In this document: piece by piece, positions 1 through 64,000 of the stretch
How positions within the stretch are numbered: position 1 is the first letter of the stretch
Layout of the letters: each line of letters starts with the position of its first letter
Assembly (NCBI GenBank): GCA_026416715.1
Contig: JAOAEQ010000005.1
Span: forward strand, 1,190-65,189
Reading direction: 5' to 3'
Length of the DNA stretch: 64,000 nt
DNA from: a bacterium
GTDB lineage: Bacteria; UBP4; UBA4092; JAOAEQ01
Position numbers and translations under genes: made by a program
Notes under the pieces: generated by a model
Told to the model about the DNA's origin: nothing
Seen by the model: the letters and a program-made list of their open reading frames with translations, nothing else
Databases searched by the model: none

Positions 1-382
1 ATTAAAACGATACCACAAGAAATCCCCTTATCGCGAATAGCTGCCGTTTGTTTTAACCCAAAACTGTATCTGCTAGAAAAAAATCAGATTGCGGCTACTA
101 TCAATGCTTCTAAGCTTTCTGTTAGATAGAAAAGGAAATATTATCCATCTTGTATAAAATATGGCGTTAGCACCTTGACAAAAACCTCCTGGTTACCAGT
201 CGAATTATCGCGATTTGAACGGAATACAAAAATAGTATTTCTCTATTCAGACAAAATTGCGTTCTACTAACCCGTTCTGATTCAATCTCAAAACGGTTTT
301 TTATTTTGCCTGTTTACTATTACCAAACTTTCCTGATTTCATTGTTTCATGGTATTATAATTACGTTAGAAAGGAATATCTT

Positions 383-781
383 ATGCGGAAACAAGCACAG
401 TTATGGTTCCGGCAAGCGGAAGCTGATTTAAAAGCTGCAAATGATAGTTTCGCTGATAGAAATTATGAATGGAGTTGTTTTCAAGCACAGCAGAGCGCTG
501 AAAAGGCTCTCAAAGCATACCTCTATAATTTAGGATATACCTCGTTAACCACTCATTCAATAAAACTGTTGATTAATGAAGCACAAAAAAAAGAAAAAAG
601 ATTTTTGAAATTAGATACTCCTGCTCGAATTCTCGACAGCTATTATATTCCGACTCGATATCCGAATGGATTAGATGCGGATACTGCACCAGTTGATTAT
701 TATGATAAAAAGGATGCAAAACAATGCCTAAACTATGCAACATTAATATTGACCACCGTGAAACAATTACTCAAGAAATGA
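383..781 (+). CDS. HEPN domain protein (putative toxin partner of a HEPN/MNT pair)
   Basis: 132 aa ORF with C-terminal IPTRYPNG motif typical of classical HEPN domains; its TGA stop overlaps the ATG of the next ORF (ATGA at 778-781); AAAGGA Shine-Dalgarno-like element upstream. Confidence 0.7.
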   Translation: MRKQAQLWFRQAEADLKAANDSFADRNYEWSCFQAQQSAEKALKAYLYNLGYTSLTTHSIKLLINEAQKKEKRFLKLDTPARILDSYYIPTRYPNGLDADTAPVDYYDKKDAKQCLNYATLILTTVKQLLKK

Positions 782-1089
782 AAAAATTTATCACCCGGTT
801 ACTTCGGAAATATTCAATTCACCGTATCTATCTTTTTGGTTCATTCGCTAGAAACCAACTCCATGAAGGTAGTGATATTGATTTGATTATTGTTGGTGAT
901 TTTCAAGGAAAGATGTTTGAACGAATTGCTACAGTACTCCAACTTACCGATTTACCTATAGAACCCTTAGTTTATACTCCAGATGAATTCAATAAAATGA
1001 GAAAACAGAATTGCTTTCTCAAGAAAGCAATCGCTGAAAGTAAACGACTATACCCTGAAAATAGTTACCAAAATATATTCAAAGTCTAA
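778..1089 (+). CDS. Minimal nucleotidyltransferase (MNT, Pol-beta superfamily)
   Basis: LFGSFARNQLHEGSDIDLII matches the GSxxxG...DxD nucleotidyltransferase signature; start chosen at the internal Met (778) that overlaps the HEPN stop, not the track start at 724. Confidence 0.75.
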   Translation: MKKFITRLLRKYSIHRIYLFGSFARNQLHEGSDIDLIIVGDFQGKMFERIATVLQLTDLPIEPLVYTPDEFNKMRKQNCFLKKAIAESKRLYPENSYQNIFKV

Positions 1090-1172
1090 CCAAGGTTAAA
1101 TAAACAAACATTAAGTCTAGTCATAGTTTCGATGGAGAGAACTATAGTAAAATCCAACCAATAATACATTCA

Positions 1173-3251
1173 ATGATCTCTTCTACACGGTTAATCGGAA
1201 TTATAGTTGCGTGCATTGCATGCTGTATATATCTTTATACTCTCTGTCCCACGGTATATGTTGGCGATAGCGGAGAATTAACCGCAGCTGCGTATACGCT
1301 CGGAATCGCGCATCCGCCAGGGTATCCCCTACTCTGTTTAACCGGTAAAATCTTCACGTGGATTCCCGTCGGCGATATTGCATATCGGATAAATCTTCTT
1401 TCAGCTTTTTTCGCTGCAGGAACAATCTTTTTCCTGTTCCTCCTATTAATCAAATTAACTAATAATCAATTCGCTGCTGCTAGCGGCAGCTTACTCTTCG
1501 CATTTTCGCAGACGTTCTGGAGCCAGGCGAATATCGGGAAAAGCAGTTATGCGATGAATAGTTTTTTTACCATCGTTATTTTACTTTGTCTCTATCTATG
1601 GAGTGAACGACAAATGAACGTTACTCCACATAAACCTACACCGCATAATGCTGGAATACAATATCTGTATGTATCAGGATTATGTTTCGGATTAGGATTA
1701 TCCAATCACCATACGCTCCTGCTATGGTTACCGCTCTATATTCTATTTATCATTTATATTCATATACGAACTGTACGAGTGAATAAACAAAAACAATCTA
1801 AAAAATCGAATTCGGGACAACCGAAAAAAGTCGGAGAAACTTATATAACCGTTTATCTCATGCTCATTTTTTTCTTCATCCTCGGACTAGCACTCTATGT
1901 ATATCTCCCACTTCGCGCAACATTAAATCCGCCAGTAAACTGGGGTATTCCAGATAATGTAGAACGGTTCGTTGCCCATTTAGTTCGAAAACAATATGGA
2001 AGTATGAGTTTTAATTTTACTCTGCCAAGAACGTTAGATTTGCTACTTCAGCAGGTTATCGTGTATGGAAAACTGCTCAGCGCTCAATTCAGTCCGTTCA
2101 TGCTCGGCTTTGCTATGGTAGGTATGCTATTTCTTTTTTGGAAGAATAAACCCAGTTCTACGTGCCAAATTCAGCCGTTTTCCTGGCTTTTACTCGGGAT
2201 ATTTATTTTGTATAGCTTCGGATTAATATATCTTATTAACTATCGGATTACTACCGAAGAAATTACACTCGCGCATGTCTTTTTTATCCCGTCATACTTG
2301 ATAGTAGCTATCTGGATATCATTCGGTATATCATTCATAATGCGATACTTACAGAAATACTATTTAACGATAAATAAATCAATCGCTTATATATTATTAC
2401 TCTTACCACTAATTCCATTGCTGAGTAACTATAAACTTAACAATCGGCTTGGTAATAGATTCGGTGAACTGTATGGGAAAAATATATTATCTGCATTACC
2501 ACAAAACGCTATTCTCTTCTCCATACGCGATAGTAATAATTTTACACTCGCTTATCAAAAAATTGTTAATAAACAACGACCAGATATTACTATCTATGAT
2601 ATGAGCGGAGGATTGTTTGAAGATGCGAGCGGGGGATACCGGAAACAAAAATGGCAATTATCCGAACCAGAAATGGCAGAACGGCGTACCCAATATTTCA
2701 ACCAACTCCTCGCACGAAATAACAATCAACACCAGATATTTTTCGAAATTCCTGTCGAAATGACTGCTTTCCCTGGATATACACTCAAACATGATAGCTA
2801 TTTTTATCGTGTCGTCTCTGTAACAGATACATCTCGAGTTTACTTTAACCCAGCAGAACTTGAAGATATTGATAGATATTACCATTCCTGGGAACAGAAT
2901 AATCTTATTACCCGTATCGTGAATTTCTATGTTCGAGAAGCGTTAATTGATTACCATTTCCATCTCGGGAAATATTATCTCGCAATTGGCGACCAGAAGA
3001 AAGCATTTGACCATTTTTCTCGTGCTGAAACGATCGGGGCAGATTTCTCCCAGGTGTATAATAATCTCGGAACTATTTATTATGAATTAGGTAAATTCGA
3101 TTTAGCGGTAGAAAAATATAAACAGGCAATCGCTATAGCTCCATCGAACCGAGAAGCATATTATAACCTTGCGCTCTATTATCAAAATATTGCAAAAAAT
3201 CCGGTTTTAGCTCAATTCTACTATCAACAATTCGAATCTCGAAATAGGTAA
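1173..3251 (+). CDS. DUF2723-like polytopic membrane protein (putative GT-C-type glycosyltransferase) with C-terminal TPR repeats
   Basis: 692 aa; N-terminal YVGDSGELTAAAYTLGIAHPPGYPL motif characteristic of DUF2723/TMEM260-like proteins; many hydrophobic segments; C-terminal YNNLGTIYYELGKFDLAVEKYKQAIAIAP TPR-like repeats. Confidence 0.65.
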   Translation: MISSTRLIGIIVACIACCIYLYTLCPTVYVGDSGELTAAAYTLGIAHPPGYPLLCLTGKIFTWIPVGDIAYRINLLSAFFAAGTIFFLFLLLIKLTNNQFAAASGSLLFAFSQTFWSQANIGKSSYAMNSFFTIVILLCLYLWSERQMNVTPHKPTPHNAGIQYLYVSGLCFGLGLSNHHTLLLWLPLYILFIIYIHIRTVRVNKQKQSKKSNSGQPKKVGETYITVYLMLIFFFILGLALYVYLPLRATLNPPVNWGIPDNVERFVAHLVRKQYGSMSFNFTLPRTLDLLLQQVIVYGKLLSAQFSPFMLGFAMVGMLFLFWKNKPSSTCQIQPFSWLLLGIFILYSFGLIYLINYRITTEEITLAHVFFIPSYLIVAIWISFGISFIMRYLQKYYLTINKSIAYILLLLPLIPLLSNYKLNNRLGNRFGELYGKNILSALPQNAILFSIRDSNNFTLAYQKIVNKQRPDITIYDMSGGLFEDASGGYRKQKWQLSEPEMAERRTQYFNQLLARNNNQHQIFFEIPVEMTAFPGYTLKHDSYFYRVVSVTDTSRVYFNPAELEDIDRYYHSWEQNNLITRIVNFYVREALIDYHFHLGKYYLAIGDQKKAFDHFSRAETIGADFSQVYNNLGTIYYELGKFDLAVEKYKQAIAIAPSNREAYYNLALYYQNIAKNPVLAQFYYQQFESRNR

Positions 3252-3288
3252 ATAACCCGCTCTACCTACCTTACATTTGTTTAACCTG

Positions 3289-3333
3289 TGGAGTTGAGTG
3301 GGAATTGCTTTGAGCAATTCCCACTCAACTCCA
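3289..3333 (+). terminator. Perfect 19-bp-stem hairpin downstream of the DUF2723-like gene
   Basis: GGAGTTGAGTGGGAATTGC (3290-3308), loop TTTGA, GCAATTCCCACTCAACTCC (3314-3332); exact reverse complements; only a weak T-rich tail follows. Confidence 0.4.
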
Positions 3334-3371
3334 GTAGTTCAGCTTTCTTACTTACTTCGATAATCAAATTT

Positions 3372-3400
3372 TAGACAAAAGAGGGATTTTTTGATATAAT
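3372..3400 (+). promoter_or_regulatory. Putative sigma70-type promoter for rpmE with extended -10
   Basis: TAGACA (3372-3377), 17-nt spacer, TGaTATAAT (3392-3400), about 48 nt upstream of the rpmE ATG; AAAGGAG ribosome-binding site before the start codon. Confidence 0.4.
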
Positions 3401-3447
3401 AGATAGTTCAATACATAAAGTTTTCTTAATAAAGGAGTAGAGAGCTG

Positions 3448-3693
3448 ATGAAAGAGAAAATCCATCCGCAGTATTATCAAGTAACCATAAAATGCGCTTG
3501 CGGTGCCGTATATGAAACCGGTAGTACCAGAAAAGACTACCATGTCGAAATCTGTTCCGCCTGTCATCCCTTTTTTACCGGGAAACAGAAATTAGTCGAT
3601 TCTGCTGGTCGAGTTGACCGATTCCAGAGAAGAGCGGAAAAAACTGCTGCGGTTACCGCTACAGCGAGCGCAGCGAAAAAAACCAGTAGTTAG
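3448..3693 (+). CDS. rpmE: 50S ribosomal protein L31
   Basis: 81 aa; [10 protein letters not shown]..., Cys-pair zinc ribbon (CACG...[13 protein letters not shown]) and GRVDRF motif match L31. Confidence 0.9.
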
Positions 3694-3709
3694 CTTCGTT
3701 TCCCTTATA

Positions 3710-3778
3710 ATGCAGGATAGTAGTTTACTATTTATACCCTTGGGTATAACCGCAATATAGACTACCCTGCATTTTTTA
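3710..3778 (+). terminator. Putative intrinsic terminator of rpmE (compound hairpin followed by T-run)
   Basis: ATGCAGG (3710-3716) pairs with CCTGCAT (3766-3772), enclosing the inner palindrome TATACCC-TT-GGGTATA; followed by TTTTTT (3772-3777). Confidence 0.45.
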
Positions 3779-3805
3779 TTTACCCATAATTCAAGCACGA
3801 GCAAT

Positions 3806-4801
3806 ATGTTCTCTATTTCTAAAGAAGATTTTGCGGTCGGCGGTCAAGCGGTAATTGAAGGAGTTTTGATTCGCGGGTCTAAAGGATATACGATTGCGGT
3901 TCGCCATCCGAACGGGAATATCATCACTCATCAGGAATCGCGCATACCGTTGCACCAAAAATATCGATGGCTAGGGATTCCATTTATTCGTGGGATCATT
4001 GTTCTCATTGAATCGCTAGCGATAGGGTTCCGAGCGCTAGAATTTTCTGCAAATATCGCCATAGCAGAAGAGCCGCAACCGGAAAAAGAAAAAAAAGCGT
4101 TTGGTCCGGTATCGCTCGTGGTATCAGTATTGGTAGCATTTTTCCTAGGAATTTTCCTATTTATCGTTATCCCGAACGTAGTTACGCAATGGCTCGGAAT
4201 TCAAGAGACCGCTATCCATAGCGGAACGCAAAACGGTTCGGATATCGGGTTGGCGAAACAAGCGTTTACTTCATTTTGGTTTCATATTGTTGCTGGGCTT
4301 TTGCGCATCCTGATTTTTCTTGGGTATATTATTGCGATATCATTTTTAAAGGATATACGGCGGGTATTTGAATATCACGGGGCGGAACATAAAAGTATTT
4401 TTGCGTACGAATCCGGTTTAGAACTGAATGTTGATAATGTTAAACAATTTTCGACTAAACATCCTCGCTGCGGGACTAGTTTTATTATTATGGTGCTATT
4501 AATCAGTATTTTCATATTTGCCATTATTCCAAGTATCTTAAGTTGGTTAACTCCTGCGTTCAACGGATTATCCGTATGGAAACAAAAATTGATTTTAATC
4601 CCACTGCATATCATACTCGTTCTCCCGATTGCTGGGGTCGCTTATGAAATCAATAAATTCGCTGCAAAAAGAAAAAACCGATGGTATATCCGCTGGTTAA
4701 TCGCTCCGGGATTATGGCTGCAACGCATTACTACCCGTGAACCGGACGATAAACAAATTGAAGTTGCATTAACTGCACTATATAAAACATTAGAGTTATA
4801 A
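3806..4801 (+). CDS. DUF1385-like membrane-associated protein
   Basis: 331 aa; N-terminal GGQAVIEGVLIRG and hydrophobic segments resembling the DUF1385 family; placed between rpmE and prfA, a context I recall for this family. Confidence 0.55.
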   Translation: MFSISKEDFAVGGQAVIEGVLIRGSKGYTIAVRHPNGNIITHQESRIPLHQKYRWLGIPFIRGIIVLIESLAIGFRALEFSANIAIAEEPQPEKEKKAFGPVSLVVSVLVAFFLGIFLFIVIPNVVTQWLGIQETAIHSGTQNGSDIGLAKQAFTSFWFHIVAGLLRILIFLGYIIAISFLKDIRRVFEYHGAEHKSIFAYESGLELNVDNVKQFSTKHPRCGTSFIIMVLLISIFIFAIIPSILSWLTPAFNGLSVWKQKLILIPLHIILVLPIAGVAYEINKFAAKRKNRWYIRWLIAPGLWLQRITTREPDDKQIEVALTALYKTLEL

Positions 4802-4849
4802 AGAAAAACTGACATCAAACATACCAAACTATTTCTTTGGGTATAGGTT

Positions 4850-5929
4850 ATGGACAATAATCTAATCGCTAAACTTGATGCAATTGTCAAACAGAAAACC
4901 GAACTTGAATCAATGTTAAGCAATCCTGCTATTGCAAGTAATCCATCGGAATTAACTCGAATTGGTAAAACGCTATCCGGATTGAATCCGATTGTAACAA
5001 AATATTTGGAATATAAAACGGTTGAAAAGGAAAAAGAAGATACGAAATTATTACTAGCCGATGCGGATAAAGCTGTGGTTGAATTAGCGAAAACCGAATT
5101 ACCGGTTCTGGAAGAGAAACTGATTAAACTCGAACGAGAATTGAAAGAAGCGTTGCTCCCGAAAGACCCAAATGATGAAAAGAATATTATTGTTGAAATC
5201 CGGGCGGGTACTGGCGGAGAGGAAGCTTCATTATTTGCTGGCGATTTATTTCGGATGTATGGCAAATATGCTGAAAAACAGGGATGGAAACTTGAAATTA
5301 TCGACGGGAATCAGAGCGATTTAGGCGGGTATAAAGAAATTATATTTAGTGTTGAAGGGAAACGTGTTTATAGCCGATTAAAATATGAACAGGGTGTGCA
5401 TCGAGTTCAACGCATACCGGTTACGGAAGCAAGTGGCCGAATCCATACTTCCACGGTAACGGTAGCGGTTCTCCCAGAAGCGGAAGAGATAGAATTAGAG
5501 ATTAAACCGGAAGATTTAAAAATTGATATCTGTTGTTCCGGTGGTCCTGGCGGTCAAGGAGTAAATACGACTTACTCAGCGGTTCAAATCACGCATTTAC
5601 CAACTGGTATGATTGTCCGCTGTCAAGATGAACGGTCTCAAATTAAAAATAAAGCGAAAGCTATGAAAGTGCTCCGTGCACGATTATTAGATAAACTACG
5701 GCAGGAACAACATCAGCAGATTTCTGAAACCCGTCGGGCGCAAATCGGTTCCGGTGAACGGAGTGAAAAAATTCGGACGTATAATTTCCCGCAAAATCGT
5801 ATTACTGACCATCGTATTGGACAAAGCTGGCATAACCTTGAAGTAATACTTTCCGGTGAACTGGACGAAATCATTGATGCATTAACCGCATACGATATCC
5901 AAAATCGGTTAGCTTCGTTTACGCTCTAA
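4850..5929 (+). CDS. prfA: Peptide chain release factor 1
   Basis: 359 aa; GGQ motif ([12 protein letters not shown]) and PVT tripeptide ([10 protein letters not shown]), which distinguishes RF1 from RF2. Confidence 0.95.
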
Positions 5930-6001
5930 CTATTTTAAAGTTTTTCTTGACAATTTTCACGTAACTCGTTATACTTGCATAGTCTAATTAAACAATTGAC
6001 T

Positions 6002-6337
6002 ATGGCAAAAATACCGTCGGAAAAACTTTATTATACGATACGGGAAGTAAGTAAACTCCTCGGAATAAAAGAATACGTGCTCCGATATTGGGAAACCGAA
6101 TTCCCGACATTACGACCTTTAAAAAGTAGTAGTGGCCAACGGAAATATAAACAGAAGGATATTGAAAAACTGCAGCGAATTAAACACCTACTCTATGAAG
6201 AACAATATACTATTGCAGGAGCAAAACGGAAATTAGCGGAAGAAGAATTACCGCCGGAGAAAAAACAGGAATTAGTCGAATTGCTCAATTATACCAAAAA
6301 AGAATTGAACGCTATCCTAACCAAACTGAATCGATAA
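6002..6337 (+). CDS. MerR-family helix-turn-helix transcriptional regulator
   Basis: YTIREVSKLLGIKEYVLRYWETEF resembles the MerR-type HTH followed by a coiled-coil-like tail; start taken at the internal Met (MAKIP). Confidence 0.55.
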   Translation: MAKIPSEKLYYTIREVSKLLGIKEYVLRYWETEFPTLRPLKSSSGQRKYKQKDIEKLQRIKHLLYEEQYTIAGAKRKLAEEELPPEKKQELVELLNYTKKELNAILTKLNR

Positions 6338-6372
6338 CCAAAAACGATACTCTCGGATATATCATACCAATG

Positions 6373-6451
6373 CGGGGCGTAGCGCAGTCCGGTTTAGCGC
6401 GCTTGCTTGGGGTGCAAGAGGTCACCGGTTCAAATCCGGTCGCCCCGACCA
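6373..6451 (+). tRNA. tRNA-Pro: tRNA-Pro (anticodon GGG)
   Basis: Hand-folded cloverleaf: acceptor CGGGGCG/CGCCCCG, D stem GCGC/GCGC, anticodon stem CTTGC/GCAAG with loop TTGGGGT (anticodon GGG at 6409-6411), T stem ACCGG/CCGGT with loop TTCAAAT, discriminator A and encoded CCA. Confidence 0.88.
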
Positions 6452-6466
6452 GAGTTAAAACCTTCC

Positions 6467-7633
6467 TTATAATTTCTTGATATAATCTACATAGTTGCAA
6501 TAGTTCTGCTTCATTTCAGGAAGCGAATCTCCACCGAATTTTTCGCACATAGCGTTCGCTAATTCTATTGCAACCATTGATTCACCCACAACCGCTGCTG
6601 AAGGAACAGCGCATACATCTGACCGTTCTGTTGCTGCAACTGTTTTCTCTTTTGAAACCAAATCAACGGAATCTAACGGTTGCATTAAGGTTGAAATCGG
6701 TTTCATTACCGCTCGAATAACCAATCGTTCTCCAGTAGTTACCCCGCCTTCAAGTCCACCGGCATTATTGGTTTTTCGGAAAAACTTTCCTTGTTCATAA
6801 TAGATAGCATCGTGAACCTGTGACCCAAATTTATTCGCAACTGCGAATCCGGCTCCGAATTCAACTCCTTTAATCGCGGGGATACTCATAATCGCTTGCG
6901 CTAATCTTCCGTCCAGCCGATTATCCCATTGGGTATAACTCCCCAACCCTATCGGGAGACCATCAACTAATATTTCAAAGATGCCGCCAACAGTATTCCC
7001 ATGTTCTTTTGCAGTATCAATTATTTCCTGCATTTTTAAACTAATTTCAGGTGATACACACCGAACTAATGATGCCTCTGTTAACTGCGCTATTTTATCA
7101 ATTGACCATTGCGAAACATCAACCGAACTTTGTACTCCGCCAATATTCGTGACCTGACTCGTAATGTTAATATTAAACTCTTTCAAAAACAGTTTCGTAA
7201 TAGCACCTATCGCCACAATTGCTACCGTCGTTCGCGCACTGCTGCGTTCCAGTACATTCCGAATATCTCTATGTCCAAATTTAATTGCACCGACTAAATC
7301 CGCATGACCTGGTCTCGGCTGGGTCAACGGAGAAAATGTTTTCCCTGCAGGTAAGGGTTCAACCGCCATTTTCTCCTGCCAATTTTCCCAATCTTTATTT
7401 CGAACGAATAGCGTTATCGGACTGCCGAGCGTTTTCCCGAAACGAACCCCCGAAATAATCTCAACAGTATCAGATTCAATTTGCATGCGCGTTCCGCGAC
7501 CATACCCCATTTGGCGTCGTTTCAACTCTAAATTGATCGCGTCAATCGAAATTTCTAACCCAGCTGGAATACCATCAAGTATAGCGGTTATTGCTTGGCC
7601 ATGCGATTCACCAGCGGTTAAATATCGAATCAT
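6467..7633 (-). CDS. aroC: Chorismate synthase
   Basis: 388 aa; N-terminal RYLTAGESHGQAITAILDGIPAGL and overall AroC-like sequence. Confidence 0.95.
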   Translation of the reverse strand: MIRYLTAGESHGQAITAILDGIPAGLEISIDAINLELKRRQMGYGRGTRMQIESDTVEIISGVRFGKTLGSPITLFVRNKDWENWQEKMAVEPLPAGKTFSPLTQPRPGHADLVGAIKFGHRDIRNVLERSSARTTVAIVAIGAITKLFLKEFNINITSQVTNIGGVQSSVDVSQWSIDKIAQLTEASLVRCVSPEISLKMQEIIDTAKEHGNTVGGIFEILVDGLPIGLGSYTQWDNRLDGRLAQAIMSIPAIKGVEFGAGFAVANKFGSQVHDAIYYEQGKFFRKTNNAGGLEGGVTTGERLVIRAVMKPISTLMQPLDSVDLVSKEKTVAATERSDVCAVPSAAVVGESMVAIELANAMCEKFGGDSLPEMKQNYCNYVDYIKKL

Positions 7634-7681
7634 AGGTACTCCTTTTTATGAATGGCAATAAGGATTGTTTTCTTCTTGTTA

Positions 7682-8557
7682 TCAACTACTTTGTTTAGAT
7701 CTTGCAAGATAATCTAAGATAGCTTGTTGCATTATTTCAACCGGTGGTTGAATTCCAGTCCAGATTTCAAATGCAGCGGCACCCTGCTCAATCAACATTC
7801 TTAAACCGTTAGTAGCGCTACATCCTCTCTCTTTTGCCGTACGAACCAATTTTGTTTCTAATGGATTATAGATTAAATCAAATACTTTCAACTCTTTGTT
7901 TAACCATTCCGGTTGAATCAGAAGCGGGTCTTCCGGTTGCATACCAATTGGAGTCGCATTAACAAGAATATCCGCTTTCGATAAAACTGATTGCAAATCC
8001 ACGAATTCGATTGATTCCGCTGCGACCTTCGGATTACTTCGTTTTATATCAGCAACTAATTTCTGCGCCCGTTCTTTAACTATATCCATAATATATATTG
8101 CTTTAAGGTTAGATAATGCTGATTGTATTCCTACCGCGCGAGCTCCACCACCGGCACCTAGTAATACCATGGTTTTGCCTTCTATGACCATATTTAATTC
8201 TGATAATAAAGCGGTAATAAACCCTACCCCATCGGTATTATATCCAATCAGCCGTTCCTGCGCATCAATTTTTATGGTATTCACCGCACCGATTAATTCC
8301 GCTGTTGGTGAAATTTCATCTAGTAATGGAATAACCGTTTCTTTATGTGGAATGGTTATATTCAATCCTTTAAATCCCAGCGGAACAATCGCTTTCATAG
8401 CTAAATTCAGTCTCTCCGGCGGAATACTAAACGGGATATAAACGAAATCGAGTCCGAGGAACGTAAACGCTGCGTTATGGATAATTGGCGAAAAAGTATG
8501 TTTCACCGGATATCCGAACAACCCGATGAGTTGCGTGGTTCCAGAAATATTCATCAT
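7682..8557 (-). CDS. aroE: Shikimate dehydrogenase
   Basis: AroE-like motifs (GYNTDGVGF, GAGGGARAV Rossmann loop); start placed at the internal MMNISG so that it abuts the pilD stop instead of the longer track ORF. Confidence 0.85.
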   Translation of the reverse strand: MMNISGTTQLIGLFGYPVKHTFSPIIHNAAFTFLGLDFVYIPFSIPPERLNLAMKAIVPLGFKGLNITIPHKETVIPLLDEISPTAELIGAVNTIKIDAQERLIGYNTDGVGFITALLSELNMVIEGKTMVLLGAGGGARAVGIQSALSNLKAIYIMDIVKERAQKLVADIKRSNPKVAAESIEFVDLQSVLSKADILVNATPIGMQPEDPLLIQPEWLNKELKVFDLIYNPLETKLVRTAKERGCSATNGLRMLIEQGAAAFEIWTGIQPPVEIMQQAILDYLARSKQSS

Positions 8558-9441
8558 CGTACTCCTGGAGGTAATTCTGTAAACCCTAATAAATGATTGA
8601 AATACCAATTAATGATATCATTCCCCCAAATTAACGCGATAAACGCTCCGAGCGCTAAATACGGACCGAACGGGATGTAATGCCCGAACGGTGTCGTTTC
8701 CTTTTCTTTTCGTTTAGCTTGTATTAACACGAATGCACCAATAATCGAACCAACAAACGATGCAAGTATTAAGGTTAATAAAACTAATTTATATCCGATA
8801 AACGTTCCCAGTGCAGCGAGTAGTTTTACATCACCACCGCCCATCGCTTCTTTTTTAATGAGCCATTTTGCGGTTATGCCAATCAACCATAATATTCCGC
8901 CACCTACCGCAAAACCAAATAACGAATTATAAACCGGATAGCATTTTCCTGTCGCTGCGGAAAATGGACCTGACATCTCCCCGCTAATAAGAAACGTTGG
9001 ATTCGGTATAAAAACCAGGATAATACTTACTACCACACCAAGTATCATAACTGGATAGGTTATAACATCCGGAATAATGAAATGGTCAAGGTCAATAAAA
9101 GTCAGGGCAATTAATGACCCGACAACAACTAAATAGGTGAATGATACAAAATTCACCCCATCGAATTTCCAAATGACAATAACAAAGAGAATACCGGTTA
9201 ATAATTCGACAATAAAATAACGGAAACTAATCGGAGTTTTACAATGCCGACATTTTCCTCGTAAGATTAAATAACTTAATAGTGGGATATTATCATACCA
9301 AGCGACCAGTGCATTACATTTCGGACAATGTGACCGAGGTTTAACAATCGATTGATTTAATGGGATACGATAAATACAAACGTTCAAAAAACTGCCAATA
9401 GCTAACCCGAATATAAATATGATAATATATGGAATAACCAT
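8554..9441 (-). CDS. Prepilin (type IV leader) peptidase, A24 family
   Basis: Cys-rich zinc-binding N-terminal region (CPKCNALVAWYDNIPLLSYLILRGKCRHCKT) and polytopic membrane core typical of PilD-type peptidases; second in-frame ATG has a GAGG Shine-Dalgarno element. Confidence 0.85.
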   Translation of the reverse strand: MVIPYIIIFIFGLAIGSFLNVCIYRIPLNQSIVKPRSHCPKCNALVAWYDNIPLLSYLILRGKCRHCKTPISFRYFIVELLTGILFVIVIWKFDGVNFVSFTYLVVVGSLIALTFIDLDHFIIPDVITYPVMILGVVVSIILVFIPNPTFLISGEMSGPFSAATGKCYPVYNSLFGFAVGGGILWLIGITAKWLIKKEAMGGGDVKLLAALGTFIGYKLVLLTLILASFVGSIIGAFVLIQAKRKEKETTPFGHYIPFGPYLALGAFIALIWGNDIINWYFNHLLGFTELPPGVR

Positions 9442-9470
9442 GGTAACCTCTGTCATTTTGGTATAATAAA

Positions 9471-9523
9471 GCAGAAGATTGAAAAACGCTCCGAGGAAAA
9501 ATCTTTTTCCTCATATCTTCTGC
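9471..9523 (-). promoter_or_regulatory. Nested palindromes in the leader upstream of the pilD-aroE-aroC transcription unit
   Basis: Outer arms GCAGAAGAT (9471-9479) and ATCTTCTGC (9515-9523); inner perfect palindrome GAGGAAAAA-TC-TTTTTCCTC (9493-9512); on the minus strand the structure is followed by TTTATTATACC just before the start codon. Confidence 0.3.
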
Positions 9524-9878
9524 TAGGTTATAACTATTTTATAATAATTAGTATAAAGGTTCTAGCAAAATTACGCAAATGTTTTTATATAATTAACAAA
9601 ATCATTACTATCAAGAACTAATTGTATCAGGTTTTAGGGTATATAATTTACCTCATTTGCCTTATTTGATTGTGAGGTCGTGCAAAGTGGTACTAGAATT
9701 GTACCTTATGGTTATATGAGAATCTTGCCATTCTGAATCCAGCTTATTCCTATATAGCAAATTTATGGCGTGATTTTTGCACAATGTTTGGATAGATAGC
9801 ACGATTACTGTGATTTAAATCTTCGTATCAAAATTAAATCACTGTAATCAAACAGTATAAGAAAGGAGGGTAAACTCT

Positions 9879-10646
9879 ATGAAACGGTTGATTCTATCCA
9901 GTTTGATAGCTGGATTTGTGTTTGGAATAATCAATTCTGTGAATGCTGTACCACCACCACCCGTGCCTCCTAGAGCTCCTTTACCGCCATATTGGCGATA
10001 TCCGCCACCACCGGTTTGGCGTCCATATTTACCGCCACCGTTGCCTCGACCGTGGGTTGTTGTTCCGCCACGACCATGGTATGGACCGCGACCGCCATTA
10101 CCGTGGTATTGGGCTCCACCACCTCCTGCAATTCGACATTGGTGGTTCTGGGTATGGTGGAAACCGATGCCTGTAAATATTGTTTTGTATCCAGCTCCGC
10201 ACACGGTATATTATTATCCTGCACCTTATCCGGAACCAGTTTATCCGTATCCTCCGACATATCGTGATGAAATGCAAAATGTATACCCAGAATATCTCCC
10301 TTCAATTGATTCTGTCGAAGAATATGAACAATGGTTAATCCAGAAACTGAATTTGACTCCTGAACAGCAGAAAGATTTTCTCCCGAAATTACATGCTTTG
10401 GTAGAATTGCGAGACCAATATGTTTCAACTCGAACCGCACTAAATGCTGAAATCAAAAAGCTTAAAAAATCTGGGGATATCTCAGCTGCAGAGGCTAAAT
10501 CAAAAGAATTAAAAACCGCTGAATCGAAATTCCGAAAACAAGAGCAGAAATTGATAGATGAATTACTCTCGCTTTTAACCGAAGAGCAGAAAACGAAATT
10601 TATCAACGAAATGAAACAATACGAGGAAAGAGACAGCGAAGAATAA
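9879..10646 (+). CDS. Secreted proline/tryptophan-rich protein with C-terminal LTXXQ (Spy/CpxP-like) motifs
   Basis: Strong AGGAGG ribosome-binding site; signal peptide (MKRLILSSLIAGFVFGIINSVNA); about 100 aa of PPxP and W-rich low complexity; C-terminal helical region with LTPEQQKDF and LTEEQKTKF motifs. Confidence 0.65.
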   Translation: MKRLILSSLIAGFVFGIINSVNAVPPPPVPPRAPLPPYWRYPPPPVWRPYLPPPLPRPWVVVPPRPWYGPRPPLPWYWAPPPPAIRHWWFWVWWKPMPVNIVLYPAPHTVYYYPAPYPEPVYPYPPTYRDEMQNVYPEYLPSIDSVEEYEQWLIQKLNLTPEQQKDFLPKLHALVELRDQYVSTRTALNAEIKKLKKSGDISAAEAKSKELKTAESKFRKQEQKLIDELLSLLTEEQKTKFINEMKQYEERDSEE

Positions 10647-10672
10647 ATACCAATAACATAGAGGCACTCGCG

Positions 10673-10718
10673 CAAAAAGTACTAGGAATAAAAATCTAGG
10701 TTTTCCTAGTACTTTTTG
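10673..10718. terminator. Bidirectional intrinsic terminator between convergent genes
   Basis: Perfect 16-bp inverted repeat CAAAAAGTACTAGGAA (10673-10688) and TTCCTAGTACTTTTTG (10703-10718), with A/T runs on both sides, between the stop codons at 10646 and 10737. Confidence 0.55.
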
Positions 10719-10736
10719 TATTTCTTACTAAGCGAG

Positions 10737-11606
10737 TTACGTTGTCAATCGGCGAACGTTGATTATTTTCCACGTTCCTCCAAGTAGCGCTAAAGTATAT
10801 ACTTCACGGAATTGCTGTTCTTTCCCAGAACGGATATCAGCTCTAATTACAGTTACTTTCGTCTCTTTTGGGTCTCCCGTTACGGAGATAATTTGACGTA
10901 GTTCCTGCCGTAAAGTGCCGCTTGCCATCGTTTCCTGATAATAACTTTTTCGCCGAGCTACATAATCCACTAGGTCAACATTTCCATGTAATCGGTCTGA
11001 TAAACACAGATATTCTTTATCAAACGATTGCGTATTCCACGATTCGATAAAGGTGCGAACAACATCTTCCGGCGTCACAGTCTTTGCTATACGTTTCGCT
11101 GACTCCGGTTGTGGTTGTGGTTTGCTCTCCTGACTTACGGCAGGTTTCGACATCGGTTCCGTTGCAAGCCCCATAGCTTGCGCTGCTAAAAAAGGTTGAC
11201 GGTCTTTATCCAACCAACCTTCCCGTTTTTTTCGCAGAAGATTTTCAATCCGTTTTAATAAATCCGATGGGTCAAATGGTTTAGTAATATAATCATCAAC
11301 GCCCATCCCCTGTTGCCAGAATTCATCCGGTTTATTTGACCCTTGACTAATGGCACTAACCATCATTATAGGAATCCCAGCTAATTCCGAATCCTTTTTG
11401 AGCTCTTTAACCAGTGTATACCCCGACATTTTCGGCATCATTACATCTAGAATCAACATATCCGGTTTCTGCCGCTTAATCTGATTTAATGCTTCTTCTC
11501 CATCAGCAGTGATGATCGGTTCATACCCTTTCGATTCAAGGACGATCCGAAATACTTCGGCAATATCAGATTCATCTTCAGCGACAAGAATCTTTATTTT
11601 CGACAT
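10737..11606 (-). CDS. Response regulator: receiver domain with a non-DNA-binding C-terminal domain of unknown function
   Basis: REC motifs (ILVAEDE, phospho-acceptor context MLILDVMMPKMSG, conserved downstream Lys); the roughly 150 aa C-terminal domain has no recognisable HTH. Confidence 0.8.
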   Translation of the reverse strand: MSKIKILVAEDESDIAEVFRIVLESKGYEPIITADGEEALNQIKRQKPDMLILDVMMPKMSGYTLVKELKKDSELAGIPIMMVSAISQGSNKPDEFWQQGMGVDDYITKPFDPSDLLKRIENLLRKKREGWLDKDRQPFLAAQAMGLATEPMSKPAVSQESKPQPQPESAKRIAKTVTPEDVVRTFIESWNTQSFDKEYLCLSDRLHGNVDLVDYVARRKSYYQETMASGTLRQELRQIISVTGDPKETKVTVIRADIRSGKEQQFREVYTLALLGGTWKIINVRRLTT

Positions 11607-11624
11607 GCTCGTTATACCTCCTAC

Positions 11625-12512
11625 TTATAATAGTATTTCTGTTCCAATACCTTTTTGGGTGTATATCTCTAATAATACCGCATGCGGAACCCGACCGTCA
11701 ATAATATGCGTTTTCGCTACTCCAGATTCTAATGCCCGGATGCACGCCTCAATTTTGGGTAACATACCTCCAGAAATAATCTTATCTTCAATCAAAAATT
11801 CGATTTCGTTCTTATGAATTGTCGGGATTAAACTCGATTCATCGTTTGGATTACGTAGAATCCCAGGGGCATCAGTTAATAACACTAGTTTTTCTGCGCG
11901 CAATGCACCCGCAATCGCTGCAGCAACTAAATCTGCATTGATATTATACCCTCGTCCGGTTTTGTCTGCTCCTAATGGTGAAATAACCGGAATAAAACCA
12001 TCTTGTGTTAACGCCTGAATAATTTGTGGATTAACCTGGTCAATATCGCCGACAAAACCTAAATCTGGGACATCTTCTTCAGGGATACCACGATGGTTAG
12101 TTGGAATAAACTTTTTAGCCTGAATTAAATTCGCATCTTTCCCGCTTATCCCAACCGCAGAACCGCCATGCTGGTTTAATAATGACACTATCTCTTTATT
12201 AATCTTTCCAGTTAAAACCATCTCGACTATTTCAATCGTTCGTTCATCGGTATATCGGTGTCCGTGAACGAACTTCGGCTCTAACCCAAGCTGGGTCATA
12301 AACTCAGTAATTTCTGGGCCGCCACCATGTACCACCACCGGATTCATTCCAACGTATTTCATCAGAACGATATCTTGCATCGTAGTTTCTTTCAAGTCTT
12401 CTTTAACCATCGCGGCTCCGCCATATTTCATAACAATAGTTTTCCCAGAAAATTCTTTGATATATGGCAAAGCTTCTATTAATATATTAGCTTTTTCTAT
12501 TAACTCTTGCAT
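11625..12512 (-). CDS. argB: Acetylglutamate kinase
   Basis: 295 aa; VMKYGGAAM and VVVHGGGPEI motifs of amino-acid kinase family ArgB. Confidence 0.9.
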   Translation of the reverse strand: MQELIEKANILIEALPYIKEFSGKTIVMKYGGAAMVKEDLKETTMQDIVLMKYVGMNPVVVHGGGPEITEFMTQLGLEPKFVHGHRYTDERTIEIVEMVLTGKINKEIVSLLNQHGGSAVGISGKDANLIQAKKFIPTNHRGIPEEDVPDLGFVGDIDQVNPQIIQALTQDGFIPVISPLGADKTGRGYNINADLVAAAIAGALRAEKLVLLTDAPGILRNPNDESSLIPTIHKNEIEFLIEDKIISGGMLPKIEACIRALESGVAKTHIIDGRVPHAVLLEIYTQKGIGTEILL

Positions 12513-12655
12513 AGGTCTTCTCTATCATACAATATATCACAATTGTTCAAAAAAAGCTATACAAAATAGTCATTACACAGATTACATTTCGAGTACACAG
12601 AGTGATAGTTTTAATCGGTGGAATCGGTTTTGGTTAAAATTGGATAATCGTTATT

Positions 12656-14080
12656 TCAAAAATCAGAAAACACTTTCAGTCCCGCATGAATTTTCTTTTT
12701 TAAATCTTTGACATTCCTAATTCGCATAATTTCTCTACCAAATTGTCTCGGACGGAAATAGAACTGCCGCATCGCTTTCTTCTGTGCTTGTATTAAATCT
12801 GATGCGGTAAGATGTTCAGTCCGCATTACTGCGGAACCCTCTTCTTCGAACTGACTCCAATCGTCGGTAATCAGCCAATGGTTATCTTTAGCGATTTGAT
12901 ATAATTCGGTACCAGGAAAAGGTGTGGCGATATGGAAATTAACATAATCCGGATCGAGCTTTTTTGCAAATGAAATTGATTGGTCGATGGTCTCCCAAGT
13001 TTCTCCAGGTAACCCTATTATAAAATAGGCAAACGCTAAAATCCCCGCTTCTTTCGTCCATCGAATCGCCTGTTCTGCTTGAGCTAACGTTATTCTTTTT
13101 TTCGCTCTATCAAGTATCTCCTGATTACCCGATTCAATGCCATAGGAAATCAATTCACAACCTGCAGCGTGCATTAATTTCAACATTTCAAAATCTACGG
13201 TATCAACCCGGCTATTCCCAATCCAACGAAAGTTGAGTTTGCGCATTTGGATCATATTACATAACTCAACTGTCCACGATTTTTTTAAGGTTAATGCATC
13301 AGTCATAAAAACAATATTGCGGATATTGTATTGATTAATAACCAATTCAATTTCATCGCAAACATTCTGTACTGACCGCAGTCGAATTTTTTCACCCCAA
13401 ACCGCGCCTGCTCGACAGAACGTGCATTGATAAGGACAACCACGAGAGGGAATGATCGTAACAAATGGTTCTCCATCGAAAAATGGCATTCGATATTTTT
13501 GGTTTGGCAATAAATGACGCGCCGGAAATGGAATGGTATCTAAATCTGAAATTAATGGACGCCGTGAATTGATTTGGATTTGCCCGCTTTTATCTCGAAA
13601 CGCTAATCCAGAGATTTTACTCCAATCAGCATTAAACTCGTTTGCTAATTCTAATAATGTGTATTCCGCTTCTCCAATAAGAATAAAATCAGCCACGGAT
13701 GCAGCTAATGATTCATAGGGAAGCACGGTTACATGGGTTCCAGTAAAACCAAGTTTGAGTTTCGAATCCTGAGGTTGAGATTTCGAGATGAATTCAATTA
13801 CTGCTGCGTCATTATTAAACGTTGGCGTGGTCGTATGAATAACAATCAATTCAGGCGCGAAACGGTTTATCTGGTGCTGTAGTTCAATTATCGTGATACC
13901 CTCTGCCATGGCGTCTAGAATTTTACAATCATGACCTGACTGTAGCAATACTGCAGCTAGATATGCTAGTCCCGTTTGTGGCCAGAGTTCACCAGCAATA
14001 CTCTTTCTTCCGCAACGACCGAGTTCTTTCATATAAATAGTTCCGCTTAAATGCGGTGGATTCAATAATAATATTTTCAT
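12656..14080 (-). CDS. B12-binding domain radical SAM protein
   Basis: 474 aa; N-terminal B12-binding-like domain and CxxxCxxC cluster (GCPYQCTFC). Confidence 0.8.
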   Translation of the reverse strand: MKILLLNPPHLSGTIYMKELGRCGRKSIAGELWPQTGLAYLAAVLLQSGHDCKILDAMAEGITIIELQHQINRFAPELIVIHTTTPTFNNDAAVIEFISKSQPQDSKLKLGFTGTHVTVLPYESLAASVADFILIGEAEYTLLELANEFNADWSKISGLAFRDKSGQIQINSRRPLISDLDTIPFPARHLLPNQKYRMPFFDGEPFVTIIPSRGCPYQCTFCRAGAVWGEKIRLRSVQNVCDEIELVINQYNIRNIVFMTDALTLKKSWTVELCNMIQMRKLNFRWIGNSRVDTVDFEMLKLMHAAGCELISYGIESGNQEILDRAKKRITLAQAEQAIRWTKEAGILAFAYFIIGLPGETWETIDQSISFAKKLDPDYVNFHIATPFPGTELYQIAKDNHWLITDDWSQFEEEGSAVMRTEHLTASDLIQAQKKAMRQFYFRPRQFGREIMRIRNVKDLKKKIHAGLKVFSDF

Positions 14081-14175
14081 AGGATACTCAAACCAGCGCT
14101 TCGCATATCCAGGTTGTTATATATCATACGGTATATGACGCGGGATTCATCGTGTCTATGGATTCTCCATTGAGA

Positions 14176-15015
14176 TTACTGAGCACGATGGATAAGAAGG
14201 TCGGCTAATAAACCGAGGATAGCGATTTCAACTCCTGTAACCACACAAGTGATCGTTGATACATCCATCAGTGTTCCTAGAATGAATTTGCTATATATCC
14301 CAATAAATAATCCAAGTAGGATTAACATGAGACTTACTGGTAAGAATATGCGGATTGGATTAAAATAAACAATAGTCCGCAGAATTAAAATAAAAAAATC
14401 AGCGGTATGTTTAATCGGCTTAATTTTTGATTGCCCAATTCGAGTCCGGTATTCTATTGGAACATATTTAACAAAATATCCATTGCAATGCAGCGCTAAG
14501 GTTAAAGTTGTGGTAAATGAAAATCCGTTTGGTAAGATGTGCCGGAATTGGTGAATTAAATCTTTTCGAAATACACGAAGTCCGGAGTTTAAATCTGGAA
14601 TTTGTGTCTCTGCAAGATAATTGGCTAGTTTCGATAGCGTCCATTTCGCTAATCTCCGTGAAGCGGGAATAGTTTTCCGTGCGCCAACAACCATGTCATA
14701 CTCGTTTCGTTCAGAAATTAACTGTGGGATAGCCTCTACAGGATATGTCCCATCAGCGTCAAGAATGAGTATCCAATCATATTTCGCTTGATTTACTCCG
14801 GTTTTAATTGCTGCGCCATATCCTCGATTTTCCGGATGAATGATAAGTTTAACCGGTTTATTTTTCACTATTTCAGCGGTTCCATCGGTTGACCCGTCAT
14901 CAATTACAATGAGTTCATATTCTTTTCCAGTTAATATGGAATTAATTTCATCAATAACTTTACCGATACTAGCCGATTCATTAAATGCTGGGATTATTAT
15001 GGTTAACGCTTCCAT
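14176..15015 (-). CDS. GT2 polyprenyl-phosphate sugar synthase (DPM1/ArnC/GtrB-like)
   Basis: IIIPAFNE...IVIDDGSTDGT...LDADGTYP motifs of GT2 family with C-terminal transmembrane helices. Confidence 0.8.
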   Translation of the reverse strand: MEALTIIIPAFNESASIGKVIDEINSILTGKEYELIVIDDGSTDGTAEIVKNKPVKLIIHPENRGYGAAIKTGVNQAKYDWILILDADGTYPVEAIPQLISERNEYDMVVGARKTIPASRRLAKWTLSKLANYLAETQIPDLNSGLRVFRKDLIHQFRHILPNGFSFTTTLTLALHCNGYFVKYVPIEYRTRIGQSKIKPIKHTADFFILILRTIVYFNPIRIFLPVSLMLILLGLFIGIYSKFILGTLMDVSTITCVVTGVEIAILGLLADLLIHRAQ

Positions 15016-15088
15016 TTGAACTTATGGTTATCCTTAATTAATATTGTAATCTATTATAAAATATTAAATGTTGTTTATATACACTAAT

Positions 15089-16561
15089 TTATGCTTGTAT
15101 GAGCTCACGGTTGTCTTCTAGAGAGACAACCCGAACTATATAATATCCTGTGAACAATAGAATCAGTACCGCTACTATCGGTAAACTTTTTATCCATATA
15201 GGTAAACTTGATTGCCAAAGTTGCAGGAAAAATAAATCGATTATCCCTTGCCGGACAATTTCCCAATATCCGATTAAACTCGAATGTGCTGGAATATATA
15301 ATGAATACCATAACGCAGGTACCTGGGTGAGTAACCAGTGATGATAATCCATAAAACTTACGAGAATAGCGGTTATCTGAACAAACATACCAACCGCAGT
15401 CAAGAGCACAATCCAAGCCCAGAACAAGGAATGAGGTTTTCTAATATACTTTTCAAATAACGCTAAAACTGGTATCAACAAAAATATATGGATTTGGAAT
15501 ATATGCCGGGGACCCCAACACCATCCACCTGCCCAGCTTTCCCATTTAGCGTAAAATAAAAGATATACTACCGCAATTGCACAGCAGAAGTAAGATTCGT
15601 ATCGTTTTTCCTGCCAGAATGTTTTCAGTGCGATAAAGAACAAAAGTATCGGTGGCGAAAAAAGAAAAATACTCCTTCCTGAACTGAACAACAATCCATA
15701 TAACCCATCCAATAACGGATAGCTAAAAGTTAATCCTTCGGATTCGTAGCCGGTTGAAGTTACCGAACCGAACCGCACGTAATTATATAAGGCAACTAAT
15801 CCGCAAAATAATCCTATCGGGATTAACCAGAAGATTATAGGTCGAACTGCGGATTTAAACCATCGGGATGGAGTAACTGTTGTTAACCCAAACAATAAAT
15901 ATCCTAGATAGAGCGGAACTGTGATGATACTATCGATTCGCGTAAAAATCGCATAGCCAAGTGCACTTCCCGACCAAAGCAACCACCGGAGTTTATTGGT
16001 AAGTTTATAGGAATATAAACTATAAAATGCAAATAAGAGTAATAAGGTAGCTAATGGTTCGGAAAAGAAAGTTTTTGCATGTGGCATTGCCATTGTTGCC
16101 AGTCCATAGATTAATGTTACCAACAATGCTGCGCGTTTTGTATACCCTAAAACAATCCCAAAATGAAATAATAATAAACAGGTTACAGCGGTCACCACCT
16201 GATTAAATCGCGATACCGCTAATCGGGTAACATTTTCATATAGAGTTCTGCCAGGGTACCGAAACACTTGATTCCAATCTGCAGGAATAACCTGCACCAA
16301 CCCTGTCCCGAAATAATACAATGGTACTGCTAACAACGGTTGACCTAATCCGTAATGACCATAATATCTACCGCTCGCATCCGCTTGCGTGAATCGATCT
16401 CCACCGGGGACTAATGGTTGAATTGCAAATCCCTGAAATTGCGCCATACTTTCTGCCGTCCGAAACATTATTTCTTCATCTGGCGAATATAAATGGCCGC
16501 CCATGATCAGGGTATAAAACGCAAAGAAGAACAAGAAAATAGCGAGATATAATAACTTCAA
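15089..16561 (-). CDS. GT-C-type polytopic membrane glycosyltransferase (PMT/ArnT-like)
   Basis: 490 aa, about 12 hydrophobic segments, DE motif in the first loop (YSPDEEIMFR); adjacent to a polyprenyl-P-sugar synthase. Confidence 0.6.
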   Translation of the reverse strand: MKLLYLAIFLFFFAFYTLIMGGHLYSPDEEIMFRTAESMAQFQGFAIQPLVPGGDRFTQADASGRYYGHYGLGQPLLAVPLYYFGTGLVQVIPADWNQVFRYPGRTLYENVTRLAVSRFNQVVTAVTCLLLFHFGIVLGYTKRAALLVTLIYGLATMAMPHAKTFFSEPLATLLLLFAFYSLYSYKLTNKLRWLLWSGSALGYAIFTRIDSIITVPLYLGYLLFGLTTVTPSRWFKSAVRPIIFWLIPIGLFCGLVALYNYVRFGSVTSTGYESEGLTFSYPLLDGLYGLLFSSGRSIFLFSPPILLFFIALKTFWQEKRYESYFCCAIAVVYLLFYAKWESWAGGWCWGPRHIFQIHIFLLIPVLALFEKYIRKPHSLFWAWIVLLTAVGMFVQITAILVSFMDYHHWLLTQVPALWYSLYIPAHSSLIGYWEIVRQGIIDLFFLQLWQSSLPIWIKSLPIVAVLILLFTGYYIVRVVSLEDNRELIQA

Positions 16562-16577
16562 AAGGTAAACTCCAAAT

Positions 16578-17747
16578 TTATGTAGTTCGGAAATATTCTC
16601 GAGTTACGATAAAGCCTGAGGAAATAAAGAAACCACTAAAAAATGCTATGATAGAAATGACTCCCTTTCTAGGCCATATATGTTGTTCTGGAACAACGGC
16701 TTTTGCAAAGATTTTTATATCTTCTACCTGTTCCGCTTTTGCAATTTTTGCTTGTTCTGCTTTTTCTGCTAACATAATATAGGTTTGTTTATATTTATCA
16801 ACTTCCCGTTGCGCTCGACTAATGAGTGTTTCGCCGGTAACAATTTCGTTCTGCAGTTTCTGTACCTCTTTTTCCAGCTGTTGAATCGTTTTATTGAGAT
16901 CATGTATCTGAATAGTAAGCATATCAATTCGCTTTTGTATCTGATTTCTTTCATCTGGAGAAAACTGAGGTCCAAGTTTATCTAAAAGATTTTGTGTAGT
17001 ACTTAGCTCATACAACATACTCGCTTGCAATCCACGATATCCCTGTTCTATCTTTTGTGTTTCAGTCGGTGTATAAACAGAAATAATGGTGGGTTGCTGC
17101 GCCCTGAATAGTGACGGAGCTGAATTTCCATCTAACTGCTGCAATTTACCAGCTAATTCGCTCCGTAAGTTTTCTAATTTATATTTCTCTTTGAGCTGTT
17201 TGACAATTTCTTCTGCCTGTTTCAGATTCTGTTCGGTGCTATCTAACTGGTTAGTTAATAATTGATATGCACGATCAATTTCCCGTGAACTTAAATGTTC
17301 GGTTCGAGCAACGAAAAGTTCTGCCCATTTATTTGCAATCGCTGCTGCGGTTTCTGGACTATCCGATTTCACAGTTAAATATATCACCGGAGTAAATATT
17401 GATTTCGGTTGTGATTCTATAACCACTTTTGTATTCATTTTCCGCTGTAATTCTTCGACGGTAATTTTTTTTAACTGTAATTGGTCAATGATTTCCTTAA
17501 CCAACTCCCGACTTTCTAACAGCGCTTGATAGGTTGGTGCACTAAATGCTGTCGGCTGAACATCAGTCTGAAATTTCGGCGGCATAACCAATAATGTCGC
17601 TTTGGCTTCATAAGTTTTCGGGATAAAAAAACTGATAATCAGCGCAATCATTCCACAGAATACACTACAGCCAATAATAAGATGTTTGTATTGCCAAAGA
17701 ATTTTCCCAACTTGTATGGTATATAAGTTTCCATTTTCACTGGTCAT
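16578..17747 (-). CDS. Wzz/GumC-like polysaccharide chain-length determinant protein
   Basis: N-terminal TM helix followed by PKTYEAKATLLVMPP, long coiled-coil periplasmic region, C-terminal TM helix. Confidence 0.65.
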   Translation of the reverse strand: MTSENGNLYTIQVGKILWQYKHLIIGCSVFCGMIALIISFFIPKTYEAKATLLVMPPKFQTDVQPTAFSAPTYQALLESRELVKEIIDQLQLKKITVEELQRKMNTKVVIESQPKSIFTPVIYLTVKSDSPETAAAIANKWAELFVARTEHLSSREIDRAYQLLTNQLDSTEQNLKQAEEIVKQLKEKYKLENLRSELAGKLQQLDGNSAPSLFRAQQPTIISVYTPTETQKIEQGYRGLQASMLYELSTTQNLLDKLGPQFSPDERNQIQKRIDMLTIQIHDLNKTIQQLEKEVQKLQNEIVTGETLISRAQREVDKYKQTYIMLAEKAEQAKIAKAEQVEDIKIFAKAVVPEQHIWPRKGVISIIAFFSGFFISSGFIVTREYFRTT

Positions 17748-17754
17748 AGATTGA

Positions 17755-19140
17755 TTATCTCGCTCCTTTACCGGTGAGCACTACCCGGATGGTTGAAAAT
17801 ATAATTTTTAAATCTAGCATTAATGAGATATTATAAACGTAAGCTAAATCGTATCGCAACTTGTTTTCTACCGAAGTATCATACCGGCCATGAATCTGGG
17901 CTAATCCCGTTAGTCCCGGACGCACTTTCAAACGCCGGGAATAAAAAGGTTCAAATTGATAAAATTTCTTGACAAATTCAGGCCGTTCTGGTCGCGGTCC
18001 AACCAAACTCATATCCCCTTTTAGAATATTCAATAATTGTGGGAATTCATCAATTCGTGTCTTTCGGAGAATAGCACCGAATCGAGTTATTCGGGGATCA
18101 TTTAAAGTCGCTAATACCGGTCCGGTTAAATCTTCTGCATTCTTGACCATGGTACGAAATTTATATAGCATAAATTGTTTCCCATCTTTACCGACACGTT
18201 GCTGCCGATAGAATACCGGACCAGATGAAGTTAATTTTATTAAAAGCGCTATGATACAAAACGGGATGAGCAAGACCACTAATGCGCCTAATGAAACTAC
18301 AATGTCCAGAAATCGTTTTATTACTGGATATACACCAGAAAATGCATGCGATTTGATTTCAATCAGTGGAATACCAGCAGTTTCCTGTAATGTTATCCGA
18401 CCGACGGTAACTTCATAGAGCGATGGTAGGACTTTCACTTTAACCCGAGCTCCGATATTCTCACATAAAGAAATTAAGCGTAATAAATCATTTGGCGCCA
18501 CTCCAGTTACCGCAATAATTAGTTCGGTAATTTTCAATTGGGAAACTAATTCATGTAATTTCGATATTTTCCCCAACATAGGCATGGATGGTTCTCCATT
18601 CGACGGAGTGATTTCTGCATCAATGATTCCTAATACTTGATGTCCATATTTAGCGTAATCTTTCATTTCGTCCATAATCTCCTGTCCTAACCGACCAGAA
18701 CTGATAATTGCTACTCGTGAAATAAAACTCCCTCGTGCCCGTTCGATTCGATAATATAAAATTCGCCAACTAGATAATAATACTATCGTCCATAACCAAT
18801 TGTATAGCAATAATCCCCGTGAAATATTAGCTGTCGGGAAAAAATACGTTCGACTAACTAACATAATGAGAAATGAAAATAACCAGCTTATTGTAACCGC
18901 CCAAAAGGTATTATAAATTATGTCGAATGGATATCGATCCTGGTCAAGTTTATATAATTGAAATAGAGCGAGTGTAATTAAATGAATTACAGTGATTAAA
19001 GGAGATAAATAGAAAAAAATATTTACGTGAACAGGTTGCGGTACGCCATGAAATTTAGTAAAAAAACCGAGACAGATTGCTGTATGAATTAAAATACAAT
19101 CTGCAAGGATTGCTGAACTAATGATAAGTTTTTGTTTCAT
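17755..19140 (-). CDS. Polyprenyl glycosylphosphotransferase (bacterial sugar transferase, WbaP/WcaJ-like)
   Basis: C-terminal catalytic domain motifs FYRQQRVGKDGKQFMLYKFRTM...DEFPQLLNILKGDMSLVGPRPERP; N-terminal TM helices. Confidence 0.85.
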   Translation of the reverse strand: MKQKLIISSAILADCILIHTAICLGFFTKFHGVPQPVHVNIFFYLSPLITVIHLITLALFQLYKLDQDRYPFDIIYNTFWAVTISWLFSFLIMLVSRTYFFPTANISRGLLLYNWLWTIVLLSSWRILYYRIERARGSFISRVAIISSGRLGQEIMDEMKDYAKYGHQVLGIIDAEITPSNGEPSMPMLGKISKLHELVSQLKITELIIAVTGVAPNDLLRLISLCENIGARVKVKVLPSLYEVTVGRITLQETAGIPLIEIKSHAFSGVYPVIKRFLDIVVSLGALVVLLIPFCIIALLIKLTSSGPVFYRQQRVGKDGKQFMLYKFRTMVKNAEDLTGPVLATLNDPRITRFGAILRKTRIDEFPQLLNILKGDMSLVGPRPERPEFVKKFYQFEPFYSRRLKVRPGLTGLAQIHGRYDTSVENKLRYDLAYVYNISLMLDLKIIFSTIRVVLTGKGAR

Positions 19141-19406
19141 TCGTATGTAGTAATTCTAAGTTACCTATTGGAAAATGTTTCGATATTATTTACACCCACA
19201 AGTAATTATACACGTTACATAATATTGAATAACTTTGACCAAACCACGATATGCTTATCTTAGAGTTTATATTGAACCTGATAAATTGGAGTAAATCCCG
19301 GTTAAATCGGGCGGAACATATCTAACGCTCGATATACCAATGTGTTACAACTTGAATTTAATTGGGTAACTGTGACTGAACCCATCAACAAAACTGAAGT
19401 CATATG

Positions 19407-20387
19407 CTATTGAATTCTGCCTGCCTTAACCAGTTCATTGTATATCCAGCGATAAGTTATTTCGAGTCCTTGTTCTAACGAAATCTGTGGCTCCCATTGT
19501 AACACTTGCCGAAGTCGAGTATTATCACTATTTCTCCCACGAACACCTTGTGGTTTCGTTAAATCGTATCGTTTAGTTATTTTCTTCCCAGCGATTTTTG
19601 CAACGATATCTACTAAATCATCTATACTGACTAATCGGTCAGTACCCAAATTCAATGGTTGATGATAATCGGACTGCATTAATCGATAGATACCTTCAAC
19701 ACAATCGTCAATGTAACAATATGACCGAGTCTGTTTTCCATCGCCCCAAACTTCTATTTCGTCAACTGGTTTTGCTAATGCTATTTTCCGGCATATAGCA
19801 GCAGGCGATTTTTCACGACCACCTTCATAAGCACCGAGTGGTCCATAAATATTATGGAATCGAACAACATAGGTTTTTAAACCGTAATCTTCATAGTAAT
19901 GACGGCACGCGCGTTCAGTATATAATTTTTCCCAACCATAACCATCTTCTGCATCTGCAGGATATGCATCTTCTTCTTTGAGTGGGATAACATTCGTATC
20001 TTTTTGACGATAGCCAGGATAGATACATGCAGATGAAGTGAAAAAGTATCGGGAAACACCCTGTAATCGCGCTGCTTCTAGCATATGCATATTAATCAGG
20101 ATATTGTCATAAACAATCTCTGCTTTATGCGTCTCAATGAACCCAATACCGCCCATATTTGCAGCTAGATTATATACCTGGTCGATTTTACGGACTGCCT
20201 GTAAACAATTATCCCAACGACGTAAATCTAGCAATTCAAATTCATCCGCTACCGTAGGTTCATATTCTGGCAATTTAATATCAACTCCACGAACCCAATA
20301 TCCTTTTTGTTTTAAAAATTTCACCAAGTGATGTCCGATAAATCCACCGGCGCCGGTAACCAAAATTTTTTCTAACCGATTTACCAT
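19407..20387 (-). CDS. GDP-mannose 3,5-epimerase homolog (SDR family)
   Basis: Extended similarity to GDP-mannose 3,5-epimerase as I recall it: GAGGFIGHH Rossmann loop, FFTSSACIYP, YGWEKL, RFHNIYGP..GGREK.PAA.CRK, GVRGRNSDN. Confidence 0.7.
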   Translation of the reverse strand: MVNRLEKILVTGAGGFIGHHLVKFLKQKGYWVRGVDIKLPEYEPTVADEFELLDLRRWDNCLQAVRKIDQVYNLAANMGGIGFIETHKAEIVYDNILINMHMLEAARLQGVSRYFFTSSACIYPGYRQKDTNVIPLKEEDAYPADAEDGYGWEKLYTERACRHYYEDYGLKTYVVRFHNIYGPLGAYEGGREKSPAAICRKIALAKPVDEIEVWGDGKQTRSYCYIDDCVEGIYRLMQSDYHQPLNLGTDRLVSIDDLVDIVAKIAGKKITKRYDLTKPQGVRGRNSDNTRLRQVLQWEPQISLEQGLEITYRWIYNELVKAGRIQ

Positions 20388-20400
20388 ACTGTTTTATCTC

Positions 20401-21678
20401 CTATTTTATGAATGTGCGTTTTGTTACATTACTAAGTAACGTATGATATGCTTGTACAGCGGTTATTAAATTGTATTTCTTTTCAATCGCATAACGCGCA
20501 TTATATCGCATTTCATTTAATCTTACCTGATTATTATACAGGGATAAAATCGCATTGAGCAACCCAACTTTATCTCCCGGTTCTACCACAACACCGCAAT
20601 TCTCCTCTTGGATAACCTTAGCAATTTCCGATTTCGCCGACATAATCGCGATGACGGGAACGCCAGCAGCTAAATAGCCAAAGGTTTTGGAAGGAACAGA
20701 CAACCCTTCTTGCCCACGAGCTAGTGAAACTAATCCCAAATGCGCACAGGATAATGAGAATCCGAGTTGTGCGCGTTCAACATAGGTATGAAACTGGCAA
20801 TTGGTTAAATGATTATCTTGCGCAAACTGCTGCATCCATTGTTTATAATGCCCTTCCCCAATAAACAGAAACTCTATATCTGGATACACCTGCAATTCTT
20901 TTACGACAGCCATAATTGTTTCCAGATCGTGGTATCGTCCCATATTGCCAGAATAACTAATTACGAATTTATCTTTTAACTTCCACTGGTCAATGTACGG
21001 ATTCGGTTTTCCGAACGCTTGCTGAATAAGACGGTCGTCACTCCAGATATGGATACGGTGGATTTTATCTCGGTCTTTTAAACCGTGCTGTTCGAACTTC
21101 TTAATAATTACTTCTTCCATACATCTACCGATAACTACGATAGCAGTCGCATGACGATATGTAAATTTATTAAACCATTCCCAGAGTTTTGCAACGAAAC
21201 TATCTTTTTTTAGTACACCAAGATTAATTGCACTATCCGGATACACATCGAAAATCAAATAGATATATGGTTTTCCGAGACCGATACTTTTTAAAATAGC
21301 ACAACTAACCGCAAGAAATGGCGGATTGGTTAAGACTAAAATCGGTCGTTTGCTGAAATCACACAATAGCTTGATAAAAGTTGAACTTGCATAGGTTATC
21401 TGGTTGATAATTCTTCCCCACAAATGCAACTTCGGAAATCGCGTTCCCCAAACCCGATGAATTCTTATTCCTTGATATTCAAGATATTTTGGAATTTTAT
21501 TTTGTTTTTTTAGAATGGTTACTGGACCACAGATAACTTCGATTTCAACTCCCAATTTTACTAATTCTTCACATAATTCGGTTAACGTCTGCCCAGTAGA
21601 AACGAGCTCTGGATAAAATAGTTGACAGAGAACCAATACTTTGATTCGATAATTATTGTTATTTTTATCCATTGACAA
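20401..21678 (-). CDS. GT4-family glycosyltransferase (WcaI-like)
   Basis: GT-B fold GT4-like sequence, N-terminal VLVLCQLFYPELVSTGQ typical of WcaI-type enzymes. Confidence 0.75.
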   Translation of the reverse strand: MSMDKNNNNYRIKVLVLCQLFYPELVSTGQTLTELCEELVKLGVEIEVICGPVTILKKQNKIPKYLEYQGIRIHRVWGTRFPKLHLWGRIINQITYASSTFIKLLCDFSKRPILVLTNPPFLAVSCAILKSIGLGKPYIYLIFDVYPDSAINLGVLKKDSFVAKLWEWFNKFTYRHATAIVVIGRCMEEVIIKKFEQHGLKDRDKIHRIHIWSDDRLIQQAFGKPNPYIDQWKLKDKFVISYSGNMGRYHDLETIMAVVKELQVYPDIEFLFIGEGHYKQWMQQFAQDNHLTNCQFHTYVERAQLGFSLSCAHLGLVSLARGQEGLSVPSKTFGYLAAGVPVIAIMSAKSEIAKVIQEENCGVVVEPGDKVGLLNAILSLYNNQVRLNEMRYNARYAIEKKYNLITAVQAYHTLLSNVTKRTFIK

Positions 21679-22792
21679 CCGCTATGTAAGCATCTAAAGT
21701 TGTTTTTGCCATTTTTTCCCAGACGAATAATTTTGCCCGTTGATATCCTTTTTCAATCAATTGTTTTCGTAAAACGGGTTGGGTTAGAATAGCATGGATT
21801 GCCTCAGCTATTGCTTGGGGGTTTTCCGGATCAATAAGCAGTCCTGCATCACCGATAATCTCGGGTAACGCAGTTCGGTTTGCCGCTATTACTGGACACC
21901 CGAATTTCATTGCTTCTACAACCGGGATGCCGAACCCTTCAAATAATGAAGGATGAACTACCAGCTCAGCTAATTGGTATAACCCAGCTAAATCAGGATC
22001 ACCTATATAACCAAGAATCAATACTCGATTGGGATTGATTTTATACTGTTTTATATGTTCTTGGATTGCTGATAATGATTGTAGTTTTAATCCAACCAAA
22101 ACCAAATCCACATTGCATTGGTCTGCGATTCGCGCATAAGCTTCCAGTAAACGTTTAAAGTTTTTATGGGGTAAGAGTGATGCAACTGATAAAATAAACG
22201 GAGCTTTAAGATTATACTTCGTTTGTATCTTTTCGTTAGACGGTATTGACAATTCAAAGATATCAAACTTCGATGCTGGATAGGTTACGATTATTTTATC
22301 TCTCGGTATATTCAATAACATCGCAATATCTTTTTTCGAATATTCTGATAATGTAATAATTCTATCTGCTTTTTTTGCACTTCTCGGAATAAAATACTGC
22401 CAATACCATAATCGAAATGTACTAAAGTTTTCCGGATAATATTTATATTGCATATCTGGAATAGTTACAATCGTATGGCTATCTATTGATAATGGTCCAA
22501 CATATCCTGGTGAATGGAGTAGGTCAATTCGTTCTTTTAGACCTAATTTCGGGAGAATAGCCTGTTCCCAGAAAACCCGAGTTGCTTTTATACGACTGGA
22601 GAAATTACATAGTATTCGCTTGAAATTCGGAAGTTTGAAATCAAACGAATCATGATTTTCGCGATTGGTAAAAAGTATATATTCATTTTGTGAATCAATT
22701 TTTGTTAAGCCATACAGTAATCCACGAACATAGGTCTCGGTTCCACCGACTTTCCCTGGAAGCAAGAATAAGGTATTAATTCCAATTCGCAT
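21665..22792 (-). CDS. GT4-family glycosyltransferase
   Basis: GT4 motifs (VGGTETYVRGL; C-terminal EGFGIPVVEAM); 14-bp overlap with the downstream GT4 gene. Confidence 0.8.
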   Translation of the reverse strand: MRIGINTLFLLPGKVGGTETYVRGLLYGLTKIDSQNEYILFTNRENHDSFDFKLPNFKRILCNFSSRIKATRVFWEQAILPKLGLKERIDLLHSPGYVGPLSIDSHTIVTIPDMQYKYYPENFSTFRLWYWQYFIPRSAKKADRIITLSEYSKKDIAMLLNIPRDKIIVTYPASKFDIFELSIPSNEKIQTKYNLKAPFILSVASLLPHKNFKRLLEAYARIADQCNVDLVLVGLKLQSLSAIQEHIKQYKINPNRVLILGYIGDPDLAGLYQLAELVVHPSLFEGFGIPVVEAMKFGCPVIAANRTALPEIIGDAGLLIDPENPQAIAEAIHAILTQPVLRKQLIEKGYQRAKLFVWEKMAKTTLDAYIAVVNG

Positions 22793-22800
22793 AAAAAATA

Positions 22801-24252
22801 TTATTTAAATACCGTTTGTTTAAGTTTAGCTAATTTGTGGATACAAACTAATAACCCAGCAAAAAACCAAAAATGGAGGTTATTTGGGAAACTTTCGAAA
22901 GTAACCCCGCCTAAAGCCGAAATGATTAGAATAATTATGCAGGCAAGCAGACCAAGAACGATTGTTTTTTCGAAAGATTCAGGGAGTATTCTGAATAGTC
23001 TAAACCCGAAACGCAATATACTTCCTAGTATCCAGATGAATAAAAATAAGCCGAACATTCCCATTTCAATTAGGAGTAATAAATAATAATTATGAGTTAA
23101 TGTTGCATCAGGTATTTCATAAAGGACTCCGACTGGACCAACCATACCTAACCCAATACCTAATAAATTCGAATCGAGCATCCGCTGGAATAATACCGTC
23201 CATTCATCTAATCGTTCCCGAATCGTGATATGGCTGGGGTCAAACGTTGTAATTCGACTGAATAATGCGGTCAACGCTAATGGTTGAATGAAATAAGCTA
23301 TAACGACTGCAATGCAAGCTATCAGCAGAAATCTAATAATAATTCTCGATTTCCCGGCGAGAAATCCGATAACCAGCGATGCGATAAATACTCCAAGCCA
23401 GGCACGTCGCGAGAAAGTAAACACTAAATTTATCCCACCAAAAAATAACGTTAATCCGAGCAAATACCGCCAACTTTTCACTAATTTATTGCGATAAACG
23501 AGCGCACCAAGACAGAATCCAACTAACATTGCCATAAATATCGCATACGCATTCGCACTATGTTCATCACCAAACACGGTTAATCGGCCAACAATATGTT
23601 CCGGCATGACCTCAAACCAAGTTCCTAATCCAATTTTAGTCGTAAAAATGCGGTATAGCCCCCACAGTGAAAAAAGCAACCCGCTCCACAGGAAAAGTTC
23701 AATCGCTTTTTGGATATCCTGCGCTCTGGTTAAAATTGCTATAGTTAAGAGAAAGACAAGAATAAATTCTACAGTAGACCGTAGCCCCCAAAAACCCGCT
23801 TTTACCTCTGGACTAACAAAAGTATAGATAAATGCTAATCCAATAAAACATAGTATCGGAATGTAAACTGGATAAAGTTCATTTTCCTTAATCGGTAAAC
23901 GATATCGTTTATGCACCAGATGTAAACCCCATACTCCTAGTAAACTTAATAACCAGATATCTTTCGGAACGCGAAGTAACGTTTTGGGTATTTCAACTCC
24001 GGTAAGTTGGGCAACGAGTTTAGTTTCACTTACTACGATTAAAAAAGGAGCTGATGCAATTAATAGTATTAACCCCGATTCTACATGGTAATACAGGAAT
24101 ATCAGCCAAATAAATGTAACTAGCACCCATACTACTATCCAAGGTTCCAAGTTGACACAAATTGCTGATATAAGTAGCAGTAGAAGTAACCAAAGATAAC
24201 CTTGCCGGAAATAGGACGATTTTGAAACCGCGATTTCTTTGACGTTGAGCAT
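22801..24252 (-). CDS. O-antigen ligase/polymerase family membrane protein (Wzy-like)
   Basis: 483 aa polytopic membrane protein placed between glycosyltransferases. Confidence 0.6.
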   Translation of the reverse strand: MLNVKEIAVSKSSYFRQGYLWLLLLLLISAICVNLEPWIVVWVLVTFIWLIFLYYHVESGLILLIASAPFLIVVSETKLVAQLTGVEIPKTLLRVPKDIWLLSLLGVWGLHLVHKRYRLPIKENELYPVYIPILCFIGLAFIYTFVSPEVKAGFWGLRSTVEFILVFLLTIAILTRAQDIQKAIELFLWSGLLFSLWGLYRIFTTKIGLGTWFEVMPEHIVGRLTVFGDEHSANAYAIFMAMLVGFCLGALVYRNKLVKSWRYLLGLTLFFGGINLVFTFSRRAWLGVFIASLVIGFLAGKSRIIIRFLLIACIAVVIAYFIQPLALTALFSRITTFDPSHITIRERLDEWTVLFQRMLDSNLLGIGLGMVGPVGVLYEIPDATLTHNYYLLLLIEMGMFGLFLFIWILGSILRFGFRLFRILPESFEKTIVLGLLACIIILIISALGGVTFESFPNNLHFWFFAGLLVCIHKLAKLKQTVFK

Positions 24253-24414
24253 TATATTTCATCACCAAAATTTTTCGATAATCATCATAAAATAATTATA
24301 ATACGGAATTTAACCTCTACGATAGGGAAAGAAAAAAATGGCAAATATCAAAATCTAAATTTCAAAATAATGCCGTGTTGAATTCGAATTTTTCAAAACA
24401 AAAGGTAACAAGGT

Positions 24415-25590
24415 TTATTTTGATGGGGATGATAAAAGTTGTCGGTAACAAGTTTCGATTGCAGCGACGTTCTGTTGAATATTAAAATGCTGCTCGAGTC
24501 GGTTACGACCTTGTTCTCCAAAGATTTTTCTTAATTCCGGACAATTTAGTAGTGTTTGAATTGCGGTCGCTAATGCTTCTACATCATTTGGAGGAACTAA
24601 AATACCAGTTTCATTATCAACAACAATTTCAGGAACGCCACCAACGTTACTTGCAACTACTGGTTTCCAATATAACATCGCTTCAAATAATACGGTAGGT
24701 AATGGGTCTGGCATAATTGAACTATGCACGATAATATCAGTCATCTGCATTAATATTGAAATATCGGTTCGATATCCGGTGAAAATCACTACCGATTGTA
24801 GATCTAATTGTTTCACTAATTGTTCAAGACACTGCTTATAGCCTCGTTCTCTCTCTTGAATAATATCACCGACAATAAGGAATTTTACTGGGATCTGCGT
24901 TCGTGAAATTAGTTTTTTTACTGCGGAGATAAAAATATGCTGACCTTTCCATTGCGCAATTTGACCAAACATACTTATAACAATTGCATCTGGCGGTATA
25001 TTGAGCTTACTTTTCGTTTTCTGAATTATCTCTTGGGATAGTTGTTTTGCTTGCAAGCAATCCATGCCATTATAGATAACCGTACATTTGTCTCGTGAAA
25101 CGCCTAATTCAATCAATCTGGTTTTAACAGCGTTTGAAACTGCGATAATCCGCGTTGCTAGACGTCCGGCAAATCCGATAAATTGCCGGTTAAACCAGCA
25201 GGGGGTAACGATATCATGCATATGCCAGATTATCGGCCGATGCATTAATTTAGCGGCAAAACCGCTGTATAACATTGCTGTAAACGAATTCGCATGCAGT
25301 AAATCTATTTTCTCTTTCTGAATCATGGTTTTCAATTGGGCAGTTGTTTTCCAGAAATTTGGAATATATAGTATTAATCGAATCGGATTATACGAACGTA
25401 CGAGCAACGGAATTTTAATTGGATAGGTTTTGATTCCAAGTTTAGTTATTTCAGATAACAATGTCCCGTCGGAGGGTGCAATTACGACCGGTTCAAATTT
25501 CGCTCGGTCAAGATGCGAAAGCAAATTCAATAGCACTCGTTCAGCTCCACTAATTTTTCCAACATGGTTTATATACAGTATACGTTTCAT
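24415..25590 (-). CDS. GT4-family glycosyltransferase
   Basis: GT4-like N-terminal domain (GKISGAERVLLNL) and C-terminal nucleotide-sugar binding region. Confidence 0.8.
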   Translation of the reverse strand: MKRILYINHVGKISGAERVLLNLLSHLDRAKFEPVVIAPSDGTLLSEITKLGIKTYPIKIPLLVRSYNPIRLILYIPNFWKTTAQLKTMIQKEKIDLLHANSFTAMLYSGFAAKLMHRPIIWHMHDIVTPCWFNRQFIGFAGRLATRIIAVSNAVKTRLIELGVSRDKCTVIYNGMDCLQAKQLSQEIIQKTKSKLNIPPDAIVISMFGQIAQWKGQHIFISAVKKLISRTQIPVKFLIVGDIIQERERGYKQCLEQLVKQLDLQSVVIFTGYRTDISILMQMTDIIVHSSIMPDPLPTVLFEAMLYWKPVVASNVGGVPEIVVDNETGILVPPNDVEALATAIQTLLNCPELRKIFGEQGRNRLEQHFNIQQNVAAIETCYRQLLSSPSK

Positions 25591-25708
25591 TTTTTTGTAG
25601 AGTTTAGAACCAAATATTTTTTGTTATTGTCGGGTTAGATCGAACGAACCTATCAAGCCTCGTACGATCTAACCATAGTATTTCTTGCCATGCTCCGTTC
25701 ACTCTAAC

Positions 25709-27022
25709 CTATTTCCTGTTAAATATAATGTTTTTCATATAATGAAAATCAATAAATAACGGGCGAATGTTGAATTGTTTGTTTAAAATAATCCAATAGA
25801 TCAATAAAACTGAAGCAGAAGTAATCAACGAAGTTATTGCTGCACCGAAAACGCCAAGTTTAGGAATTAATGCTAGATTAACCAGGATATTTATCACTGC
25901 GCCAAACCAGGTTAATTGCGCATTCCATTCTGGTTTTCCAATTCCATTAAATACACTTGCAGCAATCCGATAAAATGGATGCAGCAAACCCCAGAACGCA
26001 AACACTCGCACCAAACTTGCTGCCTCTTGATATTTTTCGCCATAAAAAACTCGGAGAATAAATTCAGGGAAAAAAAATAAAATTAATGTTACTGGGATAG
26101 CTAACAGAAATAAGAACCCTGATGCGGTTTCGTATATTTTCCGAATACGTTCCCGACTGATTTCTCCTAAAGACAAATCAATCTTCGCACTTTCTGGAAA
26201 TACAATTGCATTCATTGAATCATTTATCACGGTCGCAAAATTCGTGAATAAATGCGCGATATTATATACCGCGATGCTCATCGGACTAACCATAAAATAT
26301 GCCAGCATAAATAAATCTATTTTCGAATAGATTTGGACTCCGGCGCTATTGATAAACGAATAAGATGCAAACCGAGTAATACGTTTAAGCCATTCTATTT
26401 GTAGCTGATTTTTGAATTTTAGATACTCCCGTGCAAACCATAGTCCGGGAATTGAACTGATAAAATAACTTAATGCAACAATCCAGATAACTTCAATCCC
26501 GTTGGATAAATGCCCGGTAAGTTTGAAAAGAGTCAGAAAAAAAACAAAGTTACCTAAAACAAAACAATCAGTCCAAAAAACCTGTTTCAACTTTTGTTTT
26601 GCAATCAGAAGTTGGCGAATGAAATAATTGCATAATACTGCAAAAAGGATTAACGGTACCCAACGTAATAGAATCGCTAATCGTGGAACATGGAATATTG
26701 TCGCGATACCTTCGGAAAAGAAAAACAAGATACTTGATGAAAATATCGTCAGAATGAATTTAAGCAATAATGAATGGAAGTTTACGAGTGGAAGCTCAGA
26801 ATCATCTTTCTCTGCAGCGTATTTGATTAGCGCCTGCCCAATGGATAAATCACCAAACAAAATTAAAAAGACACGAATACTATCGCACAGAACCAGTACT
26901 CCATATTCTTCTTTTGGAATACTGCGTACTACCGTAATAACATAAACGAAAGAAAACAATGCTATGATGATACTATCTAAAATCGCATAAACACTACGAT
27001 GTATATATACATTAATTTTCAT
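25709..27022 (-). CDS. Wzx-like oligosaccharide flippase (MOP superfamily)
   Basis: 437 aa, about 12 TM segments, polysaccharide-biosynthesis-protein-like organisation. Confidence 0.65.
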   Translation of the reverse strand: MKINVYIHRSVYAILDSIIIALFSFVYVITVVRSIPKEEYGVLVLCDSIRVFLILFGDLSIGQALIKYAAEKDDSELPLVNFHSLLLKFILTIFSSSILFFFSEGIATIFHVPRLAILLRWVPLILFAVLCNYFIRQLLIAKQKLKQVFWTDCFVLGNFVFFLTLFKLTGHLSNGIEVIWIVALSYFISSIPGLWFAREYLKFKNQLQIEWLKRITRFASYSFINSAGVQIYSKIDLFMLAYFMVSPMSIAVYNIAHLFTNFATVINDSMNAIVFPESAKIDLSLGEISRERIRKIYETASGFLFLLAIPVTLILFFFPEFILRVFYGEKYQEAASLVRVFAFWGLLHPFYRIAASVFNGIGKPEWNAQLTWFGAVINILVNLALIPKLGVFGAAITSLITSASVLLIYWIILNKQFNIRPLFIDFHYMKNIIFNRK

Positions 27023-27140
27023 CGGATTATATCCAAATTAATTTAACGCTATGGATTCTTATAGGCATAAATAACCATTCGATTTTGTCTATGCAGAACT
27101 GCTGCGACCAAATTACATAATCCTAGAATGAAAAAATTTA

Positions 27141-27929
27141 CTATTTTTTAGGTAATGATTTTTTAAGGTTGTTTTTTGCCAATAAAATTCTAAATGGACT
27201 TTCGATTTGTTCAATGTGACGAATAGAAAAACCCATTTTTTCAAGAATCATACGGATATTCTTTTTATTAAAAACATACCAATGGCCGTATTTAGTTCCA
27301 TACATGGTATTGGCATAGGTTATTTTTCCCATAGATAGTTTATAGATGAACCGATGGAAACTATGAATTAAACTGTCTTCACTTGGTGTTTCAATAACTA
27401 ATAACCCATCTGGTTTAATCCAATCAGCGATCTGTTGCAGGGAATGAACCGGTTCCGAAAGATGTTCTAAAATATTAAACATGGTTACAACATCGAAAAA
27501 TTCTTTGGGAAACTCCGCTGAATGTACCGATGCCACTTGAATCTGAATGTCAAATTGCTTTTTAGCAAACTCCGCTGCATACCGACTTATATCAACACCA
27601 TAGCATACCCATCCATGCTGTTTCGCGACATTAAGAAAATATCCGAAACCACATTCAACATCAAGTACCGTTTTGCCGTTAGTTTTTTTCAAACGTTCAA
27701 TTTTTTTTAAGCGATTTATAAAAGTGCGGTCGAAAATTTCACGGTTTAATTCATAGATATCCTCATGCCCACCATAGTGTTCAATGATTTCTTCTTGGAA
27801 CGTACCGTTTACATAGACCAATCCACAGTGAGGACATTCAACAACTAGCTTACCGGGAATACTATACAAGGGATGTGGCGGATATTTCTCATTGTCTTGA
27901 CAAATACAACATGGTTTAATATACATCAT
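27141..27929 (-). CDS. Class I SAM-dependent methyltransferase with N-terminal Cys4 zinc ribbon
   Basis: CCIC...CPHC zinc ribbon followed by methyltransferase motif I (VLDVECGFGYF) and later motifs. Confidence 0.75.
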   Translation of the reverse strand: MMYIKPCCICQDNEKYPPHPLYSIPGKLVVECPHCGLVYVNGTFQEEIIEHYGGHEDIYELNREIFDRTFINRLKKIERLKKTNGKTVLDVECGFGYFLNVAKQHGWVCYGVDISRYAAEFAKKQFDIQIQVASVHSAEFPKEFFDVVTMFNILEHLSEPVHSLQQIADWIKPDGLLVIETPSEDSLIHSFHRFIYKLSMGKITYANTMYGTKYGHWYVFNKKNIRMILEKMGFSIRHIEQIESPFRILLAKNNLKKSLPKK

Positions 27930-27935
27930 ACTCGT

Positions 27936-29042
27936 TTACTCTATTTTAAGAATTACAGATAAAAATTTATAAATATCCACTGTTTTTTCAATCGGTAATA
28001 AATGTTGGGCGATGATATTATTATAAAATAATACTCCTTTTTGGCTTTCTAATTCCGGATGATATCCATGCATCGCTTTCGGAATCTTCTTACCATAAAA
28101 ACTTGGGGAAAATACTAACCCTTCATTCAATAAGAAAAGAATATTACCAAATTTAGATGAGGTAAGTTTATATTGTAGTCGTTCTTCTGGAGTAATTATT
28201 CTGCCATACACTTGCTGATTGAGAAATTTTTCTAGTTCGGAACGTAGATTATTATCAAAAGTCCAAATACGCAGCATAGTTGAATCCTGTATATAGAAAT
28301 AACGCTCTGGACTAGGATTCCCAAACTCCGTTTCCATAATTAATTTAACTGATCCGGTAACATTCGTCATGCCATGATCGCTTATGACAACTATCTTTCC
28401 ATCTGGATATAACTTCTGATATTTTCCTATTAACGTGGAAATATTCGTATTCAACTCTTCTATTGCCTTTACATAATCTGACGTCCCAACACCTACCCGA
28501 TGCGTTATTCCATCTAAATCTACTAACCCGATAAATAACCGCGGATGAGATTCCATTGCGGTTAGTCCTGCGAGTGTCATTTTAGCATCGCGGTTAGGAT
28601 GTTTAAAATCAGGATATTTAATAACATATAAATCCGGATTCTGAATAAATAACGATGGAATATGATAGTTAGGCGAAAATATATCCGGCTGGTTCTGTAA
28701 ATAAGGTAAATAGTGGAATGGAATATTCCAAATGGGACCGAAAATTTTGTTTCCCAGACGATGTAAAACTCGGTCGATTACATAACATTTGCCCATTGGT
28801 GAAATGACCTTGAACAAAAACCGATATTTCCAGAACGGCGAATTAGTTCCGACATAAGTCCATTCACTGAAATATCCGAGTTCGTCTGGCATTTTCCCGG
28901 TAAAAAGTTCTGCCTGAATATTGATGCTATATCCAAACCCGGGAGTTAATGGAAGCTGAGTCACAAATTGCTTCGCAACTGCCATTTGTAAAGCATATTG
29001 ATACGGGAGACTATCAATGAATATAATGAGAAAATTAGCCAT
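27936..29042 (-). CDS. Alkaline-phosphatase-superfamily protein (nucleotide pyrophosphatase/phosphodiesterase-like)
   Basis: N-terminal IIFIDSLPY and VVISDHGMT metal-ligand motifs typical of the AP/NPP superfamily; no TM segments. Confidence 0.55.
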   Translation of the reverse strand: MANFLIIFIDSLPYQYALQMAVAKQFVTQLPLTPGFGYSINIQAELFTGKMPDELGYFSEWTYVGTNSPFWKYRFLFKVISPMGKCYVIDRVLHRLGNKIFGPIWNIPFHYLPYLQNQPDIFSPNYHIPSLFIQNPDLYVIKYPDFKHPNRDAKMTLAGLTAMESHPRLFIGLVDLDGITHRVGVGTSDYVKAIEELNTNISTLIGKYQKLYPDGKIVVISDHGMTNVTGSVKLIMETEFGNPSPERYFYIQDSTMLRIWTFDNNLRSELEKFLNQQVYGRIITPEERLQYKLTSSKFGNILFLLNEGLVFSPSFYGKKIPKAMHGYHPELESQKGVLFYNNIIAQHLLPIEKTVDIYKFLSVILKIE

Positions 29043-29188
29043 TGATGATTATTTAATGTCAAATGTTATAGCTCAAACCTTCATTGCTCTATAACCAACA
29101 AAAACTGGGAATAGATGTCGTCTGACATTGAACATTAAGTTTTGAACGTTTATTGGTGATTGAAACTTTGACATTTAAATTTGGTATA

Positions 29189-30556
29189 TTATCTTTCTAT
29201 GTGACCTTCCAAAATATAAGATAAATAATCTTCCTTTTGCCCGATGCTCTGATATAAATCCATTAAGAACCGACCAAATATTTTTCGTAACCAAATCCAT
29301 CGTTCTCCAATTGGGATAGATAAATCCATAAACTCTACCGGTAATCGGCGTAATGTTAATTGTGATACAAGCTGAGATGCTTTTCTTAAGTGGAATTCAG
29401 CTTCAGGTAAATCATTGATTATTGCTATCGCTCGGAAAGCAAAATGTAAATGATATAGGCAACTGATCATTTTCCCGATTTTCCCTTGCCAATACCAATT
29501 CCACCATCTATAAATTGTCCTTTGGTTGAAATGTTTTGCTACTAATGTTAATTCGTATACTTTTCGTCTGAATTTGTATTCATTAAACAACCGCGTTTGG
29601 TATTTTTCAAGGATGTTCGGTAGTTCAGTATCTGGAACTTTAATATTATTAACAGCTAACAGATGTTTACCTGCCTGGATAAAATACGCTAACGTTTGCT
29701 GGTATAACTGTTCTGTTGACTCAGGAAAAATGAACTTGAACTTTCCATCCAAACATTGATTTAGAAAATCTGGAAATGAAGAATTAAAATAACGCCGAAG
29801 TTGTAAATCTGGATAATGCTCACGAATATAATCGACTCGTTCTCTAAATGAAGACAATAAAACTTTTTCCCATGGTAGGAGATAAGTGGTTAAATCCAAT
29901 GAATTCCGACATAAAACGAAATTGAATAATTCTTGGTTATTATTTCCTTCCGTTCTTCCGTTTTTAGGTTTTGTAATCAGCCAGGATCGTGGTACATATA
30001 ACGCTATTGCCCATAATCTCCATAAAATCACTTCCGCTAATTCCCGGTAATCCAGATTATCGCAATTAATTTCCGGAATTTCTGAACGTATATCGGTTCC
30101 GAAGATAGTTTTCCCGATCTTTTTTGCTTCATAATGACGGATTAATGGCGGTAGTTGCTGTACCTGGCGTAATGAAATATAACTGCAATCAATATGAAAT
30201 AACGGGGAATTTTTATTCCATTTTTTTTCTAATTGCGCGAGTTGAACAAATAATCGCTTCCGTTCAGTGTTGCTAGGTTTTCTTTTCGATACGGCTAATA
30301 ATTCAATATCACTCCATAATGAAATCTGCCCATCAGGTTCAATCCGATAACTAAATTCACCTCGAGCGGTACTACCCAGCAGTAAAATAGATAGAATATC
30401 AGATACACTTTTCTCTGTAATAACTTGAATTTCAGATAAGTAGTTGTGAATAAGGGTAGGATAACCAAATTCATTGCAGAGCGATAGCAAACTCGATTGT
30501 TCCATATGAATGAATAAAATTACCGCTGATTTCTGAATATCTTTTAGTGGATTCAA
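29189..30556 (-). CDS. Hypothetical protein with Pol-beta-like nucleotidyltransferase motif
   Basis: 455 aa; LLLGSTARGE...SDIELL resembles an hG[GS]...DhEh nucleotidyltransferase core but with atypical spacing; the rest is helical and unrecognised. Confidence 0.4.
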   Translation of the reverse strand: MNPLKDIQKSAVILFIHMEQSSLLSLCNEFGYPTLIHNYLSEIQVITEKSVSDILSILLLGSTARGEFSYRIEPDGQISLWSDIELLAVSKRKPSNTERKRLFVQLAQLEKKWNKNSPLFHIDCSYISLRQVQQLPPLIRHYEAKKIGKTIFGTDIRSEIPEINCDNLDYRELAEVILWRLWAIALYVPRSWLITKPKNGRTEGNNNQELFNFVLCRNSLDLTTYLLPWEKVLLSSFRERVDYIREHYPDLQLRRYFNSSFPDFLNQCLDGKFKFIFPESTEQLYQQTLAYFIQAGKHLLAVNNIKVPDTELPNILEKYQTRLFNEYKFRRKVYELTLVAKHFNQRTIYRWWNWYWQGKIGKMISCLYHLHFAFRAIAIINDLPEAEFHLRKASQLVSQLTLRRLPVEFMDLSIPIGERWIWLRKIFGRFLMDLYQSIGQKEDYLSYILEGHIER

Positions 30557-30711
30557 AATAAGTGATAGGAACCATAAGCGAATTAAAAATATTTTGGGTT
30601 ACATATTAAGAATTCACCGTTGTACGATAGGTTAACCCAATATTAGATTCTGATTTATCTTAACGTTATAGTTTATCCAAAACTGCATTTTAAGTAATCA
30701 TCCAACTTCTG

Positions 30712-31683
30712 TTAGCGTATAATGGCAAATCCACCAACTTTAAACAATTCTAACCATAATGGTTCTAATCCACCCACTTCAAATTCTAGGGTAACATAAT
30801 TGTTCCGGGTAACGACCTTACTTTTCCAGTCAATTTTCTGGGCGATAAACTTCCTCCGAAATGCTTCTCCAATAAACTCGGCATCATCAATAACATCCTT
30901 AATCCTATTTATTTTGGCAACGTCAAACAGCATCGTTCCACGCAATCTATCCGAATTAATAATATCCATCTCAATCACAATACTACGAATATCTTCTGCA
31001 GAAAGTAACAAACTCATTTTCCATTTTTTCTCACGCAAAAGCAGGAATTTAGCAAAATGTTGGTGATTATTATTGCAAAAAATTATTATATCTCGTCGAG
31101 GTATTGAGCTGGCTCCTCCAGCTACAATATCCGGTACCGTGATTATATGTTTGATTTTACGCAAATAAACCTGAATGGTCGTTTGTATTGCCGCTAGGTT
31201 ATTCCCGATAATTAATTGATGGTCTAAAATTGCGTATCCAATCTTTTTCGTCCATGAAGTATCCGTCCCGTAAATAATCTGAAAACCGGATTCCGTATAG
31301 GTAGTCCAATTCGATTTTGCACCTAATTCATTACTCAATTTATTTTTTATAAACTTTATAAACTCAGTATTATTGTTAACTGCTTGCCGATAAGTTAATA
31401 TTACTATATATTGGAGATTATTAGGATCAGAATCAGGATAAAGTGCTGCTATACCGGAAACCGGTGTGAGTTTGGCTACAATCTCGCGTATCGAACTTTT
31501 TCTCGGGATAGTAACCCAGTTGTCAAATAGCCAGGATATTCCTGGGTCATTTGATTTGACATCTACTTTTAAATAAACAATTGCATTTGATGCCACTAGT
31601 ACTTGTTCTTCTGCATTTATCAGTCCAAAATATGAAAATAATATCACCACACTTACTAAAATTAATGTGTAATTCGGTTGCAT
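30712..31683 (-). CDS. Hypothetical secreted or membrane-anchored protein
   Basis: Start taken at internal Met (MQPNYTLILVSVVILFSYFGLINA signal-like segment); no recognisable domain. Confidence 0.45.
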   Translation of the reverse strand: MQPNYTLILVSVVILFSYFGLINAEEQVLVASNAIVYLKVDVKSNDPGISWLFDNWVTIPRKSSIREIVAKLTPVSGIAALYPDSDPNNLQYIVILTYRQAVNNNTEFIKFIKNKLSNELGAKSNWTTYTESGFQIIYGTDTSWTKKIGYAILDHQLIIGNNLAAIQTTIQVYLRKIKHIITVPDIVAGGASSIPRRDIIIFCNNNHQHFAKFLLLREKKWKMSLLLSAEDIRSIVIEMDIINSDRLRGTMLFDVAKINRIKDVIDDAEFIGEAFRRKFIAQKIDWKSKVVTRNNYVTLEFEVGGLEPLWLELFKVGGFAIIR

Positions 31684-31873
31684 ATTTGTTTTTTTATAAT
31701 AACACTTTTTAAAACATAAATATTCTATCATATCAATATCATATCACTACATCATTCTCTATCTTAGCACTTTTCTTTTCAAACAGTATTAGATTCTGTC
31801 CTTAAAATACTTTTCCTTAAAAAATTAATGTAAGTAGATAACAAAATAAATTTATTATCAGTTATTCTTTCGG

Positions 31874-34639
31874 TCATTGAAAATCTATCCAACCCAAATC
31901 AATCGCTTCTCCAAACGTACCCTCCCCATCTCGATAGAAACCAAAAATTACTTTATAAGAAAGTGGTTCTGCAATAATATCGTTATGAATAATAACATAC
32001 TTCCCTACTGGCCAATGAGTGGTAACTGGATAAGGATAAAAATCCCAATTCTGCCCTTTCATCTGCCTATTAGATTCTGGCAATAATCCCACATCTTCTT
32101 CTTTTACTCTGCCGTGAATATAAACCAACCAATCCTTTTCTAACGGTTGATTTACTTTAAACAAGAAATACAGTCGATATTTTTTAGGTTCTAATTTTTT
32201 TAAATACACGTCAATAAAAGTTATTGCTGGATGGATAACTTTTTCTTTTCCACTCTGATGTTTAATACATAATGTTTCGAAGCTAGATGCTATTTCCCTG
32301 TATAGTTCGGGGATAATATTTTCGTAAAAAGCATAGGTCTGTAAAAATTCACCTATTTCAAAAATATTTTTACTGATTGATAACTGTTTCCACCTTTTAT
32401 ACAGTAAACCATCAAGATTATCCGTTGCAAAATCAATCCACCCTAATGGAATCGGTTTCCCGAAGGTTTTTCCTCCTTTATAAAAGCCGATAACTATATT
32501 ATATGGAATTGGTTCTGCTGAAATCACTCTCGATACAATGATGCTTTCATTTTTCCGCCAAGTTGATGTAGGTGGATCTGGCCAAAAATCCCAATTTTGT
32601 CCTTTCCACGATTGTACTTTTTCTGGTAACCTTGAAACATCTTCTTCTGCCACTTTACCGTGAACATATATTGCCCAATCGGTATCCATAAGTTCTTCCG
32701 TTTTAAATAATAAATATAGTTTATATTGTTTTGGATCAATCTTTTTATAATAATATCCCAAAAAGGATACCGCTGAATTCACTGCGAATCCCTGATGTTT
32801 AGTATATTCGGATATTATAGCCCTATATTTTTTATCTATTTCTTGAAATAGTTCCGGAAACGCTCTCTGATTAGATTGATATAATGAACGAAATTCATAG
32901 ATTTCAAATGGATTATTACTTGCTAAGATACGTTGCTGAGTTTTATCGACCTCATTTTTCGAAATCGAATACAGATACCAACTATACCCGTCTATTGGTT
33001 GTGCACCGGCATCGATACTCTGGTACGGCGTTTTTTTACCCTGCAATAATGCAGCAAGTTTACCACTCCAAGTTAAACATGGATATTCCTCGATTCTCGT
33101 AAACGTTGTTTCGAGGGTTAGTCCGAAAAGATTCGGTTCTCGAGAAACATAATAAATCTTTTTAACTCCAATATAATTACTAGGCCAATCTATTAAAACT
33201 GGATTATTGCGTTTATAGTAATACGGCAAAAATTCGTTAAAATAAAGCATGATTTTCTGTTCATATTCTTCTACTTGTTTAACTACCACTACTGCACCAG
33301 TAGAAAGTTTCTGGTCTAATTCAGTTAGCAATCGCTTTTCAATAGTTCTTGCATTATATTGCACAAGAAATTGATAAAGGAAATTGTGATAATTAACCAC
33401 GAGAAAGAAAAATAAAAACAAAACGACACCTCCAACTATGACCATGCCGAATCTTCTATTATTTTTAGCATGAGCCCAGATGGGTATAGTAGAAAAAGCT
33501 AATATTATTGCCAGCAATGGTACCACCGGATACCAATATCGTAATGCTTGCTCCCACGAGGTACAAAGAATGCAATATAATCCTATAAACTCAATAATAA
33601 GTATTAGGAAAAAAGTATTCGATTTCGCAATCGTTTGCGTTTTTCCATAAATTCGTCCCCAAATATATATTCCTTTTCGCAGATATCCCAGCCGCACCAA
33701 TCCTAATAATAGAAAGGCAATACTGAGAATAATCTGGGTATCAAGCAATAAGATACTTCGAACCAACCACCATCCGTTACTTACCAAAAGTTTTAAAGTT
33801 ATCGTTGGGACACCGTATCCACCTCCTTGAAAGGCTAGTTTGACTCGGAAAAAAGTGTATAGCAATACTAAAATCAACGGTAGCAGGCGGAATAAATATT
33901 TTTTCGAACTATGGTTTGATTCTAAGATGATGAAAATTAATAAAAATATAAACAGTAAAATGATATTTATCTCTTTCACAATTGATAAGCCAAAATAGCT
34001 AATGTAAATGAGAAAAAGATTCAACCGCGATGTAGAACTAAATTCGCCATTGGACTGGACAATGAGTATCGCTATTGCATAGTTAATGATGGCTAAAAAT
34101 AAACCGGTATGTAATTCCACCGGAGCTAGTCTTGCTTCGGGGTTATTGGGAAAGAAAAAGAATATGAAACTAAATGTTAGAACCGGAATATTGAATGATT
34201 TAATTAGCCTAATGAAACAGCGATTGACATTATCTTTTCCCTGGTGTAATGATTGTTGCTCGTGATTGGTTTGTATGAATAAAGAAAGACATTTAATCCA
34301 GAAATAAAACGAAATAAGTTTTACTACCCAACGAAATGCATGATGTAAAACCGGATTTGGTCCAAACAAAAACCAGACAAAAAAGTTATAAATATAGAGA
34401 AACGGACGATATCGACCGGAACCCAAATTGATAAATGTATTGTTAACCCAAGCAGCGAATTCACTGGCATTTTCGGCCAACTTAACCACTTGCCAGTCAA
34501 TATAATCGTCAATAAGTCCAAACGGCGTTTTCAGTGAATAATATATTGCAGGAAGAAGGAGAACAAAAATAATTAGGTAGATTAACCAATTTAAGAAGTG
34601 CGTTTTCATACTCTTTCGATAATTTGAACTTTTGACCAT
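31874..34639 (-). CDS. Large polytopic membrane protein with tandemly duplicated C-terminal extracytoplasmic domain
   Basis: 921 aa; N-terminal about 420 aa with many TM helices; two about 160 aa repeats (FEIYEF...GWIDFATD and FEIGEF...GWIDFQ) sharing KGQNWDF and GWIDF motifs. Confidence 0.6.
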   Translation of the reverse strand: MVKSSNYRKSMKTHFLNWLIYLIIFVLLLPAIYYSLKTPFGLIDDYIDWQVVKLAENASEFAAWVNNTFINLGSGRYRPFLYIYNFFVWFLFGPNPVLHHAFRWVVKLISFYFWIKCLSLFIQTNHEQQSLHQGKDNVNRCFIRLIKSFNIPVLTFSFIFFFFPNNPEARLAPVELHTGLFLAIINYAIAILIVQSNGEFSSTSRLNLFLIYISYFGLSIVKEINIILLFIFLLIFIILESNHSSKKYLFRLLPLILVLLYTFFRVKLAFQGGGYGVPTITLKLLVSNGWWLVRSILLLDTQIILSIAFLLLGLVRLGYLRKGIYIWGRIYGKTQTIAKSNTFFLILIIEFIGLYCILCTSWEQALRYWYPVVPLLAIILAFSTIPIWAHAKNNRRFGMVIVGGVVLFLFFFLVVNYHNFLYQFLVQYNARTIEKRLLTELDQKLSTGAVVVVKQVEEYEQKIMLYFNEFLPYYYKRNNPVLIDWPSNYIGVKKIYYVSREPNLFGLTLETTFTRIEEYPCLTWSGKLAALLQGKKTPYQSIDAGAQPIDGYSWYLYSISKNEVDKTQQRILASNNPFEIYEFRSLYQSNQRAFPELFQEIDKKYRAIISEYTKHQGFAVNSAVSFLGYYYKKIDPKQYKLYLLFKTEELMDTDWAIYVHGKVAEEDVSRLPEKVQSWKGQNWDFWPDPPTSTWRKNESIIVSRVISAEPIPYNIVIGFYKGGKTFGKPIPLGWIDFATDNLDGLLYKRWKQLSISKNIFEIGEFLQTYAFYENIIPELYREIASSFETLCIKHQSGKEKVIHPAITFIDVYLKKLEPKKYRLYFLFKVNQPLEKDWLVYIHGRVKEEDVGLLPESNRQMKGQNWDFYPYPVTTHWPVGKYVIIHNDIIAEPLSYKVIFGFYRDGEGTFGEAIDLGWIDFQ

Positions 34640-34668
34640 TTAAGTTTAATATATTCTGAACCTAAATT

Positions 34669-35364
34669 TTATTTTTTCCGCGCACAAACTGCAATGGTGA
34701 CCATCCATCGTGCTAATCTCTTATCTAACTTCTTATCCAACCATCTTAATATGCCATTCAACCAAGGAATAACAGATGGGAATACATGAATGCCTTTGTA
34801 TTCAAGTATTTCTAAATTAAGATTCTCTAGAAAAATCCGAAATGCTTTATAATAATGGAGCCAATTTTCGTATCCTTTATGCCTTCTTACTCCAATTACA
34901 TTGGCTAAAACAACCGCAAAATACCAGAATGATTTATTGGGAACAGTGATACAAATAATCCCATTTTTTTAAGACACGAACCAGTTCCCGAGTAGCTTGT
35001 AGCGGGTTGGAAGTATGTTCGATAACATCAGAAGAAATAACATATCCAAATGCATTTTCCTTAAAAGGCATCGCGAGAATTGAACCAACCACACCGTGAG
35101 CCATTGAATTTTTTTCTTTTGTTATCTTAACGAGTCGTTCACCAATATCAATTGCAATTACTTTTCCGGATCTATCTATTATCGCTTTCGTAAACCACCC
35201 GGTACCGCAACCGGCATCGAGAATAAGTTTATTCTCTAATATTTGCGTACCTAAAAATCAGTAAAAATAACCTCAATTCTTCTCTGGGTATCATATCGGT
35301 TGCTTAGTGAATCAAATTTAATAGCTATTTCATTATAAAATTTCTCTTTATCATTACTTTTCAC
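34669..35364 (-). pseudogene. Class I SAM-dependent methyltransferase interrupted by two frameshifts in homopolymer runs
   Basis: No ORF of 60 aa or more in the track; manual minus-strand translation gives three consecutive frames with methyltransferase motifs (LILDAGCGTGWF, VIAIDI, RVLKK then GIICITVPN); frame breaks coincide with T7 (34964-34970) and A5 (35252-35256) on the plus strand; no in-frame ATG. Confidence 0.5.
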
Positions 35365-36277
35365 AATTTTTTTCTTTAATAATATATTGTGGTCTGCGTT
35401 TCGATTCAATAAATAGTTTCCCTAAATACTCACCAATTATTCCTAAGATGAGAAGTTGTATACTCCCGATAAACAAGACACTAACAATAAGTGACGCCCA
35501 ACCAGGAACAGTTTTATCAGTAAATATTGTTATACCTACCGCATATCCTCCATAAAGAATGCATAAAAATGCTAATATTAATCCTAAAAAGGTTGCTAAA
35601 TGCAATGGCCTAGTACTAAATGAAGTAATTCCGGTTATCGCAAGAAGAATCATATTTTTAAAGGAATATTTGGTCTTCCCGGAATATCTTTTTTGAGGAG
35701 TATATTCTAATGCATATTGGCGGAAACCAACCCAAGAAACTAACCCTCGAAGGAAAATAAAGGTCTCATTCAGTTCTCGTAATATATCAATCACCTTTCT
35801 ATCTAATAATCGGAAATCTGCTGTTCCCGGAGTTATTTCAATTTCAGATATTTTATTCAGTAGTTTATAGAATAACCACGACGTTTTTCTCTTTAAAAAT
35901 GAAGCATCAGGGTATTCTTTCCGGACAGTATACACGATATCGTATCCTTCTTGCCATTTTTGAATCATCGCATCAACTAATTCTGGAGGATGTTGTAAAT
36001 CTGCATCAAGAGTGATTAAACAGTCTCCTGTCGAATAATCTAGCCCGGCTTTTAATGCTTTTTGTTGGCCAAAATTTCGCGAAAACGCAAGATATTTTAT
36101 CTTAGCTCCGTTTTCTACAAGTTCTTTAATTCGTTCTAACGTTGCATCCGTACTGCCGTCATCAACAAAAATAATTTCGTAATCCGAATACTTGTTTAAG
36201 ACCTCGGTTAGTTTCTTTACAAGAATCGGAATATTTTGTTCTTCATTATAACAGGGGATTACTACAGATATTTTCAT
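35354..36277 (-). CDS. GT2 polyprenyl-phosphate sugar synthase (GtrB/ArnC-like)
   Basis: VVIPCYNEE...IFVDDGSTD...LDADLQHPP GT2 motifs and C-terminal TM helices. Confidence 0.8.
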   Translation of the reverse strand: MKISVVIPCYNEEQNIPILVKKLTEVLNKYSDYEIIFVDDGSTDATLERIKELVENGAKIKYLAFSRNFGQQKALKAGLDYSTGDCLITLDADLQHPPELVDAMIQKWQEGYDIVYTVRKEYPDASFLKRKTSWLFYKLLNKISEIEITPGTADFRLLDRKVIDILRELNETFIFLRGLVSWVGFRQYALEYTPQKRYSGKTKYSFKNMILLAITGITSFSTRPLHLATFLGLILAFLCILYGGYAVGITIFTDKTVPGWASLIVSVLFIGSIQLLILGIIGEYLGKLFIESKRRPQYIIKEKNCEK

Positions 36278-36292
36278 GGTATCGTTTGGGTA

Positions 36293-37366
36293 TTAGTATA
36301 ATTGAATATCATCAATAAATATTTCGCAATTAACTCCGAGTGTATTGATTCCGATAACTTCCATAACCATATTTTTAGTACTCCATTGGTTTACTGGATT
36401 TAATGCGGTCGCAACTGCCTGTTGATAAAGATCATTTGCTTCAATTTTCGTCCATACTTTTGGTTGCAAACGGATAACAGCAGAAATTCCACCAGCTTCG
36501 GGTCCATATTTTGCTTGTGGTTCGGTTTTTTCATATCGAAAACTAACAACCAATTGCACCACTGATTCTTTGTTTGCATAAACGAACATTCTAACTCCAA
36601 CAGGATGGGTAAACGGCAGAAATACGACCTTCCCCCATAAATCTGGATTTTGTTCGTTATACTCAATCGAGAACAATTCGGATTTTTGACCCCGATATGA
36701 AAGAGTTGAACTTAATGTATGTGTTTTTATTACAGCAGTATTATTTTTTACCCAACGGTCAAAAACTGGTACACTTGTTCGCTCAAAATTTTCTACAGTT
36801 ACAAAAACATCGTGACCATTCCACAGGATATTTTTCCATGGTTTTAAAAAACTTTGATTAGCCATTTGTTTTAGTGTTGCCAAAGAAGCGATCGGATCGC
36901 ATGAGAGCATAGCTCCTAAACTATATGCATCTTCCGCTTCAACCCATTTCTTTTCAACAACATATACAGAAGCGATTGACCAACAGATAGTCTGCATTTC
37001 TTCACGGAAGCTTACCCAGTCAACATGAGTCGGTCGAATCTGCTGAAATCTATAAAACATATCGAGTGTTCGGGTATATTTTTTCTGCAAATAGTATAAT
37101 TTTCCTAAATAAAAATAAGCTTCTCGATCCTCTGGATTTATCTGAATAGCTTTTTCAAAGCTATAAATCGCAGGCAATATTTGTCCATTCTTAAATAACT
37201 CTTTTCCTCGAATAACCGCTACTTTGGGATCGGATAAAGCTATTTGTCGCATATATATTGAGCCCCAAAAAACTATTATGAGAAATCCAATAAGCAAAAA
37301 TAGCCAAATGATCAAAATTCCATTAAGGTTTAGTTTCTTCATATTGTTATTATTCGAAATAATCAT
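36293..37366 (-). CDS. Signal-anchored TPR protein with C-terminal domain shared with the C25-like peptidase at 39770-43228
   Basis: N-terminal hydrophobic segment, TPR-like repeats (REAYFYLGKLYYLQKKY), C-terminal about 170 aa (SYRGQKSEL...GINTLGVNCEIFIDDIQLY) homologous to the C-terminus of the 1152 aa protein; 4-bp overlap with the upstream gene. Confidence 0.55.
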   Translation of the reverse strand: MIISNNNNMKKLNLNGILIIWLFLLIGFLIIVFWGSIYMRQIALSDPKVAVIRGKELFKNGQILPAIYSFEKAIQINPEDREAYFYLGKLYYLQKKYTRTLDMFYRFQQIRPTHVDWVSFREEMQTICWSIASVYVVEKKWVEAEDAYSLGAMLSCDPIASLATLKQMANQSFLKPWKNILWNGHDVFVTVENFERTSVPVFDRWVKNNTAVIKTHTLSSTLSYRGQKSELFSIEYNEQNPDLWGKVVFLPFTHPVGVRMFVYANKESVVQLVVSFRYEKTEPQAKYGPEAGGISAVIRLQPKVWTKIEANDLYQQAVATALNPVNQWSTKNMVMEVIGINTLGVNCEIFIDDIQLY

Positions 37367-39519
37367 TCAGGTCGAAAATCTTCATTTCGAGTTAAAATAA
37401 CCGCATCAAATGTATGCCATACTCTCATATCTTTTGCAGAAACAGCTAAAATATTCTCGCCTTTATTCAATAATAAACTTCCACCAGTGAACCACCCAAT
37501 CTCTTCAGGAACCCAGTCAGGTTTAATAACAGTTTCTTCCCCATGATTGGTAGAAATAAAATATTCTCCGGCTTTGCGTATTCTTAGCCAAACATAATAT
37601 TTTCCTGTAATCGGTATATTAATGACAAATTGATGTTTTTTGTGCGAATATTCATTACATAATTCATCTTTCGGATTCCATTTAACCGCTTCAGCAGGAA
37701 AATAACTCCCTGAACTATCTACCAACCATCCCGAACCACTCGTTGCGCGCAGAACAATTGAATCGTTACTATAGATTTCCTGAACAGGTTGCAGTGGTTT
37801 TAACCATATTTGGATATCAAGCTCATTCATTAATTTCTTTGCATGAATATACGTTTCTCTTTTCGTCAGCGAGATATCGTCTATCGATTCGACAAACCGT
37901 TGAATTTTGCTCGAGGCAAAAACAATACTGGTAACCAATGAATAATATCCTTGACTCGTGACTTGAATTTTTCTGCCCGGATTAGTCTCAAAAGAAAATT
38001 TCCCGGAATTATCACTGGTGATCGTATCATAGATTATACCGGTATTGAGCAAACCTGTTCCTGGAGAAACTAATTTAACCACTGCTGGAATCGGGTTCCC
38101 GTGGACGTCGGTTACAACCCCAGTGACTTTGACTGAAGTAATAATATCAACCGTTTTTTCTTGTTTTGGCAAAAAATAAATTGGATTTGCTATCGCTACT
38201 CCAGAAGAAGAATCCAGTTGTACTAAATACCAAGCTTTTTCAGTTTCGTTAATTAAATATTCATACTGAAATTCTTTTTTTCGTTCCGGTATATACACCG
38301 TATTAATAACCATCCCATTTCGAATAATTTTTAGTTTTTTCAATTCATCTCCATACCCGGCAGTATAACATAGAATACGCATAGAATGTTGTTGTGCATC
38401 AGGTTCCAGAATGGTACCGGGTAAAAAGGTATCAATTGAAAATAGAAGCAGTGGTCCTGTAGTAGCAAAATTTTTCCCCTGTTTCAAATTCTGCATAATC
38501 TGATTATAATCAAACTTCTCGCTATAGGTATAGGTTCTACCCCATCCAATGTCTCCTCCTGTTTCTGTATCTAATCCTGTATCGCTATTCATCACTCCCG
38601 CAACTCGATATCCAGCGTTCAAAATGGCAAACCAGGTCTGAAGGTCTCTTTCATTCTCGAGAATCTCAATTGCATCAACTGCACCGCATACTACTGCTAA
38701 TGGTAATTCTCGCGCTAAATTGCTTAACACTGCATTTTTTCTATTATCTAACCACCAACGAGTAGGATGTGCAGCAATAAATACCGGATTATGCTTATTT
38801 GTTCGTTCCTCCTCACTTTGCTCAATCAAATGCCATCCTTCTTGTCCTATAAGATTTGGGAGATTTAACCGAAGATAATGGATTTTGGGAATTTTATCGT
38901 TATATCCTTTCATTTCGACGCCGGGTCGGCATATAAAATCTGTATCACTATTTTCATTACAGATAGTAAATATTTGGTCGTTGGTTAAATTTTTCACGGA
39001 ATCATAGAGTTGAACAAATGTGACATAATCTAATCCAACCGCTCGAGCTAACATAGCACCATACTGTATATTAGTAGCAATCCTTGCATTTTCTCGTCTA
39101 GCAACATGAATATGCGAATCACCACAATACCATTTGATTTGCGGTAAATTAACCAGGCGTTTTAATCTAACCAGAACATTCCTTCTCTGTGGTGATAATC
39201 TAACGATAACCTGTTGCGGCTGATATTCAAAGCCACGGCTAACGAAAATTTTCACTGTTCCTAATGGAAGAATGAAGTCGCCCTGCCCGTCGATAAAAAC
39301 CGCGTGATTTTGATAGGGACTTTTCGCGTAGGTTTTATTTTCACACTCAATGACTAATTTTGCGGGCATTAATTGGCCAGTTTCATGGTCAACAACTCGA
39401 ATTCGTAACTCCGCAGTTTTTACTTGGGATAATTGATGAACTGATGTACATCCTATCGTAACTACCCATATAAATATCAACCCTACATAAAAGAATTGCT
39501 TATAGGAATATTTCTCCAT
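37363..39519 (-). CDS. Putative lipoprotein: PHP/CehA-McbA-like metallohydrolase with Ig-like beta-sandwich domain
   Basis: Signal peptide with possible lipobox (VVTIGCTS); CGDSHIHV resembles the N-terminal H-x-H metal motif of PHP-type hydrolases; mid-protein CarboxypepD_reg-like segment (VTGVVTDVHGNPIPAVVKL). Confidence 0.45.
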   Translation of the reverse strand: MEKYSYKQFFYVGLIFIWVVTIGCTSVHQLSQVKTAELRIRVVDHETGQLMPAKLVIECENKTYAKSPYQNHAVFIDGQGDFILPLGTVKIFVSRGFEYQPQQVIVRLSPQRRNVLVRLKRLVNLPQIKWYCGDSHIHVARRENARIATNIQYGAMLARAVGLDYVTFVQLYDSVKNLTNDQIFTICNENSDTDFICRPGVEMKGYNDKIPKIHYLRLNLPNLIGQEGWHLIEQSEEERTNKHNPVFIAAHPTRWWLDNRKNAVLSNLARELPLAVVCGAVDAIEILENERDLQTWFAILNAGYRVAGVMNSDTGLDTETGGDIGWGRTYTYSEKFDYNQIMQNLKQGKNFATTGPLLLFSIDTFLPGTILEPDAQQHSMRILCYTAGYGDELKKLKIIRNGMVINTVYIPERKKEFQYEYLINETEKAWYLVQLDSSSGVAIANPIYFLPKQEKTVDIITSVKVTGVVTDVHGNPIPAVVKLVSPGTGLLNTGIIYDTITSDNSGKFSFETNPGRKIQVTSQGYYSLVTSIVFASSKIQRFVESIDDISLTKRETYIHAKKLMNELDIQIWLKPLQPVQEIYSNDSIVLRATSGSGWLVDSSGSYFPAEAVKWNPKDELCNEYSHKKHQFVINIPITGKYYVWLRIRKAGEYFISTNHGEETVIKPDWVPEEIGWFTGGSLLLNKGENILAVSAKDMRVWHTFDAVILTRNEDFRPE

Positions 39520-39769
39520 AACTATTATTCCTAAATTAAACGCCGTACCCTCGAATGTAAAGTCAATTTGCTTTGATATAATGTGTTACATTAGCCATTC
39601 CACGTTTTTTCGGATTTCACTCCATTGAACAATCTTGGCTGCGCGAAACAAAAAAAAGACACTCGATACTTTACTATTTTTATTAAACCAAATCTCTTCA
39701 AAATTTGAGAATTCTGTAGTACCAAATGTCCTTTATAATGACGCAAATTTTGGATAGAATGCATACATT

Positions 39770-42700
39770 CTATTGGTTATTCTTTAAATATACTTTTAAT
39801 TTATTTGGTGGAAAAAACAATTCAATATCATCTACATATAATTGAACATTTCTCCCTCGAGTATTAATACCAAGATATACAATATGCATATTATCAATAT
39901 CCCAGCAATGAACATCATCAACTGATCTATAGGAAACAAATAAATCTGGATACACTCGAATATCACCACTAATATCCTTTTGTGATAATGCACGTTTTTT
40001 AGCAATTTGATAGAGGTCATTTATTTTTAATTCAATCCAATTGGAACTGATTGAATATGCTTGAGAACAAAACGCTTCGTTATGTTTTCCATTATAGGTA
40101 ACCGTAGCATTTAATTCTACCTTACTTTCGGTTGTTCCTCGTACAAAAAGACGAACTCCTATCGGACCGCGTAACGGTATGACAACCTCCTTACCCCAAT
40201 AATCTACCCAGCCTGGTATAGGATAGACTAAGTCAATCAGTTCACTTTTTTTACCCCGATGAGCATAGGTGGTTGAAAGGTAATGACCTATTATTTTTGA
40301 TTTATCACTCCAATGCCAATTTTTTAACTGCACCGCAGTAGCTGTTTCAAAAGTTTCGATTGGAACAGAGAGTTTCGCCAGGCGTTGAATCATTTTTAAA
40401 TCTCGGCATCCGTATTGAAATGCCTCGCTATATTTTAAGAGTGCATTTAGCATATCTTTTTGTTGATAAAATCTATCGCCGTCTTCCATGATTTGTTTTG
40501 CTTTTCTATCATTATCTATAGAAACTGATACAATAATATCCCGAATATCCTTATTGTTCATTGGCGTTACAGACCAAAGTAATCTTGGCAATAACGCTGG
40601 TAAACCAACAGTTTGCCCAACATTTATGGTATCTACAGTGGAAACTATTGTATATCCTATTGCATCCCACTTTGTTTTCTCATTCCATAAATAGCAATAA
40701 GCGATGAGTGTATCTTGTACGAAATGAGGTGGAATGGTCACTTTTGTGGTGAACTTTGCCTGATGATTTATGGTAATATTTTTTTGGATAACTAATTTCC
40801 CTTTTTCAGTCTTGATGATAACACTCCCTTTTGCAGGTCGTTTTCTATCCAGTGTTCCTGTAATTCGAATTTGAGGTTTAGATTTTATGGTCCGCGTTCC
40901 CTCTAATTGAACTATATCGTGAGGGAATGAAAGTTGTGTACCCGGATCACCTAACAAGACATAGGTAGCAGAAATATCAGGTAGTTTAATTTCTTGTTTC
41001 GCATTAATAAAAATATCACCAAGACGTCGAACATTCTTTTTAAACATCTGCGTGAACATTGCCCGGTCAAATGCATCGTTGGAAGAAACATAGCTTCGCC
41101 AAGTAGCGCTAATCACCGCTATCGCACCAGCGTTCGGTGTTTTTAGTAACACTTCACCAAGGCTATCATTATCAATATTATCAAAAACGCCGGTATAACA
41201 AGTTAAAGCGATTACTAATGGATATTTTCCATAGTTTTTCAATTGCAATATATTTTTTACTCCAAAAAAATCACGGTTATCTGGAACGACTTCTACTCCA
41301 TGTCGCTCTAAATCCATGCGACCGCTTTCCCAAACATATCCGCCGCCATGCCCAGTAAAATGAAGTATGATTCGTCCTTCGTTAATATTTTCAACAATAT
41401 CTTCCGTTCGATATTTATAATCCGGTGAACCACTTGATGGATATCTGCGATATACTTCATAATATGATGGCACATACGATTTCGCTAATTCTTCACTAAT
41501 CCCTTCAAACATCGGTTCTGGACTCGCTAAAAAGAATATCTTTTGACGCCATTGACCAAAGTTCGGCTTCTGTTCGTATTGAATAATTTTATTTACTACA
41601 TTAGTTACTTCTTCAATCGAATGCGCAGAAATCCTACCAATTGCCATTTCCGGTTTTGTTTCATCTTCGCCAACCGCGACAAACCAGTTATCTGACGCTG
41701 CTGCACCCATATATGTTGCCCAATAATACGTAGGAATATATAACCGAGCATGCGCTAGATTCATATTTCCGCGTAAATCAACACTAACATCACCGACGAG
41801 TAAAACATATCGCGGTCGTGGTTGCCAGTTGTAATAGGCATACTTGAGAAAAGACTTAATTGCTTTCGCATCAACTAATCCATAGTTGAAAGTATCATAA
41901 ACTTCTGATGTTTTGACACATTTTACCGTTAATCCGGTCTTCTTACGCCATGCTAACAACGGTTGAATTGCAGGATAAAAATCATCGTGCGTTATAACCA
42001 GATATTCCGCACCACTTGTATCTTGTGTTAAATCGTAATACATTATTTTTTCGATTTTAACCGGAGATTTTTTCTGCCTATCAGTTAGAGCAATGTAATG
42101 AACCGAACTCGATTCGTTATATAGTGTAAATTGTGCTTTAAAAGAACTTGAAGAATCAAGTGAACTTATTGTAATTGCAGGTATTATTACTTTCTTGTGA
42201 GTAATATCATATACATTAATATGTGGATTCGTAAACCCTCGAATTTCATGTTGGCTGGTAACTATATCATAGTTCATATTTATTGCGCTAAATACTAATT
42301 CATCGTTGGTTGCAATAAATGATTTCCAATAACTTAATTGAAATTGAACCATATAGATAACATCAATATCAGATGCTTGCCCAGTTGGATCACCAGATTT
42401 TCCAGGTAACGATATTTGCAATACATTATTCCCTGCCTTAAAAAAATTCATCGGAACCGTATTACATTGATAAGTATGTTTTGCCCGACCATACCACCGA
42501 GTTTCACCAACTCGATTTCCGTTTAATCCAATAACAACATAATGGTTTCCATACGAGACTCCTTGAAATACTATAGATAGTGAACAGAATAATGTTGGAG
42601 CTAAAATGGGATGGGTGATAGTAAACTGAAATGGATAATCATTCACCGGCGCAGCTATTTCCCGCCAATACCATAGATTTTGCTGCTCTTCTGTTTGTCC

Positions 42701-43228
42701 AGCAGCGGTTCGTGAATAAATAAAGGTTTCCTTACGAAATTGAGTATCTCTAAACATTGTTTTAGTCGAGAAAGAGATACTGGTTGCAAGCAAATGAGTT
42801 TGTTCTATATTCCAGCGTAATCCGGTTGATTTTCCCCAGGTTAAATAATAGACATTGGTATCAGAATATTCATCAGGTTCACCATCCGAATTACGATTTT
42901 TCTCGCCATAAAATTCAATATAATCATTGGTTCCATCTAAGGTATAGCGGGTTGTAAACTCAGCGCTACACAATATTGGGATTTCTCTCCCTCGATTCCA
43001 GAGCTGAATACTGTGAGGAGTAACCTGACTTAAATTACAACCGGCATCTGCTAAATCTCGATATCCGATTCGATAGATTCCATCTTCATCAATATAAATT
43101 TTACATAATTCGGTCGGACCCGACCCTACTCCATACAAACCCCAAGCTACTGAACACAGTAATAGCATTATTCCTATACCTACTAGTATTATTTTATTAG
43201 TTAAGCGCTCTCTTCTATATTGTTTCAT
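39770..43228 (-). CDS. Secreted C25-family (gingipain-like) cysteine peptidase homolog with C-terminal accessory domains
   Basis: 1152 aa; signal peptide; central region with candidate catalytic His (ILHFTGHGGG) and Cys (PLVIALTCYTG) in C25-like spacing; conserved YVLLVGD block; C-terminal about 180 aa shared with the TPR protein. Confidence 0.6.
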   Translation of the reverse strand: MKQYRRERLTNKIILVGIGIMLLLCSVAWGLYGVGSGPTELCKIYIDEDGIYRIGYRDLADAGCNLSQVTPHSIQLWNRGREIPILCSAEFTTRYTLDGTNDYIEFYGEKNRNSDGEPDEYSDTNVYYLTWGKSTGLRWNIEQTHLLATSISFSTKTMFRDTQFRKETFIYSRTAAGQTEEQQNLWYWREIAAPVNDYPFQFTITHPILAPTLFCSLSIVFQGVSYGNHYVVIGLNGNRVGETRWYGRAKHTYQCNTVPMNFFKAGNNVLQISLPGKSGDPTGQASDIDVIYMVQFQLSYWKSFIATNDELVFSAINMNYDIVTSQHEIRGFTNPHINVYDITHKKVIIPAITISSLDSSSSFKAQFTLYNESSSVHYIALTDRQKKSPVKIEKIMYYDLTQDTSGAEYLVITHDDFYPAIQPLLAWRKKTGLTVKCVKTSEVYDTFNYGLVDAKAIKSFLKYAYYNWQPRPRYVLLVGDVSVDLRGNMNLAHARLYIPTYYWATYMGAAASDNWFVAVGEDETKPEMAIGRISAHSIEEVTNVVNKIIQYEQKPNFGQWRQKIFFLASPEPMFEGISEELAKSYVPSYYEVYRRYPSSGSPDYKYRTEDIVENINEGRIILHFTGHGGGYVWESGRMDLERHGVEVVPDNRDFFGVKNILQLKNYGKYPLVIALTCYTGVFDNIDNDSLGEVLLKTPNAGAIAVISATWRSYVSSNDAFDRAMFTQMFKKNVRRLGDIFINAKQEIKLPDISATYVLLGDPGTQLSFPHDIVQLEGTRTIKSKPQIRITGTLDRKRPAKGSVIIKTEKGKLVIQKNITINHQAKFTTKVTIPPHFVQDTLIAYCYLWNEKTKWDAIGYTIVSTVDTINVGQTVGLPALLPRLLWSVTPMNNKDIRDIIVSVSIDNDRKAKQIMEDGDRFYQQKDMLNALLKYSEAFQYGCRDLKMIQRLAKLSVPIETFETATAVQLKNWHWSDKSKIIGHYLSTTYAHRGKKSELIDLVYPIPGWVDYWGKEVVIPLRGPIGVRLFVRGTTESKVELNATVTYNGKHNEAFCSQAYSISSNWIELKINDLYQIAKKRALSQKDISGDIRVYPDLFVSYRSVDDVHCWDIDNMHIVYLGINTRGRNVQLYVDDIELFFPPNKLKVYLKNNQ

Positions 43229-43240
43229 AAAATCGTCTTT

Positions 43241-45886
43241 CTACTCCTCTGTTTTTGGATCTGCCTCATTATAATGTGGTGTTACTGGAGCTACCAGTTC
43301 CCGAGCCGCAGCAAATCGTTTGCTATATTCATTCCATAAATTTATTGTTATGACTAACGGAATTGTTCGGTAAGCACCCGAGATAGCAAATTGTGCATTC
43401 CATTTCATTTGATTATTCGGTACCAAAAAGGAAGATATTAAATCACCTGATTGTGTCCGAAGCTGAATGATTCCTCGTGTAAACTCATTTGCCCACATTC
43501 CACTCCCATCGGTTACCGAAATTATTCCTAGGTCCGATGTGGTTGTTTCGATTCGTTCGATTTTACATGGTATCGGCTCTGGAATTGAGATTAGTAATCC
43601 AGGGTCACCTAATAAAGTATATAAATTATTTATCTCTTCGTTATTAACTTCTCGTTTAGCATCTAAAAATGCATCTCCGAGTCTTATTGGAGTAGTTGAT
43701 TGAAATATTCGACGTAAAAATGCTTTATCAAACATTTCAAAACTAGCTTGTGAAACTCGATAGGTACCTCCAACACAGGCAATTGCACCAGCTTTATCGA
43801 CTTTTAATAATGCTTCCCCTATTCCATCTGACCACATGGAATCAAATTCGTTTGCATAACAAGTCATCAAAATAACTAACGGATATTTCTTTTTATTTTG
43901 TAACTTGGTTATATGTCTTACACCGAAAAATCCGCGATCTTTATATCCGACAGTTTCGGGTTGTCCTTCTTCACCCGGTCGGCCAACATCCAAATGAAAC
44001 GGACTCGCATGACCAGTAAAATGAACCAACCAAGCTCCTTCATTAAACCATTCTATCACATTTTGCGGTGTAATAACTACCGATTCAATGGTTTCCGGCG
44101 TTGCATAGCGCGGTAAAGAATTCATCTGATTGGGTACAACATGTTTCATCAACTCAAGATTGATTTGGTCAGTCCATTCCCGTGGAGTTGCTAGAAATAA
44201 TACTGATTGACGCCAGGGACCAAATTCTGCTTGCAATTCATATTCCAAAATTTTATTGATTACCGCTTCTGTTTCTGATACCGAATGCGATGGGATTCGA
44301 CCTATTGCGAGTTCCGGTATCGAATCTTCTCCTTCTAAACAAACATACCAGTTATCACTAGCAGCATATCCCGCTGACGATGCAAAATAATGCATCGGGA
44401 TATATGTTCGCCCCTCAGCTAAATTTAAGCTTCCTTTCATATCCCAACTCGCATCCCCAACTAAGAGAACATATTTCAATCGGGGGGATTTCCAGTGGTG
44501 ATAAGCATAGAATAAAAAATCACGAATCGCTTGCGGATTGATTATTCCGAAATTAAATTCATTATAGATATCTTCAATATTAACGAGTTCAGCCAATAAC
44601 CCTTGTTGTTTTCGCAATTCGACTAAAGGCTTCAAAATTTCATTAAATTCTGATGGAGAAATAATGATATACTCTGCTGATATTTCAGGATTCCGCCATT
44701 TACCAATCCATTGTTTCTCTATTCGAAACGGGGTTTTAATCCGATTTTCAGTGCACGCGAAATAAGATTGCGGTAAATCGGCTTTTTCAGGTTCAAAATA
44801 GGCAAAATAAGTCGTTTGTTTTAACAAACCCAATTTGGGTATTACTATCGGTTCGTATTTAGTAGTATTAGAGAGATTATATATACAAATATTCGGGTAG
44901 GTAAAATTTTTTATTCGTAATCCGGAAGGAAAAGTATGCTGCAAATCTTTATCTGAGAGTTGAAATTGAATATCATTATTGGTTGCGACTAGCTGTTGCC
45001 AACAATCTATTTCAAACCAAGAAAGAAAAACTACATCGATTTCCGACGCTAAATGTTTCGGGTCGCCCTCTTTACCTGGCAACGATATTTCTAACGAATT
45101 ACTTCCGACCTTAAAATATCCTATTGGGACAGAATCATTGGTATAAAGGAACTCGGTTGCTCCATCCCATCGTATTTCACCGAGAGGATATCCATTTAAA
45201 GAAATCACGACATAGTGGTCTGGATTTTGCGGTAACCGCGATACACCAAAAAATTTTATACGAACGCTACACTGCTTTGTAGTATCGCTACTTAACGATG
45301 GAACCGTGAACAGTAATTTTTTCTTCGTTGGTGCAGCAAGTTCCATCCAAAACCATCGTTCAGCAGCATCAATATTTACCCAACGGGAATGGATGAATTT
45401 TTCTTCCCGATGAATCTTATTGAGATAATCTATTTCAGATTGTGCTTTGATAATGCCATTCCATTTTGACTGCGGTTTTCCAATTACCCTATACCACTGC
45501 GGAGATAAATTGGGATTTGTCCAATGTAAAAAGTAAACGTTCGTATCCGTATATTCATCATAGTAAGCTGTTGAACCACGATTGAATGTTCCATAGAATT
45601 CGAGATAATCATTTTTATTCCATTGACTTGATTTTGTGGTTCCCGCGGAAAAATATACTGGAATACATTTTCCTCTGTTAGTTAATCGAATTTTGGTTGG
45701 ATTGATTTCTAACGGATTAATTCCTGCATCAAGTAGATCGAAATAGGTTATTCGATACAGTCCATCTTCATCAACGAAAATTTTTACTACGTTTTCTAAA
45801 TTTGGCTGTTTCGCTGGTAGTCCTAAAATGAGACTAACTATAGATAAAAAAAACGACACAACAATTATACTGCGGTTTAATTTCAT
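43241..45886 (-). CDS. Secreted C25-family (gingipain-like) cysteine peptidase homolog, paralog of the upstream gene
   Basis: 881 aa; signal peptide; colinear with the 1152 aa paralog through the N-terminal domain and catalytic region (YVLLVGD, LVHFTGHASP, PLVILMTCYAN) but with a different, shorter C-terminus. Confidence 0.6.
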   Translation of the reverse strand: MKLNRSIIVVSFFLSIVSLILGLPAKQPNLENVVKIFVDEDGLYRITYFDLLDAGINPLEINPTKIRLTNRGKCIPVYFSAGTTKSSQWNKNDYLEFYGTFNRGSTAYYDEYTDTNVYFLHWTNPNLSPQWYRVIGKPQSKWNGIIKAQSEIDYLNKIHREEKFIHSRWVNIDAAERWFWMELAAPTKKKLLFTVPSLSSDTTKQCSVRIKFFGVSRLPQNPDHYVVISLNGYPLGEIRWDGATEFLYTNDSVPIGYFKVGSNSLEISLPGKEGDPKHLASEIDVVFLSWFEIDCWQQLVATNNDIQFQLSDKDLQHTFPSGLRIKNFTYPNICIYNLSNTTKYEPIVIPKLGLLKQTTYFAYFEPEKADLPQSYFACTENRIKTPFRIEKQWIGKWRNPEISAEYIIISPSEFNEILKPLVELRKQQGLLAELVNIEDIYNEFNFGIINPQAIRDFLFYAYHHWKSPRLKYVLLVGDASWDMKGSLNLAEGRTYIPMHYFASSAGYAASDNWYVCLEGEDSIPELAIGRIPSHSVSETEAVINKILEYELQAEFGPWRQSVLFLATPREWTDQINLELMKHVVPNQMNSLPRYATPETIESVVITPQNVIEWFNEGAWLVHFTGHASPFHLDVGRPGEEGQPETVGYKDRGFFGVRHITKLQNKKKYPLVILMTCYANEFDSMWSDGIGEALLKVDKAGAIACVGGTYRVSQASFEMFDKAFLRRIFQSTTPIRLGDAFLDAKREVNNEEINNLYTLLGDPGLLISIPEPIPCKIERIETTTSDLGIISVTDGSGMWANEFTRGIIQLRTQSGDLISSFLVPNNQMKWNAQFAISGAYRTIPLVITINLWNEYSKRFAAARELVAPVTPHYNEADPKTEE

Positions 45887-45964
45887 TTTTAAAAACTAAA
45901 AGTCAGAAGTAAGATGGTATTAGTCATAATAATCTGTTCTTTAAACTCTGCCATCTTATATCTT

Positions 45965-47062
45965 TTAGTGCCGTTCGATATCTAGTAAGTGTGGATTATT
46001 CATAAAATACTCAACGTTATCCTGCATAGATTTATTCAATGGAATCCGTGGTTTAAATCCTAACTCATTTTTTGCTTTTTCGAAATCGCATAGTAAAATA
46101 TCTACTTCAGCGGGACGATACCGACTCTTATCGATTGCAATTTCAACTTCCACGTCACAAGCTTTTGCTGCCAGTTTAACCAGATTCTCAATCGTTATCC
46201 CAAACCCATGACCAAGATTATACGGTTCGCCTCGTTTCGCTTTTTCTACCGCCAGGAGATATCCTTGGATAATATCACGGACATCCGAAAAATCTCGAAT
46301 CGGATTCGGATTACCAATGGTAACGGTTTTAGTTTTTCGTAATTTAGCGCGAGCGATCTGTCGGGCAACGACTGAAGTCACAAATTGGAGTCCGCGTCGC
46401 GGACCTTCGTGGTTAAATGTTCTCGTCAATACTACCGGAGTTCCAAACGCTTTATAATGACACTGGGCTATTAATTCTCCGGCTACCTTTGAAACCGCAT
46501 ATGGCGATTGTGGTCGTAACGGATTCGTTTCTTTAATCGGCACCTCGTTCGGATAAACCAATCCATATTCTTCTGAGGAGCAAGCGATATGAATTGCTTG
46601 AATATTTGCCCGGGTTTGACGACTTGCTTCTAACACGTTTGCGGTGCCAATAATATTAGTTTCATAGGTTTCTATCGGTGCACGAAACGAGGTCGGAACA
46701 AAACTCTGTGCCCCTAAATGAAACACCACCTCTGGTTGGGTTAAGTTAAACGCAGCGATGATTGAATTGATATCCGTTAGATTTCCTTCAACCAGCTGGA
46801 TTTGGTTTAAAGTTTTTGCAAGATTTGGATAATCCGGGACGCTATGCCGCCGAATTAGGCCATAGACATTACATTCTAATTCAAGGAGTTTTTCGACTAA
46901 ATGACCGCCAACAAATCCGGTTATTCCAGTGATAAAAACTCTTTTCCCTTTCCAGAATGTTTTATCAACTAAATCTTTCTGCATCTCCTGTTCATAATTC
47001 GGAAAATGTTTAAGGTATTCATCTAAATGTTCTGGATCAATCAAATATTTTTTATCAATCAT
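45965..47062 (-). CDS. gmd: GDP-mannose 4,6-dehydratase
   Basis: ITGITGFVGGHL Rossmann loop, SPYAVSK, FNHEGPRRG..FVT and GNPNPIRDF blocks match the GMD family. Confidence 0.7.
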   Translation of the reverse strand: MIDKKYLIDPEHLDEYLKHFPNYEQEMQKDLVDKTFWKGKRVFITGITGFVGGHLVEKLLELECNVYGLIRRHSVPDYPNLAKTLNQIQLVEGNLTDINSIIAAFNLTQPEVVFHLGAQSFVPTSFRAPIETYETNIIGTANVLEASRQTRANIQAIHIACSSEEYGLVYPNEVPIKETNPLRPQSPYAVSKVAGELIAQCHYKAFGTPVVLTRTFNHEGPRRGLQFVTSVVARQIARAKLRKTKTVTIGNPNPIRDFSDVRDIIQGYLLAVEKAKRGEPYNLGHGFGITIENLVKLAAKACDVEVEIAIDKSRYRPAEVDILLCDFEKAKNELGFKPRIPLNKSMQDNVEYFMNNPHLLDIERH

Positions 47063-47146
47063 ACGTTCTCCTTTTTAAAACCAAATTCGAATCATTAGAT
47101 TTAAATTATTTTCTAATAGTTTATTATGTTAAATATGGTTTTGGAC

Positions 47147-48088
47147 TTACGCTTTGGTTCTATAATACTCCAATAAATCAGATAATGTTTGGTGAAATGG
47201 AATTTGCGGGCTCCAGCCAGTCTGGTGCTTAAATTTTGAATTATCGCCAACTAAGATAGGTACATCTACCGGTCGAGTTCGATTCTGGTCTTGTACGATA
47301 TCGATTTTCTCTGTAGTCATAGAAAGTAATAAATTGAGAATTTCACGAACTGAATAACCCTGACCAGAACAGACATTATAAACCTCCCCTGCTTCACCTC
47401 TTTCCATTGCTAACCAATACGCTCTAACTATATCGCGAACATCAGTGAAATCTCGGCATGTATCTAGGTTACCTACCATAATCTGCCGATTTTGCTTATT
47501 TTTTTCAATATCTGCAATTTGTTTTGCAAAAGCTGGACAAACGAAATCCGGTTTCTGTCCGGGACCAGTATGATTAAATGCCCGAATTCGAATAATGGGC
47601 AACTGATAATTTAGATAATATTGATAAGCGACCATTTCCTGCCCGATTTTACTTACCGCATATGGAGTTAAAGGCCGAAACGGTTGACTTTCTTTAATTG
47701 GTAATTCTTCGGGAAACACTTTCCCATACTGGTCAGCGGAACAAGCGATGATAATTCGGCATTTGGGTAAGTTCGCTTGGCGTACCGCATCGAGAAGATT
47801 TACCGTCCCAACGATGTTGGTCATCAACGTTGCCGTTTGCTGCTGATATGATTCTGGTACATTGGTTCGCGCAGCGAGATGAAATATACCATCCGGCTGA
47901 ATTGTTGCAATAGTCTGCGCAACTTGGTCAGTATTCATCAAATCAACGGTATGTAAAATAATTCCAGGTAAATCACAAGAAACGGTCTGAATATCTAAAC
48001 CAAATAAAGATTCTTTTGTTTCAGAAATAATATATTGTGCTAGATGTTGGCCAACGAAACCATTTATTCCGGTAATTATTAGTTTCAT
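47147..48088 (-). CDS. GDP-4-keto-6-deoxy-D-mannose reductase-like SDR (Rmd-like)
   Basis: TGINGFVGQHL, TPYAVSK, FNHTGPGQ and VGNLDTCRDFTDVRD blocks resemble Rmd-type reductases; adjacent to gmd. Confidence 0.55.
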   Translation of the reverse strand: MKLIITGINGFVGQHLAQYIISETKESLFGLDIQTVSCDLPGIILHTVDLMNTDQVAQTIATIQPDGIFHLAARTNVPESYQQQTATLMTNIVGTVNLLDAVRQANLPKCRIIIACSADQYGKVFPEELPIKESQPFRPLTPYAVSKIGQEMVAYQYYLNYQLPIIRIRAFNHTGPGQKPDFVCPAFAKQIADIEKNKQNRQIMVGNLDTCRDFTDVRDIVRAYWLAMERGEAGEVYNVCSGQGYSVREILNLLLSMTTEKIDIVQDQNRTRPVDVPILVGDNSKFKHQTGWSPQIPFHQTLSDLLEYYRTKA

Positions 48089-48323
48089 ATATATTCATGT
48101 AGATTATAGCACGAAACATTAAGACAGCTAAATAGCACTAATAGTTCATTCACCAGAACCAAACGCGATATCTCCCGAGAAGAGAATACGTTAACAATAT
48201 TTGAAGCTGGGTTTTAGCAACATAAGCCCTTATATTTTCCATTAATATAAATTTTTAAATTGTATTATCTTCATGCTATTATAGTTAATTGAAGTAAACA
48301 TATATTTTTTATAGATTTTTTAC

Positions 48324-49448
48324 ATGAAACTCCTCATTCGTAGTATTTTGCGCGAATTTATTTCTATAACTTTTCTCGTATTATTTCTTTTCACTGCGGT
48401 TTTTATAATCTTTGCTACCAAACGAATTTTCGATGTAATTGATTTAATTTTCAATCGCGACGTCGGTCTTTTAACGATACTCAAAATTTTCGGGTTACTT
48501 CTTCCGTATGTTACAAGTTTAACCCTACCGATATCATTATTAGTTGCTGGATTAGTGGTGTTCGGGAGACTAGTTCTAGATCGGGAATGGTTAGCATTTC
48601 AAACTAGTGGAATTAGTCCTGGTTCAGTGATTGTGCCGCTACTCATTTTGGGGATAATCCTCAGCGGGGGACTAATGTATTCGGCAGAGTACGTCGTCCC
48701 AAAATGTTATCGACAGGCACGGCATCTAATATATAACGCAGTAAATAATATTACGGTTACGCTTAAAGAGAACACCTTTAATCCAATAGGAAATAATGTC
48801 GTCCTGTACTATCGAACGAAAACCGAAGCTGACGGAATAATGCACAATATTATTGTTCTTTATTCAGAAGAGAAAAAGTTACGCCGCTTATTCCTAGCGC
48901 CCCGCGGCAAAGTATCAGTTGATCCAAAGCTAGGATTGATTCGATTAACGTTAGAACATGGTATGTATCATGAAACCGTACCAACTGATTCCACAGTCTA
49001 TTATATCGGTCAGTTTACAAAATATGAGCAAAACATCGCTTTTACCGAGTTACTTGCTCAGACGGAAAAACTACAGCTTGGTCCGAAAGAAATGCAACGG
49101 GTTGAATTAATAACCGAGATTAATAACCGAAAAGCAAAGAATCTCCCTACAGAACGACTGGAATACGAACTCGCACAACGGCCAGCAAAATCGTTCGGCG
49201 CGTTTATCTTCGTTCTACTTGGAATCCCGCTTGGGATATTCTGGCCACGTTTTGGTAAATCGTTAGGAATGGCAATTGAACTTGGCTTTGCATTATGTAT
49301 ACCTTATTTCTATTATGCAATAATGACATTGGGGGAAGATTTGGCTCGCGGGAAGATTATCCCATTTTGGTTCGGAGCATGGCTACCGAATATGACAATG
49401 GGTATAATTGGGTTAATTCTTTTATTCCAGAGCTGTCGACAGAAATGA
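48324..49448 (+). CDS. LptF/LptG-family (YjgP/YjgQ) lipopolysaccharide export permease
   Basis: 374 aa; N-terminal MKLLIRSILREFISITFLVLFLFTAVF typical of the LptF/G family; TM helices flank a periplasmic domain; stop overlaps lptD start. Confidence 0.75.
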   Translation: MKLLIRSILREFISITFLVLFLFTAVFIIFATKRIFDVIDLIFNRDVGLLTILKIFGLLLPYVTSLTLPISLLVAGLVVFGRLVLDREWLAFQTSGISPGSVIVPLLILGIILSGGLMYSAEYVVPKCYRQARHLIYNAVNNITVTLKENTFNPIGNNVVLYYRTKTEADGIMHNIIVLYSEEKKLRRLFLAPRGKVSVDPKLGLIRLTLEHGMYHETVPTDSTVYYIGQFTKYEQNIAFTELLAQTEKLQLGPKEMQRVELITEINNRKAKNLPTERLEYELAQRPAKSFGAFIFVLLGIPLGIFWPRFGKSLGMAIELGFALCIPYFYYAIMTLGEDLARGKIIPFWFGAWLPNMTMGIIGLILLFQSCRQK

Positions 49449-51565
49449 TATATTACAAAATAAAATTTTGGTATTTAATTATTATCTACCTGAATATTAT
49501 CATAGTATTTTCTCCCGTGCATGCGGAAGAAATATTTCGTAGCGTAGATACTGCGATTCCGATAGTTATCAAAGCGGAATATGTTAAATATACCGAAGAT
49601 AACGAAACGGTTTATGCACGAGGTAAAGTTCGAGTTACCTATAGTTCAGATACACTTCGTGCGGATGAACTTTGGTTTTCCTTCCCAACCAAACTCTTGC
49701 ATGCAAAAGGTAACGTTAAACTTATCCGTGGTACCTATGGAAAAATCACTGCAATCCGATTAGAATGTGAAGAACTAACCTATGAACTTGATTCGTATCG
49801 CGGGATAGCAAAAAAAACCTATACCAATCTACCGCCATGGTTCATCTATTCTCCGGAAATTGAGCAGTTGAATCGGTTTGAACAACATGTTCGGGAAGCA
49901 AGTTTTACAACCTGTGATCGACCGGAACCGCATTATCATTTAACCGCTAAAGAAATTATTATTTATCCCGATAAATATATCATGGCAAAAAATGTTTGGT
50001 TCTATGTAAAGAATGTGCCGATTCTCTATTATCCGAGCTATCGCAAATCGCTAACCAAACATACAGCTAATTTTAGCATCACGCCTGGACATAACAGTCG
50101 GCATGGTATCTTTATTAAGACCGCATATAATCTTTCATTAAGCGACCGTTTTCTAACCCGATGGCATCTCGATTATTTTTCAAGACAAGGATTAGGTTAT
50201 GGGCTTGATGCAGAATATACGGATACCACCAATCATAACGTGAGACTAGCATCGTACTATGTTGATGAACGCGAAACAGACGAAGACCGGACTCGGTTTT
50301 ATCTGCGGCATCGAAGCAAGTTAACTGATTCCATTTCAGTTCTCTCGTATGCAGATTACGCTAGCGACCCGGAGTTCGATGAAGATTATATCTGGAAATA
50401 TATTCGCGGAAAACTTGACTCTCGCGAAATATATACTTCATTCCAAAACCTACAGGATACCTATGTCCTTCGCCTTACTGTTCGGCGATATGATGAAGCG
50501 ATTGCGGATGAATCCGGCATCAAACATTTCGAGTTATCCGAACAGCAAACGCCGCAATTGGAGTTACATACCAAATATCAAAAACTTGGTCGATTCAATT
50601 ATTACTGGTTATGGAAATCAAGCGTTGACCAAAACGAGTATCCCGGTACGGATTTAGTCAATAACAGCGATAACTATTCCGCTATGAATATCAGCGCTGG
50701 ACCGGAAATAATCCATAGTCGGCAGCTATTCAAGAATCTGATTTACACCTCAACATATGGACTCGAAAACAGTTGGAGTTCGAAAACCTCAAATAATGCA
50801 ATTTATGACGAATATCAGGTTCGACTCTACCACGACAAAAACTTACGATATCGGATTAGCGATAATCTGAAAACTGATATCTATTGGCGGACAACGAAAC
50901 GGTTAGATGACCCTGAAGACCCAGAATATGATAGAACCGAATCGAGTATTCTCGGCTCGCGAGTCACCTATCGGGTTCCGAAAACTAAACTGCGATTGAA
51001 CTGGTTAACCGCTTATAGTCTAAAAGATAAAACGGATTCAAACCCGAACGACATCCGGTATTCAACTCGGGTAGATGCTTCGTGGCAACCCAGAAATAAT
51101 TTAATTCTCTATGCAAGTGGTGAATTATTAAATCAATATCTCGATGATTCCGTTGGCAACCGAGATACCATTACCGGTCAAACTTGGTTCGCTTCTGCAA
51201 CTTACTATCCAAAAGATTGGTTTTGGGTTTCGCTCGGAGCCAAGTATCAGAATAATAGTTATCCGAACGAAAATTTTGGGCAGTCAACAGAGTCTTTTGC
51301 ATTTTATCCTGGGTTAGGAACTAATCTTGGCTCAAAATGGAAACTGCAACTCGGCGCAGGGTATGAAATCGGAAAATCTGAAGGGCATGACCAGACCTTT
51401 GATACCCTCTATAAACAAGTTATTTTAATTCGCGATTTACATTGCTGGGAAGCGTATCTCCGATACCAAGAATGGGAAGACGGAAGTTCGTGGTGGTTTG
51501 CGCTTAACCTGAAAGCTTATCCTATAAAATCCATCTCATTCGACCAAAAAGCCGTGCTATTTTAG
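49445..51565 (+). CDS. lptD: LPS-assembly outer-membrane protein LptD-like (OstA family)
   Basis: Start at ATG overlapping the upstream stop (ATGA at 49445-49448); signal peptide; OstA-like N-domain (ASFTTCD, HYHLTAKEI) followed by long beta-rich region ending in an aromatic residue. Confidence 0.7.
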   Translation: MIYYKIKFWYLIIIYLNIIIVFSPVHAEEIFRSVDTAIPIVIKAEYVKYTEDNETVYARGKVRVTYSSDTLRADELWFSFPTKLLHAKGNVKLIRGTYGKITAIRLECEELTYELDSYRGIAKKTYTNLPPWFIYSPEIEQLNRFEQHVREASFTTCDRPEPHYHLTAKEIIIYPDKYIMAKNVWFYVKNVPILYYPSYRKSLTKHTANFSITPGHNSRHGIFIKTAYNLSLSDRFLTRWHLDYFSRQGLGYGLDAEYTDTTNHNVRLASYYVDERETDEDRTRFYLRHRSKLTDSISVLSYADYASDPEFDEDYIWKYIRGKLDSREIYTSFQNLQDTYVLRLTVRRYDEAIADESGIKHFELSEQQTPQLELHTKYQKLGRFNYYWLWKSSVDQNEYPGTDLVNNSDNYSAMNISAGPEIIHSRQLFKNLIYTSTYGLENSWSSKTSNNAIYDEYQVRLYHDKNLRYRISDNLKTDIYWRTTKRLDDPEDPEYDRTESSILGSRVTYRVPKTKLRLNWLTAYSLKDKTDSNPNDIRYSTRVDASWQPRNNLILYASGELLNQYLDDSVGNRDTITGQTWFASATYYPKDWFWVSLGAKYQNNSYPNENFGQSTESFAFYPGLGTNLGSKWKLQLGAGYEIGKSEGHDQTFDTLYKQVILIRDLHCWEAYLRYQEWEDGSSWWFALNLKAYPIKSISFDQKAVLF

Positions 51566-51605
51566 CTCAACTTCTATCCAGTAAGAGTCATAATTATATT
51601 CGGGA

Positions 51606-51642
51606 GAATAACAAGAGCGGCTTTAACCCGCTCTTGTTATTC
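51606..51642 (+). terminator. Hairpin downstream of lptD (putative terminator)
   Basis: AATAACAAGAGCGG (51607-51620), loop CTTTAAC, CCGCTCTTGTTATT (51628-51641); perfect 14-bp stem but no clear U-tract. Confidence 0.4.
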
Positions 51643-52001
51643 CCAAAAACAATTTGCTTCATCGAGTGATTCAGGCTAAATAATATGACTGATGGATTAT
51701 TAATACTACTAGTTTGAGTATTTTAATTTTTTGGAGATTATTTCTCTTCGCGATTATCGAGAAACTATGGGATTAAACTGACTACGAATCGAAGTTCGCC
51801 ATTTAAAATCAAAACATGTTATCTGGTATATGCTCTGTATTTCTTGCGCGACTTAGTGAACGGTAGCTCTACTTTAGATTGAGGGCAAGTTGACTAACCA
51901 GCTAAATAATGGTAAATTGTATAGTCAAATTTGTTTGATTGGATGATGAATGTATGCGACCCTATCGGTAATTCGAAACTGTCTGCTGCAAGGCAAATAT
52001 T

Positions 52002-52853
52002 ATGATGGATAAGAAAACTATTGTTTATCTCGTTTTTACACTAATTTTAGTTACATTAAGTTCCGCTGAACTCGTTTGGACTACCGATTATGAGAATTCA
52101 GTTTTAGAAGCGCGACGTCGAGAAAAATTCCTTTTGCTTTTCTTCTATTCAGCGACGGATAAATCGAGTCAAACGAATTCGATGGAACAGAAAACATTGA
52201 TGCATAAAGATACGGTACCGTATTTAACCCCATTTATCCTAGTAAAAATAGAAATAAATCATAAAAAAGACCTTGCATTAAAATATCAGGTTACTAAAAC
52301 ACCTACCATTATCTTTACCAAGCCGAACGGAAACGAACTTGACCGAGTAACTGGATATATTCCGGTGAAAAAATTTCTGAAATTGCTTATTCCGATTGCT
52401 GAACAGAACTTAACTTATGGAACACCCGATAATTTAATTAAACAATTAAAATTACGTCCAAAAGATATTTCAGTATTATATGCGTTTGGTGTTGAACAGG
52501 TTAACATTAAAGATTATAAATATGCAGAACGGATATTTCGTCAGATACTAGAGCTCGATGCAATTGATGAATTTGGGTATGGCGAGGTTACACGGTTGAA
52601 TCTGGGTTATTGTTTGCTTGCTACTGAACAGAAACAAGAACAGTTAGAATCGGCAATTACAATATTTGAAGAACTCCTCAAAAAATATCCGCAAACAAAA
52701 TATCGGCCAGAAATAGAATATCAACTTGGGGTATGTTATCTAACGTTGGGCGATAAGGAACGAGCGAAAACTATATTTCAATCTTCATTACCAAATGCAC
52801 CGGAACCATGGTTTACTAAAATCAAGTTACAACTAGAAAATATTAATCATTGA
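52002..52853 (+). CDS. Secreted thioredoxin-fold-like / TPR domain protein (no CxxC motif)
   Basis: Signal peptide; N-terminal region resembles a thioredoxin-like fold but has SATDKSS where CxxC would be expected; C-terminal TPR-like repeats. Confidence 0.45.
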   Translation: MMDKKTIVYLVFTLILVTLSSAELVWTTDYENSVLEARRREKFLLLFFYSATDKSSQTNSMEQKTLMHKDTVPYLTPFILVKIEINHKKDLALKYQVTKTPTIIFTKPNGNELDRVTGYIPVKKFLKLLIPIAEQNLTYGTPDNLIKQLKLRPKDISVLYAFGVEQVNIKDYKYAERIFRQILELDAIDEFGYGEVTRLNLGYCLLATEQKQEQLESAITIFEELLKKYPQTKYRPEIEYQLGVCYLTLGDKERAKTIFQSSLPNAPEPWFTKIKLQLENINH

Positions 52854-52945
52854 TCGGTGTTATTTTTTATATTTTGAGGTGAGTATTCCTCTTTAAGTAT
52901 CGACCACAATCTGCGAATTCTATGTTCGGGAGGTTTATCTAATCT

Positions 52946-53371
52946 ATGGTTGAGCAAACAGTAGTCCTCATTAAACCGGACGGAATCCAACGAAATCTAG
53001 TTGGGGAAATTATTTCTCGATTCGAACGGAAAGGATTTAAAATTCGCGCTCTTAAACTTATGCGCTGGTCGAAAAAAACTGCAGAACAGTTTTATTCGGT
53101 TCATAAAGGAAAACCATTTTTTAAACCATTAATAGCGTTTATGACCTCTGGACCGGTAGTTGCAATGGTATTAGAAGCAGAAAATGCCATTGATATTGTA
53201 CGAAAATTAATTGGGGAACTTGACCCCAAAAAAGGTATCCCTGGCACTATCCGAGGTGATTATGCACTGGATATTCGATGTAATATTGTTCATGGTTCAG
53301 ATTCACCTGCTAGCGCTAATCGGGAAATGAAGGTGTTATTCAAACCACAAGAACTTATTAAATATGATTAG
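52946..53371 (+). CDS. ndk: Nucleoside diphosphate kinase
   Basis: 141 aa; TVVLIKPDG and NIVHGSD active-site His context. Confidence 0.95.
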   Translation: MVEQTVVLIKPDGIQRNLVGEIISRFERKGFKIRALKLMRWSKKTAEQFYSVHKGKPFFKPLIAFMTSGPVVAMVLEAENAIDIVRKLIGELDPKKGIPGTIRGDYALDIRCNIVHGSDSPASANREMKVLFKPQELIKYD

Positions 53372-53397
53372 TCACATCTAACATTTAGCATGGTACA

Positions 53398-54768
53398 ATG
53401 AGCTTTTTTATTGATTCTCACGTCCATTTGGATGACCCAAAATATACCTCTGATCGGGAGGCAGTGATTCATCGAGCGTTCGATACCGGCGTTAACTGGT
53501 TAATCCAAATCGGAACGGATATTCCGAGCGATGAATTTGCAATTCAATTAGCTGAACAATATCCTACCATTTACGCTACCGTGAGTATACACCCTCATGA
53601 TGCTAACGCATTTGATGAATCGAGTTATATAAAACTTCGCACGTTAGCTCAGCATCCGAAAGTGGTTGCTATCGGTGAAACCGGTTTAGATTATCATTAC
53701 GACTTTTCGCCACGTGAAATACAGCGAACGGTTTTTCGTCGGTTAATGGAACTCGCTGCGGAACTGAACAAACCGGTAGTCATTCATAGTCGGGCAGCAA
53801 ATCGTGATACATTACACATTCTAACCGAATATCAAGGAAAAGTTACGGGGGTTATGCATTGTTTTTCGGGAGATGAATTGATGATGAAAGAATGTATTCA
53901 ACTCGGGTATTATATTTCTATTGCTGGTCCGGTAACCTACCCAAACTCAGCTCGATTACAGGAACTGGTTAAAAAAATCCCAATCCCGCGTCTTTCCATT
54001 GAAACCGATTCGCCTTATCTCGCTCCACAATCGTATCGGGGTAAACGAAATGAACCAGCGTACGTAATTGACATTGCAAAAAAAATCGCTGAATTGCGTG
54101 GACTAACCGCAAGCGATATAGGCAGGATTGCAGCAATTAACGCAAAACTCTTATTCGGAATATCGGTTCCTGATGAACCGAAAATTGCTTATCCGATTCG
54201 TAATTCGTTATATCTGAATATAACCAACCGGTGTACTAACCAATGTTATTTTTGTGTTCGGTTTTATACTGATTATGTTATGGGACATAATCTCCGCTTA
54301 AAAATCGAACCGACAACGGAGGAAATTATCGCTGCAATCGGTGATCCGAAACAATACGAAGAGGTTGTTTTCTGTGGATATGGTGAACCTACCCTGCGAT
54401 TAGATGTCATGAAAACAGTTGCTCGATGGTTAAAAGAACAAGGGGTTAAAGTTCGATTGGATACTAATGGGCACGGTAATCTGATCCATCAACGGAATAT
54501 CGTTCCGGAACTGGTTGGGTTAATTGATTCGGTGAGTATTAGTCTCGATGCAGAAAATCAGGAACAGTATATGAAAATATGTAAGCCACAATTCGGTGAA
54601 CCTACATTTCAAGCAGTCATTGATTTTATTAAAGAATGCAAAAAATTGTTGCCGGAAGTAAGCGTTACTGTTGTCGGCGTACCTGAGGTTAGTGAAATAA
54701 ACTGCAGAAAATTAGCGGATACTCTAGGGGTTAAATTCCGGTTCCGGGTTTACAATGAAGTAGGATAG
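53398..54768 (+). CDS. TatD-family hydrolase fused to a TatD-associated radical SAM domain
   Basis: N-terminal TatD motifs (FIDSHVHLDD, GETGLDYH, HCFSG); C-terminal about 180 aa with CxxxCxxC (NRCTNQCYFC) and GYGEPTL radical-SAM-like motifs. Confidence 0.8.
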   Translation: MSFFIDSHVHLDDPKYTSDREAVIHRAFDTGVNWLIQIGTDIPSDEFAIQLAEQYPTIYATVSIHPHDANAFDESSYIKLRTLAQHPKVVAIGETGLDYHYDFSPREIQRTVFRRLMELAAELNKPVVIHSRAANRDTLHILTEYQGKVTGVMHCFSGDELMMKECIQLGYYISIAGPVTYPNSARLQELVKKIPIPRLSIETDSPYLAPQSYRGKRNEPAYVIDIAKKIAELRGLTASDIGRIAAINAKLLFGISVPDEPKIAYPIRNSLYLNITNRCTNQCYFCVRFYTDYVMGHNLRLKIEPTTEEIIAAIGDPKQYEEVVFCGYGEPTLRLDVMKTVARWLKEQGVKVRLDTNGHGNLIHQRNIVPELVGLIDSVSISLDAENQEQYMKICKPQFGEPTFQAVIDFIKECKKLLPEVSVTVVGVPEVSEINCRKLADTLGVKFRFRVYNEVG

Positions 54769-54828
54769 TATTGTATTATATAATAAATAAACATTTATCA
54801 TCGGCTAACTTATTTCAAGGAATATTGT

Positions 54829-56289
54829 ATGGAACTTGCTCAATTAACCGCCCATGAATTACATCAGCTGCTTACGAAGAAAGAAGTGACTGCAAAAGAG
54901 ATTACGGAATCTGTTTATGATCGAATTGAACGTTTAGAACCGAAACTAAAGGCATATACAACCTTAACCCGTGAGTTTGCGATGCAGCAAGCGAAAGAAG
55001 TTGACCAGCGGATCGCAAAAGGAGATTCAATATCACCATTAACCGGTATTCCGATTGCGATTAAAGATGTCATCTGCACAAAAGGAATTCGGACTACCTG
55101 CTCATCAAAAATCCTGTATAATTTCGTCCCGCCATATAACGCAACAGTTACCGAACGATTATTAGCCCAGAATGTCGTCGTGCTCGGGAAAACAAACATG
55201 GACGAATTTGCTATGGGTTCGTCAACGGAAAATTCCGGATTTCACATCACCCGAAATCCTTGGAATTTAGAAACGGTTCCTGGCGGTTCAAGTGGCGGTT
55301 CTGCTGCGGTTATCGCTTCTGACACTGCAATTGTTGCGCTTGGTTCTGATACTGGCGGTTCTATTCGACAACCGGCAGCGTGCTGTGGAATAGTTGGTTT
55401 AAAACCCACCTACGGTCGAGTATCCCGATATGGCTTAATTGCATATGCATCCTCGTTAGATTGTATCGGCCCGATGACGAAAGATGTTACCGATGCAGCA
55501 CTGATGATGAATGTTATTGCGGGTCATGACCGATTCGATTCTACGTCGGTAGATTTACCTGTCCCGGATTACACGCGATCACTTGTACCTGATGTTAAAG
55601 GACTCAAAATCGGTATGCCAAAGGAATATTTTATTGGCGGAATCCATCCGCAGGTTGAACAAGCAGTAAAATCAGCAATCCGATTATTAGAATCATTAGG
55701 TGCCGAAATTATTGAAATATCTCTACCCCATACTGACTATGCGGTTGCGGTATATTATCTCATCGCAACAGCGGAAGCTAGTTCGAATCTCGCACGATTT
55801 GATGGCGTTAAATATGGATATCGGTCAGCGAAATTTGATGATATGATTGATATGTATATGACTACCCGCGTGGAAGGGTTTGGGAAAGAAGTAAAACGGC
55901 GGATTATGCTCGGAACCCATGTTCTCAGCGCAGGATATTATGATGCATATTATTTAAAAGCACAGAAAGTGCGAACTCTGATTAAACAAGATTTCGACAA
56001 TGCGTTTAACCGCTGCGATGTAATCATTACTCCCACGGCACCGACTCCAGCATTTAAAATTGGTGAAAAAACTACTGACCCGTTGCAAATGTATCTCTCG
56101 GATATTTATACCATATCTGTTAATTTAGCTGGGATACCCGGTATGAGTATCAATTGCGGATTTACTGATGGATTACCTATCGGTTTGCAGATACTCGCAA
56201 AACATTTTGATGAACCGACAATTTTCCGAACCGCATATACGTTTGAATGCTATACCGATTTTCACAAACAGAAACCAAACCTAAATTAA
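54829..56289 (+). CDS. gatA: Glutamyl/aspartyl-tRNA amidotransferase subunit A
   Basis: 486 aa; amidase signature region ([24 protein letters not shown]). Confidence 0.95.
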
Positions 56290-56381
56290 GATTCAAAAGG
56301 ATTATTGCGGATTCAAACAGCTTCTCCCAACAACTGGCGTGAATCTGCATAAATCAATTTTGTATCGGTTATATTTTTTAT

Positions 56382-57809
56382 ATGAACTACGAAGCAGTAA
56401 TAGGACTTGAAGTCCATGCAGAACTATTAACCAAATCAAAATGTTTTTGTTCCTGTAGTACAGAGTTTGGGAACGAACCAAACTCGCAAATCTGTCCGAT
56501 ATGTAGTGGATTTCCTGGGGTTCTACCGGTTTTAAATAAAGAAGCGGTAGCGATGACGATTAAAACTGGATTAGCGCTCCATTGCGAAATTGCAACGTAT
56601 AGTCGGTTTGCCCGGAAGAACTATTATTATCCGGATTTACCGAAAAATTATCAGATATCCCAATATGCAGAACCATTATCCCGAAATGGATACATTGAAA
56701 TACCAACAAAAACTGGGTTAAAAACTATCGGAATAACTCGCGTACATCTAGAAGAAGATGCAGGAAAATTATTGCATTCACCTGACGGATACAGTCTCGT
56801 TGACTTGAACCGAACTGGGGTACCGTTAATGGAAATTGTTAGCGAACCTGATATTCGTTCACCAGAAGAAGCTAAAGATTATCTCATGATGTTGCGGGCG
56901 ATTTTGCAATATTTAGAAGTTTGTAATGGAAATATGGAAGAAGGAACGTTCCGCTGTGATGCGAACGTATCGATTCGTCCGGTCGGAACAAAAGGATTGG
57001 GTACAAAAGCTGAAATTAAGAATATGAATTCATTTAAAAATGTACAAAAAGCGTTAGAATATGAAGTCGAACGGCAGATTGAAATGATAGAAAGTGGAGA
57101 ACGGATTATTCAAGAGACACGATTATGGAATCCTGATAAAGGAATCACTGAACCGATGCGGTCAAAAGAATACGCTCATGATTATCGCTATTTTCCAGAG
57201 CCGGATTTGGTACCAATGGAAATAGCTAAAGAATGGATTGAAGAAATTCGAGCGACGATGCCAGAATTACCTATGGCACGGAAATCCCGATTTATAACCC
57301 AATATCAACTTCCGGAATATGATGCCGAATTATTAACGGTTAGCAAACCGGTAGCGGATTTCTATGAAGCAGCGGTTAAACTTCATCCGAACGCAAAATC
57401 TATCAGTAATTGGATAATGACCGAACTCATGCGAGAGTTGAGCGGAAAAGAATTCCGATATACCGAATTTCCTATCACTCCTATGCAGTTAGCGAATCTA
57501 GTTAAATTGATTGATACCAATATGATTAGCGGGAAAACTGCTAAACAAGTTTTCAACGCAATGCTGCGAACGGATATATCACCAGAAAACTATGTGAAAG
57601 AAAAAGGACTTATCCAAATAACTGATACATCCGCAATCGAAAAGTTAGTCGATGAAGTTATTGCCCAGAATGAAGCAGCAGTTGCTGAATATAAAAAAGG
57701 AAAGGAAGGAGCAATTAACGCGCTTGTCGGTCAGGTGATGAAAGCATCTAAAGGGAAAGCGAACCCGCAGGTCGTTAACCAACTGCTGAAACAGAAATTA
57801 AGTTCTTAA
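56382..57809 (+). CDS. gatB: Glutamyl/aspartyl-tRNA amidotransferase subunit B
   Basis: 475 aa; N-terminal GLEVHAEL and overall GatB-like sequence. Confidence 0.95.
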   Translation: MNYEAVIGLEVHAELLTKSKCFCSCSTEFGNEPNSQICPICSGFPGVLPVLNKEAVAMTIKTGLALHCEIATYSRFARKNYYYPDLPKNYQISQYAEPLSRNGYIEIPTKTGLKTIGITRVHLEEDAGKLLHSPDGYSLVDLNRTGVPLMEIVSEPDIRSPEEAKDYLMMLRAILQYLEVCNGNMEEGTFRCDANVSIRPVGTKGLGTKAEIKNMNSFKNVQKALEYEVERQIEMIESGERIIQETRLWNPDKGITEPMRSKEYAHDYRYFPEPDLVPMEIAKEWIEEIRATMPELPMARKSRFITQYQLPEYDAELLTVSKPVADFYEAAVKLHPNAKSISNWIMTELMRELSGKEFRYTEFPITPMQLANLVKLIDTNMISGKTAKQVFNAMLRTDISPENYVKEKGLIQITDTSAIEKLVDEVIAQNEAAVAEYKKGKEGAINALVGQVMKASKGKANPQVVNQLLKQKLSS

Positions 57810-58087
57810 ATCAAACTGAACAGTGTACAGTTTGTTCCATAACTATAGTAATATCAAAAAACAACGTTTTACCCCTGTTTTCTTGTGATTAAATTGACTT
57901 GATTTACAAATTCTACCCGCTTCATTTTCAATCTTAATCCCATTTTTACCTATCAATCATTACACCTATGAACAATGAAAGATTTTATGGTTTGATATTA
58001 TTTGAATTAACTTCAACTTCTTCAGAACCAATTGATTGGAATCTAAAAAATCTAGCAAAAGGTCAGGTTTCGAGGTAAGATGATAGT

Positions 58088-58879
58088 ATGAAATCTAAAA
58101 TAATCACACTAACCACCGATTTCGGAACCACTGATACGTATGTTTCGGTGATGAAAGGGGTTATACTATCAATCAATCCACAGGTAACTATTGTCGATAT
58201 AACTCATGCTATTTCACCGCAAAATATTCAGGAAGCAGCATTCATATTCCATACCGCATACCGCTATTTCCCAAAAGGAACGATACATATTTTCGTTGTC
58301 GACCCCGGTGTTGGTAGCGAACGGAAAGCGTTATTAGTTCAAACTGAATCCTATTATTTCCTCGCGCCGGATAATGGAGTGCTCAGTTATGTTTTCCAAC
58401 ATGAGAAAATCAAATATGTTATTCACCTCGAAACTCGCAAATATTTCCGACATCCTATAAGTTCAACATTTCATGGTCGGGATATTTTTGCACCGGTTGC
58501 TGCACATCTATCTTTAGGTATTCCACCGACGAAATTTGGGCCAGAAGCAGAAACCCTAATAAAATTTTCCATCCCTGAACCGGGAATGATTGATAACCGC
58601 ATTTATGCACATATCCTGCATATTGACCATTTCGGGAATATCATTTCCGATATCTCAAAAGAATTCTGGAATAAAACGATTGCGAAGAAGAAGTTCGTTA
58701 TCCTGATTGGGAAAAAGAAAATAATGCAGATTAAACAAACCTATGCTGAAGGTAAATCAGGAGAATTAATCGCTTACTTTGGCAGTTCAGGATATTTAGA
58801 AATCGCACTAGTTAATGGAAATGCTAAATCGCAACTAAACTTAAGAAAAGAAACTCCTATACTTATTGATTTCAAATAA
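58088..58879 (+). CDS. SAM hydrolase / SAM hydroxide adenosyltransferase family protein (DUF62)
   Basis: N-terminal ITLTTDFGTTDTYVSVMKGVI and VDPGVGSER motifs characteristic of the fluorinase/chlorinase-related SAM hydrolase family. Confidence 0.8.
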   Translation: MKSKIITLTTDFGTTDTYVSVMKGVILSINPQVTIVDITHAISPQNIQEAAFIFHTAYRYFPKGTIHIFVVDPGVGSERKALLVQTESYYFLAPDNGVLSYVFQHEKIKYVIHLETRKYFRHPISSTFHGRDIFAPVAAHLSLGIPPTKFGPEAETLIKFSIPEPGMIDNRIYAHILHIDHFGNIISDISKEFWNKTIAKKKFVILIGKKKIMQIKQTYAEGKSGELIAYFGSSGYLEIALVNGNAKSQLNLRKETPILIDFK

Positions 58880-58880
58880 C

Positions 58881-60239
58881 CTATTGAACCGGAGTTGATA
58901 AATATTTATTGATATACCGTTTCACATCAAACTTCGATTTGCAGCCGTTGTAACTCATATATCGGATTTTACCGAATATCGGTCGTTCATTCCAAGGACG
59001 ATCGTGTACCCCGCCGATACTCCATGCGATACCAGTATATCCGTTCGGGTCTCGTCCATCGAGCGAATATTTATCGTTCAGATATATTGCGATTTCCATC
59101 GCCTGTTCCGGTGATTCCGTCCATTCAAGAATCTTTTTCGCCCAATACATTCTGAGATATCCATGGAGTTTACCGGTTCTGACCATTTCCAGTTGTGCAG
59201 CGTTCCAGAGCGGGTCGTGCGTTAGTGCATACTCAAATTGTTCTAAAGAATAAAGATATACTCGCAGGTCAGCTCGATGGTTATCGAGCGTTTTCTTTGC
59301 CCATTGAGGGAATCCTTTAACCGAATCATAGTTTGGATTATAATAACAGTAATTATCTGATAGTTCCCTACGGATTATGAGTTCTTCGAGAAACGCATCT
59401 TTAACCTTTTTAGGGTGCTTGCTTTTAATAACTTCTAATGCAACTCGCTGCGCTGATATCTGACCAAAATGGAGATATGGTGATAGGTTCGATTGTGCGT
59501 CCTGATTCGGGTTATTTCGGTTTTCGGCATAACTACTTAACTTCTGGTTAATAAAATATTTCAGAACTGTTCCAGCTGTTTTTTCTCCAGAAACGAATTG
59601 TGAGACTTCTGGAACCGAACGGTCAACGATAAGCGATGCGAGTATCCTATTCCAAGTTATATTATGTGGTTTCTTTAGATTATAAGAAATAGGCTGTTTC
59701 TTAACTTTCGGAAACTCTTCTAAATATTCTGGAAGTAACCGATGTAGTTTCGGTCGTATCGTATACGCGCCAAACTCCTGTTTCGAAGATGTTAACCAAC
59801 ACGGAACGATATTATGCGCATCAACTTCATAGAATGGGATGTTAATGTTCTCGCCAACCTGTTGTTTCCAATTCCGTTTAATTGTTAACGGGTCAAAATC
59901 AGTTATCAATACACTACTTTTCGACTGGAGAATAAATTTCGGGATAACATGTTCTGGTTCGCCGGTCAATAGAATAAAAGGAATATGGTGTTTCGCAAGG
60001 ATCTGCTCAACCTCTTGTAATCCCTTCACCATAAACGTATACTGCCGAATGGTTGCTCCCAAGAATTTCGGGACTAAACAGAATATTACTATCATCGGCA
60101 CTTCCCGTTCTATTGCTAATTCTTGCGCATGGAGTAATGCCCAATTATCATTAACGCGCTGGTCTCGACTCATCCAGTAGATAACCGGACCTGACCTAAT
60201 CTCACCTTCTTTTAACAATCTAACCCTATTTTTATTCAT
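58881..60239 (-). CDS. Class II CPD deoxyribodipyrimidine photolyase
   Basis: 452 aa; N-terminal YWMSRDQRVNDNWAL and C-terminal FAD-binding region resemble class II photolyases. Confidence 0.8.
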   Translation of the reverse strand: MNKNRVRLLKEGEIRSGPVIYWMSRDQRVNDNWALLHAQELAIEREVPMIVIFCLVPKFLGATIRQYTFMVKGLQEVEQILAKHHIPFILLTGEPEHVIPKFILQSKSSVLITDFDPLTIKRNWKQQVGENINIPFYEVDAHNIVPCWLTSSKQEFGAYTIRPKLHRLLPEYLEEFPKVKKQPISYNLKKPHNITWNRILASLIVDRSVPEVSQFVSGEKTAGTVLKYFINQKLSSYAENRNNPNQDAQSNLSPYLHFGQISAQRVALEVIKSKHPKKVKDAFLEELIIRRELSDNYCYYNPNYDSVKGFPQWAKKTLDNHRADLRVYLYSLEQFEYALTHDPLWNAAQLEMVRTGKLHGYLRMYWAKKILEWTESPEQAMEIAIYLNDKYSLDGRDPNGYTGIAWSIGGVHDRPWNERPIFGKIRYMSYNGCKSKFDVKRYINKYLSTPVQ

Positions 60240-60249
60240 AATCTTGCTT

Positions 60250-61053
60250 TCATTCCGGTAAATCCGTGGCTAAGAATCCTTCTTGTTTCAGTCGAATTAA
60301 GTTGTATTTTATTTTCTCTTTCTCCAACTGCAATTTACGGACTAATTCCGATTCAGTTAGGTTCGGGTTTTTTAACAATGTTTGAAGAATCAGTCCTCGT
60401 ATCTGCCGATTTGACCCTTCAAACCGACTCTGTTTCGTATAATGTGCACTTCTTCGATTTGGGTTCGGCACCTGTTTTCTAAGCATAGCCCCATAATCCA
60501 TTAACGCATAATACCATTCTCGCGGATTCGTTCTATCAACGGTTAATTCTACTAGTGGCAAGATATCTTTATCTTTAACTCGCCGTTTCTTCTGAAAAAA
60601 GAAATGAATATATACTCGGCGAATATTCGTTTCAATAAATATAGTTGGCTGATTATATGCAAACGCACAGACCGCTGCCGCTGTATACTGCCCTACCCCA
60701 GGGAGTTCGATAAGTTCACCCACGGTTTCTGGTAAGTTTCCTTGATACTTCTCTACAAGAATCTTTGCCGAGCGATGTAATGCAATCGCTCGACGATTAT
60801 ACCCTAATCCTTGCCAAAGTTTAAGCACTTTGTTGAGCGAGGATTTCGCGAGAGATTGCACGGTGGGAAAAGTTTTTAGGAATAACCTATATTTATCCAC
60901 TACTCGCTCAGATTGTGTTTGTTGTAGCATGATTTCAGAGATGAAAATATGATATGGATTTTGGGTATCCCGCCAAGGGAAAAAACGTTTATTCTTGTGA
61001 TAGTATTGGTAGATAATTTTATGAAATTCTTTAATTTTCGGTTTGGACAACAC
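60250..61053 (-). CDS. HhH-GPD superfamily DNA glycosylase (MutY/endonuclease III-like), no Fe-S cysteine cluster seen
   Basis: ISEIMLQQTQ and helix-hairpin-helix LPGVGQYTAAAV motifs; C-terminal winged-helix-like tail instead of the Cys4 cluster. Confidence 0.7.
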   Translation of the reverse strand: MLSKPKIKEFHKIIYQYYHKNKRFFPWRDTQNPYHIFISEIMLQQTQSERVVDKYRLFLKTFPTVQSLAKSSLNKVLKLWQGLGYNRRAIALHRSAKILVEKYQGNLPETVGELIELPGVGQYTAAAVCAFAYNQPTIFIETNIRRVYIHFFFQKKRRVKDKDILPLVELTVDRTNPREWYYALMDYGAMLRKQVPNPNRRSAHYTKQSRFEGSNRQIRGLILQTLLKNPNLTESELVRKLQLEKEKIKYNLIRLKQEGFLATDLPE

Positions 61054-61190
61054 AATTTGATTCTACGGCTCGAATTATAGAATGCGTTACTATGTTTTGT
61101 TTTAGCTAGGTGACCAAACTGAACTTGCCACCGATAGGACATAGATTGTAAAAGATAATATTGGGTAGTCTGACACCTAAATAACTGGTC

Positions 61191-61811
61191 CTATCTACTC
61201 GGTCGGGTAAGAATACTATCTAGATCGCGGAGCGCTTGTTCCATGATACTTTCTAATGAAGCACCGAGCATTTTTGCGGTCCAGACACGCTGATTCATTG
61301 TACGTAATAAATCTTTATTTGCTTCTCCAGAATAGGTGGTCGTATTAATTTTTACGCCATCCGGTTTGCTGATAGTTATCCGGAGTTCAGTTTTTCCGAC
61401 AATCATTTGCGGAATCGCCCATTGGGTGATTTTTTTCCCAGGTTTCGGTTGGGTTATTCCAGAAAATAATAAGATTTCGATATCTATTCGATATAAGTTT
61501 AAACTCGAAATTGCAGTAGGCGGTTTTGCTATTCCGCTTAACTGTAATTCTTTCTCGAAGATAGATTTCATCATCTCTGCGACTGGCCGCATCCAGAGGA
61601 TGGTATCCGCAGCAATATCAGCTTCGGGACGTGTATCAGTTACTTGCAATTCGAGATAAATCGGTTTGTTAAATTTCGAACTATATTTTGTATAGGTATA
61701 AAACTTGGGATTATCTAAATCAAATCGTTCCTGTTTCTTATCTTTTGCTACCGCAACTGAAAATAAAAATAAAATACCTATCGATAAGATACTGGATAAT
61801 ACTTTTTTCAT
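61191..61811 (-). CDS. Hypothetical secreted protein / lipoprotein
   Basis: Start at internal Met (MKKVLSSILSIGILFLFSVAVA signal peptide); no recognisable domain. Confidence 0.45.
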   Translation of the reverse strand: MKKVLSSILSIGILFLFSVAVAKDKKQERFDLDNPKFYTYTKYSSKFNKPIYLELQVTDTRPEADIAADTILWMRPVAEMMKSIFEKELQLSGIAKPPTAISSLNLYRIDIEILLFSGITQPKPGKKITQWAIPQMIVGKTELRITISKPDGVKINTTTYSGEANKDLLRTMNQRVWTAKMLGASLESIMEQALRDLDSILTRPSR

Positions 61812-61977
61812 ATCAACCTCCAAAGCAATAGCTATTGGTAAATCATTGTAGCATAAAAACTAAATAATAAAAAATATGTGAGTTACTTCAAGGACGATTA
61901 ACCATCTCAATGTTAATTCTTTCAATAGGAAAAGCTATAGCCACCGTTTGCAGGAGCATTCATAAACAGGTATAATA

Positions 61978-63381
61978 TTGCCGAAAAACGAATTATCCAT
62001 GAGTAAATCGAGTACTAGAAAACCATCCGCGCGATTGATAGCGTATCAGGTGTTACTTCGTGTTGAGCAAGATAAAGCATATGCGGGATTAGCGCTGGAT
62101 AGTGCCTTAGCTAAATCAACATTATCTAACCGAGATAAGCGACTGGTTACCGAGCTGGTGTATGGAACGATTCGACATCAGGGAACAATTGATTGGCTGA
62201 TTGGCCAGTATGCGAACAAATCGGATAAATGGATTTCTCTAAAGTTAAAACTAATCCTGCGATTGGGCGCTTATCAACTGTTATATTTAAATAAAATCCC
62301 GGAATTCGCAGCTGTCCACGAAACGGTTAAACTCGCAAAACAATCGGGATTAACGAAATTTGCTGGAGTGGTTAATGCGGTATTACGTCGTCTTGCGGAA
62401 CATCGTGACCGGATAGAATATCCGGATAAAACGGTAGATATGGTTCGATATCTATCCGTGAAGTATTCGCATCCGGAATGGATTATTCGAATTTTTTTAT
62501 CGCAGTTCGGTGTTTCAGAAACAGAACATTTATTAGCGGTGAATAATCAACCTGCGCCGATAACTCTTCGGGTGAACCAATTAAAATGCACTGTTAACCA
62601 GGTAGAACAACTATTGACTCAGGCGAACTTGGATGTTGTGAAACATCAATACGTATCGAACGCATTACAAATTAGCCGATTACCGAGGTCAATTCAGGAT
62701 TTACCTGGATATCAAGAAGGGTATTTTACGGTACAGGATCCCGCTTCAATATTAGTTGCCGATTTAGTGCATCCAAAACCAGGGCAGACGATAGTCGATT
62801 TATGTGCGGCACCAGGTGGAAAAGCAACTCGACTTGCAGAACTAATGCAAAATCAGGGAAAATTATTTGCTATTGATTTACATCCGAAAAAAGCGAAATT
62901 AATCGAACAGACCGCTGTTCGGCTTGGACTAACGAATATCAAAGTTATTGTTGCTGATGCTACACGATTAAACGAAATAATCTCAGAACCAGTTGATGCC
63001 GTTTTAGTTGATGCACCATGTTCCGGGTTGGGAGTCCTGCGTCGCAAAGTTGATAGCCGATGGAGAAAACAACCGACGACAATTCCTGAACTTGTTCGTT
63101 TACAGGAACGGTTGCTAGAATCTGCATATCAGATTTTAAAACCTGGCGGTGTTCTCGTATATTCAACCTGTACGTTAACTAAGGAAGAAAACGAACTCCA
63201 GGTTAGTCGATTCCTGCAATTACATCCGGATATGCACCTTGGTTTAGCAAAAGGCTATCTTCCTTCTTCAGCAGTGGAATTGATTACTAAAGAAGGATAT
63301 TATTTAGCTTTACCGCATAAACATGGAACCGACGGCATCTTTGCAGCACGTATGATTAAAAAAACTTCATCAGGGCTTTAA
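61978..63381 (+). CDS. rsmB: 16S rRNA (cytosine967-C5)-methyltransferase RsmB/Sun
   Basis: N-terminal NusB-like domain and C-terminal methyltransferase with DLCAAPGGK motif and catalytic Cys region (STCTLTKEENE). Confidence 0.9.
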   Translation: MPKNELSMSKSSTRKPSARLIAYQVLLRVEQDKAYAGLALDSALAKSTLSNRDKRLVTELVYGTIRHQGTIDWLIGQYANKSDKWISLKLKLILRLGAYQLLYLNKIPEFAAVHETVKLAKQSGLTKFAGVVNAVLRRLAEHRDRIEYPDKTVDMVRYLSVKYSHPEWIIRIFLSQFGVSETEHLLAVNNQPAPITLRVNQLKCTVNQVEQLLTQANLDVVKHQYVSNALQISRLPRSIQDLPGYQEGYFTVQDPASILVADLVHPKPGQTIVDLCAAPGGKATRLAELMQNQGKLFAIDLHPKKAKLIEQTAVRLGLTNIKVIVADATRLNEIISEPVDAVLVDAPCSGLGVLRRKVDSRWRKQPTTIPELVRLQERLLESAYQILKPGGVLVYSTCTLTKEENELQVSRFLQLHPDMHLGLAKGYLPSSAVELITKEGYYLALPHKHGTDGIFAARMIKKTSSGL

Positions 63382-63836
63382 CTTATGGTTCATAACCCTA
63401 TACTTTTGACTGATCTCCGATATGCATCGAGGTAAACTTTAGCTCAGGGTTAATAACCTTTAGAGCTAAAAGATTATTGGTAGGCTAAAGCTAAGTCCAA
63501 GTTGGTCGTCCCGTATATAAGAGAGGGCGAATACCCCGTAGTAATTGCTCAGGCGAAGATTCAGTTTATCCTGGCGGGATTAGCGGTACGTGGTTATCCA
63601 TAACAACCCAGTTATGAATAATTGGGCTAATATCAATCATCCGCTTTCAGCGGATTTACAAGAAGCAGGTTTGCAAGAGGAATCTTTGACGGCGATTTAG
63701 CGCACGATGAACAACCTTATAAGGTTGACTGTTTATTTCGGCTTAAACCTATTGAATCCTCGGCTGAAGGTGGGTTGAAGGGTTTTCAGGTTAACGGCTC
63801 ATCAACCTCGACTCAAGGCAGGTAGAAAGCAAAATT

Positions 63837-64000
63837 ATGAAAATGAAACCGAAAATCGTTCCATCAATTTTATCTGCTGATTTCGGCAATCTTAATACTG
63901 CCGTTAAATCCGTCCAACGGGCAGGATGTGATTGGGTACATCTGGATATTATGGACGGTCATTTCGTTCCCAATATATCTATGGGGATTCCGGTAGTCGC
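63837..64000 (+). CDS. rpe: Ribulose-phosphate 3-epimerase (5' partial, runs off the window)
   Basis: [54 protein letters not shown] matches the Rpe N-terminus. Confidence 0.85.

Follow-up and report, generated by a model that had tools for sequence, protein, structure and literature searches.

Within the window (the whole stretch of DNA that was analysed, 64 kb in length) a plus-strand gene codes for a protein recorded by NCBI as MCX7918571.1 (locus tag N3A72_02965), where it is annotated as a hypothetical protein. The features found in and around this gene are as follows.

9803..9849, plus strand: 16-nt inverted repeat (GATTACTGTGATTTAA / TTAAATCACTGTAATC), 14 nt upstream of the ribosome-binding site
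9863..9869, plus strand: Shine-Dalgarno sequence AAGGAGG, 9 nt 5′ of the ATG
9879..10646, plus strand: coding sequence, 255 aa, ATG start, the sole stop-free frame in nine orthologues
9879..9947, plus strand: predicted Sec-type signal peptide, residues 1–23, by sequence inspection (rule-based n-h-c pattern)
9948..10133, plus strand: cationic Pro/Trp/Arg-rich disordered tract, residues 24–85, with PPxxW-type repeats, a net charge of about +7 and zero acidic residues
10098..10178, plus strand: most conserved block, residues 74–100, LPWYWAPPPPAIRHWWFWVWWKPMPVN, by comparison with the L001, L006 and P0003 orthologues
10134..10157, plus strand: aromatic core HWWFWVWW, residues 86–93, with prolines on either side, by alignment of the core in nine members
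10179..10304, plus strand: Tyr/Pro-rich, mildly acidic linker, residues 101–142, by composition in all members
10305..10643, plus strand: helical LTXXQ (Spy/CpxP-superfamily) domain, residues 143–255, by homology and AF2
10353–10367, plus strand: LTPEQ motif, residues 159–163
10575–10589, plus strand: LTEEQ motif, residues 233–237
10672..10719, both strands: bidirectional intrinsic terminator, 17-bp stem with T-runs on either strand, common to the gene and the convergent response-regulator gene
10737..11606, minus strand: orphan response regulator (Pfam Response_reg), REC plus a non-DNA-binding C-terminal domain of about 120 aa
11625–12512, minus strand: argB, next after the response regulator
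9848..10204, minus strand: overlapping ORF over the Pro-rich part
9943..10176, plus strand: overlapping ORF over the Pro-rich part
9970..10440, minus strand: overlapping ORF over the Pro-rich part, 156 aa
9992..10267, plus strand: overlapping ORF over the Pro-rich part

Sequence comparisons confirm that this is a real gene and that its product is a predicted secreted relative of Spy/CpxP. Across the nine orthologues the annotated frame shows no stop codons and every other frame shows 4–41. When the whole gene is aligned by codon with the L001 orthologue, 70 codons are identical, 56 differ synonymously and 120 non-synonymously, and third positions vary most. Because the plus frame is free of stops in all nine orthologues and substitutions fall mainly in third positions, it is, by codon comparison, the frame under selection; gene and frame are in this way demonstrated.

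The preliminary description had noted a local GC spike over the Pro-rich part together with four spurious ORFs on both strands, and both are seen. The GC content is 0.55–0.59 across 9925–10150 vs 0.32–0.43 in the surroundings. The cationic Pro tract, with its CCN and TGG codons, is the source of the spike and of the ORFs. That one of these ORFs, e.g. the 156 aa minus-strand frame, is the real product, or that the region is non-coding, carries next to no probability. Both strands do carry long open frames, and in the L001 genome the gene caller has overlaid the orthologous tract with a 72-aa antisense gene. However, the stops in every frame other than the annotated one rule out a minus-strand gene, amino acid conservation with synonymous change is confined to the plus frame, and the Shine-Dalgarno site, signal peptide and terminator all suit that frame. 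A minus-strand ORF as the expressed product, which had been named beforehand as a finding that would overturn the assignment, is therefore not borne out by the orthologues. Pro/Trp-rich tracts lead gene callers to truncated true genes and antisense phantoms, a miscall present in the public annotation of one orthologue.

A strong AGGAGG site and a signal peptide had also been claimed, and both are borne out, the latter as a prediction. Ribosome-binding sites stand at an equal distance from the start in orthologues (AAGGAGGTGA in L001 and GGGGGGTGA in L006). The inverted repeat further upstream is 94% complementary with a 15-nt spacer (delta G = −14.2 kcal/mol, z = −4.75) and may be an operator or a 5′-UTR hairpin; by eye, no counterpart is present upstream of the L001 and L006 orthologues. 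At the N-terminus, residues 1–23 (MKRLILSSLIAGFVFGIINSVNA, followed by V) show a basic n-region, a hydrophobic h-region and small residues at −3/−1, with the predicted signal peptidase I site between VNA and VP and a helix at residues 2–21 in the AF2 model. The n-h-c pattern is demonstrated in eight of the nine family members and is lost in the ninth through an assembly frameshift. Inspection of the signal peptide sequence shows no lipobox Cys, which rules out a lipoprotein and thus a lipid anchor. The product would be extracytoplasmic and, in an organism with two membranes, periplasmic.

Upstream, the minus strand carries genes for a Peptidase_A24 (pilD), shikimate dehydrogenase (aroE) and chorismate synthase (aroC). 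Pfam assignments of the neighbours agree with the reported divergent orientation relative to pilD-aroE-aroC and the convergent orientation relative to the response regulator. The terminator between the convergent genes folds with delta G = −22.7 kcal/mol (z = −6.5), and a hairpin is found at the corresponding place in the intergenic sequences of L001, L006 and L005 (read by eye, unfolded). The gene is monocistronic. The response-regulator neighbour is conserved, a point overlooked in the preliminary description: the convergent orphan regulator and argB are present in six of the seven loci with a visible downstream flank. The trio of LTXXQ gene, response regulator and argB occurs in L001, L006, L005, L007/L008 and L009, and persists down to 48% identity for the response regulator and 64% for ArgB, while both outer flanks differ over that range. 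P0020 shows an SdpI and an ArsR-family (HTH_5) gene downstream instead of the response regulator. A distant relative of the neighbouring regulator comes from candidate division BRC1.

Two LTXXQ-type motifs had been reported in the C-terminal region, and both are present as LTPEQ and LTEEQ, roughly 70 residues apart and each at a helix start. Q163, L233 and Q237 do not vary across an alignment of 46 sequences, in which L157 and L159 show conservation of 90% or more. Direct assignment of the single protein by Pfam, NCBIfam and PDB sequence searches yields sub-threshold matches only. The match to Pfam PF07813 (profile positions 11–96 of 100) has an E-value = 0.47, and its scores of 11.6 bits (whole sequence) and 14.6 bits (domain alone) fall short of the curated cut-off of 24.3 bits; the NCBIfam CpxP model gives an E-value = 0.089. 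Of eight family members, none passes a curated threshold for PF07813, NCBIfam CpxP or Spy. Their weak direct matches are to Spy/CpxP only, with five of the eight matching PF07813 (best E-value = 0.011), three NCBIfam CpxP (best E-value = 0.0051) and one Spy (E-value = 0.015); the CpxP and Spy matches are far below the equivalog cut-offs. Matches to protein A Z-domain tags are spurious, their 'LNEEQ' helices resembling the LTXXQ helix.

The homology to LTXXQ proteins is demonstrated by profile searches. A search of 1.84 billion proteins with a two-sequence profile of the gene (A1) retrieves about 45 LTXXQ proteins of the ordinary kind, with E-values from 1e-13 to 8e-4, and an hhalign comparison of the family domain with those proteins gives a probability of 99.5% (E-value = 1.2e-22) over 101 columns. 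When 46 proteins consisting of LTXXQ relatives and the family are scanned with Pfam, 13 match PF07813 at E<0.01 (best 1e-10) and 10 match PF13801. A profile of the LTXXQ homologues alone, compared with the PDB, reaches STV (5ihf, E-value = 7e-7), CpxP (3itf/3qzc, 1.2e-3) and Spy (3oeo, 1.9e-3). The family profile alone does not reach Spy and CpxP in the PDB, and hhalign is uninformative when the family domain is set against one CpxP or Spy sequence at a time (7% probability). An orthologue has been named 'Spy/CpxP family protein refolding chaperone' independently by JGI. These searches support membership of the C-terminal domain in the Spy/CpxP/CnrX superfamily by a transitive route only, and in that form the LTXXQ/Spy-CpxP link holds; a mismatch of this region to such profiles had been named earlier as evidence that would count against it.

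The AF2 model of the domain (pLDDT 85–98) shows helices at 146–157, 161–198, 201–231 and 235–254, with those linked to the LTXXQ motifs beginning at 161 and 235. Foldseek finds no significant match with the single-sequence AF2 model. With an alignment-based model CnrX, STV and CpxP rank first, an improvement in ranking but not in E-values, and CnrX, ZraP, STV and CpxP are among the top structural matches of the domain. In the eight-member domain alignment the invariant residues are Y, E, W, L, Q, F, L, R, F, E, L and Q. No His, Cys or Met is invariant in this alignment, and a metal-sensor function is rejected on that ground.

Between the signal peptide and the domain is a Pro/Trp/Tyr-rich stretch of about 107 residues. 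Residues 24–96 consist of 42% Pro, 15% Trp and 10% Arg with a net charge of +8, and residues 97–130 of 29% Pro and 24% Tyr. The AF2 pLDDT is 56–73 in the cationic tract, dropping to <50; it is <50 at 71–119 and 130–134 and 50–58 over 120–140, and no structure is given for residues 71–134. The DNA of the Pro-rich tract shows no tandem repeat, which rules out recent repeat expansion as its origin.

The most conserved block has the motif LPWYWAPPPPAIRxWWFWVWWKP, which is also common to L006 and P0003. In residues 74–100, 24 of the 27 positions are identical to the L001 orthologue, and of the codon changes 8 are silent while 3 alter the residue (3/0/9 differences at codon positions 1/2/3). The aromatic core within the block has the nine-member consensus [RN][YW]WF[WN][VI]xW-x-P-x-P-[WVI] and a length of 7–8 residues across the family; it is much weaker in P0020 and P0023, the most divergent members. 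The stretch had been described as Pro/Trp low complexity. The Pro/Trp richness stands, but low-complexity filler it is not, as the Trp block is the best conserved segment of the protein. Alignment of the members indicates that the overlooked Trp motif forms the conserved centre of a module specific to the lineage.

The core has a Wimley-White interfacial score of −9.5 kcal/mol per 11 residues, the most negative window in the 64 kb, although it is not unique since transmembrane segments of other proteins there have scores down to −8.6. Indolicidin scores −7.8 on the same scale, whose values are reportedly those given by Wimley and White in 1996. A transmembrane helix at the core is ruled out, as only 7–8 apolar residues lie between prolines with Arg/His/Lys/Asn nearby. 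The linker that follows is 21% Tyr in this protein and 12–26% Tyr in all members, with a net charge of −2 to −9. Comparison of all nine members demonstrates a conserved module with a constant order: signal peptide, cationic Pro-rich tract, aromatic core, acidic Tyr-rich tract and LTXXQ domain. The opposite net charges of the cationic and Tyr tracts are also kept, and tract lengths vary two- to three-fold despite the constant order. Among 40 single-domain relatives at least 7 have a short aromatic/basic C-terminal tail, e.g. ...KLWRFW-COOH, thus a miniature aromatic-cationic tag recurs in the clade.

The family with the Trp front end is, by the database searches, extremely rare. A search for homologues with the same Pro/Trp-rich extension, proposed in the preliminary description, found about nine members in uncultured bacteria, all with the same order of parts. 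Word-indexed protein searches give 2–3 relatives only; genome scans give nothing with the single protein as query and one genome with alignment A4, and the metagenome scan gives nothing. In the literature searched, no LTXXQ protein extended by a Pro- or Trp-rich segment is described. With a handful of uncultured genomes, the wider importance is for now limited.

The reading preferred here, at a probability of roughly one half, is that the product is a membrane-tethered ATP-independent holdase or adaptor of the Spy/CpxP superfamily that has no lipid anchor; chaperone activity, tethering and compartment are what we infer. The working part would be the all-helical domain of roughly 110 residues, most likely acting on unfolded envelope proteins as a holdase or adaptor, and not as a metal sensor. 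After cleavage of the signal peptide the mature protein would start with a lineage-specific targeting module, consisting of the cationic polyproline-like tract, the proline-bounded Trp/Phe core of 7–8 residues and the acidic, flexible Tyr-rich linker. The Trp core, aided by flanking Arg/Lys, may partition into the interfacial zone of a membrane leaflet, and the chaperone domain would then be held at the membrane surface by a flexible leash, in the role of the lipid anchor of a lipoprotein. The core is consistent with a tether in that it is the best conserved part, is too short and proline-bounded to span a bilayer, and has the top interfacial score in the window. The absent lipobox Cys, the order of parts kept in all nine members and the aromatic-cationic tails of single-domain relatives are also taken in its favour. 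A broader proposal is put forward tentatively, at well below even odds: that cationic polyproline, Trp core and acidic poly-Tyr form an undescribed lipid-independent module for envelope targeting or assembly, defining a new class of tethered Spy/CpxP-type chaperones in a lineage of uncultured bacteria, with the WRFW-type tails as its minimal version.

The N-terminal module could serve self-association instead, giving oligomers, beta-stacked fibrils or condensates, or could bind peptidoglycan or other envelope glycans through aromatic 'stickers' (the Trp core, the Tyr tract and Arg as cation-pi partner). A second short beta-prone segment (IVLY / IYVYY) follows the aromatic core at a length that suits a beta-hairpin, the Tyr tracts reach 26% Tyr (e.g. 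YYYYYYYPYPYTYQY in P0004), the conserved opposite charges of the tracts fit as well, and the entry for ZraP, a structural relative, names a decamer in its title (3lay). No structure is predicted for the N-terminal region, however, and neither Pfam nor the profile search of 1.84 billion proteins shows similarity to a carbohydrate-binding or amyloid family. This explanation is considered unlikely.

Somewhat more doubtful is a role as a signalling accessory of the CpxP/ZraP type, i.e. an extracytoplasmic inhibitor or co-sensor that feeds the two-component pathway of the neighbouring response regulator. In E. coli cpxP and zraP adjoin the two-component genes cpxRA and zraSR, and the trio with argB is kept in six loci here while the outer flanks change. 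But the regulator lacks a DNA-binding domain, no histidine kinase gene lies next to it, and P0020 has other genes in its place. The LTXXQ gene and the regulator are not co-transcribed, as they are convergent with a terminator between them, and since the housekeeping gene argB is included the linkage is possibly plain inherited gene order in one lineage. It is very improbable that cleavage of the product releases a cationic, antimicrobial-like peptide rich in Pro/Trp/Arg, with the LTXXQ domain serving until then as the pro-domain or carrier that renders it harmless. The composition of residues 24–96 resembles such peptides, yet a processing protease, exporter and immunity gene are absent from the neighbourhood, no conserved cleavage site is evident, and the Tyr tract and the strictly conserved LTXXQ fusion are left unexplained.

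The peptides used for comparison are indolicidin (ILPWKWPWWPWRR), tritrpticin (VRRFPWWWPFLRR) and the Pro/Arg-rich PR-39 (PMC6017362). Residues 24–96 resemble these, and Trp-rich membrane-proximal regions, in composition and charge, with Trp clusters flanked by Arg/Lys and Pro, and share with Trp-rich peptides a strong predicted interfacial membrane affinity. The likeness to these host-defence peptides is compositional, without homology, and the protein is bacterial, not animal; unlike them, the segment belongs to a mature protein of 232 residues and is joined there to a chaperone-type domain. TonB-type spacers are also long, Pro-rich and probably polyproline-II segments in an envelope protein. 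However, the TonB spacer has alternating Glu-Pro / Lys-Pro blocks whereas the tract here is purely cationic, and the protein has no retained N-terminal transmembrane anchor, no TonB C-terminal domain and no Pfam TonB match.

CnrX / NccX and ZraP (PF13801) are periplasmic metal sensors and a zinc-dependent chaperone, with a His/Met/Glu set of metal ligands in CnrX and His-rich motifs in ZraP. The family domain differs in having no invariant His, Met or Cys, thus no sign of a conserved metal site, and no anti-sigma, sigma-partner or zraSR-like genes are nearby. STV, the Salmonella VirG-like protein (PDB 5ihf/5io8), is the strongest PDB sequence match of the homologue profile and ranks high in structure, but it is small, has a single domain and lacks the Pro/Trp/Tyr extension.

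The E. coli Spy/CpxP proteins (PF07813, the LTXXQ motif family) comprise a periplasmic ATP-independent chaperone and a Cpx-pathway inhibitor and DegP adaptor, and together with ZraP are model systems for the ATP-free protection and monitoring of envelope proteins. The protein described here is like them in its predicted Sec signal peptide, its all-helical domain of roughly 100 residues, LTXXQ at helix starts and the lack of conserved metal ligands. It is unlike them in its very low identity, with curated thresholds unmet, in its source from an uncultured lineage and not Proteobacteria, and in about 120 extra N-terminal residues (cationic Pro tract, Trp core and Tyr tract). The matched solved Spy/CpxP chains have 97–145 residues and thus no room for the N-terminal module, and to our knowledge the studied examples of Spy, CpxP and ZraP are all small, soluble and single-domain. 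If the preferred reading, that of a membrane-tethered holdase or adaptor, is true, the fusion to a Trp core would show a way of placing Spy/CpxP-type chaperones at a surface that needs no lipid anchor, and the core itself would be a compact peptide motif for membrane or envelope targeting.

The open reading frame at 9879..10646 (+) has 255 codons, and AAGGAGG is found 9 nt 5′ of its ATG, in agreement with the strong AGGAGG site of the preliminary description. The encoded protein is identical in sequence to NCBI MCX7918571.1 (locus tag N3A72_02965), annotated as 'MAG: hypothetical protein [bacterium]'. The GC content is 0.55–0.59 across 9925–10150 vs 0.32–0.43 in the surroundings, i.e. the local GC spike reported earlier, and four further open reading frames (77–156 codons) on both strands overlap exactly at that place. 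Such frames arise on any strand from stretches of CCN, TGG and CGN codons. In all nine family members (the window protein and eight orthologues with the same N-terminal module) the annotated frame shows no stops; the other five frames show 4–41 stops each. The four open reading frames were rightly termed spurious, and the non-gene reading is rejected since the plus frame alone is stop-free across the family, as is the minus-strand product that had been named as a possible refutation. This comparison shows that 9879..10646 is genuinely a gene, read in the plus frame. Aligned with the L001 orthologue, the window gene has 70 codons unchanged, 56 altered synonymously and 120 altered non-synonymously, and third positions differ most often. 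The Pro tract as a recent DNA repeat was ruled out.

The window protein displays the following parts:

N-terminus, MKRLILSSLIAGFVFGIINSVNA|VPPPP: basic n-region, hydrophobic core, small residues at −3/−1, no cysteine
Residues 24–96: Pro/Trp/Arg tract, 42% Pro, 15% Trp, 10% Arg, net charge +8
Residues 97–130: Pro/Tyr tract, 29% Pro, 24% Tyr
C-terminal 113 residues: Glu/Lys/Leu/Gln-rich, with LTPEQ at 159–163 and LTEEQ at 233–237

The N-terminal pattern together with the absence of cysteine points to the signal peptide proposed earlier, of the signal-peptidase-I type; a lipoprotein is ruled out by the lack of a cysteine or lipobox.

A search for homologs with the same Pro/Trp-rich extension, as had been suggested, gives the nine members: the window protein and those of L001 (JGI), L006 (MAG SBS.BIN.55), L002 (P0003), L003 (P0004), L007, L009, L004 (P0020) and L005 (P0023), where L numbers are loci or contigs and P numbers proteins. 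Part order is constant in all nine, and part lengths vary two- to three-fold:

Part 1: signal peptide, missing from P0003 via a probable assembly frameshift
Part 2: cationic Pro/Gly/Arg tract, hardly any acidic residues, net charge +1 to +14
Part 3: proline-bounded aromatic core, consensus [RN][YW]WF[WN][VI]xW-x-P-x-P-[WVI]
Part 4: Tyr-rich acidic tract, 12–26% Tyr, net −2 to −9
Following the Tyr tract: LTXXQ domain, starting [DEK]YExW

In the window protein the core is HWWFWVWW (residues 86–93), within the block LPWYWAPPPPAIR[HN]WWFWVWWKP[ML]P[VI]N (residues 74–100), which is identical at 24 of 27 positions between the window and L001. Codon changes in the block are eight synonymous and three non-synonymous (codon positions 1/2/3 = 3/0/9). 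Identities to L001, L006 and L005 are 50%, 38% and 26% for the window protein, 78%, 76% and 48% for the neighbouring response regulator, and 83%, 82% and 64% for ArgB. By these comparisons no other part of this otherwise fast-evolving protein is as strongly constrained as the block, and the Trp-rich segment appears to be a functional element under conservation rather than low-complexity sequence. The preliminary description thus stands on the Pro/Trp-rich composition but not on its low complexity. The two most divergent members show weaker cores, and AlphaFold pLDDT is <50 at residues 71–119 and 130–134.

The Pro tract misleads gene callers. The public annotation of L001 begins the orthologue (P0002, 190 aa; L001:3440-4012 (+)) at an internal Leu and calls a spurious 72-aa antisense gene (L001:3240-3458 (−)) over the Pro-rich true N-terminus; the full open reading frame is L001:3242-4012, with a signal peptide. 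The P0003 signal peptide (MKKSLTTITLIVLVIGLASIAIA) and the remainder of the protein are in different frames (L002:148-456 vs L002:291-1310), probably an assembly frameshift error. The core region alone gave no further match among 1.84 billion proteins, and just one further genome came from word-indexed and contig scans; thus the family appears to be very rare, with members in uncultured bacteria only. Taxonomically, the sole pointer is candidate division BRC1, the source of a distant relative of the adjoining response regulator.

For the C-terminal domain, direct searches with the protein give weak matches: PF07813 (LTXXQ) gives E = 0.47 in an end-to-end alignment (residues 155–241 on profile positions 11–96 of 100) and NCBIfam CpxP gives E = 0.089. 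PDB sequence matches were noise from protein A tags. A two-sequence profile in an exhaustive HMMER search (1.84 billion representatives) gave 49 matches at E ≤ 1e-3. Once the family itself and two long proteins of several domains are set aside, the remainder are 128–240 residues long, most with a signal-peptide-like N-terminus, and share W[RK]LTE.L.LTEEQ ... LTPEQQAKF. PF07813 is matched by 13 of 46 scanned proteins (best 1e-10) and PF13801 by 10. An hhalign comparison of eight family domains with 40 of these single-domain relatives, i.e. LTXXQ proteins without the module, gives a probability of 99.5% (E = 1.2e-22, 101 columns), and the profile of these 40 alone matches the solved structures of STV (7e-7), CpxP (1.2e-3) and Spy (1.9e-3). 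Weak direct matches among family members are to this superfamily only (PF07813 5/8, CpxP 3/8, Spy 1/8), and JGI names the L001 orthologue 'Spy/CpxP family protein refolding chaperone'. On these profiles the link to the Spy/CpxP superfamily, proposed earlier, is firm via intermediates.

Structure prediction agrees with this homology. AlphaFold2 (46-sequence alignment) models residues 146–254 as four helices (pLDDT 85–98), whose breaks coincide exactly with both LTXXQ motifs, consistent with the helical domain and two motifs first described. In Foldseek the leading matches are CnrXs (probability 0.99, TM 0.62, 106 of 109 columns), STV and CpxP; since a simple helical hairpin resembles thousands of chains, these scores alone lack significance. 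The residues that never vary in the family domain alignment are Tyr, Glu, Trp, Leu, Gln, Phe and Arg. They include no His, Cys or Met, which makes a CnrX/ZraP-type metal site unlikely and a Spy/CpxP-like role the better reading.

The LTXXQ domain would most likely bind unfolded envelope proteins independently of ATP, or act as a CpxP-like adaptor, with the N-terminal module as a putative surface tether. The tether is favoured because a core of this length, hemmed in by prolines, could not span a bilayer, Arg/Lys flank it, and the protein has no lipobox. The core and indolicidin were scored with values of the Wimley-White interfacial scale. The core has the best interfacial free energy of all 11-residue stretches in the 64-kb window, which also favours a tether, with transmembrane segments elsewhere in the window scoring nearly equal; the same calculation gives −9.5 kcal/mol for the core vs −7.8 for indolicidin (comparison peptide sequences as in PMC6017362). 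At least 7 of the 40 single-domain relatives (P0006, P0009, P0012, P0013, P0022, P0027, P0040) carry a basic/aromatic C-terminal tail, e.g. ...RPWRFW, KLWRFW, RQWKIW, KLWKFW. A tail such as KLWRFW-COOH looks like a miniature of the RxWWFWVWWK core at the opposite protein end, and this resemblance to a minimal form of the tag also favours the tether. Alternatively, the aromatic residues could act as stickers driving self-association or envelope-glycan binding, or the protein could be a precursor that yields a cationic Trp/Pro-rich peptide.

A CpxP/ZraP-like signalling role linked to the adjoining response regulator is a further alternative, and bears on the gene neighbourhood. As described earlier, the gene is divergent from minus-strand genes for prepilin peptidase (pilD), shikimate dehydrogenase and chorismate synthase, and convergent with a response regulator gene. 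Beyond the regulator gene lies argB. The LTXXQ gene is convergent with the orphan regulator and argB in the window, L001, L006, L005, L007/L008 and L009, and genes outside this trio vary. The trio is absent at L010 (regulator identity 36%), and P0020 has SdpI and ArsR-family (HTH_5) genes downstream instead. In the regulator, 10737-11606 (−), a Pro/Gln-rich linker joins a REC domain to a C-terminal domain of ~120 aa with no DNA-binding family match and only a faint MlaC-like one (E = 0.047); argB always adjoins the closer of its ~21 full-length relatives. The LTXXQ gene has its own bidirectional terminator (17-bp stem, dG = −22.7 kcal/mol, z = −6.5 by RNA folding), and a hairpin is visible at this position in the intergenic sequence of three orthologous loci. 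The linkage is treated as unexplained rather than as a functional pair, because the genes are convergent, a terminator lies between them and a housekeeping gene is linked as well.

Other features were noted near the gene and its orthologues:

9462-9532, just 5′ of the pilD start: nested palindromes, 18-nt arms 9462-9479 / 9515-9532 enclosing a GAGGAAAAA/TTTTTCCTC hairpin
9803-9849, 14 nt 5′ of the ribosome-binding site: 16-nt inverted repeat, one mismatch, 15-nt spacer (as RNA, dG = −14.2 kcal/mol, z = −4.75)
L007:7008-7997 (+), L009:9477-10463 (+), L005:4543-5550 (−): LPG_synthase_TM gene, divergent from or a few kb from the LTXXQ gene
L003:2-898 (−), upstream: cut 299-aa membrane protein resembling LPG_synthase_TM by eye

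The repeat at 9803-9849 may be an operator or 5′-UTR hairpin; none like it was seen by eye upstream of the L001 and L006 orthologues. Elsewhere in the window are:

6373-6448 (+): tRNA gene, the sole Rfam match at gathering threshold
39770-43228 (−) and 43241-45886 (−): tandem large proteins (1152 and 881 aa), each with a Peptidase_C25 (gingipain-type) domain, adjoined by a protein of 718 aa whose CarboxypepD_reg-like match falls below threshold (30.9 bits vs a 32.3 cut-off)
53398-54768 (+): 456-aa protein with full TatD_DNase (residues 5–254) and Radical_SAM (residues 273–440), an uncommon fusion
31874-34639 (−), 921 aa; 49295-51565 (+), 756 aa; 29189-30556 (−), 455 aa: long open reading frames, no Pfam match at E ≤ 1e-5

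Literature searches found no description of an LTXXQ protein with such a Pro/Trp/Tyr fusion. Unusual and amenable to testing, the module is nonetheless rare. What is new is this module, not previously described, and its fusion to a Spy/CpxP-superfamily domain that is itself ordinary.

Follow-up and report, generated by a model that had tools for sequence, protein, structure and literature searches.

A ~25 kb surface-polysaccharide locus (positions 12656-37366 of the window, the whole 64-kb stretch of DNA analysed) probably makes a heteropolysaccharide that is built on undecaprenyl (polyprenyl) phosphate by the Wzx/Wzy-dependent route, a reading drawn from its gene content and modelled on known systems, and extra modules would decorate the product. 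Every gene that an initial annotation had listed here was found in the ORF list and by Pfam, all on the minus strand, and this single-strand run holds a full Wzx/Wzy gene complement with short gaps. A gene run of such composition is far beyond chance. The core of the locus is ordinary; the distinguishing part is a pair of add-on sugar-attachment modules, one of which employs a membrane enzyme family (the 921-aa GT-C enzyme) still unrecognised by protein-family databases. The annotation's idea of a glycan assembly locus with two polyprenyl-phosphate-sugar/GT-C modules is supported by the homology of two GT2 enzymes (GT2a and GT2b), TM helices, GT-C motif and fold, and synteny; its interpretation as a whole is partly supported. 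The G+C content falls to 0.335-0.36 over about 24-40 kb of the window. The core and tailoring genes are as follows:

16578-17747, minus strand: Wzz-type polysaccharide co-polymerase, a chain-length determinant (Pfam Wzz and GNVR)
17755-19140, minus strand: initiating polyprenyl-phosphate hexose-1-phosphate transferase, WbaP/WcaJ type (Bac_transf, 236 bits; CoA_binding_3)
19407-20387, minus strand: SDR nucleotide-sugar epimerase/reductase, distantly Fcl-like (Epimerase, 169 bits)
20401-21678, minus strand: GT4 glycosyltransferase, WcaI-like (Pfam GT4 domains)
21665-22792, minus strand: GT4 glycosyltransferase (Glycos_transf_1, 128 bits)
22801-24252, minus strand: Wzy_C-domain polytopic protein, 483 aa (Wzy_C, 55.7 bits)
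24415-25590, minus strand: GT4 glycosyltransferase (Glycos_transf_1, 139 bits; Glyco_transf_4, 95 bits)
25709-27022, minus strand: Wzx/MOP-family flippase (Polysacc_synt, Polysacc_synt_3, MatE and MurJ matches; 12 TM segments)
27141-27929, minus strand: cytoplasmic SAM-dependent methyltransferase (Methyltransf_23, 95 bits; no TM segments)
27936-29042, minus strand: cytoplasmic alkaline-phosphatase-superfamily enzyme, NPP/Phosphodiest type (Phosphodiest, 30.9 bits)
29189-30556, minus strand: rare nucleotidyltransferase (NTase)-fold protein, 455 aa (fold kinship with aminoglycoside O-nucleotidyltransferases)
30712-31731, minus strand: orphan protein, 339 aa, exported or anchored (single N-terminal hydrophobic segment, TM or signal)

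The phosphotransferase passes the cutoff of NCBIfam TIGR03025 (436 bits, cutoff 296), while the SDR enzyme scores 144 bits against the GDP-L-fucose synthase model and the first GT4 enzyme 144 bits against the WcaI subfamily, both below cutoff. The Wzy_C protein, with ~12 TM segments, is flanked by GT4 genes and shares the locus with Wzx and Wzz, and it is the probable repeat-unit polymerase. Wzy, WaaL and PglL/PilO are all members of the Wzy_C domain family, and the protein may also be compatible with a WaaL or PglL-like role. Neither Pfam nor NCBIfam returned a match for the NTase-fold protein, the orphan or the 921-aa GT-C enzyme (31874-34639), and the orphan had no homologs among the related loci fetched. 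In the alkaline-phosphatase-like protein, D10 and the TPGFGYS, DLDGxxH, SDHGM and HGYHP motifs are conserved across four orthologs, and in four related loci (L004-L007) its gene lies directly downstream of the NTase-like gene, making the two obligate neighbours. One of these (L004) keeps the order NTase-AP-Wzx-GT4. The closest relative (L050, 75% identical) keeps GT4-GT4-SDR-PGT-Wzz-GT-C-GT2 with a different polymerase family, and such mosaic conservation is typical of variable surface-glycan loci.

Sequence, predicted structure and synteny, all from uncultured organisms, establish what the genes are, how their products fold and which motifs and neighbourhoods are conserved; on this basis a pathway can be proposed in five steps, whose order and sugars are conjectural. 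On the cytoplasmic face, the WbaP/WcaJ-type phosphotransferase would begin the repeat unit, which the three GT4 enzymes would elongate with sugars provided in part by SDR enzymes. Cytoplasmic tailoring could follow, for which the methyltransferase and the NTase-fold/alkaline-phosphatase-like pair are candidates, the latter probably adding or processing a phosphate-linked substituent. Flipping would then fall to Wzx, polymerisation to the Wzy_C protein and chain length to Wzz. Finally, side-branch sugars would be attached at the periplasmic face by the two separate modules, in each of which a membrane-anchored GT2 would charge polyprenyl phosphate with a sugar and, after flipping, a GT-C enzyme would move it to the acceptor, presumably the polymer rather than a protein. 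The scheme takes as its models the three-component systems Gtr, ArnC/ArnT and GT136 (PMC11127046).

An O-antigen-like product, with the final anchor this implies, is favoured because the co-polymerase (389 aa, a TM segment at each end) lacks a kinase domain and Wza is absent. On the other side, none of WaaL, Wza and Wzc was identified within the 64-kb window. It is rather improbable that the same Wzx/Wzy chemistry instead yields a secreted exopolysaccharide or capsule, with Wza/Wzc-type or exosortase-associated export encoded elsewhere. Wzz, one GT4 enzyme and the phosphotransferase do find their best NCBIfam matches in XrtA/PEP-CTERM exopolysaccharide families, and a GNVR motif usually marks PCP-2 proteins, but those sub-threshold scores are far under the cutoffs, the 389-aa two-TM co-polymerase has the Wzz (PCP-1) architecture, and kinase domain, Wza and exosortase are absent from the 64-kb window.

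The first module (module A) lies directly after Wzz and the phosphotransferase:

12656-14080, minus strand: B12-binding radical SAM enzyme, 474 aa, HpnJ/BchE/AprD4-like (Pfam B12-binding and Radical_SAM)
14176-15015, minus strand: GT2a, 279 aa (Glycos_transf_2, 112 bits)
15089-16561, minus strand: GT-C glycosyltransferase, PMT/PMT_2 (GT39/GT83-like) family, 490 aa (weak PMT_2)

GT2a is a candidate membrane-anchored polyprenyl-phosphate hexose synthase of the DPM1/AglJ/ArnC type. Its top NCBIfam matches are AglJ, Dol-P-hexose transferase and PpgS, each below cutoff; among solved structures the archaeal Pyrococcus DPMS (PDB 5MLZ) is best at 63.5 bits and ArnC second, and there are two C-terminal TM segments. 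The neighbouring 490-aa GT-C enzyme has about 9 TM segments and scores 23.3 bits against PMT_2 (under the 26.1 cutoff) and 45 bits against the NCBIfam LA_3751/LA_3752 family, and many of its 389 homologs carry PF02366/PF13231. Its family shares an HxYSPDEE motif after TM1, with G22, H23, S26, P27, D28 and E30 invariant. The radical SAM enzyme is the third member of a conserved GT-C/GT2/radical SAM trio and would probably remodel the sugar. HpnJ is its top NCBIfam match (298 bits, cutoff 578), followed by BchE (217), and AprD4 is its closest solved relative (114 bits). AprD4, MoeK5 and the enzyme of the hopanoid head-group pathway (HpnI/HpnK/HpnJ) are B12 radical SAM enzymes that act on lipid- or aglycone-linked sugars, and here, too, the enzyme adjoins a GT2 that would make a lipid-linked sugar (PMC9204698). 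However, it reaches roughly half of the cutoff set for HpnJ, hopanoid genes are absent and its partner is a GT-C enzyme.

Relatives of module A bear on its acceptor. In two loci (L051 and L052) the GT-C enzyme is 54-56% identical and the trio lies outside polysaccharide loci, among PDZ, pilin-like and hydrolase genes, without Wzx, Wzy or a phosphotransferase nearby; in L052 the radical SAM ortholog (633 bits) adjoins orthologs of GT2a and the GT-C enzyme. Module A may therefore serve another acceptor, and it is possible, if doubtful, that it is self-contained here as well, acting on protein (as in O-mannosylation) or lipid, with an adjacency that is positional only. Both relatives have a TMEM260-like/TPR gene 5-6 kb upstream of the trio. 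The window has one too (1173-3251): the DUF2723-like protein of the initial annotation is confirmed as TMEM260-like with TPR. PMT_2-type enzymes, however, include ArnT-like lipid and glycan transferases, and the two relatives are possibly close kin and thus perhaps a single observation. Protein O-mannosyltransferases do occur in the PMT/PMT_2 family. Human TMEM260 is itself a protein O-mannosyltransferase (PMC10214176), but in the window the TMEM260-like gene and the module have housekeeping genes between them, and both here and in L050 the module comes straight after Wzz and the phosphotransferase, in the same orientation. Decoration of the Wzx/Wzy product remains our preferred role for module A.

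The second module (module B) and its coupled neighbour comprise:

31874-34639, minus strand: GT-C-fold enzyme of an unmodelled family, 921 aa (GT-C fold)
34670-35355, minus strand: class I SAM methyltransferase gene with two frameshifts at homopolymer runs (sequence, ORF fragments)
35354-36277, minus strand: GT2b, GtrB-family polyprenyl-phosphate glycosyltransferase, 307 aa (Glycos_transf_2, 136 bits)
36293-37366, minus strand: exported or anchored TPR protein, 357 aa (TPR matches)

GT2b aligns over its full length with Synechocystis GtrB (5EKP, 290 bits; ArnC ranks next), has two C-terminal TM helices, and best matches PgfS (298 bits) and ArnC (169 bits) in NCBIfam, below equivalog cutoffs. 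Each GT2 gene had been described as sitting beside a polytopic protein, which holds for GT2a; GT2b is separated from the 921-aa GT-C gene by 714 bp containing the broken methyltransferase. Once its frameshifts are repaired, the latter matches Methyltransf_11 at 76 bits, and an intact ortholog (244 bits) lies between GtrB-like and GT-C genes in a related locus (L008); either the gene is a true pseudogene or the assembly is wrong here. The 921-aa enzyme comprises a domain of at least 10 TM segments with TPFGLIDDY following TM1, a periplasmic alpha/beta domain at about residues 446-570, and a C-terminal domain of ~173 aa, duplicated in tandem, which probably binds the acceptor. In 14 of 40 loci a homolog has a GtrB-like gene no more than 1 kb away, the loci being from Planctomycetota, Desulfobacterota, Verrucomicrobiota, Spirochaetota, Binatia, Latescibacterota and Chloroflexota, while many homologs, above all in Dehalococcoidia arrays, have no nearby glycan genes.

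Module B resembles Gtr O-antigen glucosylation (GtrA/GtrB/Gtr*) of Shigella, Salmonella and phages in pairing, within a Wzx/Wzy locus, a GtrB-family synthase with a polytopic GT-C-fold transferase. It differs in that the GT-C enzyme lacks similarity to modelled families and adds periplasmic and duplicated C-terminal domains, a broken methyltransferase gene intervenes, and the host is an environmental bacterium rather than an enterobacterium; neither a GtrA-type gene nor a second flippase gene for lipid-linked monosaccharide export occurs in the window, a point against the proposed pathway. The ArnC/ArnT lipid A modification and the Gram-positive CsbB/GtcA/YfhO and PgfS/PgfM systems likewise combine a GT2 polyprenyl-phosphate sugar synthase with a GT-C enzyme, but all scores here are under equivalog cutoffs and the ArnT/PMT_2 and YfhO models do not match the 921-aa enzyme. 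The GT136 system, which adds pentofuranose in Citrobacter youngae, follows the same logic: the sugar is added in the periplasm after polymerisation, and the enzyme belongs to a newly recognised GT-C family with an extra extracytoplasmic carbohydrate-binding-type domain; its donor synthase is, however, a PRPP-dependent polyprenyl-phosphoribose synthase with a MATE flippase, whereas the synthases here are of GtrB/DPM1 type and no dedicated flippase was seen (PMC11127046).

The initial annotation had further suggested protein O-glycosylation or an S-layer-type system, for which either the Wzy_C protein would serve as an O-oligosaccharyltransferase resembling PglL or proteins would be direct substrates of the GT-C enzymes. 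This is unlikely and was neither supported nor refuted: no protein could be assigned as a dedicated oligosaccharyltransferase, and the Wzy_C protein is indistinguishable from a polymerase. PglL/PilO do fall within its domain family, the window lacks WaaL, Wza and Wzc, and exported TPR, C25 and orphan proteins share the locus orientation. Homologs of the 921-aa enzyme are also plentiful in Dehalococcoidia, which are not expected to make LPS O-antigen. Against this, Wzz with a single Wzy_C protein fits polymerisation best, the nearby LPS transport gene LptF/G points to an LPS-making diderm, neither an acceptor protein nor a sequon is in evidence, and C25 homologs show no conserved glycan-gene linkage. 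The sole hints of protein glycosylation are the TMEM260-like gene near the trio in two relatives and the trio's position there outside polysaccharide loci.

The adjacent peptidases of the initial annotation are indeed present upstream of the locus, as Peptidase_C25 proteins of 1152 aa (C25a, 39770-43228) and 881 aa, a paralog, but their linkage to glycan genes recurred in none of 80 related loci. In Porphyromonas gingivalis, PorU attaches T9SS cargo to A-LPS, and here, too, C25 proteins of PorU-like architecture adjoin a Wzx/Wzy glycan locus. By this analogy, the two would be sortase-like transpeptidases joining secreted proteins to the locus glycan, which is very unlikely. The T9SS sortase PorU is their best NCBIfam model over ~750 residues, a stretch that extends N-terminally beyond the C25 domain, and PorU 6ZA2 is the closest solved relative, with a co-positioned catalytic domain and nearly equal length; the 1152-aa protein has the His and Cys catalytic motifs, both positions being invariant in the alignment including the 881-aa paralog, and both proteins are co-oriented with the locus. 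Yet their scores (295 and 252 bits) are under the cutoff of 420, the family is huge (17,343 representatives), and the window shows no T9SS component or CTD-type cargo. PorU also requires an amine-bearing linking sugar, made by Wbp/Vim genes that are absent from the locus and the window (PMC7468200). The analogy does gain from the TPR protein, translationally coupled to GT2b, which shares with C25a a C-terminal domain of ~170 aa that has no PDB match; the alignment pairs its residues 189-357 with C25a residues 955-1138 (32% identity, E value 5e-22).

The most notable element of the locus at 12656-37366 is a 921-aa protein of a GT-C-fold family that is represented in no current sequence model and is repeatedly partnered with GtrB-type synthases. 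By ORF calls, the locus is an unbroken run of minus-strand genes with gaps of 6-266 bp and a single exception, a 714-bp gap, and every element named in the initial annotation was recovered with Pfam and NCBIfam models. The features of the locus referred to here, in addition to its Wzx/Wzy-type genes, are as follows.

Features of the locus
12656-14080, minus strand: B12-binding radical SAM enzyme (Pfam/NCBIfam)
14176-15015, minus strand: GT2a, the first of two GT2 enzymes (Pfam/NCBIfam)
15089-16561, minus strand: 490-aa GT-C protein, forming module A with GT2a and the radical SAM enzyme
27936-29042, minus strand: Phosphodiest-type alkaline-phosphatase-superfamily (AP-like) protein (Pfam/NCBIfam)
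29189-30556, minus strand: 455-aa nucleotidyltransferase-like (NTase-like) protein
30712-31731, minus strand: 339-aa orphan protein with a single N-terminal hydrophobic segment
31874-34639, minus strand: 921-aa GT-C protein, forming module B with GT2b
34670-35355, minus strand: broken methyltransferase gene
35354-36277, minus strand: GT2b, the second GT2 enzyme (Pfam/NCBIfam)
36293-37366, minus strand: TPR protein (Pfam/NCBIfam)
Elsewhere in the locus, minus strand: three GT4 enzymes, an SDR and a methyltransferase (Pfam/NCBIfam)

The flanks of the locus are made up of housekeeping genes (argB, aroC, aroE, prfA, gatA/B and lptF/G), and the locus is therefore chromosomal and its host a diderm. 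In the source MAG, to which the proteins MCX7918574-MCX7918591 belong, the locus tags run from N3A72_02990 to N3A72_03055, and all of the window proteins that were looked up are singletons in 90%-identity clusters. The G+C content is 0.335-0.36 at ~24-40 kb (24000-40000) versus ~0.38-0.42 in the housekeeping flanks, a difference consistent with the distal half of the locus having been exchanged laterally. Scans for promoters and terminators returned the same counts as shuffled sequence and thus carry no information on operon boundaries, while the sole match of the Rfam and tRNA scans was a tRNA-Pro at 6373-6451.

The two GT2 enzymes resemble known lipid-phosphate sugar synthases. GT2b aligned end to end with the solved GtrB of Synechocystis (5EKP; 290 bits), followed by ArnC, and its best NCBIfam matches were PgfS and ArnC; with TM helices at 233-251 and 263-281 after the GT2 domain, it belongs to the GtrB family. 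GT2a is nearest to the dolichol-phosphate mannose synthase of Pyrococcus and to ArnC, and its nearest NCBIfam models are AglJ, Dol-P-hexose transferase and PpgS. These matches, together with C-terminal helices that are hydrophobic in both proteins, make the earlier description “DPM1/GtrB-like” correct for the pair. An adjacent GT-C-fold transferase, as expected of a Gtr-type three-component system, is also present; no ORF in the locus or window is of a size or family suited to a GtrA-type small flippase, and the intergenic gaps are too small for one.

The GT-C partner of GT2b is polytopic, with at least 10 TM segments and an acidic residue in its first extracytoplasmic loop. The motif TPFGLIDDY directly follows TM1; the first invariant residues of the family are T38, P39 and D44, and D45 is at least 90% conserved. 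The protein matched nothing in Pfam, NCBIfam or, by sequence, the PDB, and a profile of its family likewise found nothing useful in the PDB. Among 30 relatives, none matched a GT-C model of Pfam, and weak DUF6056 matches in three were all that was found. Remote homology between this family and the PMT_2-type family of the 490-aa protein was considered and rejected at an hhalign profile-profile probability of 0.3%. The C-terminal 350 residues, which have no family match and a pLDDT below 50 in the predicted model, form a tandem duplication (41% identity, E 5e-51).

A scan of one genome per species for relatives of the 921-aa protein yielded 42 loci, all from MAGs, in Planctomycetota, Desulfobacterota, Verrucomicrobiota/Kiritimatiellia, Spirochaetota, Binatia, Latescibacterota, Entotheonella, Gemmatimonadota, Acidobacteriota and Chloroflexota. 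Forty of these loci have a solid anchor, and 14 of the 40 place a GtrB-like gene (scoring 271-440 bits with GT2b) no more than 1 kb away, as does a metagenome contig (L003). Loci without a GtrB-like gene are chiefly from Dehalococcoidia, where the MAG loci L021, L023, L027 and L030 each carry 2-5 paralogs of the family in tandem with no GtrB-like gene adjacent, an arrangement that suggests a lineage-specific expansion with another donor supply or acceptor. In a Pirellulales locus (L008), the gene order is B12-radical SAM, GtrB-like, methyltransferase, GT-C homolog, GT2 and phosphotransferase, accompanied by a heptose-type sugar pathway (SIS, GHMP kinase, HAD and NTP_transferase). The intact methyltransferase gene of L008 has an ortholog (244 bits) between the same neighbours in the window, namely the gene at 34670-35355 within the 714-bp gap. 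This copy is broken by two frameshifts, both at homopolymer runs (T5 near 35245 and A7 near 34965), and is either a genuine pseudogene or the product of an error in the assembly.

The 490-aa protein of module A scored 23.3 bits with PMT_2, just under the gathering threshold of 26.1, and a sequence search of the PDB returned nothing useful for it. Many of its 389 detectable relatives possess PF02366 and PF13231, these carriers being 34-75% identical, and the family alignment shows an invariant G-H-x-x-S-P-D-x-E directly after TM1, the place where GT-C enzymes characteristically have their catalytic acid. The closest named relatives, from Sumerlaeota and Hydrogenedentota, are just 31-38% identical. 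In the closest relative (L050; 75% identity), the module lies in a phosphotransferase/Wzz locus where the order GT4, GT4, SDR, phosphotransferase, Wzz, GT-C and GT2 is kept and the polymerase comes from another family, PF01901. In L052 and L051, the trio of GT-C, GT2 and radical SAM genes is located outside any Wzx/Wzy locus. Both retain the GT-C (54-56% identical) and the GT2a ortholog (347-376 bits), and the radical SAM enzyme has an ortholog of 633 bits in L052 and a B12-binding/Radical_SAM counterpart at the end of L051. Both also have an additional small GT2 upstream and a TMEM260-like/TPR gene 5-6 kb away. A GT-C homolog of 40% identity is solitary among housekeeping genes, so that the trio is confined to a clade at 52% identity or above; together with the gene orders in L050-L052, this makes it a portable unit within one clade.

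The radical SAM enzyme of the trio scored 298 bits against the HpnJ model TIGR03471, which has a cutoff of 578, and thus falls outside HpnJ proper; BchE was its next NCBIfam match, AprD4 is its nearest solved structure, and the window contains no hopanoid genes. The substrates of HpnJ and AprD4 are sugar moieties (PMC9204698), which, along with the arrangement in L008, suggests by inference that the enzyme could modify the sugar carried by module A. Moreover, B12-binding radical SAM enzymes of the HpnJ/AprD4 class were found with two unrelated GT-C families, one in the lineage of the window and the other in Pirellulales.

A further pairing is that of the NTase-like and AP-like proteins, neither of which has a TM segment. 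The former possesses a G[ST]x(n)D-x-[DE] motif and the NTase fold, placing it among pol-beta-fold (ANT/MNT-like) proteins, and the family of the latter, for which a sequence search of the PDB found nothing useful, keeps the metal-ligand and nucleophile-type motifs of its superfamily. In all four contigs of relatives with flanking sequence, an AP-like ortholog immediately follows the NTase-like gene, and three of these contigs place the pair inside Wzx/Wzy/GT4 loci. In one relative (L005), a PRK/uridine-kinase-family gene (5715-6341, plus strand) is directly upstream of the NTase-like gene and runs into its start, and the resulting series of kinase, NTase and AP-like protein is reminiscent of the logic of LicA/LicC/LicD. 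We hypothesize that the pair acts in the cytoplasm, adding or processing a phosphate-linked substituent in two steps.

The core of the locus is of a familiar kind. The initiating phosphotransferase (Bac_transf, 236 bits; TIGR03025, 436 bits against a cutoff of 296) belongs to its class, as do the MOP-family Wzx flippase, with 12 TM segments and scores above cutoff for Polysacc_synt, Polysacc_synt_3 and MatE, and the Wzz co-polymerase, with two terminal TM segments and above-cutoff matches to Wzz (44.7 bits) and GNVR (46.6 bits). The candidate Wzy matched Wzy_C (55.7 bits; cutoff 31.7), a domain common to WaaL and PglL. No model that discriminates Wzy from WaaL/PglL matched this protein, and its role, as polymerase or otherwise, is ambiguous. 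WaaL ligase, Wza and Wzc are absent among the ORFs of the 64-kb window. An O-antigen-like product is the preferred reading, given a co-polymerase without a kinase domain, the absence of Wza, and a host that is a diderm and makes LPS. The product may instead be an EPS, against which the same absence of Wza counts, or a protein-linked glycan, PglL being among the proteins that share the Wzy_C domain. An XrtA/PEP-CTERM EPS assignment was dropped, as its scores were all far under the cutoffs and the window has no exosortase. The initial observation holds, the structural part of its interpretation is borne out, and its suggestion of a glycoprotein system is neither upheld nor refuted. In the best-supported model, a variable surface heteropolysaccharide would be made by Wzx/Wzy-dependent synthesis, tailored in the cytoplasm, and given side chains by the two periplasmic GT2/GT-C modules, whose analogues would be the Gtr, ArnC/ArnT and GT136 systems (PMC11127046).

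That the 921-aa protein founds a new GT-C family and that B12-binding radical SAM enzymes are recurrent partners of synthase/GT-C modules is, taken jointly, a tentative proposal that we regard as possible rather than probable. If true, the founding family would be without a sequence relative in Pfam, NCBIfam or solved structures; it and a GtrB-type synthase would make up a periplasmic glycosylation cassette in at least 10 bacterial phyla, and in Dehalococcoidia the GT-C would have expanded to arrays of 2-5 paralogs in tandem. Moreover, a lipid-linked sugar would be radically remodelled, by C-methylation, deoxygenation or ring contraction, before its periplasmic transfer, and to our knowledge this has not been described for any three-component system. 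Periplasmic side-chain glycosylation by a lipid-phosphate sugar synthase and a GT-C enzyme drives the diversity of serotypes and the evasion of phages or of immunity. GT-C families continue to be established, an example being GT136 in 2024 (PMC11127046). A database-invisible family spread over many phyla would mean that environmental genomes contain more modules of this kind than their annotation shows, and the 921-aa protein would be a concrete candidate for biochemical characterization and CAZy classification. The recurrent radical SAM partner and the invariant NTase/AP-like pairing would likewise point to undescribed glycan-tailoring chemistries. Since the locus core is ordinary and all of the organisms are uncultured, the impact of these proposals hinges on experimental follow-up.

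Upstream of the locus lie two PorU-like Peptidase_C25 proteins (1152 aa, 39770-43228; 881 aa), for both of which the T9SS sortase PorU (NF033707) is the best-matching model over ~750 residues, with scores of 295 and 252 bits against a cutoff of 420 that leave them outside PorU membership. Their best solved relative is PorU (6ZA2), and the catalytic His/Cys motifs are present. The larger protein (residues 955-1138) has in common with the TPR protein (residues 189-357), whose gene abuts GT2b, a C-terminal domain of ~170 aa (32% identity, E 5e-22) that ends in ...GINTxGxNxxhhhDDIxL and matched nothing in Pfam or the PDB. The C25 family has 17,343 representatives; a metagenome scan with a single C25 protein gave no result, and a four-sequence alignment gathered 80 metagenome loci, in which there were neither recurrent glycan neighbours nor a copy of this shared domain. 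T9SS machinery and CTD cargo are absent from the window, and the locus has none of the Wbp/Vim linking-sugar genes that PorU-type attachment requires (PMC7468200). Given the lack of a recurrent glycan linkage in the 80 loci, the sub-cutoff scores and the missing Wbp/Vim genes, a PorU/A-LPS reading was downgraded and is now very improbable.

Several neighbouring genes deserve mention. The gene at 37363-39519 (minus strand) encodes an exported protein of 718 aa that combines CarboxypepD_reg with a metallohydrolase domain of the CehA/McbA family (106 bits against a cutoff of 80); the gene shares 4 bp with the start of the TPR gene, so that the two are probably translated together, along with the glycan genes. 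Upstream of the C25 pair, two paralogous SDR genes of the 4,6-dehydratase-like kind (45965-47062 and 47147-48088, minus strand; 37% identical) have LegB, Gmd and RmlB types as their best matches, all under cutoff, and may be a source of 6-deoxy sugars for the locus. Just upstream of the TMEM260-like gene of the window, overlapping ORFs at 383-781 and 724-1089 (plus strand) encode a HEPN-domain protein and a minimal nucleotidyltransferase (Polbeta/NTP_transf_2), and look like a HEPN/MNT toxin-antitoxin pair. A 756-aa ORF at 49295-51565 (plus strand), with no Pfam or NCBIfam match, overlaps the end of an LptF/LptG permease ORF (48324-49448) by ~150 bp. Finally, a single 456-aa ORF at 53398-54768 (plus strand) joins a complete TatD_DNase domain (residues 5-254, 278 bits) to Radical_SAM (residues 273-440, 70 bits), a fusion that struck us as unusual.

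Follow-up and report, generated by a model that had tools for sequence, protein, structure and literature searches.

The window, a stretch of 64,000 nucleotides, carries a minus-strand glycan cluster that runs from ~48.1 kb down to ~12.7 kb. We confirmed four co-directional open reading frames (ORFs) within it, listed here with the two cluster genes that follow them downstream:

30712-31731, minus strand: 339-aa secreted protein with one N-terminal hydrophobic segment
29189-30556, minus strand: NT, ANT-like nucleotidyltransferase (NTase), 455 aa; Pol-beta/MNT-type NTase domain plus helical bundles
27936-29042, minus strand: AP, NPP/ENPP-type phosphodiesterase, 368 aa; PF01663
27141-27929, minus strand: MT, methyltransferase, 262 aa; Cys4 (zinc-ribbon-like) plus Methyltransf_23
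25709-27022, minus strand: Wzx-type flippase (Polysacc_synt match), a context gene for the NT-AP pair
24415-25590, minus strand: GT4 glycosyltransferase of a subfamily that travels with the NT-AP pair

The four ORFs are closely spaced, as stated in a preliminary description of this DNA: MT begins 6 nt past the AP stop, 146 nt lie between NT and AP, and 155 to 206 nt separate the 339-aa protein gene from NT. Read from Met17, the 339-aa ORF becomes 30712-31683 (323 aa), the same as the NCBI call. The preliminary description also placed the block at the distal end of the glycan locus, which is wrong, because glycan genes lie on both sides: GT2, a TPR protein, hydrolases, and dehydratases upstream, and Wzx, GT4, Wzy, GT4, GT4, epimerase, Bac_transf, Wzz, GT-C, and GT2 downstream. 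Scanning 24-36 kb for promoters and terminators yielded no signal above shuffled expectation.

NT has no significant match in Pfam, NCBIfam, or PADLOC, nor by phmmer against PDB sequences, and no database model describes its family; a profile search covering 1.84 billion cluster representatives recovered 1281 members at E ≤1e-3 and 212 at E ≤1e-30. Its N-terminal Pol-beta/MNT-type NTase domain is followed by ~300 aa of helical, HEPN-like bundles, with neither a TM segment nor a signal peptide. The GSTARGE...SDIE motif that had drawn attention to this protein is genuine: across 114 diverse homologues, G61, E67, and D83 never vary, and S62 and E85 are at least 90% conserved. NT retains both an hG[GS] motif (L59-L60-G61-S62) and a [DE]x[DE] pair (D83-x-E85). 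The third carboxylate, D123 (consensus PLFHID), is conserved in most members (it is Ser in P0013) and aligns, in a remote sequence match, with the YIELT strand of AAD(9), the strand that bears the catalytic Glu of AAD(9)/AadA. In the AF2 model, the NTase fold is present with its catalytic triad intact, and what was described as "atypical spacing" of the motif corresponds to a conserved β-hairpin (strands 70-72 and 78-80) inserted between GS and DxE. NCBI annotation puts the NT start at a TTG; the start is probably the ATG at 30505, giving 438 aa, because all homologues begin there.

The structures closest to NT are those of sugar/cyclitol O-adenylyltransferases. Its closest known systems are the aminoglycoside O-nucleotidyltransferases ANT(3'')(9)/AadA and AAD(9), with ANT(4')/KNTase and LinB at a greater distance. 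Like these ANT enzymes, NT has a Pol-beta/MNT-type NTase domain and then a helical (HEPN-like) domain, and carries GS...DxE plus a third acidic residue; the match extends over both domains (216 residues aligned). Unlike them, NT shares only 11-13% sequence identity, contains the β-hairpin, has ~190 extra C-terminal residues, and is found not in resistance cassettes but in polysaccharide loci with a near-obligate phosphodiesterase partner. The NT profile matched AAD(9) with an E value of 3.4e-4 across 55 residues only, and NT scored 12.6 bits (E, 0.062) against NCBIfam ANT_9, whose cutoff is 340. Judged by sequence, NT is related to the ANT(3'')/ANT(9) family only remotely and does not belong to it. 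ANT enzymes nucleotidylate sugar or cyclitol hydroxyls, and by analogy NT may carry out the same chemistry. NT was also compared by hhalign with PF14907 (NTP_transf_5), another NTase of glycan loci, and the result was negative.

AP was assigned earlier to the alkaline phosphatase superfamily, in agreement with its PF01663 score (30.9 bits; cutoff, 23); it has an NPP-type fold and is an NPP rather than a phosphomutase. Its bimetal site is complete (D10, D177, H181, D222, H223, and H325), its nucleophile is Ser39, with Asn41 adjacent, and all of these residues are invariant in 37 homologues. We detected no hydrophobic N-terminal segment, signal peptide, or TM segment in AP; a signal peptide could not fit, since a metal-binding Asp already stands at residue 10. 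Its closest known systems are the NPP/ENPP phosphodiesterases (Xanthomonas NPP, ENPP4, ENPP5, ENPP6, and ENPP7). Compared with characterized NPPs, which are secreted or ecto-enzymes, AP thus differs in being cytoplasmic, in using Ser where Thr is usual, and in being translationally coupled to an NTase gene.

NT and AP constitute a conserved, previously uncharacterized gene pair of polysaccharide-synthesis loci in many uncultured bacteria and archaea. AP lies directly downstream of NT in 32 of 36 informative, nonredundant loci and nearby in 35 of 36, and the NT stop and AP start often overlap; in locus L011, NT and GT4 are present and AP is absent. These loci, all recovered here from MAG or metagenome sequences, span several bacterial phyla and one Methanosarcinales archaeon. 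NT always occurs in glycan biosynthesis loci, and the genes flanking the pair are overwhelmingly GT4, Wzx, Wzy, and GT2. In another organism, a 914-aa protein (P0064) consists of Wzx (Polysacc_synt_3, 1.4e-50, residues 35 to 325) fused to an NT-family domain (residues 495 to 891), which places NT at the membrane. Our literature search, which covered described NTase-NPP glycan systems, uridine kinase (Udk) in exopolysaccharide (EPS) clusters, and genes for cyclic-phosphate biosynthesis, turned up no account of the pair.

A particular GT4 accompanies the pair. In the window, this gene (24415-25590) falls outside the block originally singled out: the partner GT4 usually comes right after AP, whereas here the MT and Wzx genes stand between. 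The GT4s that follow AP in other loci match the window protein at E values of 1e-43 to 1e-139, compared with only 1e-9 to 1e-20 for the generic GT4s of those loci; the partner subfamily is present in 15 of the 30 loci with 2.5 kb or more of downstream sequence. The conserved unit is an NTase, an NPP-like phosphodiesterase, and a specific GT4, with or without a nucleoside-type kinase. The tight (kinase)-NT-AP-GT4 order, a GT4 subfamily that coevolves with the pair, and the soluble, cytoplasmic nature of all the enzymes would suit a donor pathway, with NT and AP converting soluble precursors into an unusual sugar, activated or phosphorylated, for transfer by GT4; for example, a UDP-sugar hydroxyl might be nucleotidylated and then uncovered, or an NDP-sugar might be cleaved by a pyrophosphatase and then reactivated. 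We think this rather improbable: to our knowledge, the acceptors of Pol-beta-fold NTases are hydroxyls, not sugar-1-phosphates; the NDP-sugar pyrophosphorylases that are known adopt another fold; AP is not a phosphomutase; and the Wzx-NT fusion points to membrane action on lipid-linked units. The first of these examples overlaps the explanation that we favor below, the acceptor being the sole difference.

The other two genes of the block stand outside this unit. MT is a zinc-ribbon methyltransferase, as first described (Methyltransf_23, 4.8e-27, with CCxC...CxxC cysteines N-terminal of the domain). Similar methyltransferases (E, 1e-16 to 1e-24) are found in just ~6 of 43 NT clusters, at variable positions; MT is no more than loosely associated with the pair, and its target could be the glycan or the installed phosphate. 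The 339-aa protein, whose single N-terminal hydrophobic segment fits its earlier label of secreted hypothetical protein, has zero homologues in 50 related loci; its relatives occur in nonglycan contexts, some with DUF3352. A 921-aa protein was likewise rejected as a module member, having no homologue in related loci. Co-occurrence of all four genes, which the preliminary description had made its own test, thus fails for the 339-aa protein and MT. Its ORFs and their identities stand (with a probable change to the NT start), and its interpretation finds partial support; its distal placement and its single four-gene module do not hold. A four-gene decoration module, or NT as an inserted MNT-HEPN-type toxin-antitoxin or defense gene, is very improbable and is already largely refuted by synteny: besides being confined to glycan loci, NT has no PADLOC match and no tblastn match in phage or plasmid collections, and its homologue alignment contains no conserved HEPN Rx4-6H RNase motif.

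Bona fide uridine kinase genes overlap or flank NT-AP in 10 of 43 clusters (226 to 317 bits; cutoff, 180), and in 2 more the same slot holds a nonhomologous PfkB kinase, whose nearest relatives are adenosine kinases and ribokinases. Because two unrelated ribofuranosyl 5'-OH kinases occupy one slot, these linkages suggest that free nucleoside is a by-product of the NT-AP route. Only roughly one locus in three has such a kinase, and this window lacks one. Another reason for Udk in a glycan locus is pyrimidine supply for UDP-sugars (PMC5863508). The kinases would be left unexplained if the pair were a regulatory writer and eraser, with NT AMPylating or UMPylating an assembly protein (GT4, Wzx, or Wzy) and AP removing the nucleotide, as in GlnE/GlnD, DrrA/SidD, or MntA/HepT. 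Such a role is quite improbable also because ANT enzymes score higher and do so over both domains, because we know of no NPP-type protein de-AMPylase, and because a biosynthetic GT4 in a strict 1:1 operon is what one would more readily expect of an enzyme pathway.

We favor, with a probability of about 0.38, a two-gene NT-AP cassette in a Wzx/Wzy-type locus, with a dedicated GT4, that nucleotidylates a sugar and then releases the nucleoside, leaving phosphate behind. With an NTP as donor (in many lineages probably UTP or CTP), NT would O-nucleotidylate a sugar hydroxyl, either of the lipid-linked repeat unit on the cytoplasmic side or of a sugar handled by the partner GT4, to give sugar-O-P-O-5'-nucleoside and PPi. 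The Ser nucleophile of AP would then attack the phosphodiester and the nucleoside would leave; the sugar would keep the phosphate, either as a monoester or possibly in a cyclic or further substituted form. Where a kinase is present, uridine kinase or the ribokinase/adenosine-kinase-like PfkB would rephosphorylate the freed nucleoside. The analysis shows that both proteins have the expected folds with intact catalytic residues and are cytoplasmic, and that their genes keep near-obligate synteny within glycan loci and are linked to GT4, kinase, and Wzx genes. The acceptor, the nucleotide, the bond cut by the phosphodiesterase, and the final substituent are inferred.

The proposed logic resembles that of mannose-6-phosphate tagging, where GlcNAc-1-phosphotransferase builds a phosphodiester on a sugar hydroxyl and an "uncovering enzyme" removes the cover, leaving a sugar phosphate; the analogy is one of logic only, since neither the proteins nor the compartment are related and GlcNAc, rather than a nucleoside, is the cover. 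Characterized NPPs normally release 5'-nucleotide and alcohol, and such cleavage of a nucleotidylated sugar would merely erase the modification, which counts against our mechanism; that AP releases nucleoside, not NMP, is an assumption made because of the kinase linkage. Other points against it are that the pair is carried by no cultured organism, that a simple kinase would phosphorylate the sugar more cheaply, that many loci lack a kinase and L011 lacks AP, that Udk may serve pyrimidine supply, and that the NTase-fold enzymes LicD and FKRP transfer phospho-alcohols in glycan pathways.

This last point has its own counterpart reading. ENPP6 and ENPP7 cleave phosphocholine diesters, and AP might similarly trim or edit a diester formed by NT; NT itself would draw on a CDP-alcohol, place its phospho-alcohol (such as glycerol-P, ribitol-P, or choline-P) rather than NMP on a sugar hydroxyl, and release CMP. 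LicD, fukutin, FKRP, and CpsC are NTase-fold enzymes of glycan loci that add phosphodiester-linked substituents to glycans (PMC11666461, PMC6965139). For NT, however, we detected no sequence or specific structural similarity to the LicD/fukutin/FKRP family (PF04991; hhalign probability for LicD, 0.1), and its motif is DxE where theirs is DxD. Moreover, our neighborhood scan (106 proteins) found no conserved NDP-sugar or CDP-alcohol synthetase beside the pair, which implies a common metabolite as the donor. With the nucleoside-type kinases also unaccounted for, we regard a LicD/FKRP-like transfer as unlikely.

NT and AP together probably attach a phosphate-type group to sugar via an unusual two-step route. 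Phosphate substituents shape the charge, antigenicity, and phage and immune recognition of surface polysaccharides; known routes to them are kinases, CDP-alcohol transferases (LicD and TagF), and lipid-donor transferases of the alkaline phosphatase superfamily (EptA and LtaS). If our mechanism is true, the NTase-NPP cassette is a further route to glycan phosphate. It is possible, although we hold this full version tentatively, that an ANT-like enzyme places UMP, CMP, or AMP on a sugar hydroxyl, an NPP expels the nucleoside, and kinases salvage it, making up an unrecognized route that phosphorylates (or cyclic-phosphorylates) surface glycans. The NT-AP-GT4 synteny offers a simple annotation rule for genes labeled "hypothetical" or "alkaline phosphatase family protein." The NT family would also give aminoglycoside O-nucleotidyltransferases a plausible sugar-acting housekeeping relative and, if the mechanism is true, suggests that their physiological ancestry lies in glycan modification.

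All four genes flagged in the preliminary description exist as open reading frames (ORFs) and are co-directional on the minus strand:

27141-27929, minus strand: methyltransferase, 262 aa; a CCxC...CxxC motif, then Methyltransf_23 (E = 4.8e-27)
27936-29042, minus strand: phosphodiesterase (AP), 368 aa; PF01663 Phosphodiest, 30.9 bits versus a cutoff of 23
29189-30556, minus strand: nucleotidyltransferase-like protein (NT), 455 aa; no match in Pfam, NCBIfam, or PADLOC
30712-31731, minus strand: 339-aa protein (323 aa if translated from Met17); one N-terminal hydrophobic segment, no match in family searches

The block does not lie at the distal end of the glycan locus, as had been thought: Pfam scans of its neighbors place glycan genes on both sides, within a single minus-strand cluster spanning ~48.1 kb to ~12.7 kb. 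Upstream are two GDP-mannose-dehydratase-like enzymes, two Peptidase_C25 proteins, a CehA/McbA-type hydrolase, a TPR protein, a GT2, and a 921-aa membrane protein; downstream are Wzx, GT4, Wzy, two further GT4s, an epimerase, Bac_transf, Wzz, a PMT_2-like GT-C, a GT2, and a B12-radical SAM enzyme. Scanning 24-36 kb for promoters and terminators gave no signal exceeding shuffled expectation.

Several neighbors deserve mention in their own right. The tandem large Peptidase_C25 (gingipain-like) proteins (39770-43228 and 43241-45886, minus strand; E = 5e-89 and 2e-76) are unusual neighbors for Wzx/Wzy, and are adjoined by the TPR protein and the metallohydrolase (37363-39519), which carries a CarboxypepD_reg domain. 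The 921-aa protein (31874-34639, minus strand), without a Pfam or NCBIfam family, has at least 10 predicted transmembrane segments within residues 1-412 and a C-terminal tandem duplication (566-737 and 748-920; 41% identical, E = 8e-51) marked by "NWDFWPDPP...GWIDF" repeats; it may belong to the GT-C-like or polymer-handling membrane proteins and carry a soluble repeat that is novel. A 756-aa ORF (49295-51565, plus strand) follows and overlaps the end of an LptF/LptG permease gene (48324-49448) and has just faint LptA/LptC-like matches (E = 0.0075-0.015); an unusual periplasmic extension may be fused to LptG or may follow it, and together these genes indicate a diderm host. The stretch also encodes a TMEM260-like protein O-mannosyltransferase with C-terminal TPRs (1173-3251, plus strand; E = 3.4e-37) and a PMT_2/LA_3751-like GT-C (15089-16561, minus strand); PMT_2-like GT-C genes recur beside NT-AP pairs in loci L009 and L016, with a faint PMT_2 match in L003.

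We assembled a set of 50 related loci from exact-protein lookups starting at NT and at AP, a GTDB genome scan (Anaerolineae, Promineifilaceae, Gemmatimonadota, Longimicrobium, Acidobacteriota, and one Methanosarcinales archaeon), and a JGI metagenome scan, and annotated them with HMMs and phmmer. NT sequences formed 43 clusters at 90% identity, 37 of them with ≥600 nt downstream of NT. AP lies directly 3' of NT on the same strand in 30 of these 37 by script, and in 32 once L021 and L023, which are ORF over-extension artifacts in high-GC DNA, are counted; setting aside one NT fragment (L027) leaves 36 informative loci. The other arrangements are a small PDDEXK_3 ORF (1415-1834) between NT and AP in L001, a PMT_2-like gene separating them in L016, and, in L051, an opposite-strand AP at a distance of 6.6 kb. 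L011 is the sole locus of the 37 without AP, and its metagenome-assembled genome (MAG) contains a complete set elsewhere, at L017. Searches started from AP found an NT-family member immediately upstream in every case. L001 is the window locus's closest relative (NT 62% identical) and lacks the methyltransferase; given its PDDEXK_3 insertion as well, the pair's immediate surroundings vary even in close relatives. L035 (metagenome contig JACKQG010002584.1) carries, at 3-4298 and 4 kb upstream of its canonical pair, a second and far more divergent pair (NT', E = 3e-12, motif "GGFGRGEG"; AP', PF01663 at 3.7e-24), preceded by Udk and a Wzx; the pairing thus reaches a distant part of the NT family.

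The preliminary four-gene framing was only half right. NT and AP do belong together, but the 339-aa protein, like the 921-aa protein, has no homologues across the related loci (relatives of the 339-aa protein, some with DUF3352, adjoin unrelated genes), and window-like methyltransferases turn up in just a handful of loci, without a fixed position. A more regular companion is a GT4 subfamily (window member 24415-25590, minus strand), found directly after AP in many loci and present in 15 of 30 with enough downstream sequence; its matches (E = 1e-43 to 1e-139) stand apart from those of other GT4s (1e-9 to 1e-20). In one NT representative, P0064, the NT domain is fused to a Wzx flippase. Among 106 flanking ORFs that we annotated with Pfam in 22 further loci were 40 GT4, 8 Wzy, 7 Wzx, 7 GT2, 8 methyltransferases, 3 PRK, 3 PMT_2, 3 sulfatases, and 2 PfkB. 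The 25 most frequent families of this survey included no NDP-sugar or CDP-alcohol synthetase.

A word-indexed search found only 13 NT homologues, including the same MAG's own protein, annotated "hypothetical." The NT profile matched 1,281 of 1.84 billion cluster representatives at E ≤ 1e-3 (505 at ≤1e-10, 212 at ≤1e-30), nearly all full-length at 400-450 aa. NT probably starts at the ATG at 30505, since homologues begin at the Met18 position. All of 114 diverse members share G61, E67, and D83, and S62, R65, S82, E85, F120, G153, and R180 are ≥90% conserved. PF18765 (Polbeta) matched only 5 of the 114, weakly (best E = 1.3e-4), so the family is covered by no Pfam model.

An AlphaFold2 model built with the family alignment (pLDDT 85.1, pTM 0.86) places a predicted β-hairpin (strands 70-72 and 78-80) between the GS turn and the DxE strand, which would account for the atypical motif spacing remarked on earlier. 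The model scored 13.7 against ANT(3'')(9) (216 residues aligned), followed by AAD(9) (11.7), MNT (10.3), DrrA (9.9), a HEPN protein (9.1), HalB (9.0), KNTase/ANT(4') (8.9/8.2), and LinB (8.1), and the Foldseek ranking agrees. The family profile also matched the AAD(9) sequence (E = 3.4e-4), aligning the "PLFHID" strand with the AAD(9) "YIELT" strand. The model, its relatives, and this match therefore bear out the suspected nucleotidyltransferase fold. NT is a member of the Pol-β superfamily, remotely related to AadA-type ANTs but outside that family (ANT_9, 12.6 bits versus 340), and the enzymes closest to it nucleotidylate hydroxyls of sugars or cyclitols. Phospho-alcohol transfer of the LicD/FKRP type would be another way to decorate a glycan and has precedents (PMC11666461, PMC6965139), but no similarity of NT to these proteins was found, and both are absent from its Foldseek list. 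By hhalign, NT showed no relation to NTP_transf_5 or LicD.

AP has 142 homologues, in MAGs of Chloroflexi, Deltaproteobacteria, Omnitrophota, and Promethearchaeota, among others. Across 37 homologues D10, S39, N41, D177, H181, D222, H223, and H325 are invariant and form a complete NPP-type bimetal site in which Ser is the nucleophile. Structural comparison ranked ENPP6 (28.5), ENPP4 (28.0), ENPP7 (27.9), and Xac NPP (27.6) far above iPGM (15.9), EptC/MCR-1 (about 14), phosphopentomutase (13.8), and PglZ (12.1). Since no signal peptide or transmembrane segment was found in its sequence, AP is predicted to be a cytoplasmic NPP-type phosphodiesterase, a location unusual for its subfamily; this and the predicted Ser nucleophile distinguish it within PF01663/NPP.

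In 10 of 43 clusters, a P-loop kinase lies near the pair on the same strand: it overlaps the NT start in L002, L005, L028, and L034, directly follows AP in L050, and is one gene away in L026/L029 and L035. All three tested exceeded the NCBIfam uridine kinase equivalog cutoff (NF004018; 226-317 bits versus 180). In L044 and L045, the gene directly upstream of NT encodes a nonhomologous PfkB kinase; among solved structures, its best matches are bacterial adenosine kinases (4e3a, 3ubo) and ribokinases. That two unrelated ribofuranosyl 5'-OH kinases share one operon position would be difficult to account for if the cassette had no nucleoside, or ribose, among its metabolites. Neither a Udk- nor a PfkB-type kinase is encoded in the window. 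Between Udk and NT, two related marine metagenome contigs (L026:616-1362 and L029:1089-1835) share a conserved 248-aa ORF without Pfam or NCBIfam matches, which may be a further accessory component.

The most economical reading that uses all linked genes is, we infer, a three-step scheme. NT would O-nucleotidylate a hydroxyl of a sugar that is either part of the Und-PP-linked unit or handled by the partner GT4; AP would cut the resulting phosphodiester at the nucleoside side, leaving the phosphate on the sugar; and the nucleoside would be salvaged by the Udk or PfkB kinase. A ubiquitous donor such as NTP would fit, since there is no conserved donor-synthesis gene, and methylation of the glycan or of the phosphate could fall to the methyltransferase, which starts 6 nt after AP in the window. 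The scheme has weak points: canonical NPPs release NMP, which sits poorly with nucleoside-side cleavage, the route is energetically costly, and the kinases are accessory. Besides LicD/FKRP-type transfer, one rival reading would have NT and AP synthesize a soluble donor for the GT4, and another would make them the writer and eraser of a protein nucleotidylation.

Literature searches found no description of the NT-AP pair, the source databases hold no informative names for either protein, and plasmid and phage collections yielded no copies. NT-AP is a real, conserved, and uncharacterized cassette, probably for glycan modification.

Follow-up and report, generated by a model that had tools for sequence, protein, structure and literature searches.

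Gene content of the locus

The window, that is, the whole 64-kb stretch of DNA analysed here, carries a polysaccharide cluster on its minus strand at approximately 12–48 kb. The genes and features that bear on this study are collected in Table 1. An earlier note on this DNA had described a membrane protein of 921 aa, and the corresponding ORF is present. The same gene is deposited in NCBI as a 911-aa "hypothetical protein" (locus tag N3A72_03055) of a MAG labelled only "bacterium". The deposited product starts at M11, which is preceded by the Shine-Dalgarno-like GAAAGAG, and the ribosome-binding site is better at M11 than at the start of the 921-aa form.

Table 1. Positions of the genes and protein features in the window.
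Feature	Position	Strand	Remark
CDS of the 921-aa protein	31874..34639	-	ORF call
Alternative start M11	34609	-	gives the 911-aa NCBI product MCX7918589.1
Membrane domain, aa 1-446	33302..34639	-	~11 TM helices, predicted GT-C fold
TPFGLIDDY motif, aa 38-46	34502..34528	-	first extracytoplasmic loop, right after TM1; D44/D45 are candidate catalytic acidic residues
Periplasmic alpha/beta domain, aa 447-564	32948..33301	-	common to the whole family; conserved D543-x-G545 and W554
Repeat copy 1, aa 565-745	32405..32947	-	helical segment, then Ig-like beta-sandwich
Repeat copy 2, aa 746-921	31877..32404	-	second copy of the module; shares 41% identity with copy 1
Class-I SAM methyltransferase gene	34675..35355	-	three frame segments; homopolymer indels near 35255 (T5) and near 34965 (A7)
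GT2 polyprenyl-phosphate glycosyltransferase	35354..36277	-	GtrB/ArnC/PgfS type; presumed donor synthase
Wzx (MATE-like)	25709-27022	-	
Wzy_C	22801-24252	-	
Wzz	16578-17747	-	
Bac_transf	17755-19140	-	
GT4 genes, epimerases/dehydratases	several genes		within the ~12-48 kb cluster

The polytopic nature of the N-terminus, which had been placed at about 420 aa, was borne out: hydropathy and the helices of the AlphaFold2 model place approximately 11 TM helices before a boundary at about aa 420–446. The two repeats do not follow the membrane part immediately as had been thought, because aa 447–564, about 120 residues in all, form a separate alpha/beta domain in between.

The upstream GT2 protein was matched by the Pfam family Glycos_transf_2 (1.6e-39) and by the NCBIfam models PgfS (8e-89) and ArnC (1.2e-49), the latter two over their full length and both below the equivalog cut-offs. 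Its sequence includes a DAD motif and, at the C-terminus, two TM helices, and the matches agree with its earlier description as GtrB/ArnC-like. The gene of the 921-aa protein had been said to lie directly downstream of this GT2 gene. In fact, the two are separated by a 714-bp spacer that holds a broken methyltransferase gene, which is either a pseudogene or the result of an assembly error. In a Pirellulales locus (L009), an intact methyltransferase gene is located between the GT2 gene and the GT-C gene, and its product shares 51% identity over 228 aa with the reconstructed product of the window. The order GT2, methyltransferase, GT-C is the same in both loci and therefore represents a conserved cassette.

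The pairing with GT2 is found well beyond the window. At 15 of the 41 GTDB loci, a full-length GT2 ortholog (42–61% identity) is encoded no more than about 2.5 kb away from the family gene; these 15 loci belong to Planctomycetota, Desulfobacterota, Spirochaetia, Binatia, Latescibacterota, Verrucomicrobiota, Kiritimatiellia and Chloroflexota, and the same pairing occurs in four of the seven metagenome relatives. At approximately 60% of the family loci there is no adjacent GT2, especially at those of the Chloroflexota forms of about 700 aa. The members with an adjacent GT2 are mostly short, with a median of 555 aa compared with 717 aa for the rest.

Size and distribution of the family

Word-indexed searches with the 921-aa protein returned approximately 31 relatives, none of which has a Pfam domain, and a profile search added no further ones. 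When 1.84 billion cluster representatives were scanned exhaustively with HMMER, there were 2253 matches at E up to 1e-3, including some that match only the C-terminal domain of the family, and 624 matches at E up to 1e-30. Among GTDB species genomes the family was found only in MAGs of uncultured bacteria, among them members of Pirellulales, Desulfobacterota (including Electrothrix), Spirochaetia, Binatia, Latescibacterota, Entotheonella, Chloroflexota, Verrucomicrobiota, Kiritimatiellia and Gemmatimonadota. The family is spread over at least eight bacterial phyla. The plasmid and phage collections gave no match by tblastn. Two general forms were seen: a short form of about 550 aa, which ends after the alpha/beta domain, and a long form of about 700 aa, which carries roughly 120 aa more as an additional C-terminal domain.

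Predicted fold of the N-terminal part

The 921-aa protein had no match in Pfam or NCBIfam at E up to 0.1. PF13231 and PF02366 (PMT_2 and PMT) were not matched, and neither were the solved members of the ArnT/PMT families. When the PDB was searched by sequence, with phmmer and with a profile of 29 relatives, nothing was found below E 0.5. Ten further members of the family were likewise without a Pfam match.

An AlphaFold2 model was built from a 30-sequence alignment. The model is confident for aa 5–568 (block pLDDT mostly 80–95) and unreliable for aa 569–921. The top eight structural matches, each aligned over 349–389 residues, were Pmt4 (19.7), Pmt2 (19.6), ALG12 (17.5), AftB (17.4), ArnT (16.2), PglB (16.0), ALG9 (15.9) and STT3B (15.7), and the GT-C enzymes PIG-M, ALG3, AftA, AftD, DPY19, PimE and EmbA followed lower in the ranking. 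Independently, Foldseek placed ArnT (E 5.4e-4, probability 1.0), STT3 and AftA at the top. The structural matches are thus GT-C enzymes, and no transporter fold or other non-glycosyltransferase fold was seen. A transporter is therefore ruled out on the predicted fold.

The earlier note had proposed that the protein may be a divergent GT-C-type transferase. This proposal is supported by the fold of the model, by the motifs conserved in the family and by the GT2 pairing, the enzyme activity itself being inferred, and the word "divergent" is apt because no sequence match was obtained in Pfam, NCBIfam or the PDB. In these searches the protein showed no sequence similarity to any characterised GT-C enzyme, and its GT-C fold is a predicted one.

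Conserved residues and topology

Conservation was scored in 93 family representatives with a mutual identity of 50% or less. In the first extracytoplasmic loop after TM1, the motif TPFxLIDDY contains T38 and P39 (97%) and the acidic pair D44 (95%) and D45 (92%). It is established, and also stated in PMC11127046, that the catalytic base of solved GT-C enzymes is characteristically located immediately behind TM1, and the Asp pair of the 921-aa protein occupies this position. Other highly conserved residues of the membrane domain are R76 (98%), H99 and H100 (96% and 92%), R103 (95%), P164 and N165 (100%), E175 (96%), K222 (99%), E223 (100%), R367 and Y368 (99%) and Q423 (100%). In the alpha/beta domain, D543 and W554 are conserved at 98% and 97%, respectively.

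The topology was judged from hydropathy, the helices of the AlphaFold2 model and the positions of the Lys and Arg residues (positive-inside rule). Taken together, these are most consistent with 11 TM helices, a cytoplasmic N-terminus and a last helix that exits to the periplasm. With this arrangement, segment 79–92 would be a juxtamembrane helix of the long first loop (aa 37–95), and the conserved polar residues of the membrane domain would all be located at periplasmic helix ends or in periplasmic loops.

Tandem duplication of the C-terminal module

The earlier note had also reported an internal tandem duplication, and self-alignment confirmed it. In self-BLAST, with the C-terminal part run against the whole protein, aa 569–737 aligned with aa 751–920 (170 aa, one gap) at 41% identity and E 7e-46. 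The Smith-Waterman score of the pair is 399, compared with 32 ± 5 for 300 shuffles (z ~70), and the self-similarity defines two adjacent units. The blocks FEI.EF, KGQNWDF and GWIDF are invariant between the two copies. There are two copies as had been described, but the full units (aa 565–745 and 746–921) are slightly longer than the previous estimate of roughly 160 aa. The similarity had been said to be visible at the DNA level as well. It is real but weak, and only partly visible: the codon-aligned identity is 56%, with 45% at third positions, and the best blastn segment between the copies is 68% identical over 184 nt (E 6.5e-11). Because the DNA similarity is weak, the duplication appears to be old; a recent duplication is ruled out by a third-codon-position identity of only 45%.

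Structure and occurrence of the module

Repeat 2 was modelled from a five-sequence alignment of repeat units. The model is confident (pLDDT 88.6, pTM 0.82) and consists of a helical segment (unit aa 1–49) and, after it, a seven- to eight-stranded Ig-like beta-sandwich. Its structural matches are generic, including GH2 sandwich domains, the O-antigen-binding (carbohydrate-binding) domain of Wzt, FN3 domains and RhoGDI. The predicted fold is consistent with a role in carbohydrate binding or as a spacer.

When the repeat units were compared by BLAST with 175 collected proteins, the module was found in just two relatives. P0077 (856 aa) is 44% identical to the 921-aa protein over aa 8–737 and has one copy of the module, after which another type of domain forms the C-terminus. 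In P0130 (936 aa) the module occurs twice, and these copies are 65% identical to each other and only 25–29% identical to the copies of the window. Judging from these identities, either the module has been duplicated more than once or the copies of P0130 have been homogenised. The locus of P0130 (L003) also encodes a separate protein of 410 aa with the lipoprotein signal LPAC, which consists of two further copies of the module and is encoded next to the GT2.

The relationship of the module to the usual C-terminal domain (about 120 aa) of the family was also considered. In hhalign, the repeat and this domain gave P values of 0.01–0.08, and HMMER gave E 0.06. Repeat 2 matched one P0062 copy of the domain in BLAST with E 8e-5, in the same register in five copies. 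The module may be a divergent form of this domain. A search with the repeat alignment gave no match, even to the 921-aa protein itself; exhaustive HMMER was needed.

Proposed function of the 921-aa protein

In this study, we believe that the 921-aa protein is probably an integral-membrane glycosyltransferase of the GT-C fold that transfers a sugar in the periplasm, with a polysaccharide as the acceptor being the less certain part of this reading. [quoted passage not shown] The lipid-linked sugar would then be flipped across the membrane, and the 921-aa enzyme would transfer it in the periplasm by means of D44/D45 after TM1 and of conserved basic and polar residues that would form a ring where the membrane faces the periplasm. 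The polysaccharide of the surrounding Wzx/Wzy/Wzz cluster is the most likely acceptor, and the sugar may be added to it as a side branch or as a cap. Binding of this glycan is probably the role of the two C-terminal modules, each a helical segment plus a beta-sandwich, by analogy with the carbohydrate-binding modules of other GT-C enzymes.

A protein acceptor is conceivable because protein O-mannosyltransferases (PMTs) head the list of structural matches and the best profile of the GT2 is PgfS. In that case, the 921-aa protein would be a PMT- or Pgf-like O-glycosyltransferase that uses the same GT2-made polyprenyl-phosphate sugar and transfers it to secreted or envelope proteins, which we regard as rather unlikely. 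The conservation of the GT2 partner and of the periplasmic polar residues makes two further readings less likely. If the donor were an oligosaccharide linked to polyprenyl diphosphate, the enzyme would resemble an OST, a ligase or a polymerase. This is very unlikely, as the conserved and co-varying neighbour is a GtrB-type GT2 that makes monophosphate donors, a Wzy_C protein is already present in the locus, and neither a WWDYG-type nor an STT3 Pfam signature was found. A non-catalytic scaffold or lipid-binding subunit of the GT-C fold (PIG-U-like), with the beta-sandwich modules as mere envelope spacers, is hardly to be expected when near-invariant acidic, basic and polar residues cluster at the periplasmic membrane face across phyla and the pairing with a donor-synthase gene is conserved.

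Comparison with known systems

Studies have shown that GT2 and GT-C enzymes act together in periplasmic glycosylation, and the three-component systems of the GtrA/GtrB/Gtr* type have been reviewed by Kelly et al. (PMC11127046). The proposed GT2 and GT-C pair would work in the manner of these systems. As in them, a GtrB-like polyprenyl-phosphate GT2 is encoded beside a polytopic protein of the predicted GT-C fold, here inside a Wzx/Wzy locus. In contrast to them, a methyltransferase gene lies between the GT2 and GT-C genes, the GT-C protein has no sequence similarity to the known Gtr or ArnT/PMT_2 families, and no gene for a GtrA-like small flippase was found in the 64-kb window, where a crude hydropathy screen returned no ORF of 70–260 aa with three or more hydrophobic segments.

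The GT136 enzyme ORF12 of Citrobacter youngae O1 has 11 TM helices and carries at its C-terminus a beta-rich CBM, which binds the backbone of the O-polysaccharide (PMC11127046). Judged by its published description, ORF12 shares its architecture with that predicted for the 921-aa protein: both have 11 TM helices, TM1 is followed by a small helical domain, and a beta-rich domain lies in the periplasm behind the last TM helix. Functionally important residues also come in a similar order, with D31/E34/Y35, H106 and R349-Y350 described for ORF12 and D44/D45/Y46, H99/H100 and R367-Y368 here. However, the partners of GT136 are a UbiA-type phosphoribose synthase (PPPRS) and a MATE/SMR flippase, whereas the partner here is a GT2. 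In addition, ORF12 has a CDD assignment to the EpsG family (PMC11127046, SI Table S1), whereas the 921-aa protein has no Pfam match, and ORF12 has one beta-sandwich module, whereas the 921-aa protein has two together with an extra alpha/beta domain.

ArnT (GT83) and PMT (GT39) enzymes are similar to the 921-aa protein in that they are among its best structural matches, have an acidic motif after TM1 and are partnered with an ArnC/GtrB-like donor synthase. They differ in their periplasmic domains, and no sequence homology to them was detected with the Pfam families PMT and PMT_2 or in the PDB profile search.

Significance of the family and its module

Because periplasmic glycosylation by a GT2 plus a GT-C is established, this study is of use for annotation and for the discovery of enzymes and is not a conceptual advance. 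A functional assignment is offered for a protein family that is named in no database, and it brings testable candidate catalytic residues and an identifiable donor-synthase partner. In our assessment, the 921-aa protein can be recognised as a GT-C enzyme, its family is unannotated, and its accessory module, present here in duplicate, is new; we nominate a candidate new GT-C family and a candidate new periplasmic accessory module of glycan-modifying enzymes. A bolder reading, to which we give only a slim chance, is that this is a new CAZy-level GT-C family, so far confined to uncultured bacteria, with an undescribed glycan-binding or spacing module that has been duplicated repeatedly and independently. 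If this is true, the copy number of the module would set the distance from the membrane, or the part of the polymer, at which the sugar is added.

Carbohydrate-binding modules are also present in EmbA/B/C and AftD. In contrast to these, the module here is a distinct unit, predicted to be a helical segment plus an Ig-like beta-sandwich, and is tandemly duplicated. Among the collected proteins and loci, this unit was found only in the 921-aa protein, its two relatives and one lipoprotein.

Periplasmic modules and copy number among the relatives

The relatives of approximately 700 aa (tails of P0008–P0030) end in a periplasmic domain of approximately 120 aa, for which there is no Pfam model and which has the consensus FDVYL..LIY..C..D..FFLH..P...DLP..R..GF.NLDF. 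This domain also occurs in 3–11 tandem copies on proteins with Wzy_C or PMT/PMT_2 N-terminal membrane domains, and an exhaustive HMMER search found it in P0033, P0049, P0056, P0062 and P0081, among others. In the locus of the relative P0130 (L003), the gene adjoining the GT2 ortholog encodes a predicted lipoprotein of 410 aa, which is built from two helix-plus-beta-sandwich modules, the same as the repeats of the 921-aa GT-C protein. Several Dehalococcoidia MAGs carry multiple copies of the family (loci L018/L030, L025/L038 and L042/L043/L048). Ahead of the relative P0012 in locus L006 stand two more genes that lack annotation (726 and 701 aa) and may be tandem paralogs within its GT-C family.

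Genes around the GT-C gene

The spacer between the GT2 and GT-C genes holds a broken methyltransferase gene, whose frame is shifted by one-base indels at two homopolymers, a T5 run near 35255 and an A7 run near 34965. In a Pirellulales MAG (L009), the corresponding spacer carries an unbroken ortholog, with 51% identity over 228 aa. There are two readings of the window gene: a pseudogene, or an assembly error at the homopolymers.

A run of three genes lies directly downstream of the GT-C gene: the 339-aa and 455-aa products had no Pfam match, and the 368-aa product had a Phosphodiest/alkaline-phosphatase-like match. Beyond this run come a Methyltransf_23 gene, which is intact, and then the Wzx gene. 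Within the same polysaccharide cluster, a second candidate GT-C gene adjoins another GT2 gene. Upstream of GT2, the TPR protein and the 1152-aa Peptidase_C25 protein have in common a C-terminal domain of approximately 170 aa (32% identity, E 2e-23), which had no Pfam match.

Features of the window and of the loci of relatives
Feature	Location	Strand	Remark
Another GT2	14176-15015	-	
Second candidate GT-C	15089-16561	-	weak PMT_2 match (8e-5), below cut-off
Three-gene run	27936-31731	-	directly downstream of GT-C; few or no family assignments
Class-I SAM methyltransferase, broken	34675-35355	-	three frame segments
TPR protein	36293-37366	-	
Peptidase_C25 protein	39770-43228	-	1152 aa
Second C25 protein	43241-45886		
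Predicted lipoprotein	L003:836-2068	+	410 aa; LPAC lipobox
Unannotated genes	L006:2610-6987	+	
Methyltransferase ortholog	L009:7245-7925		unbroken
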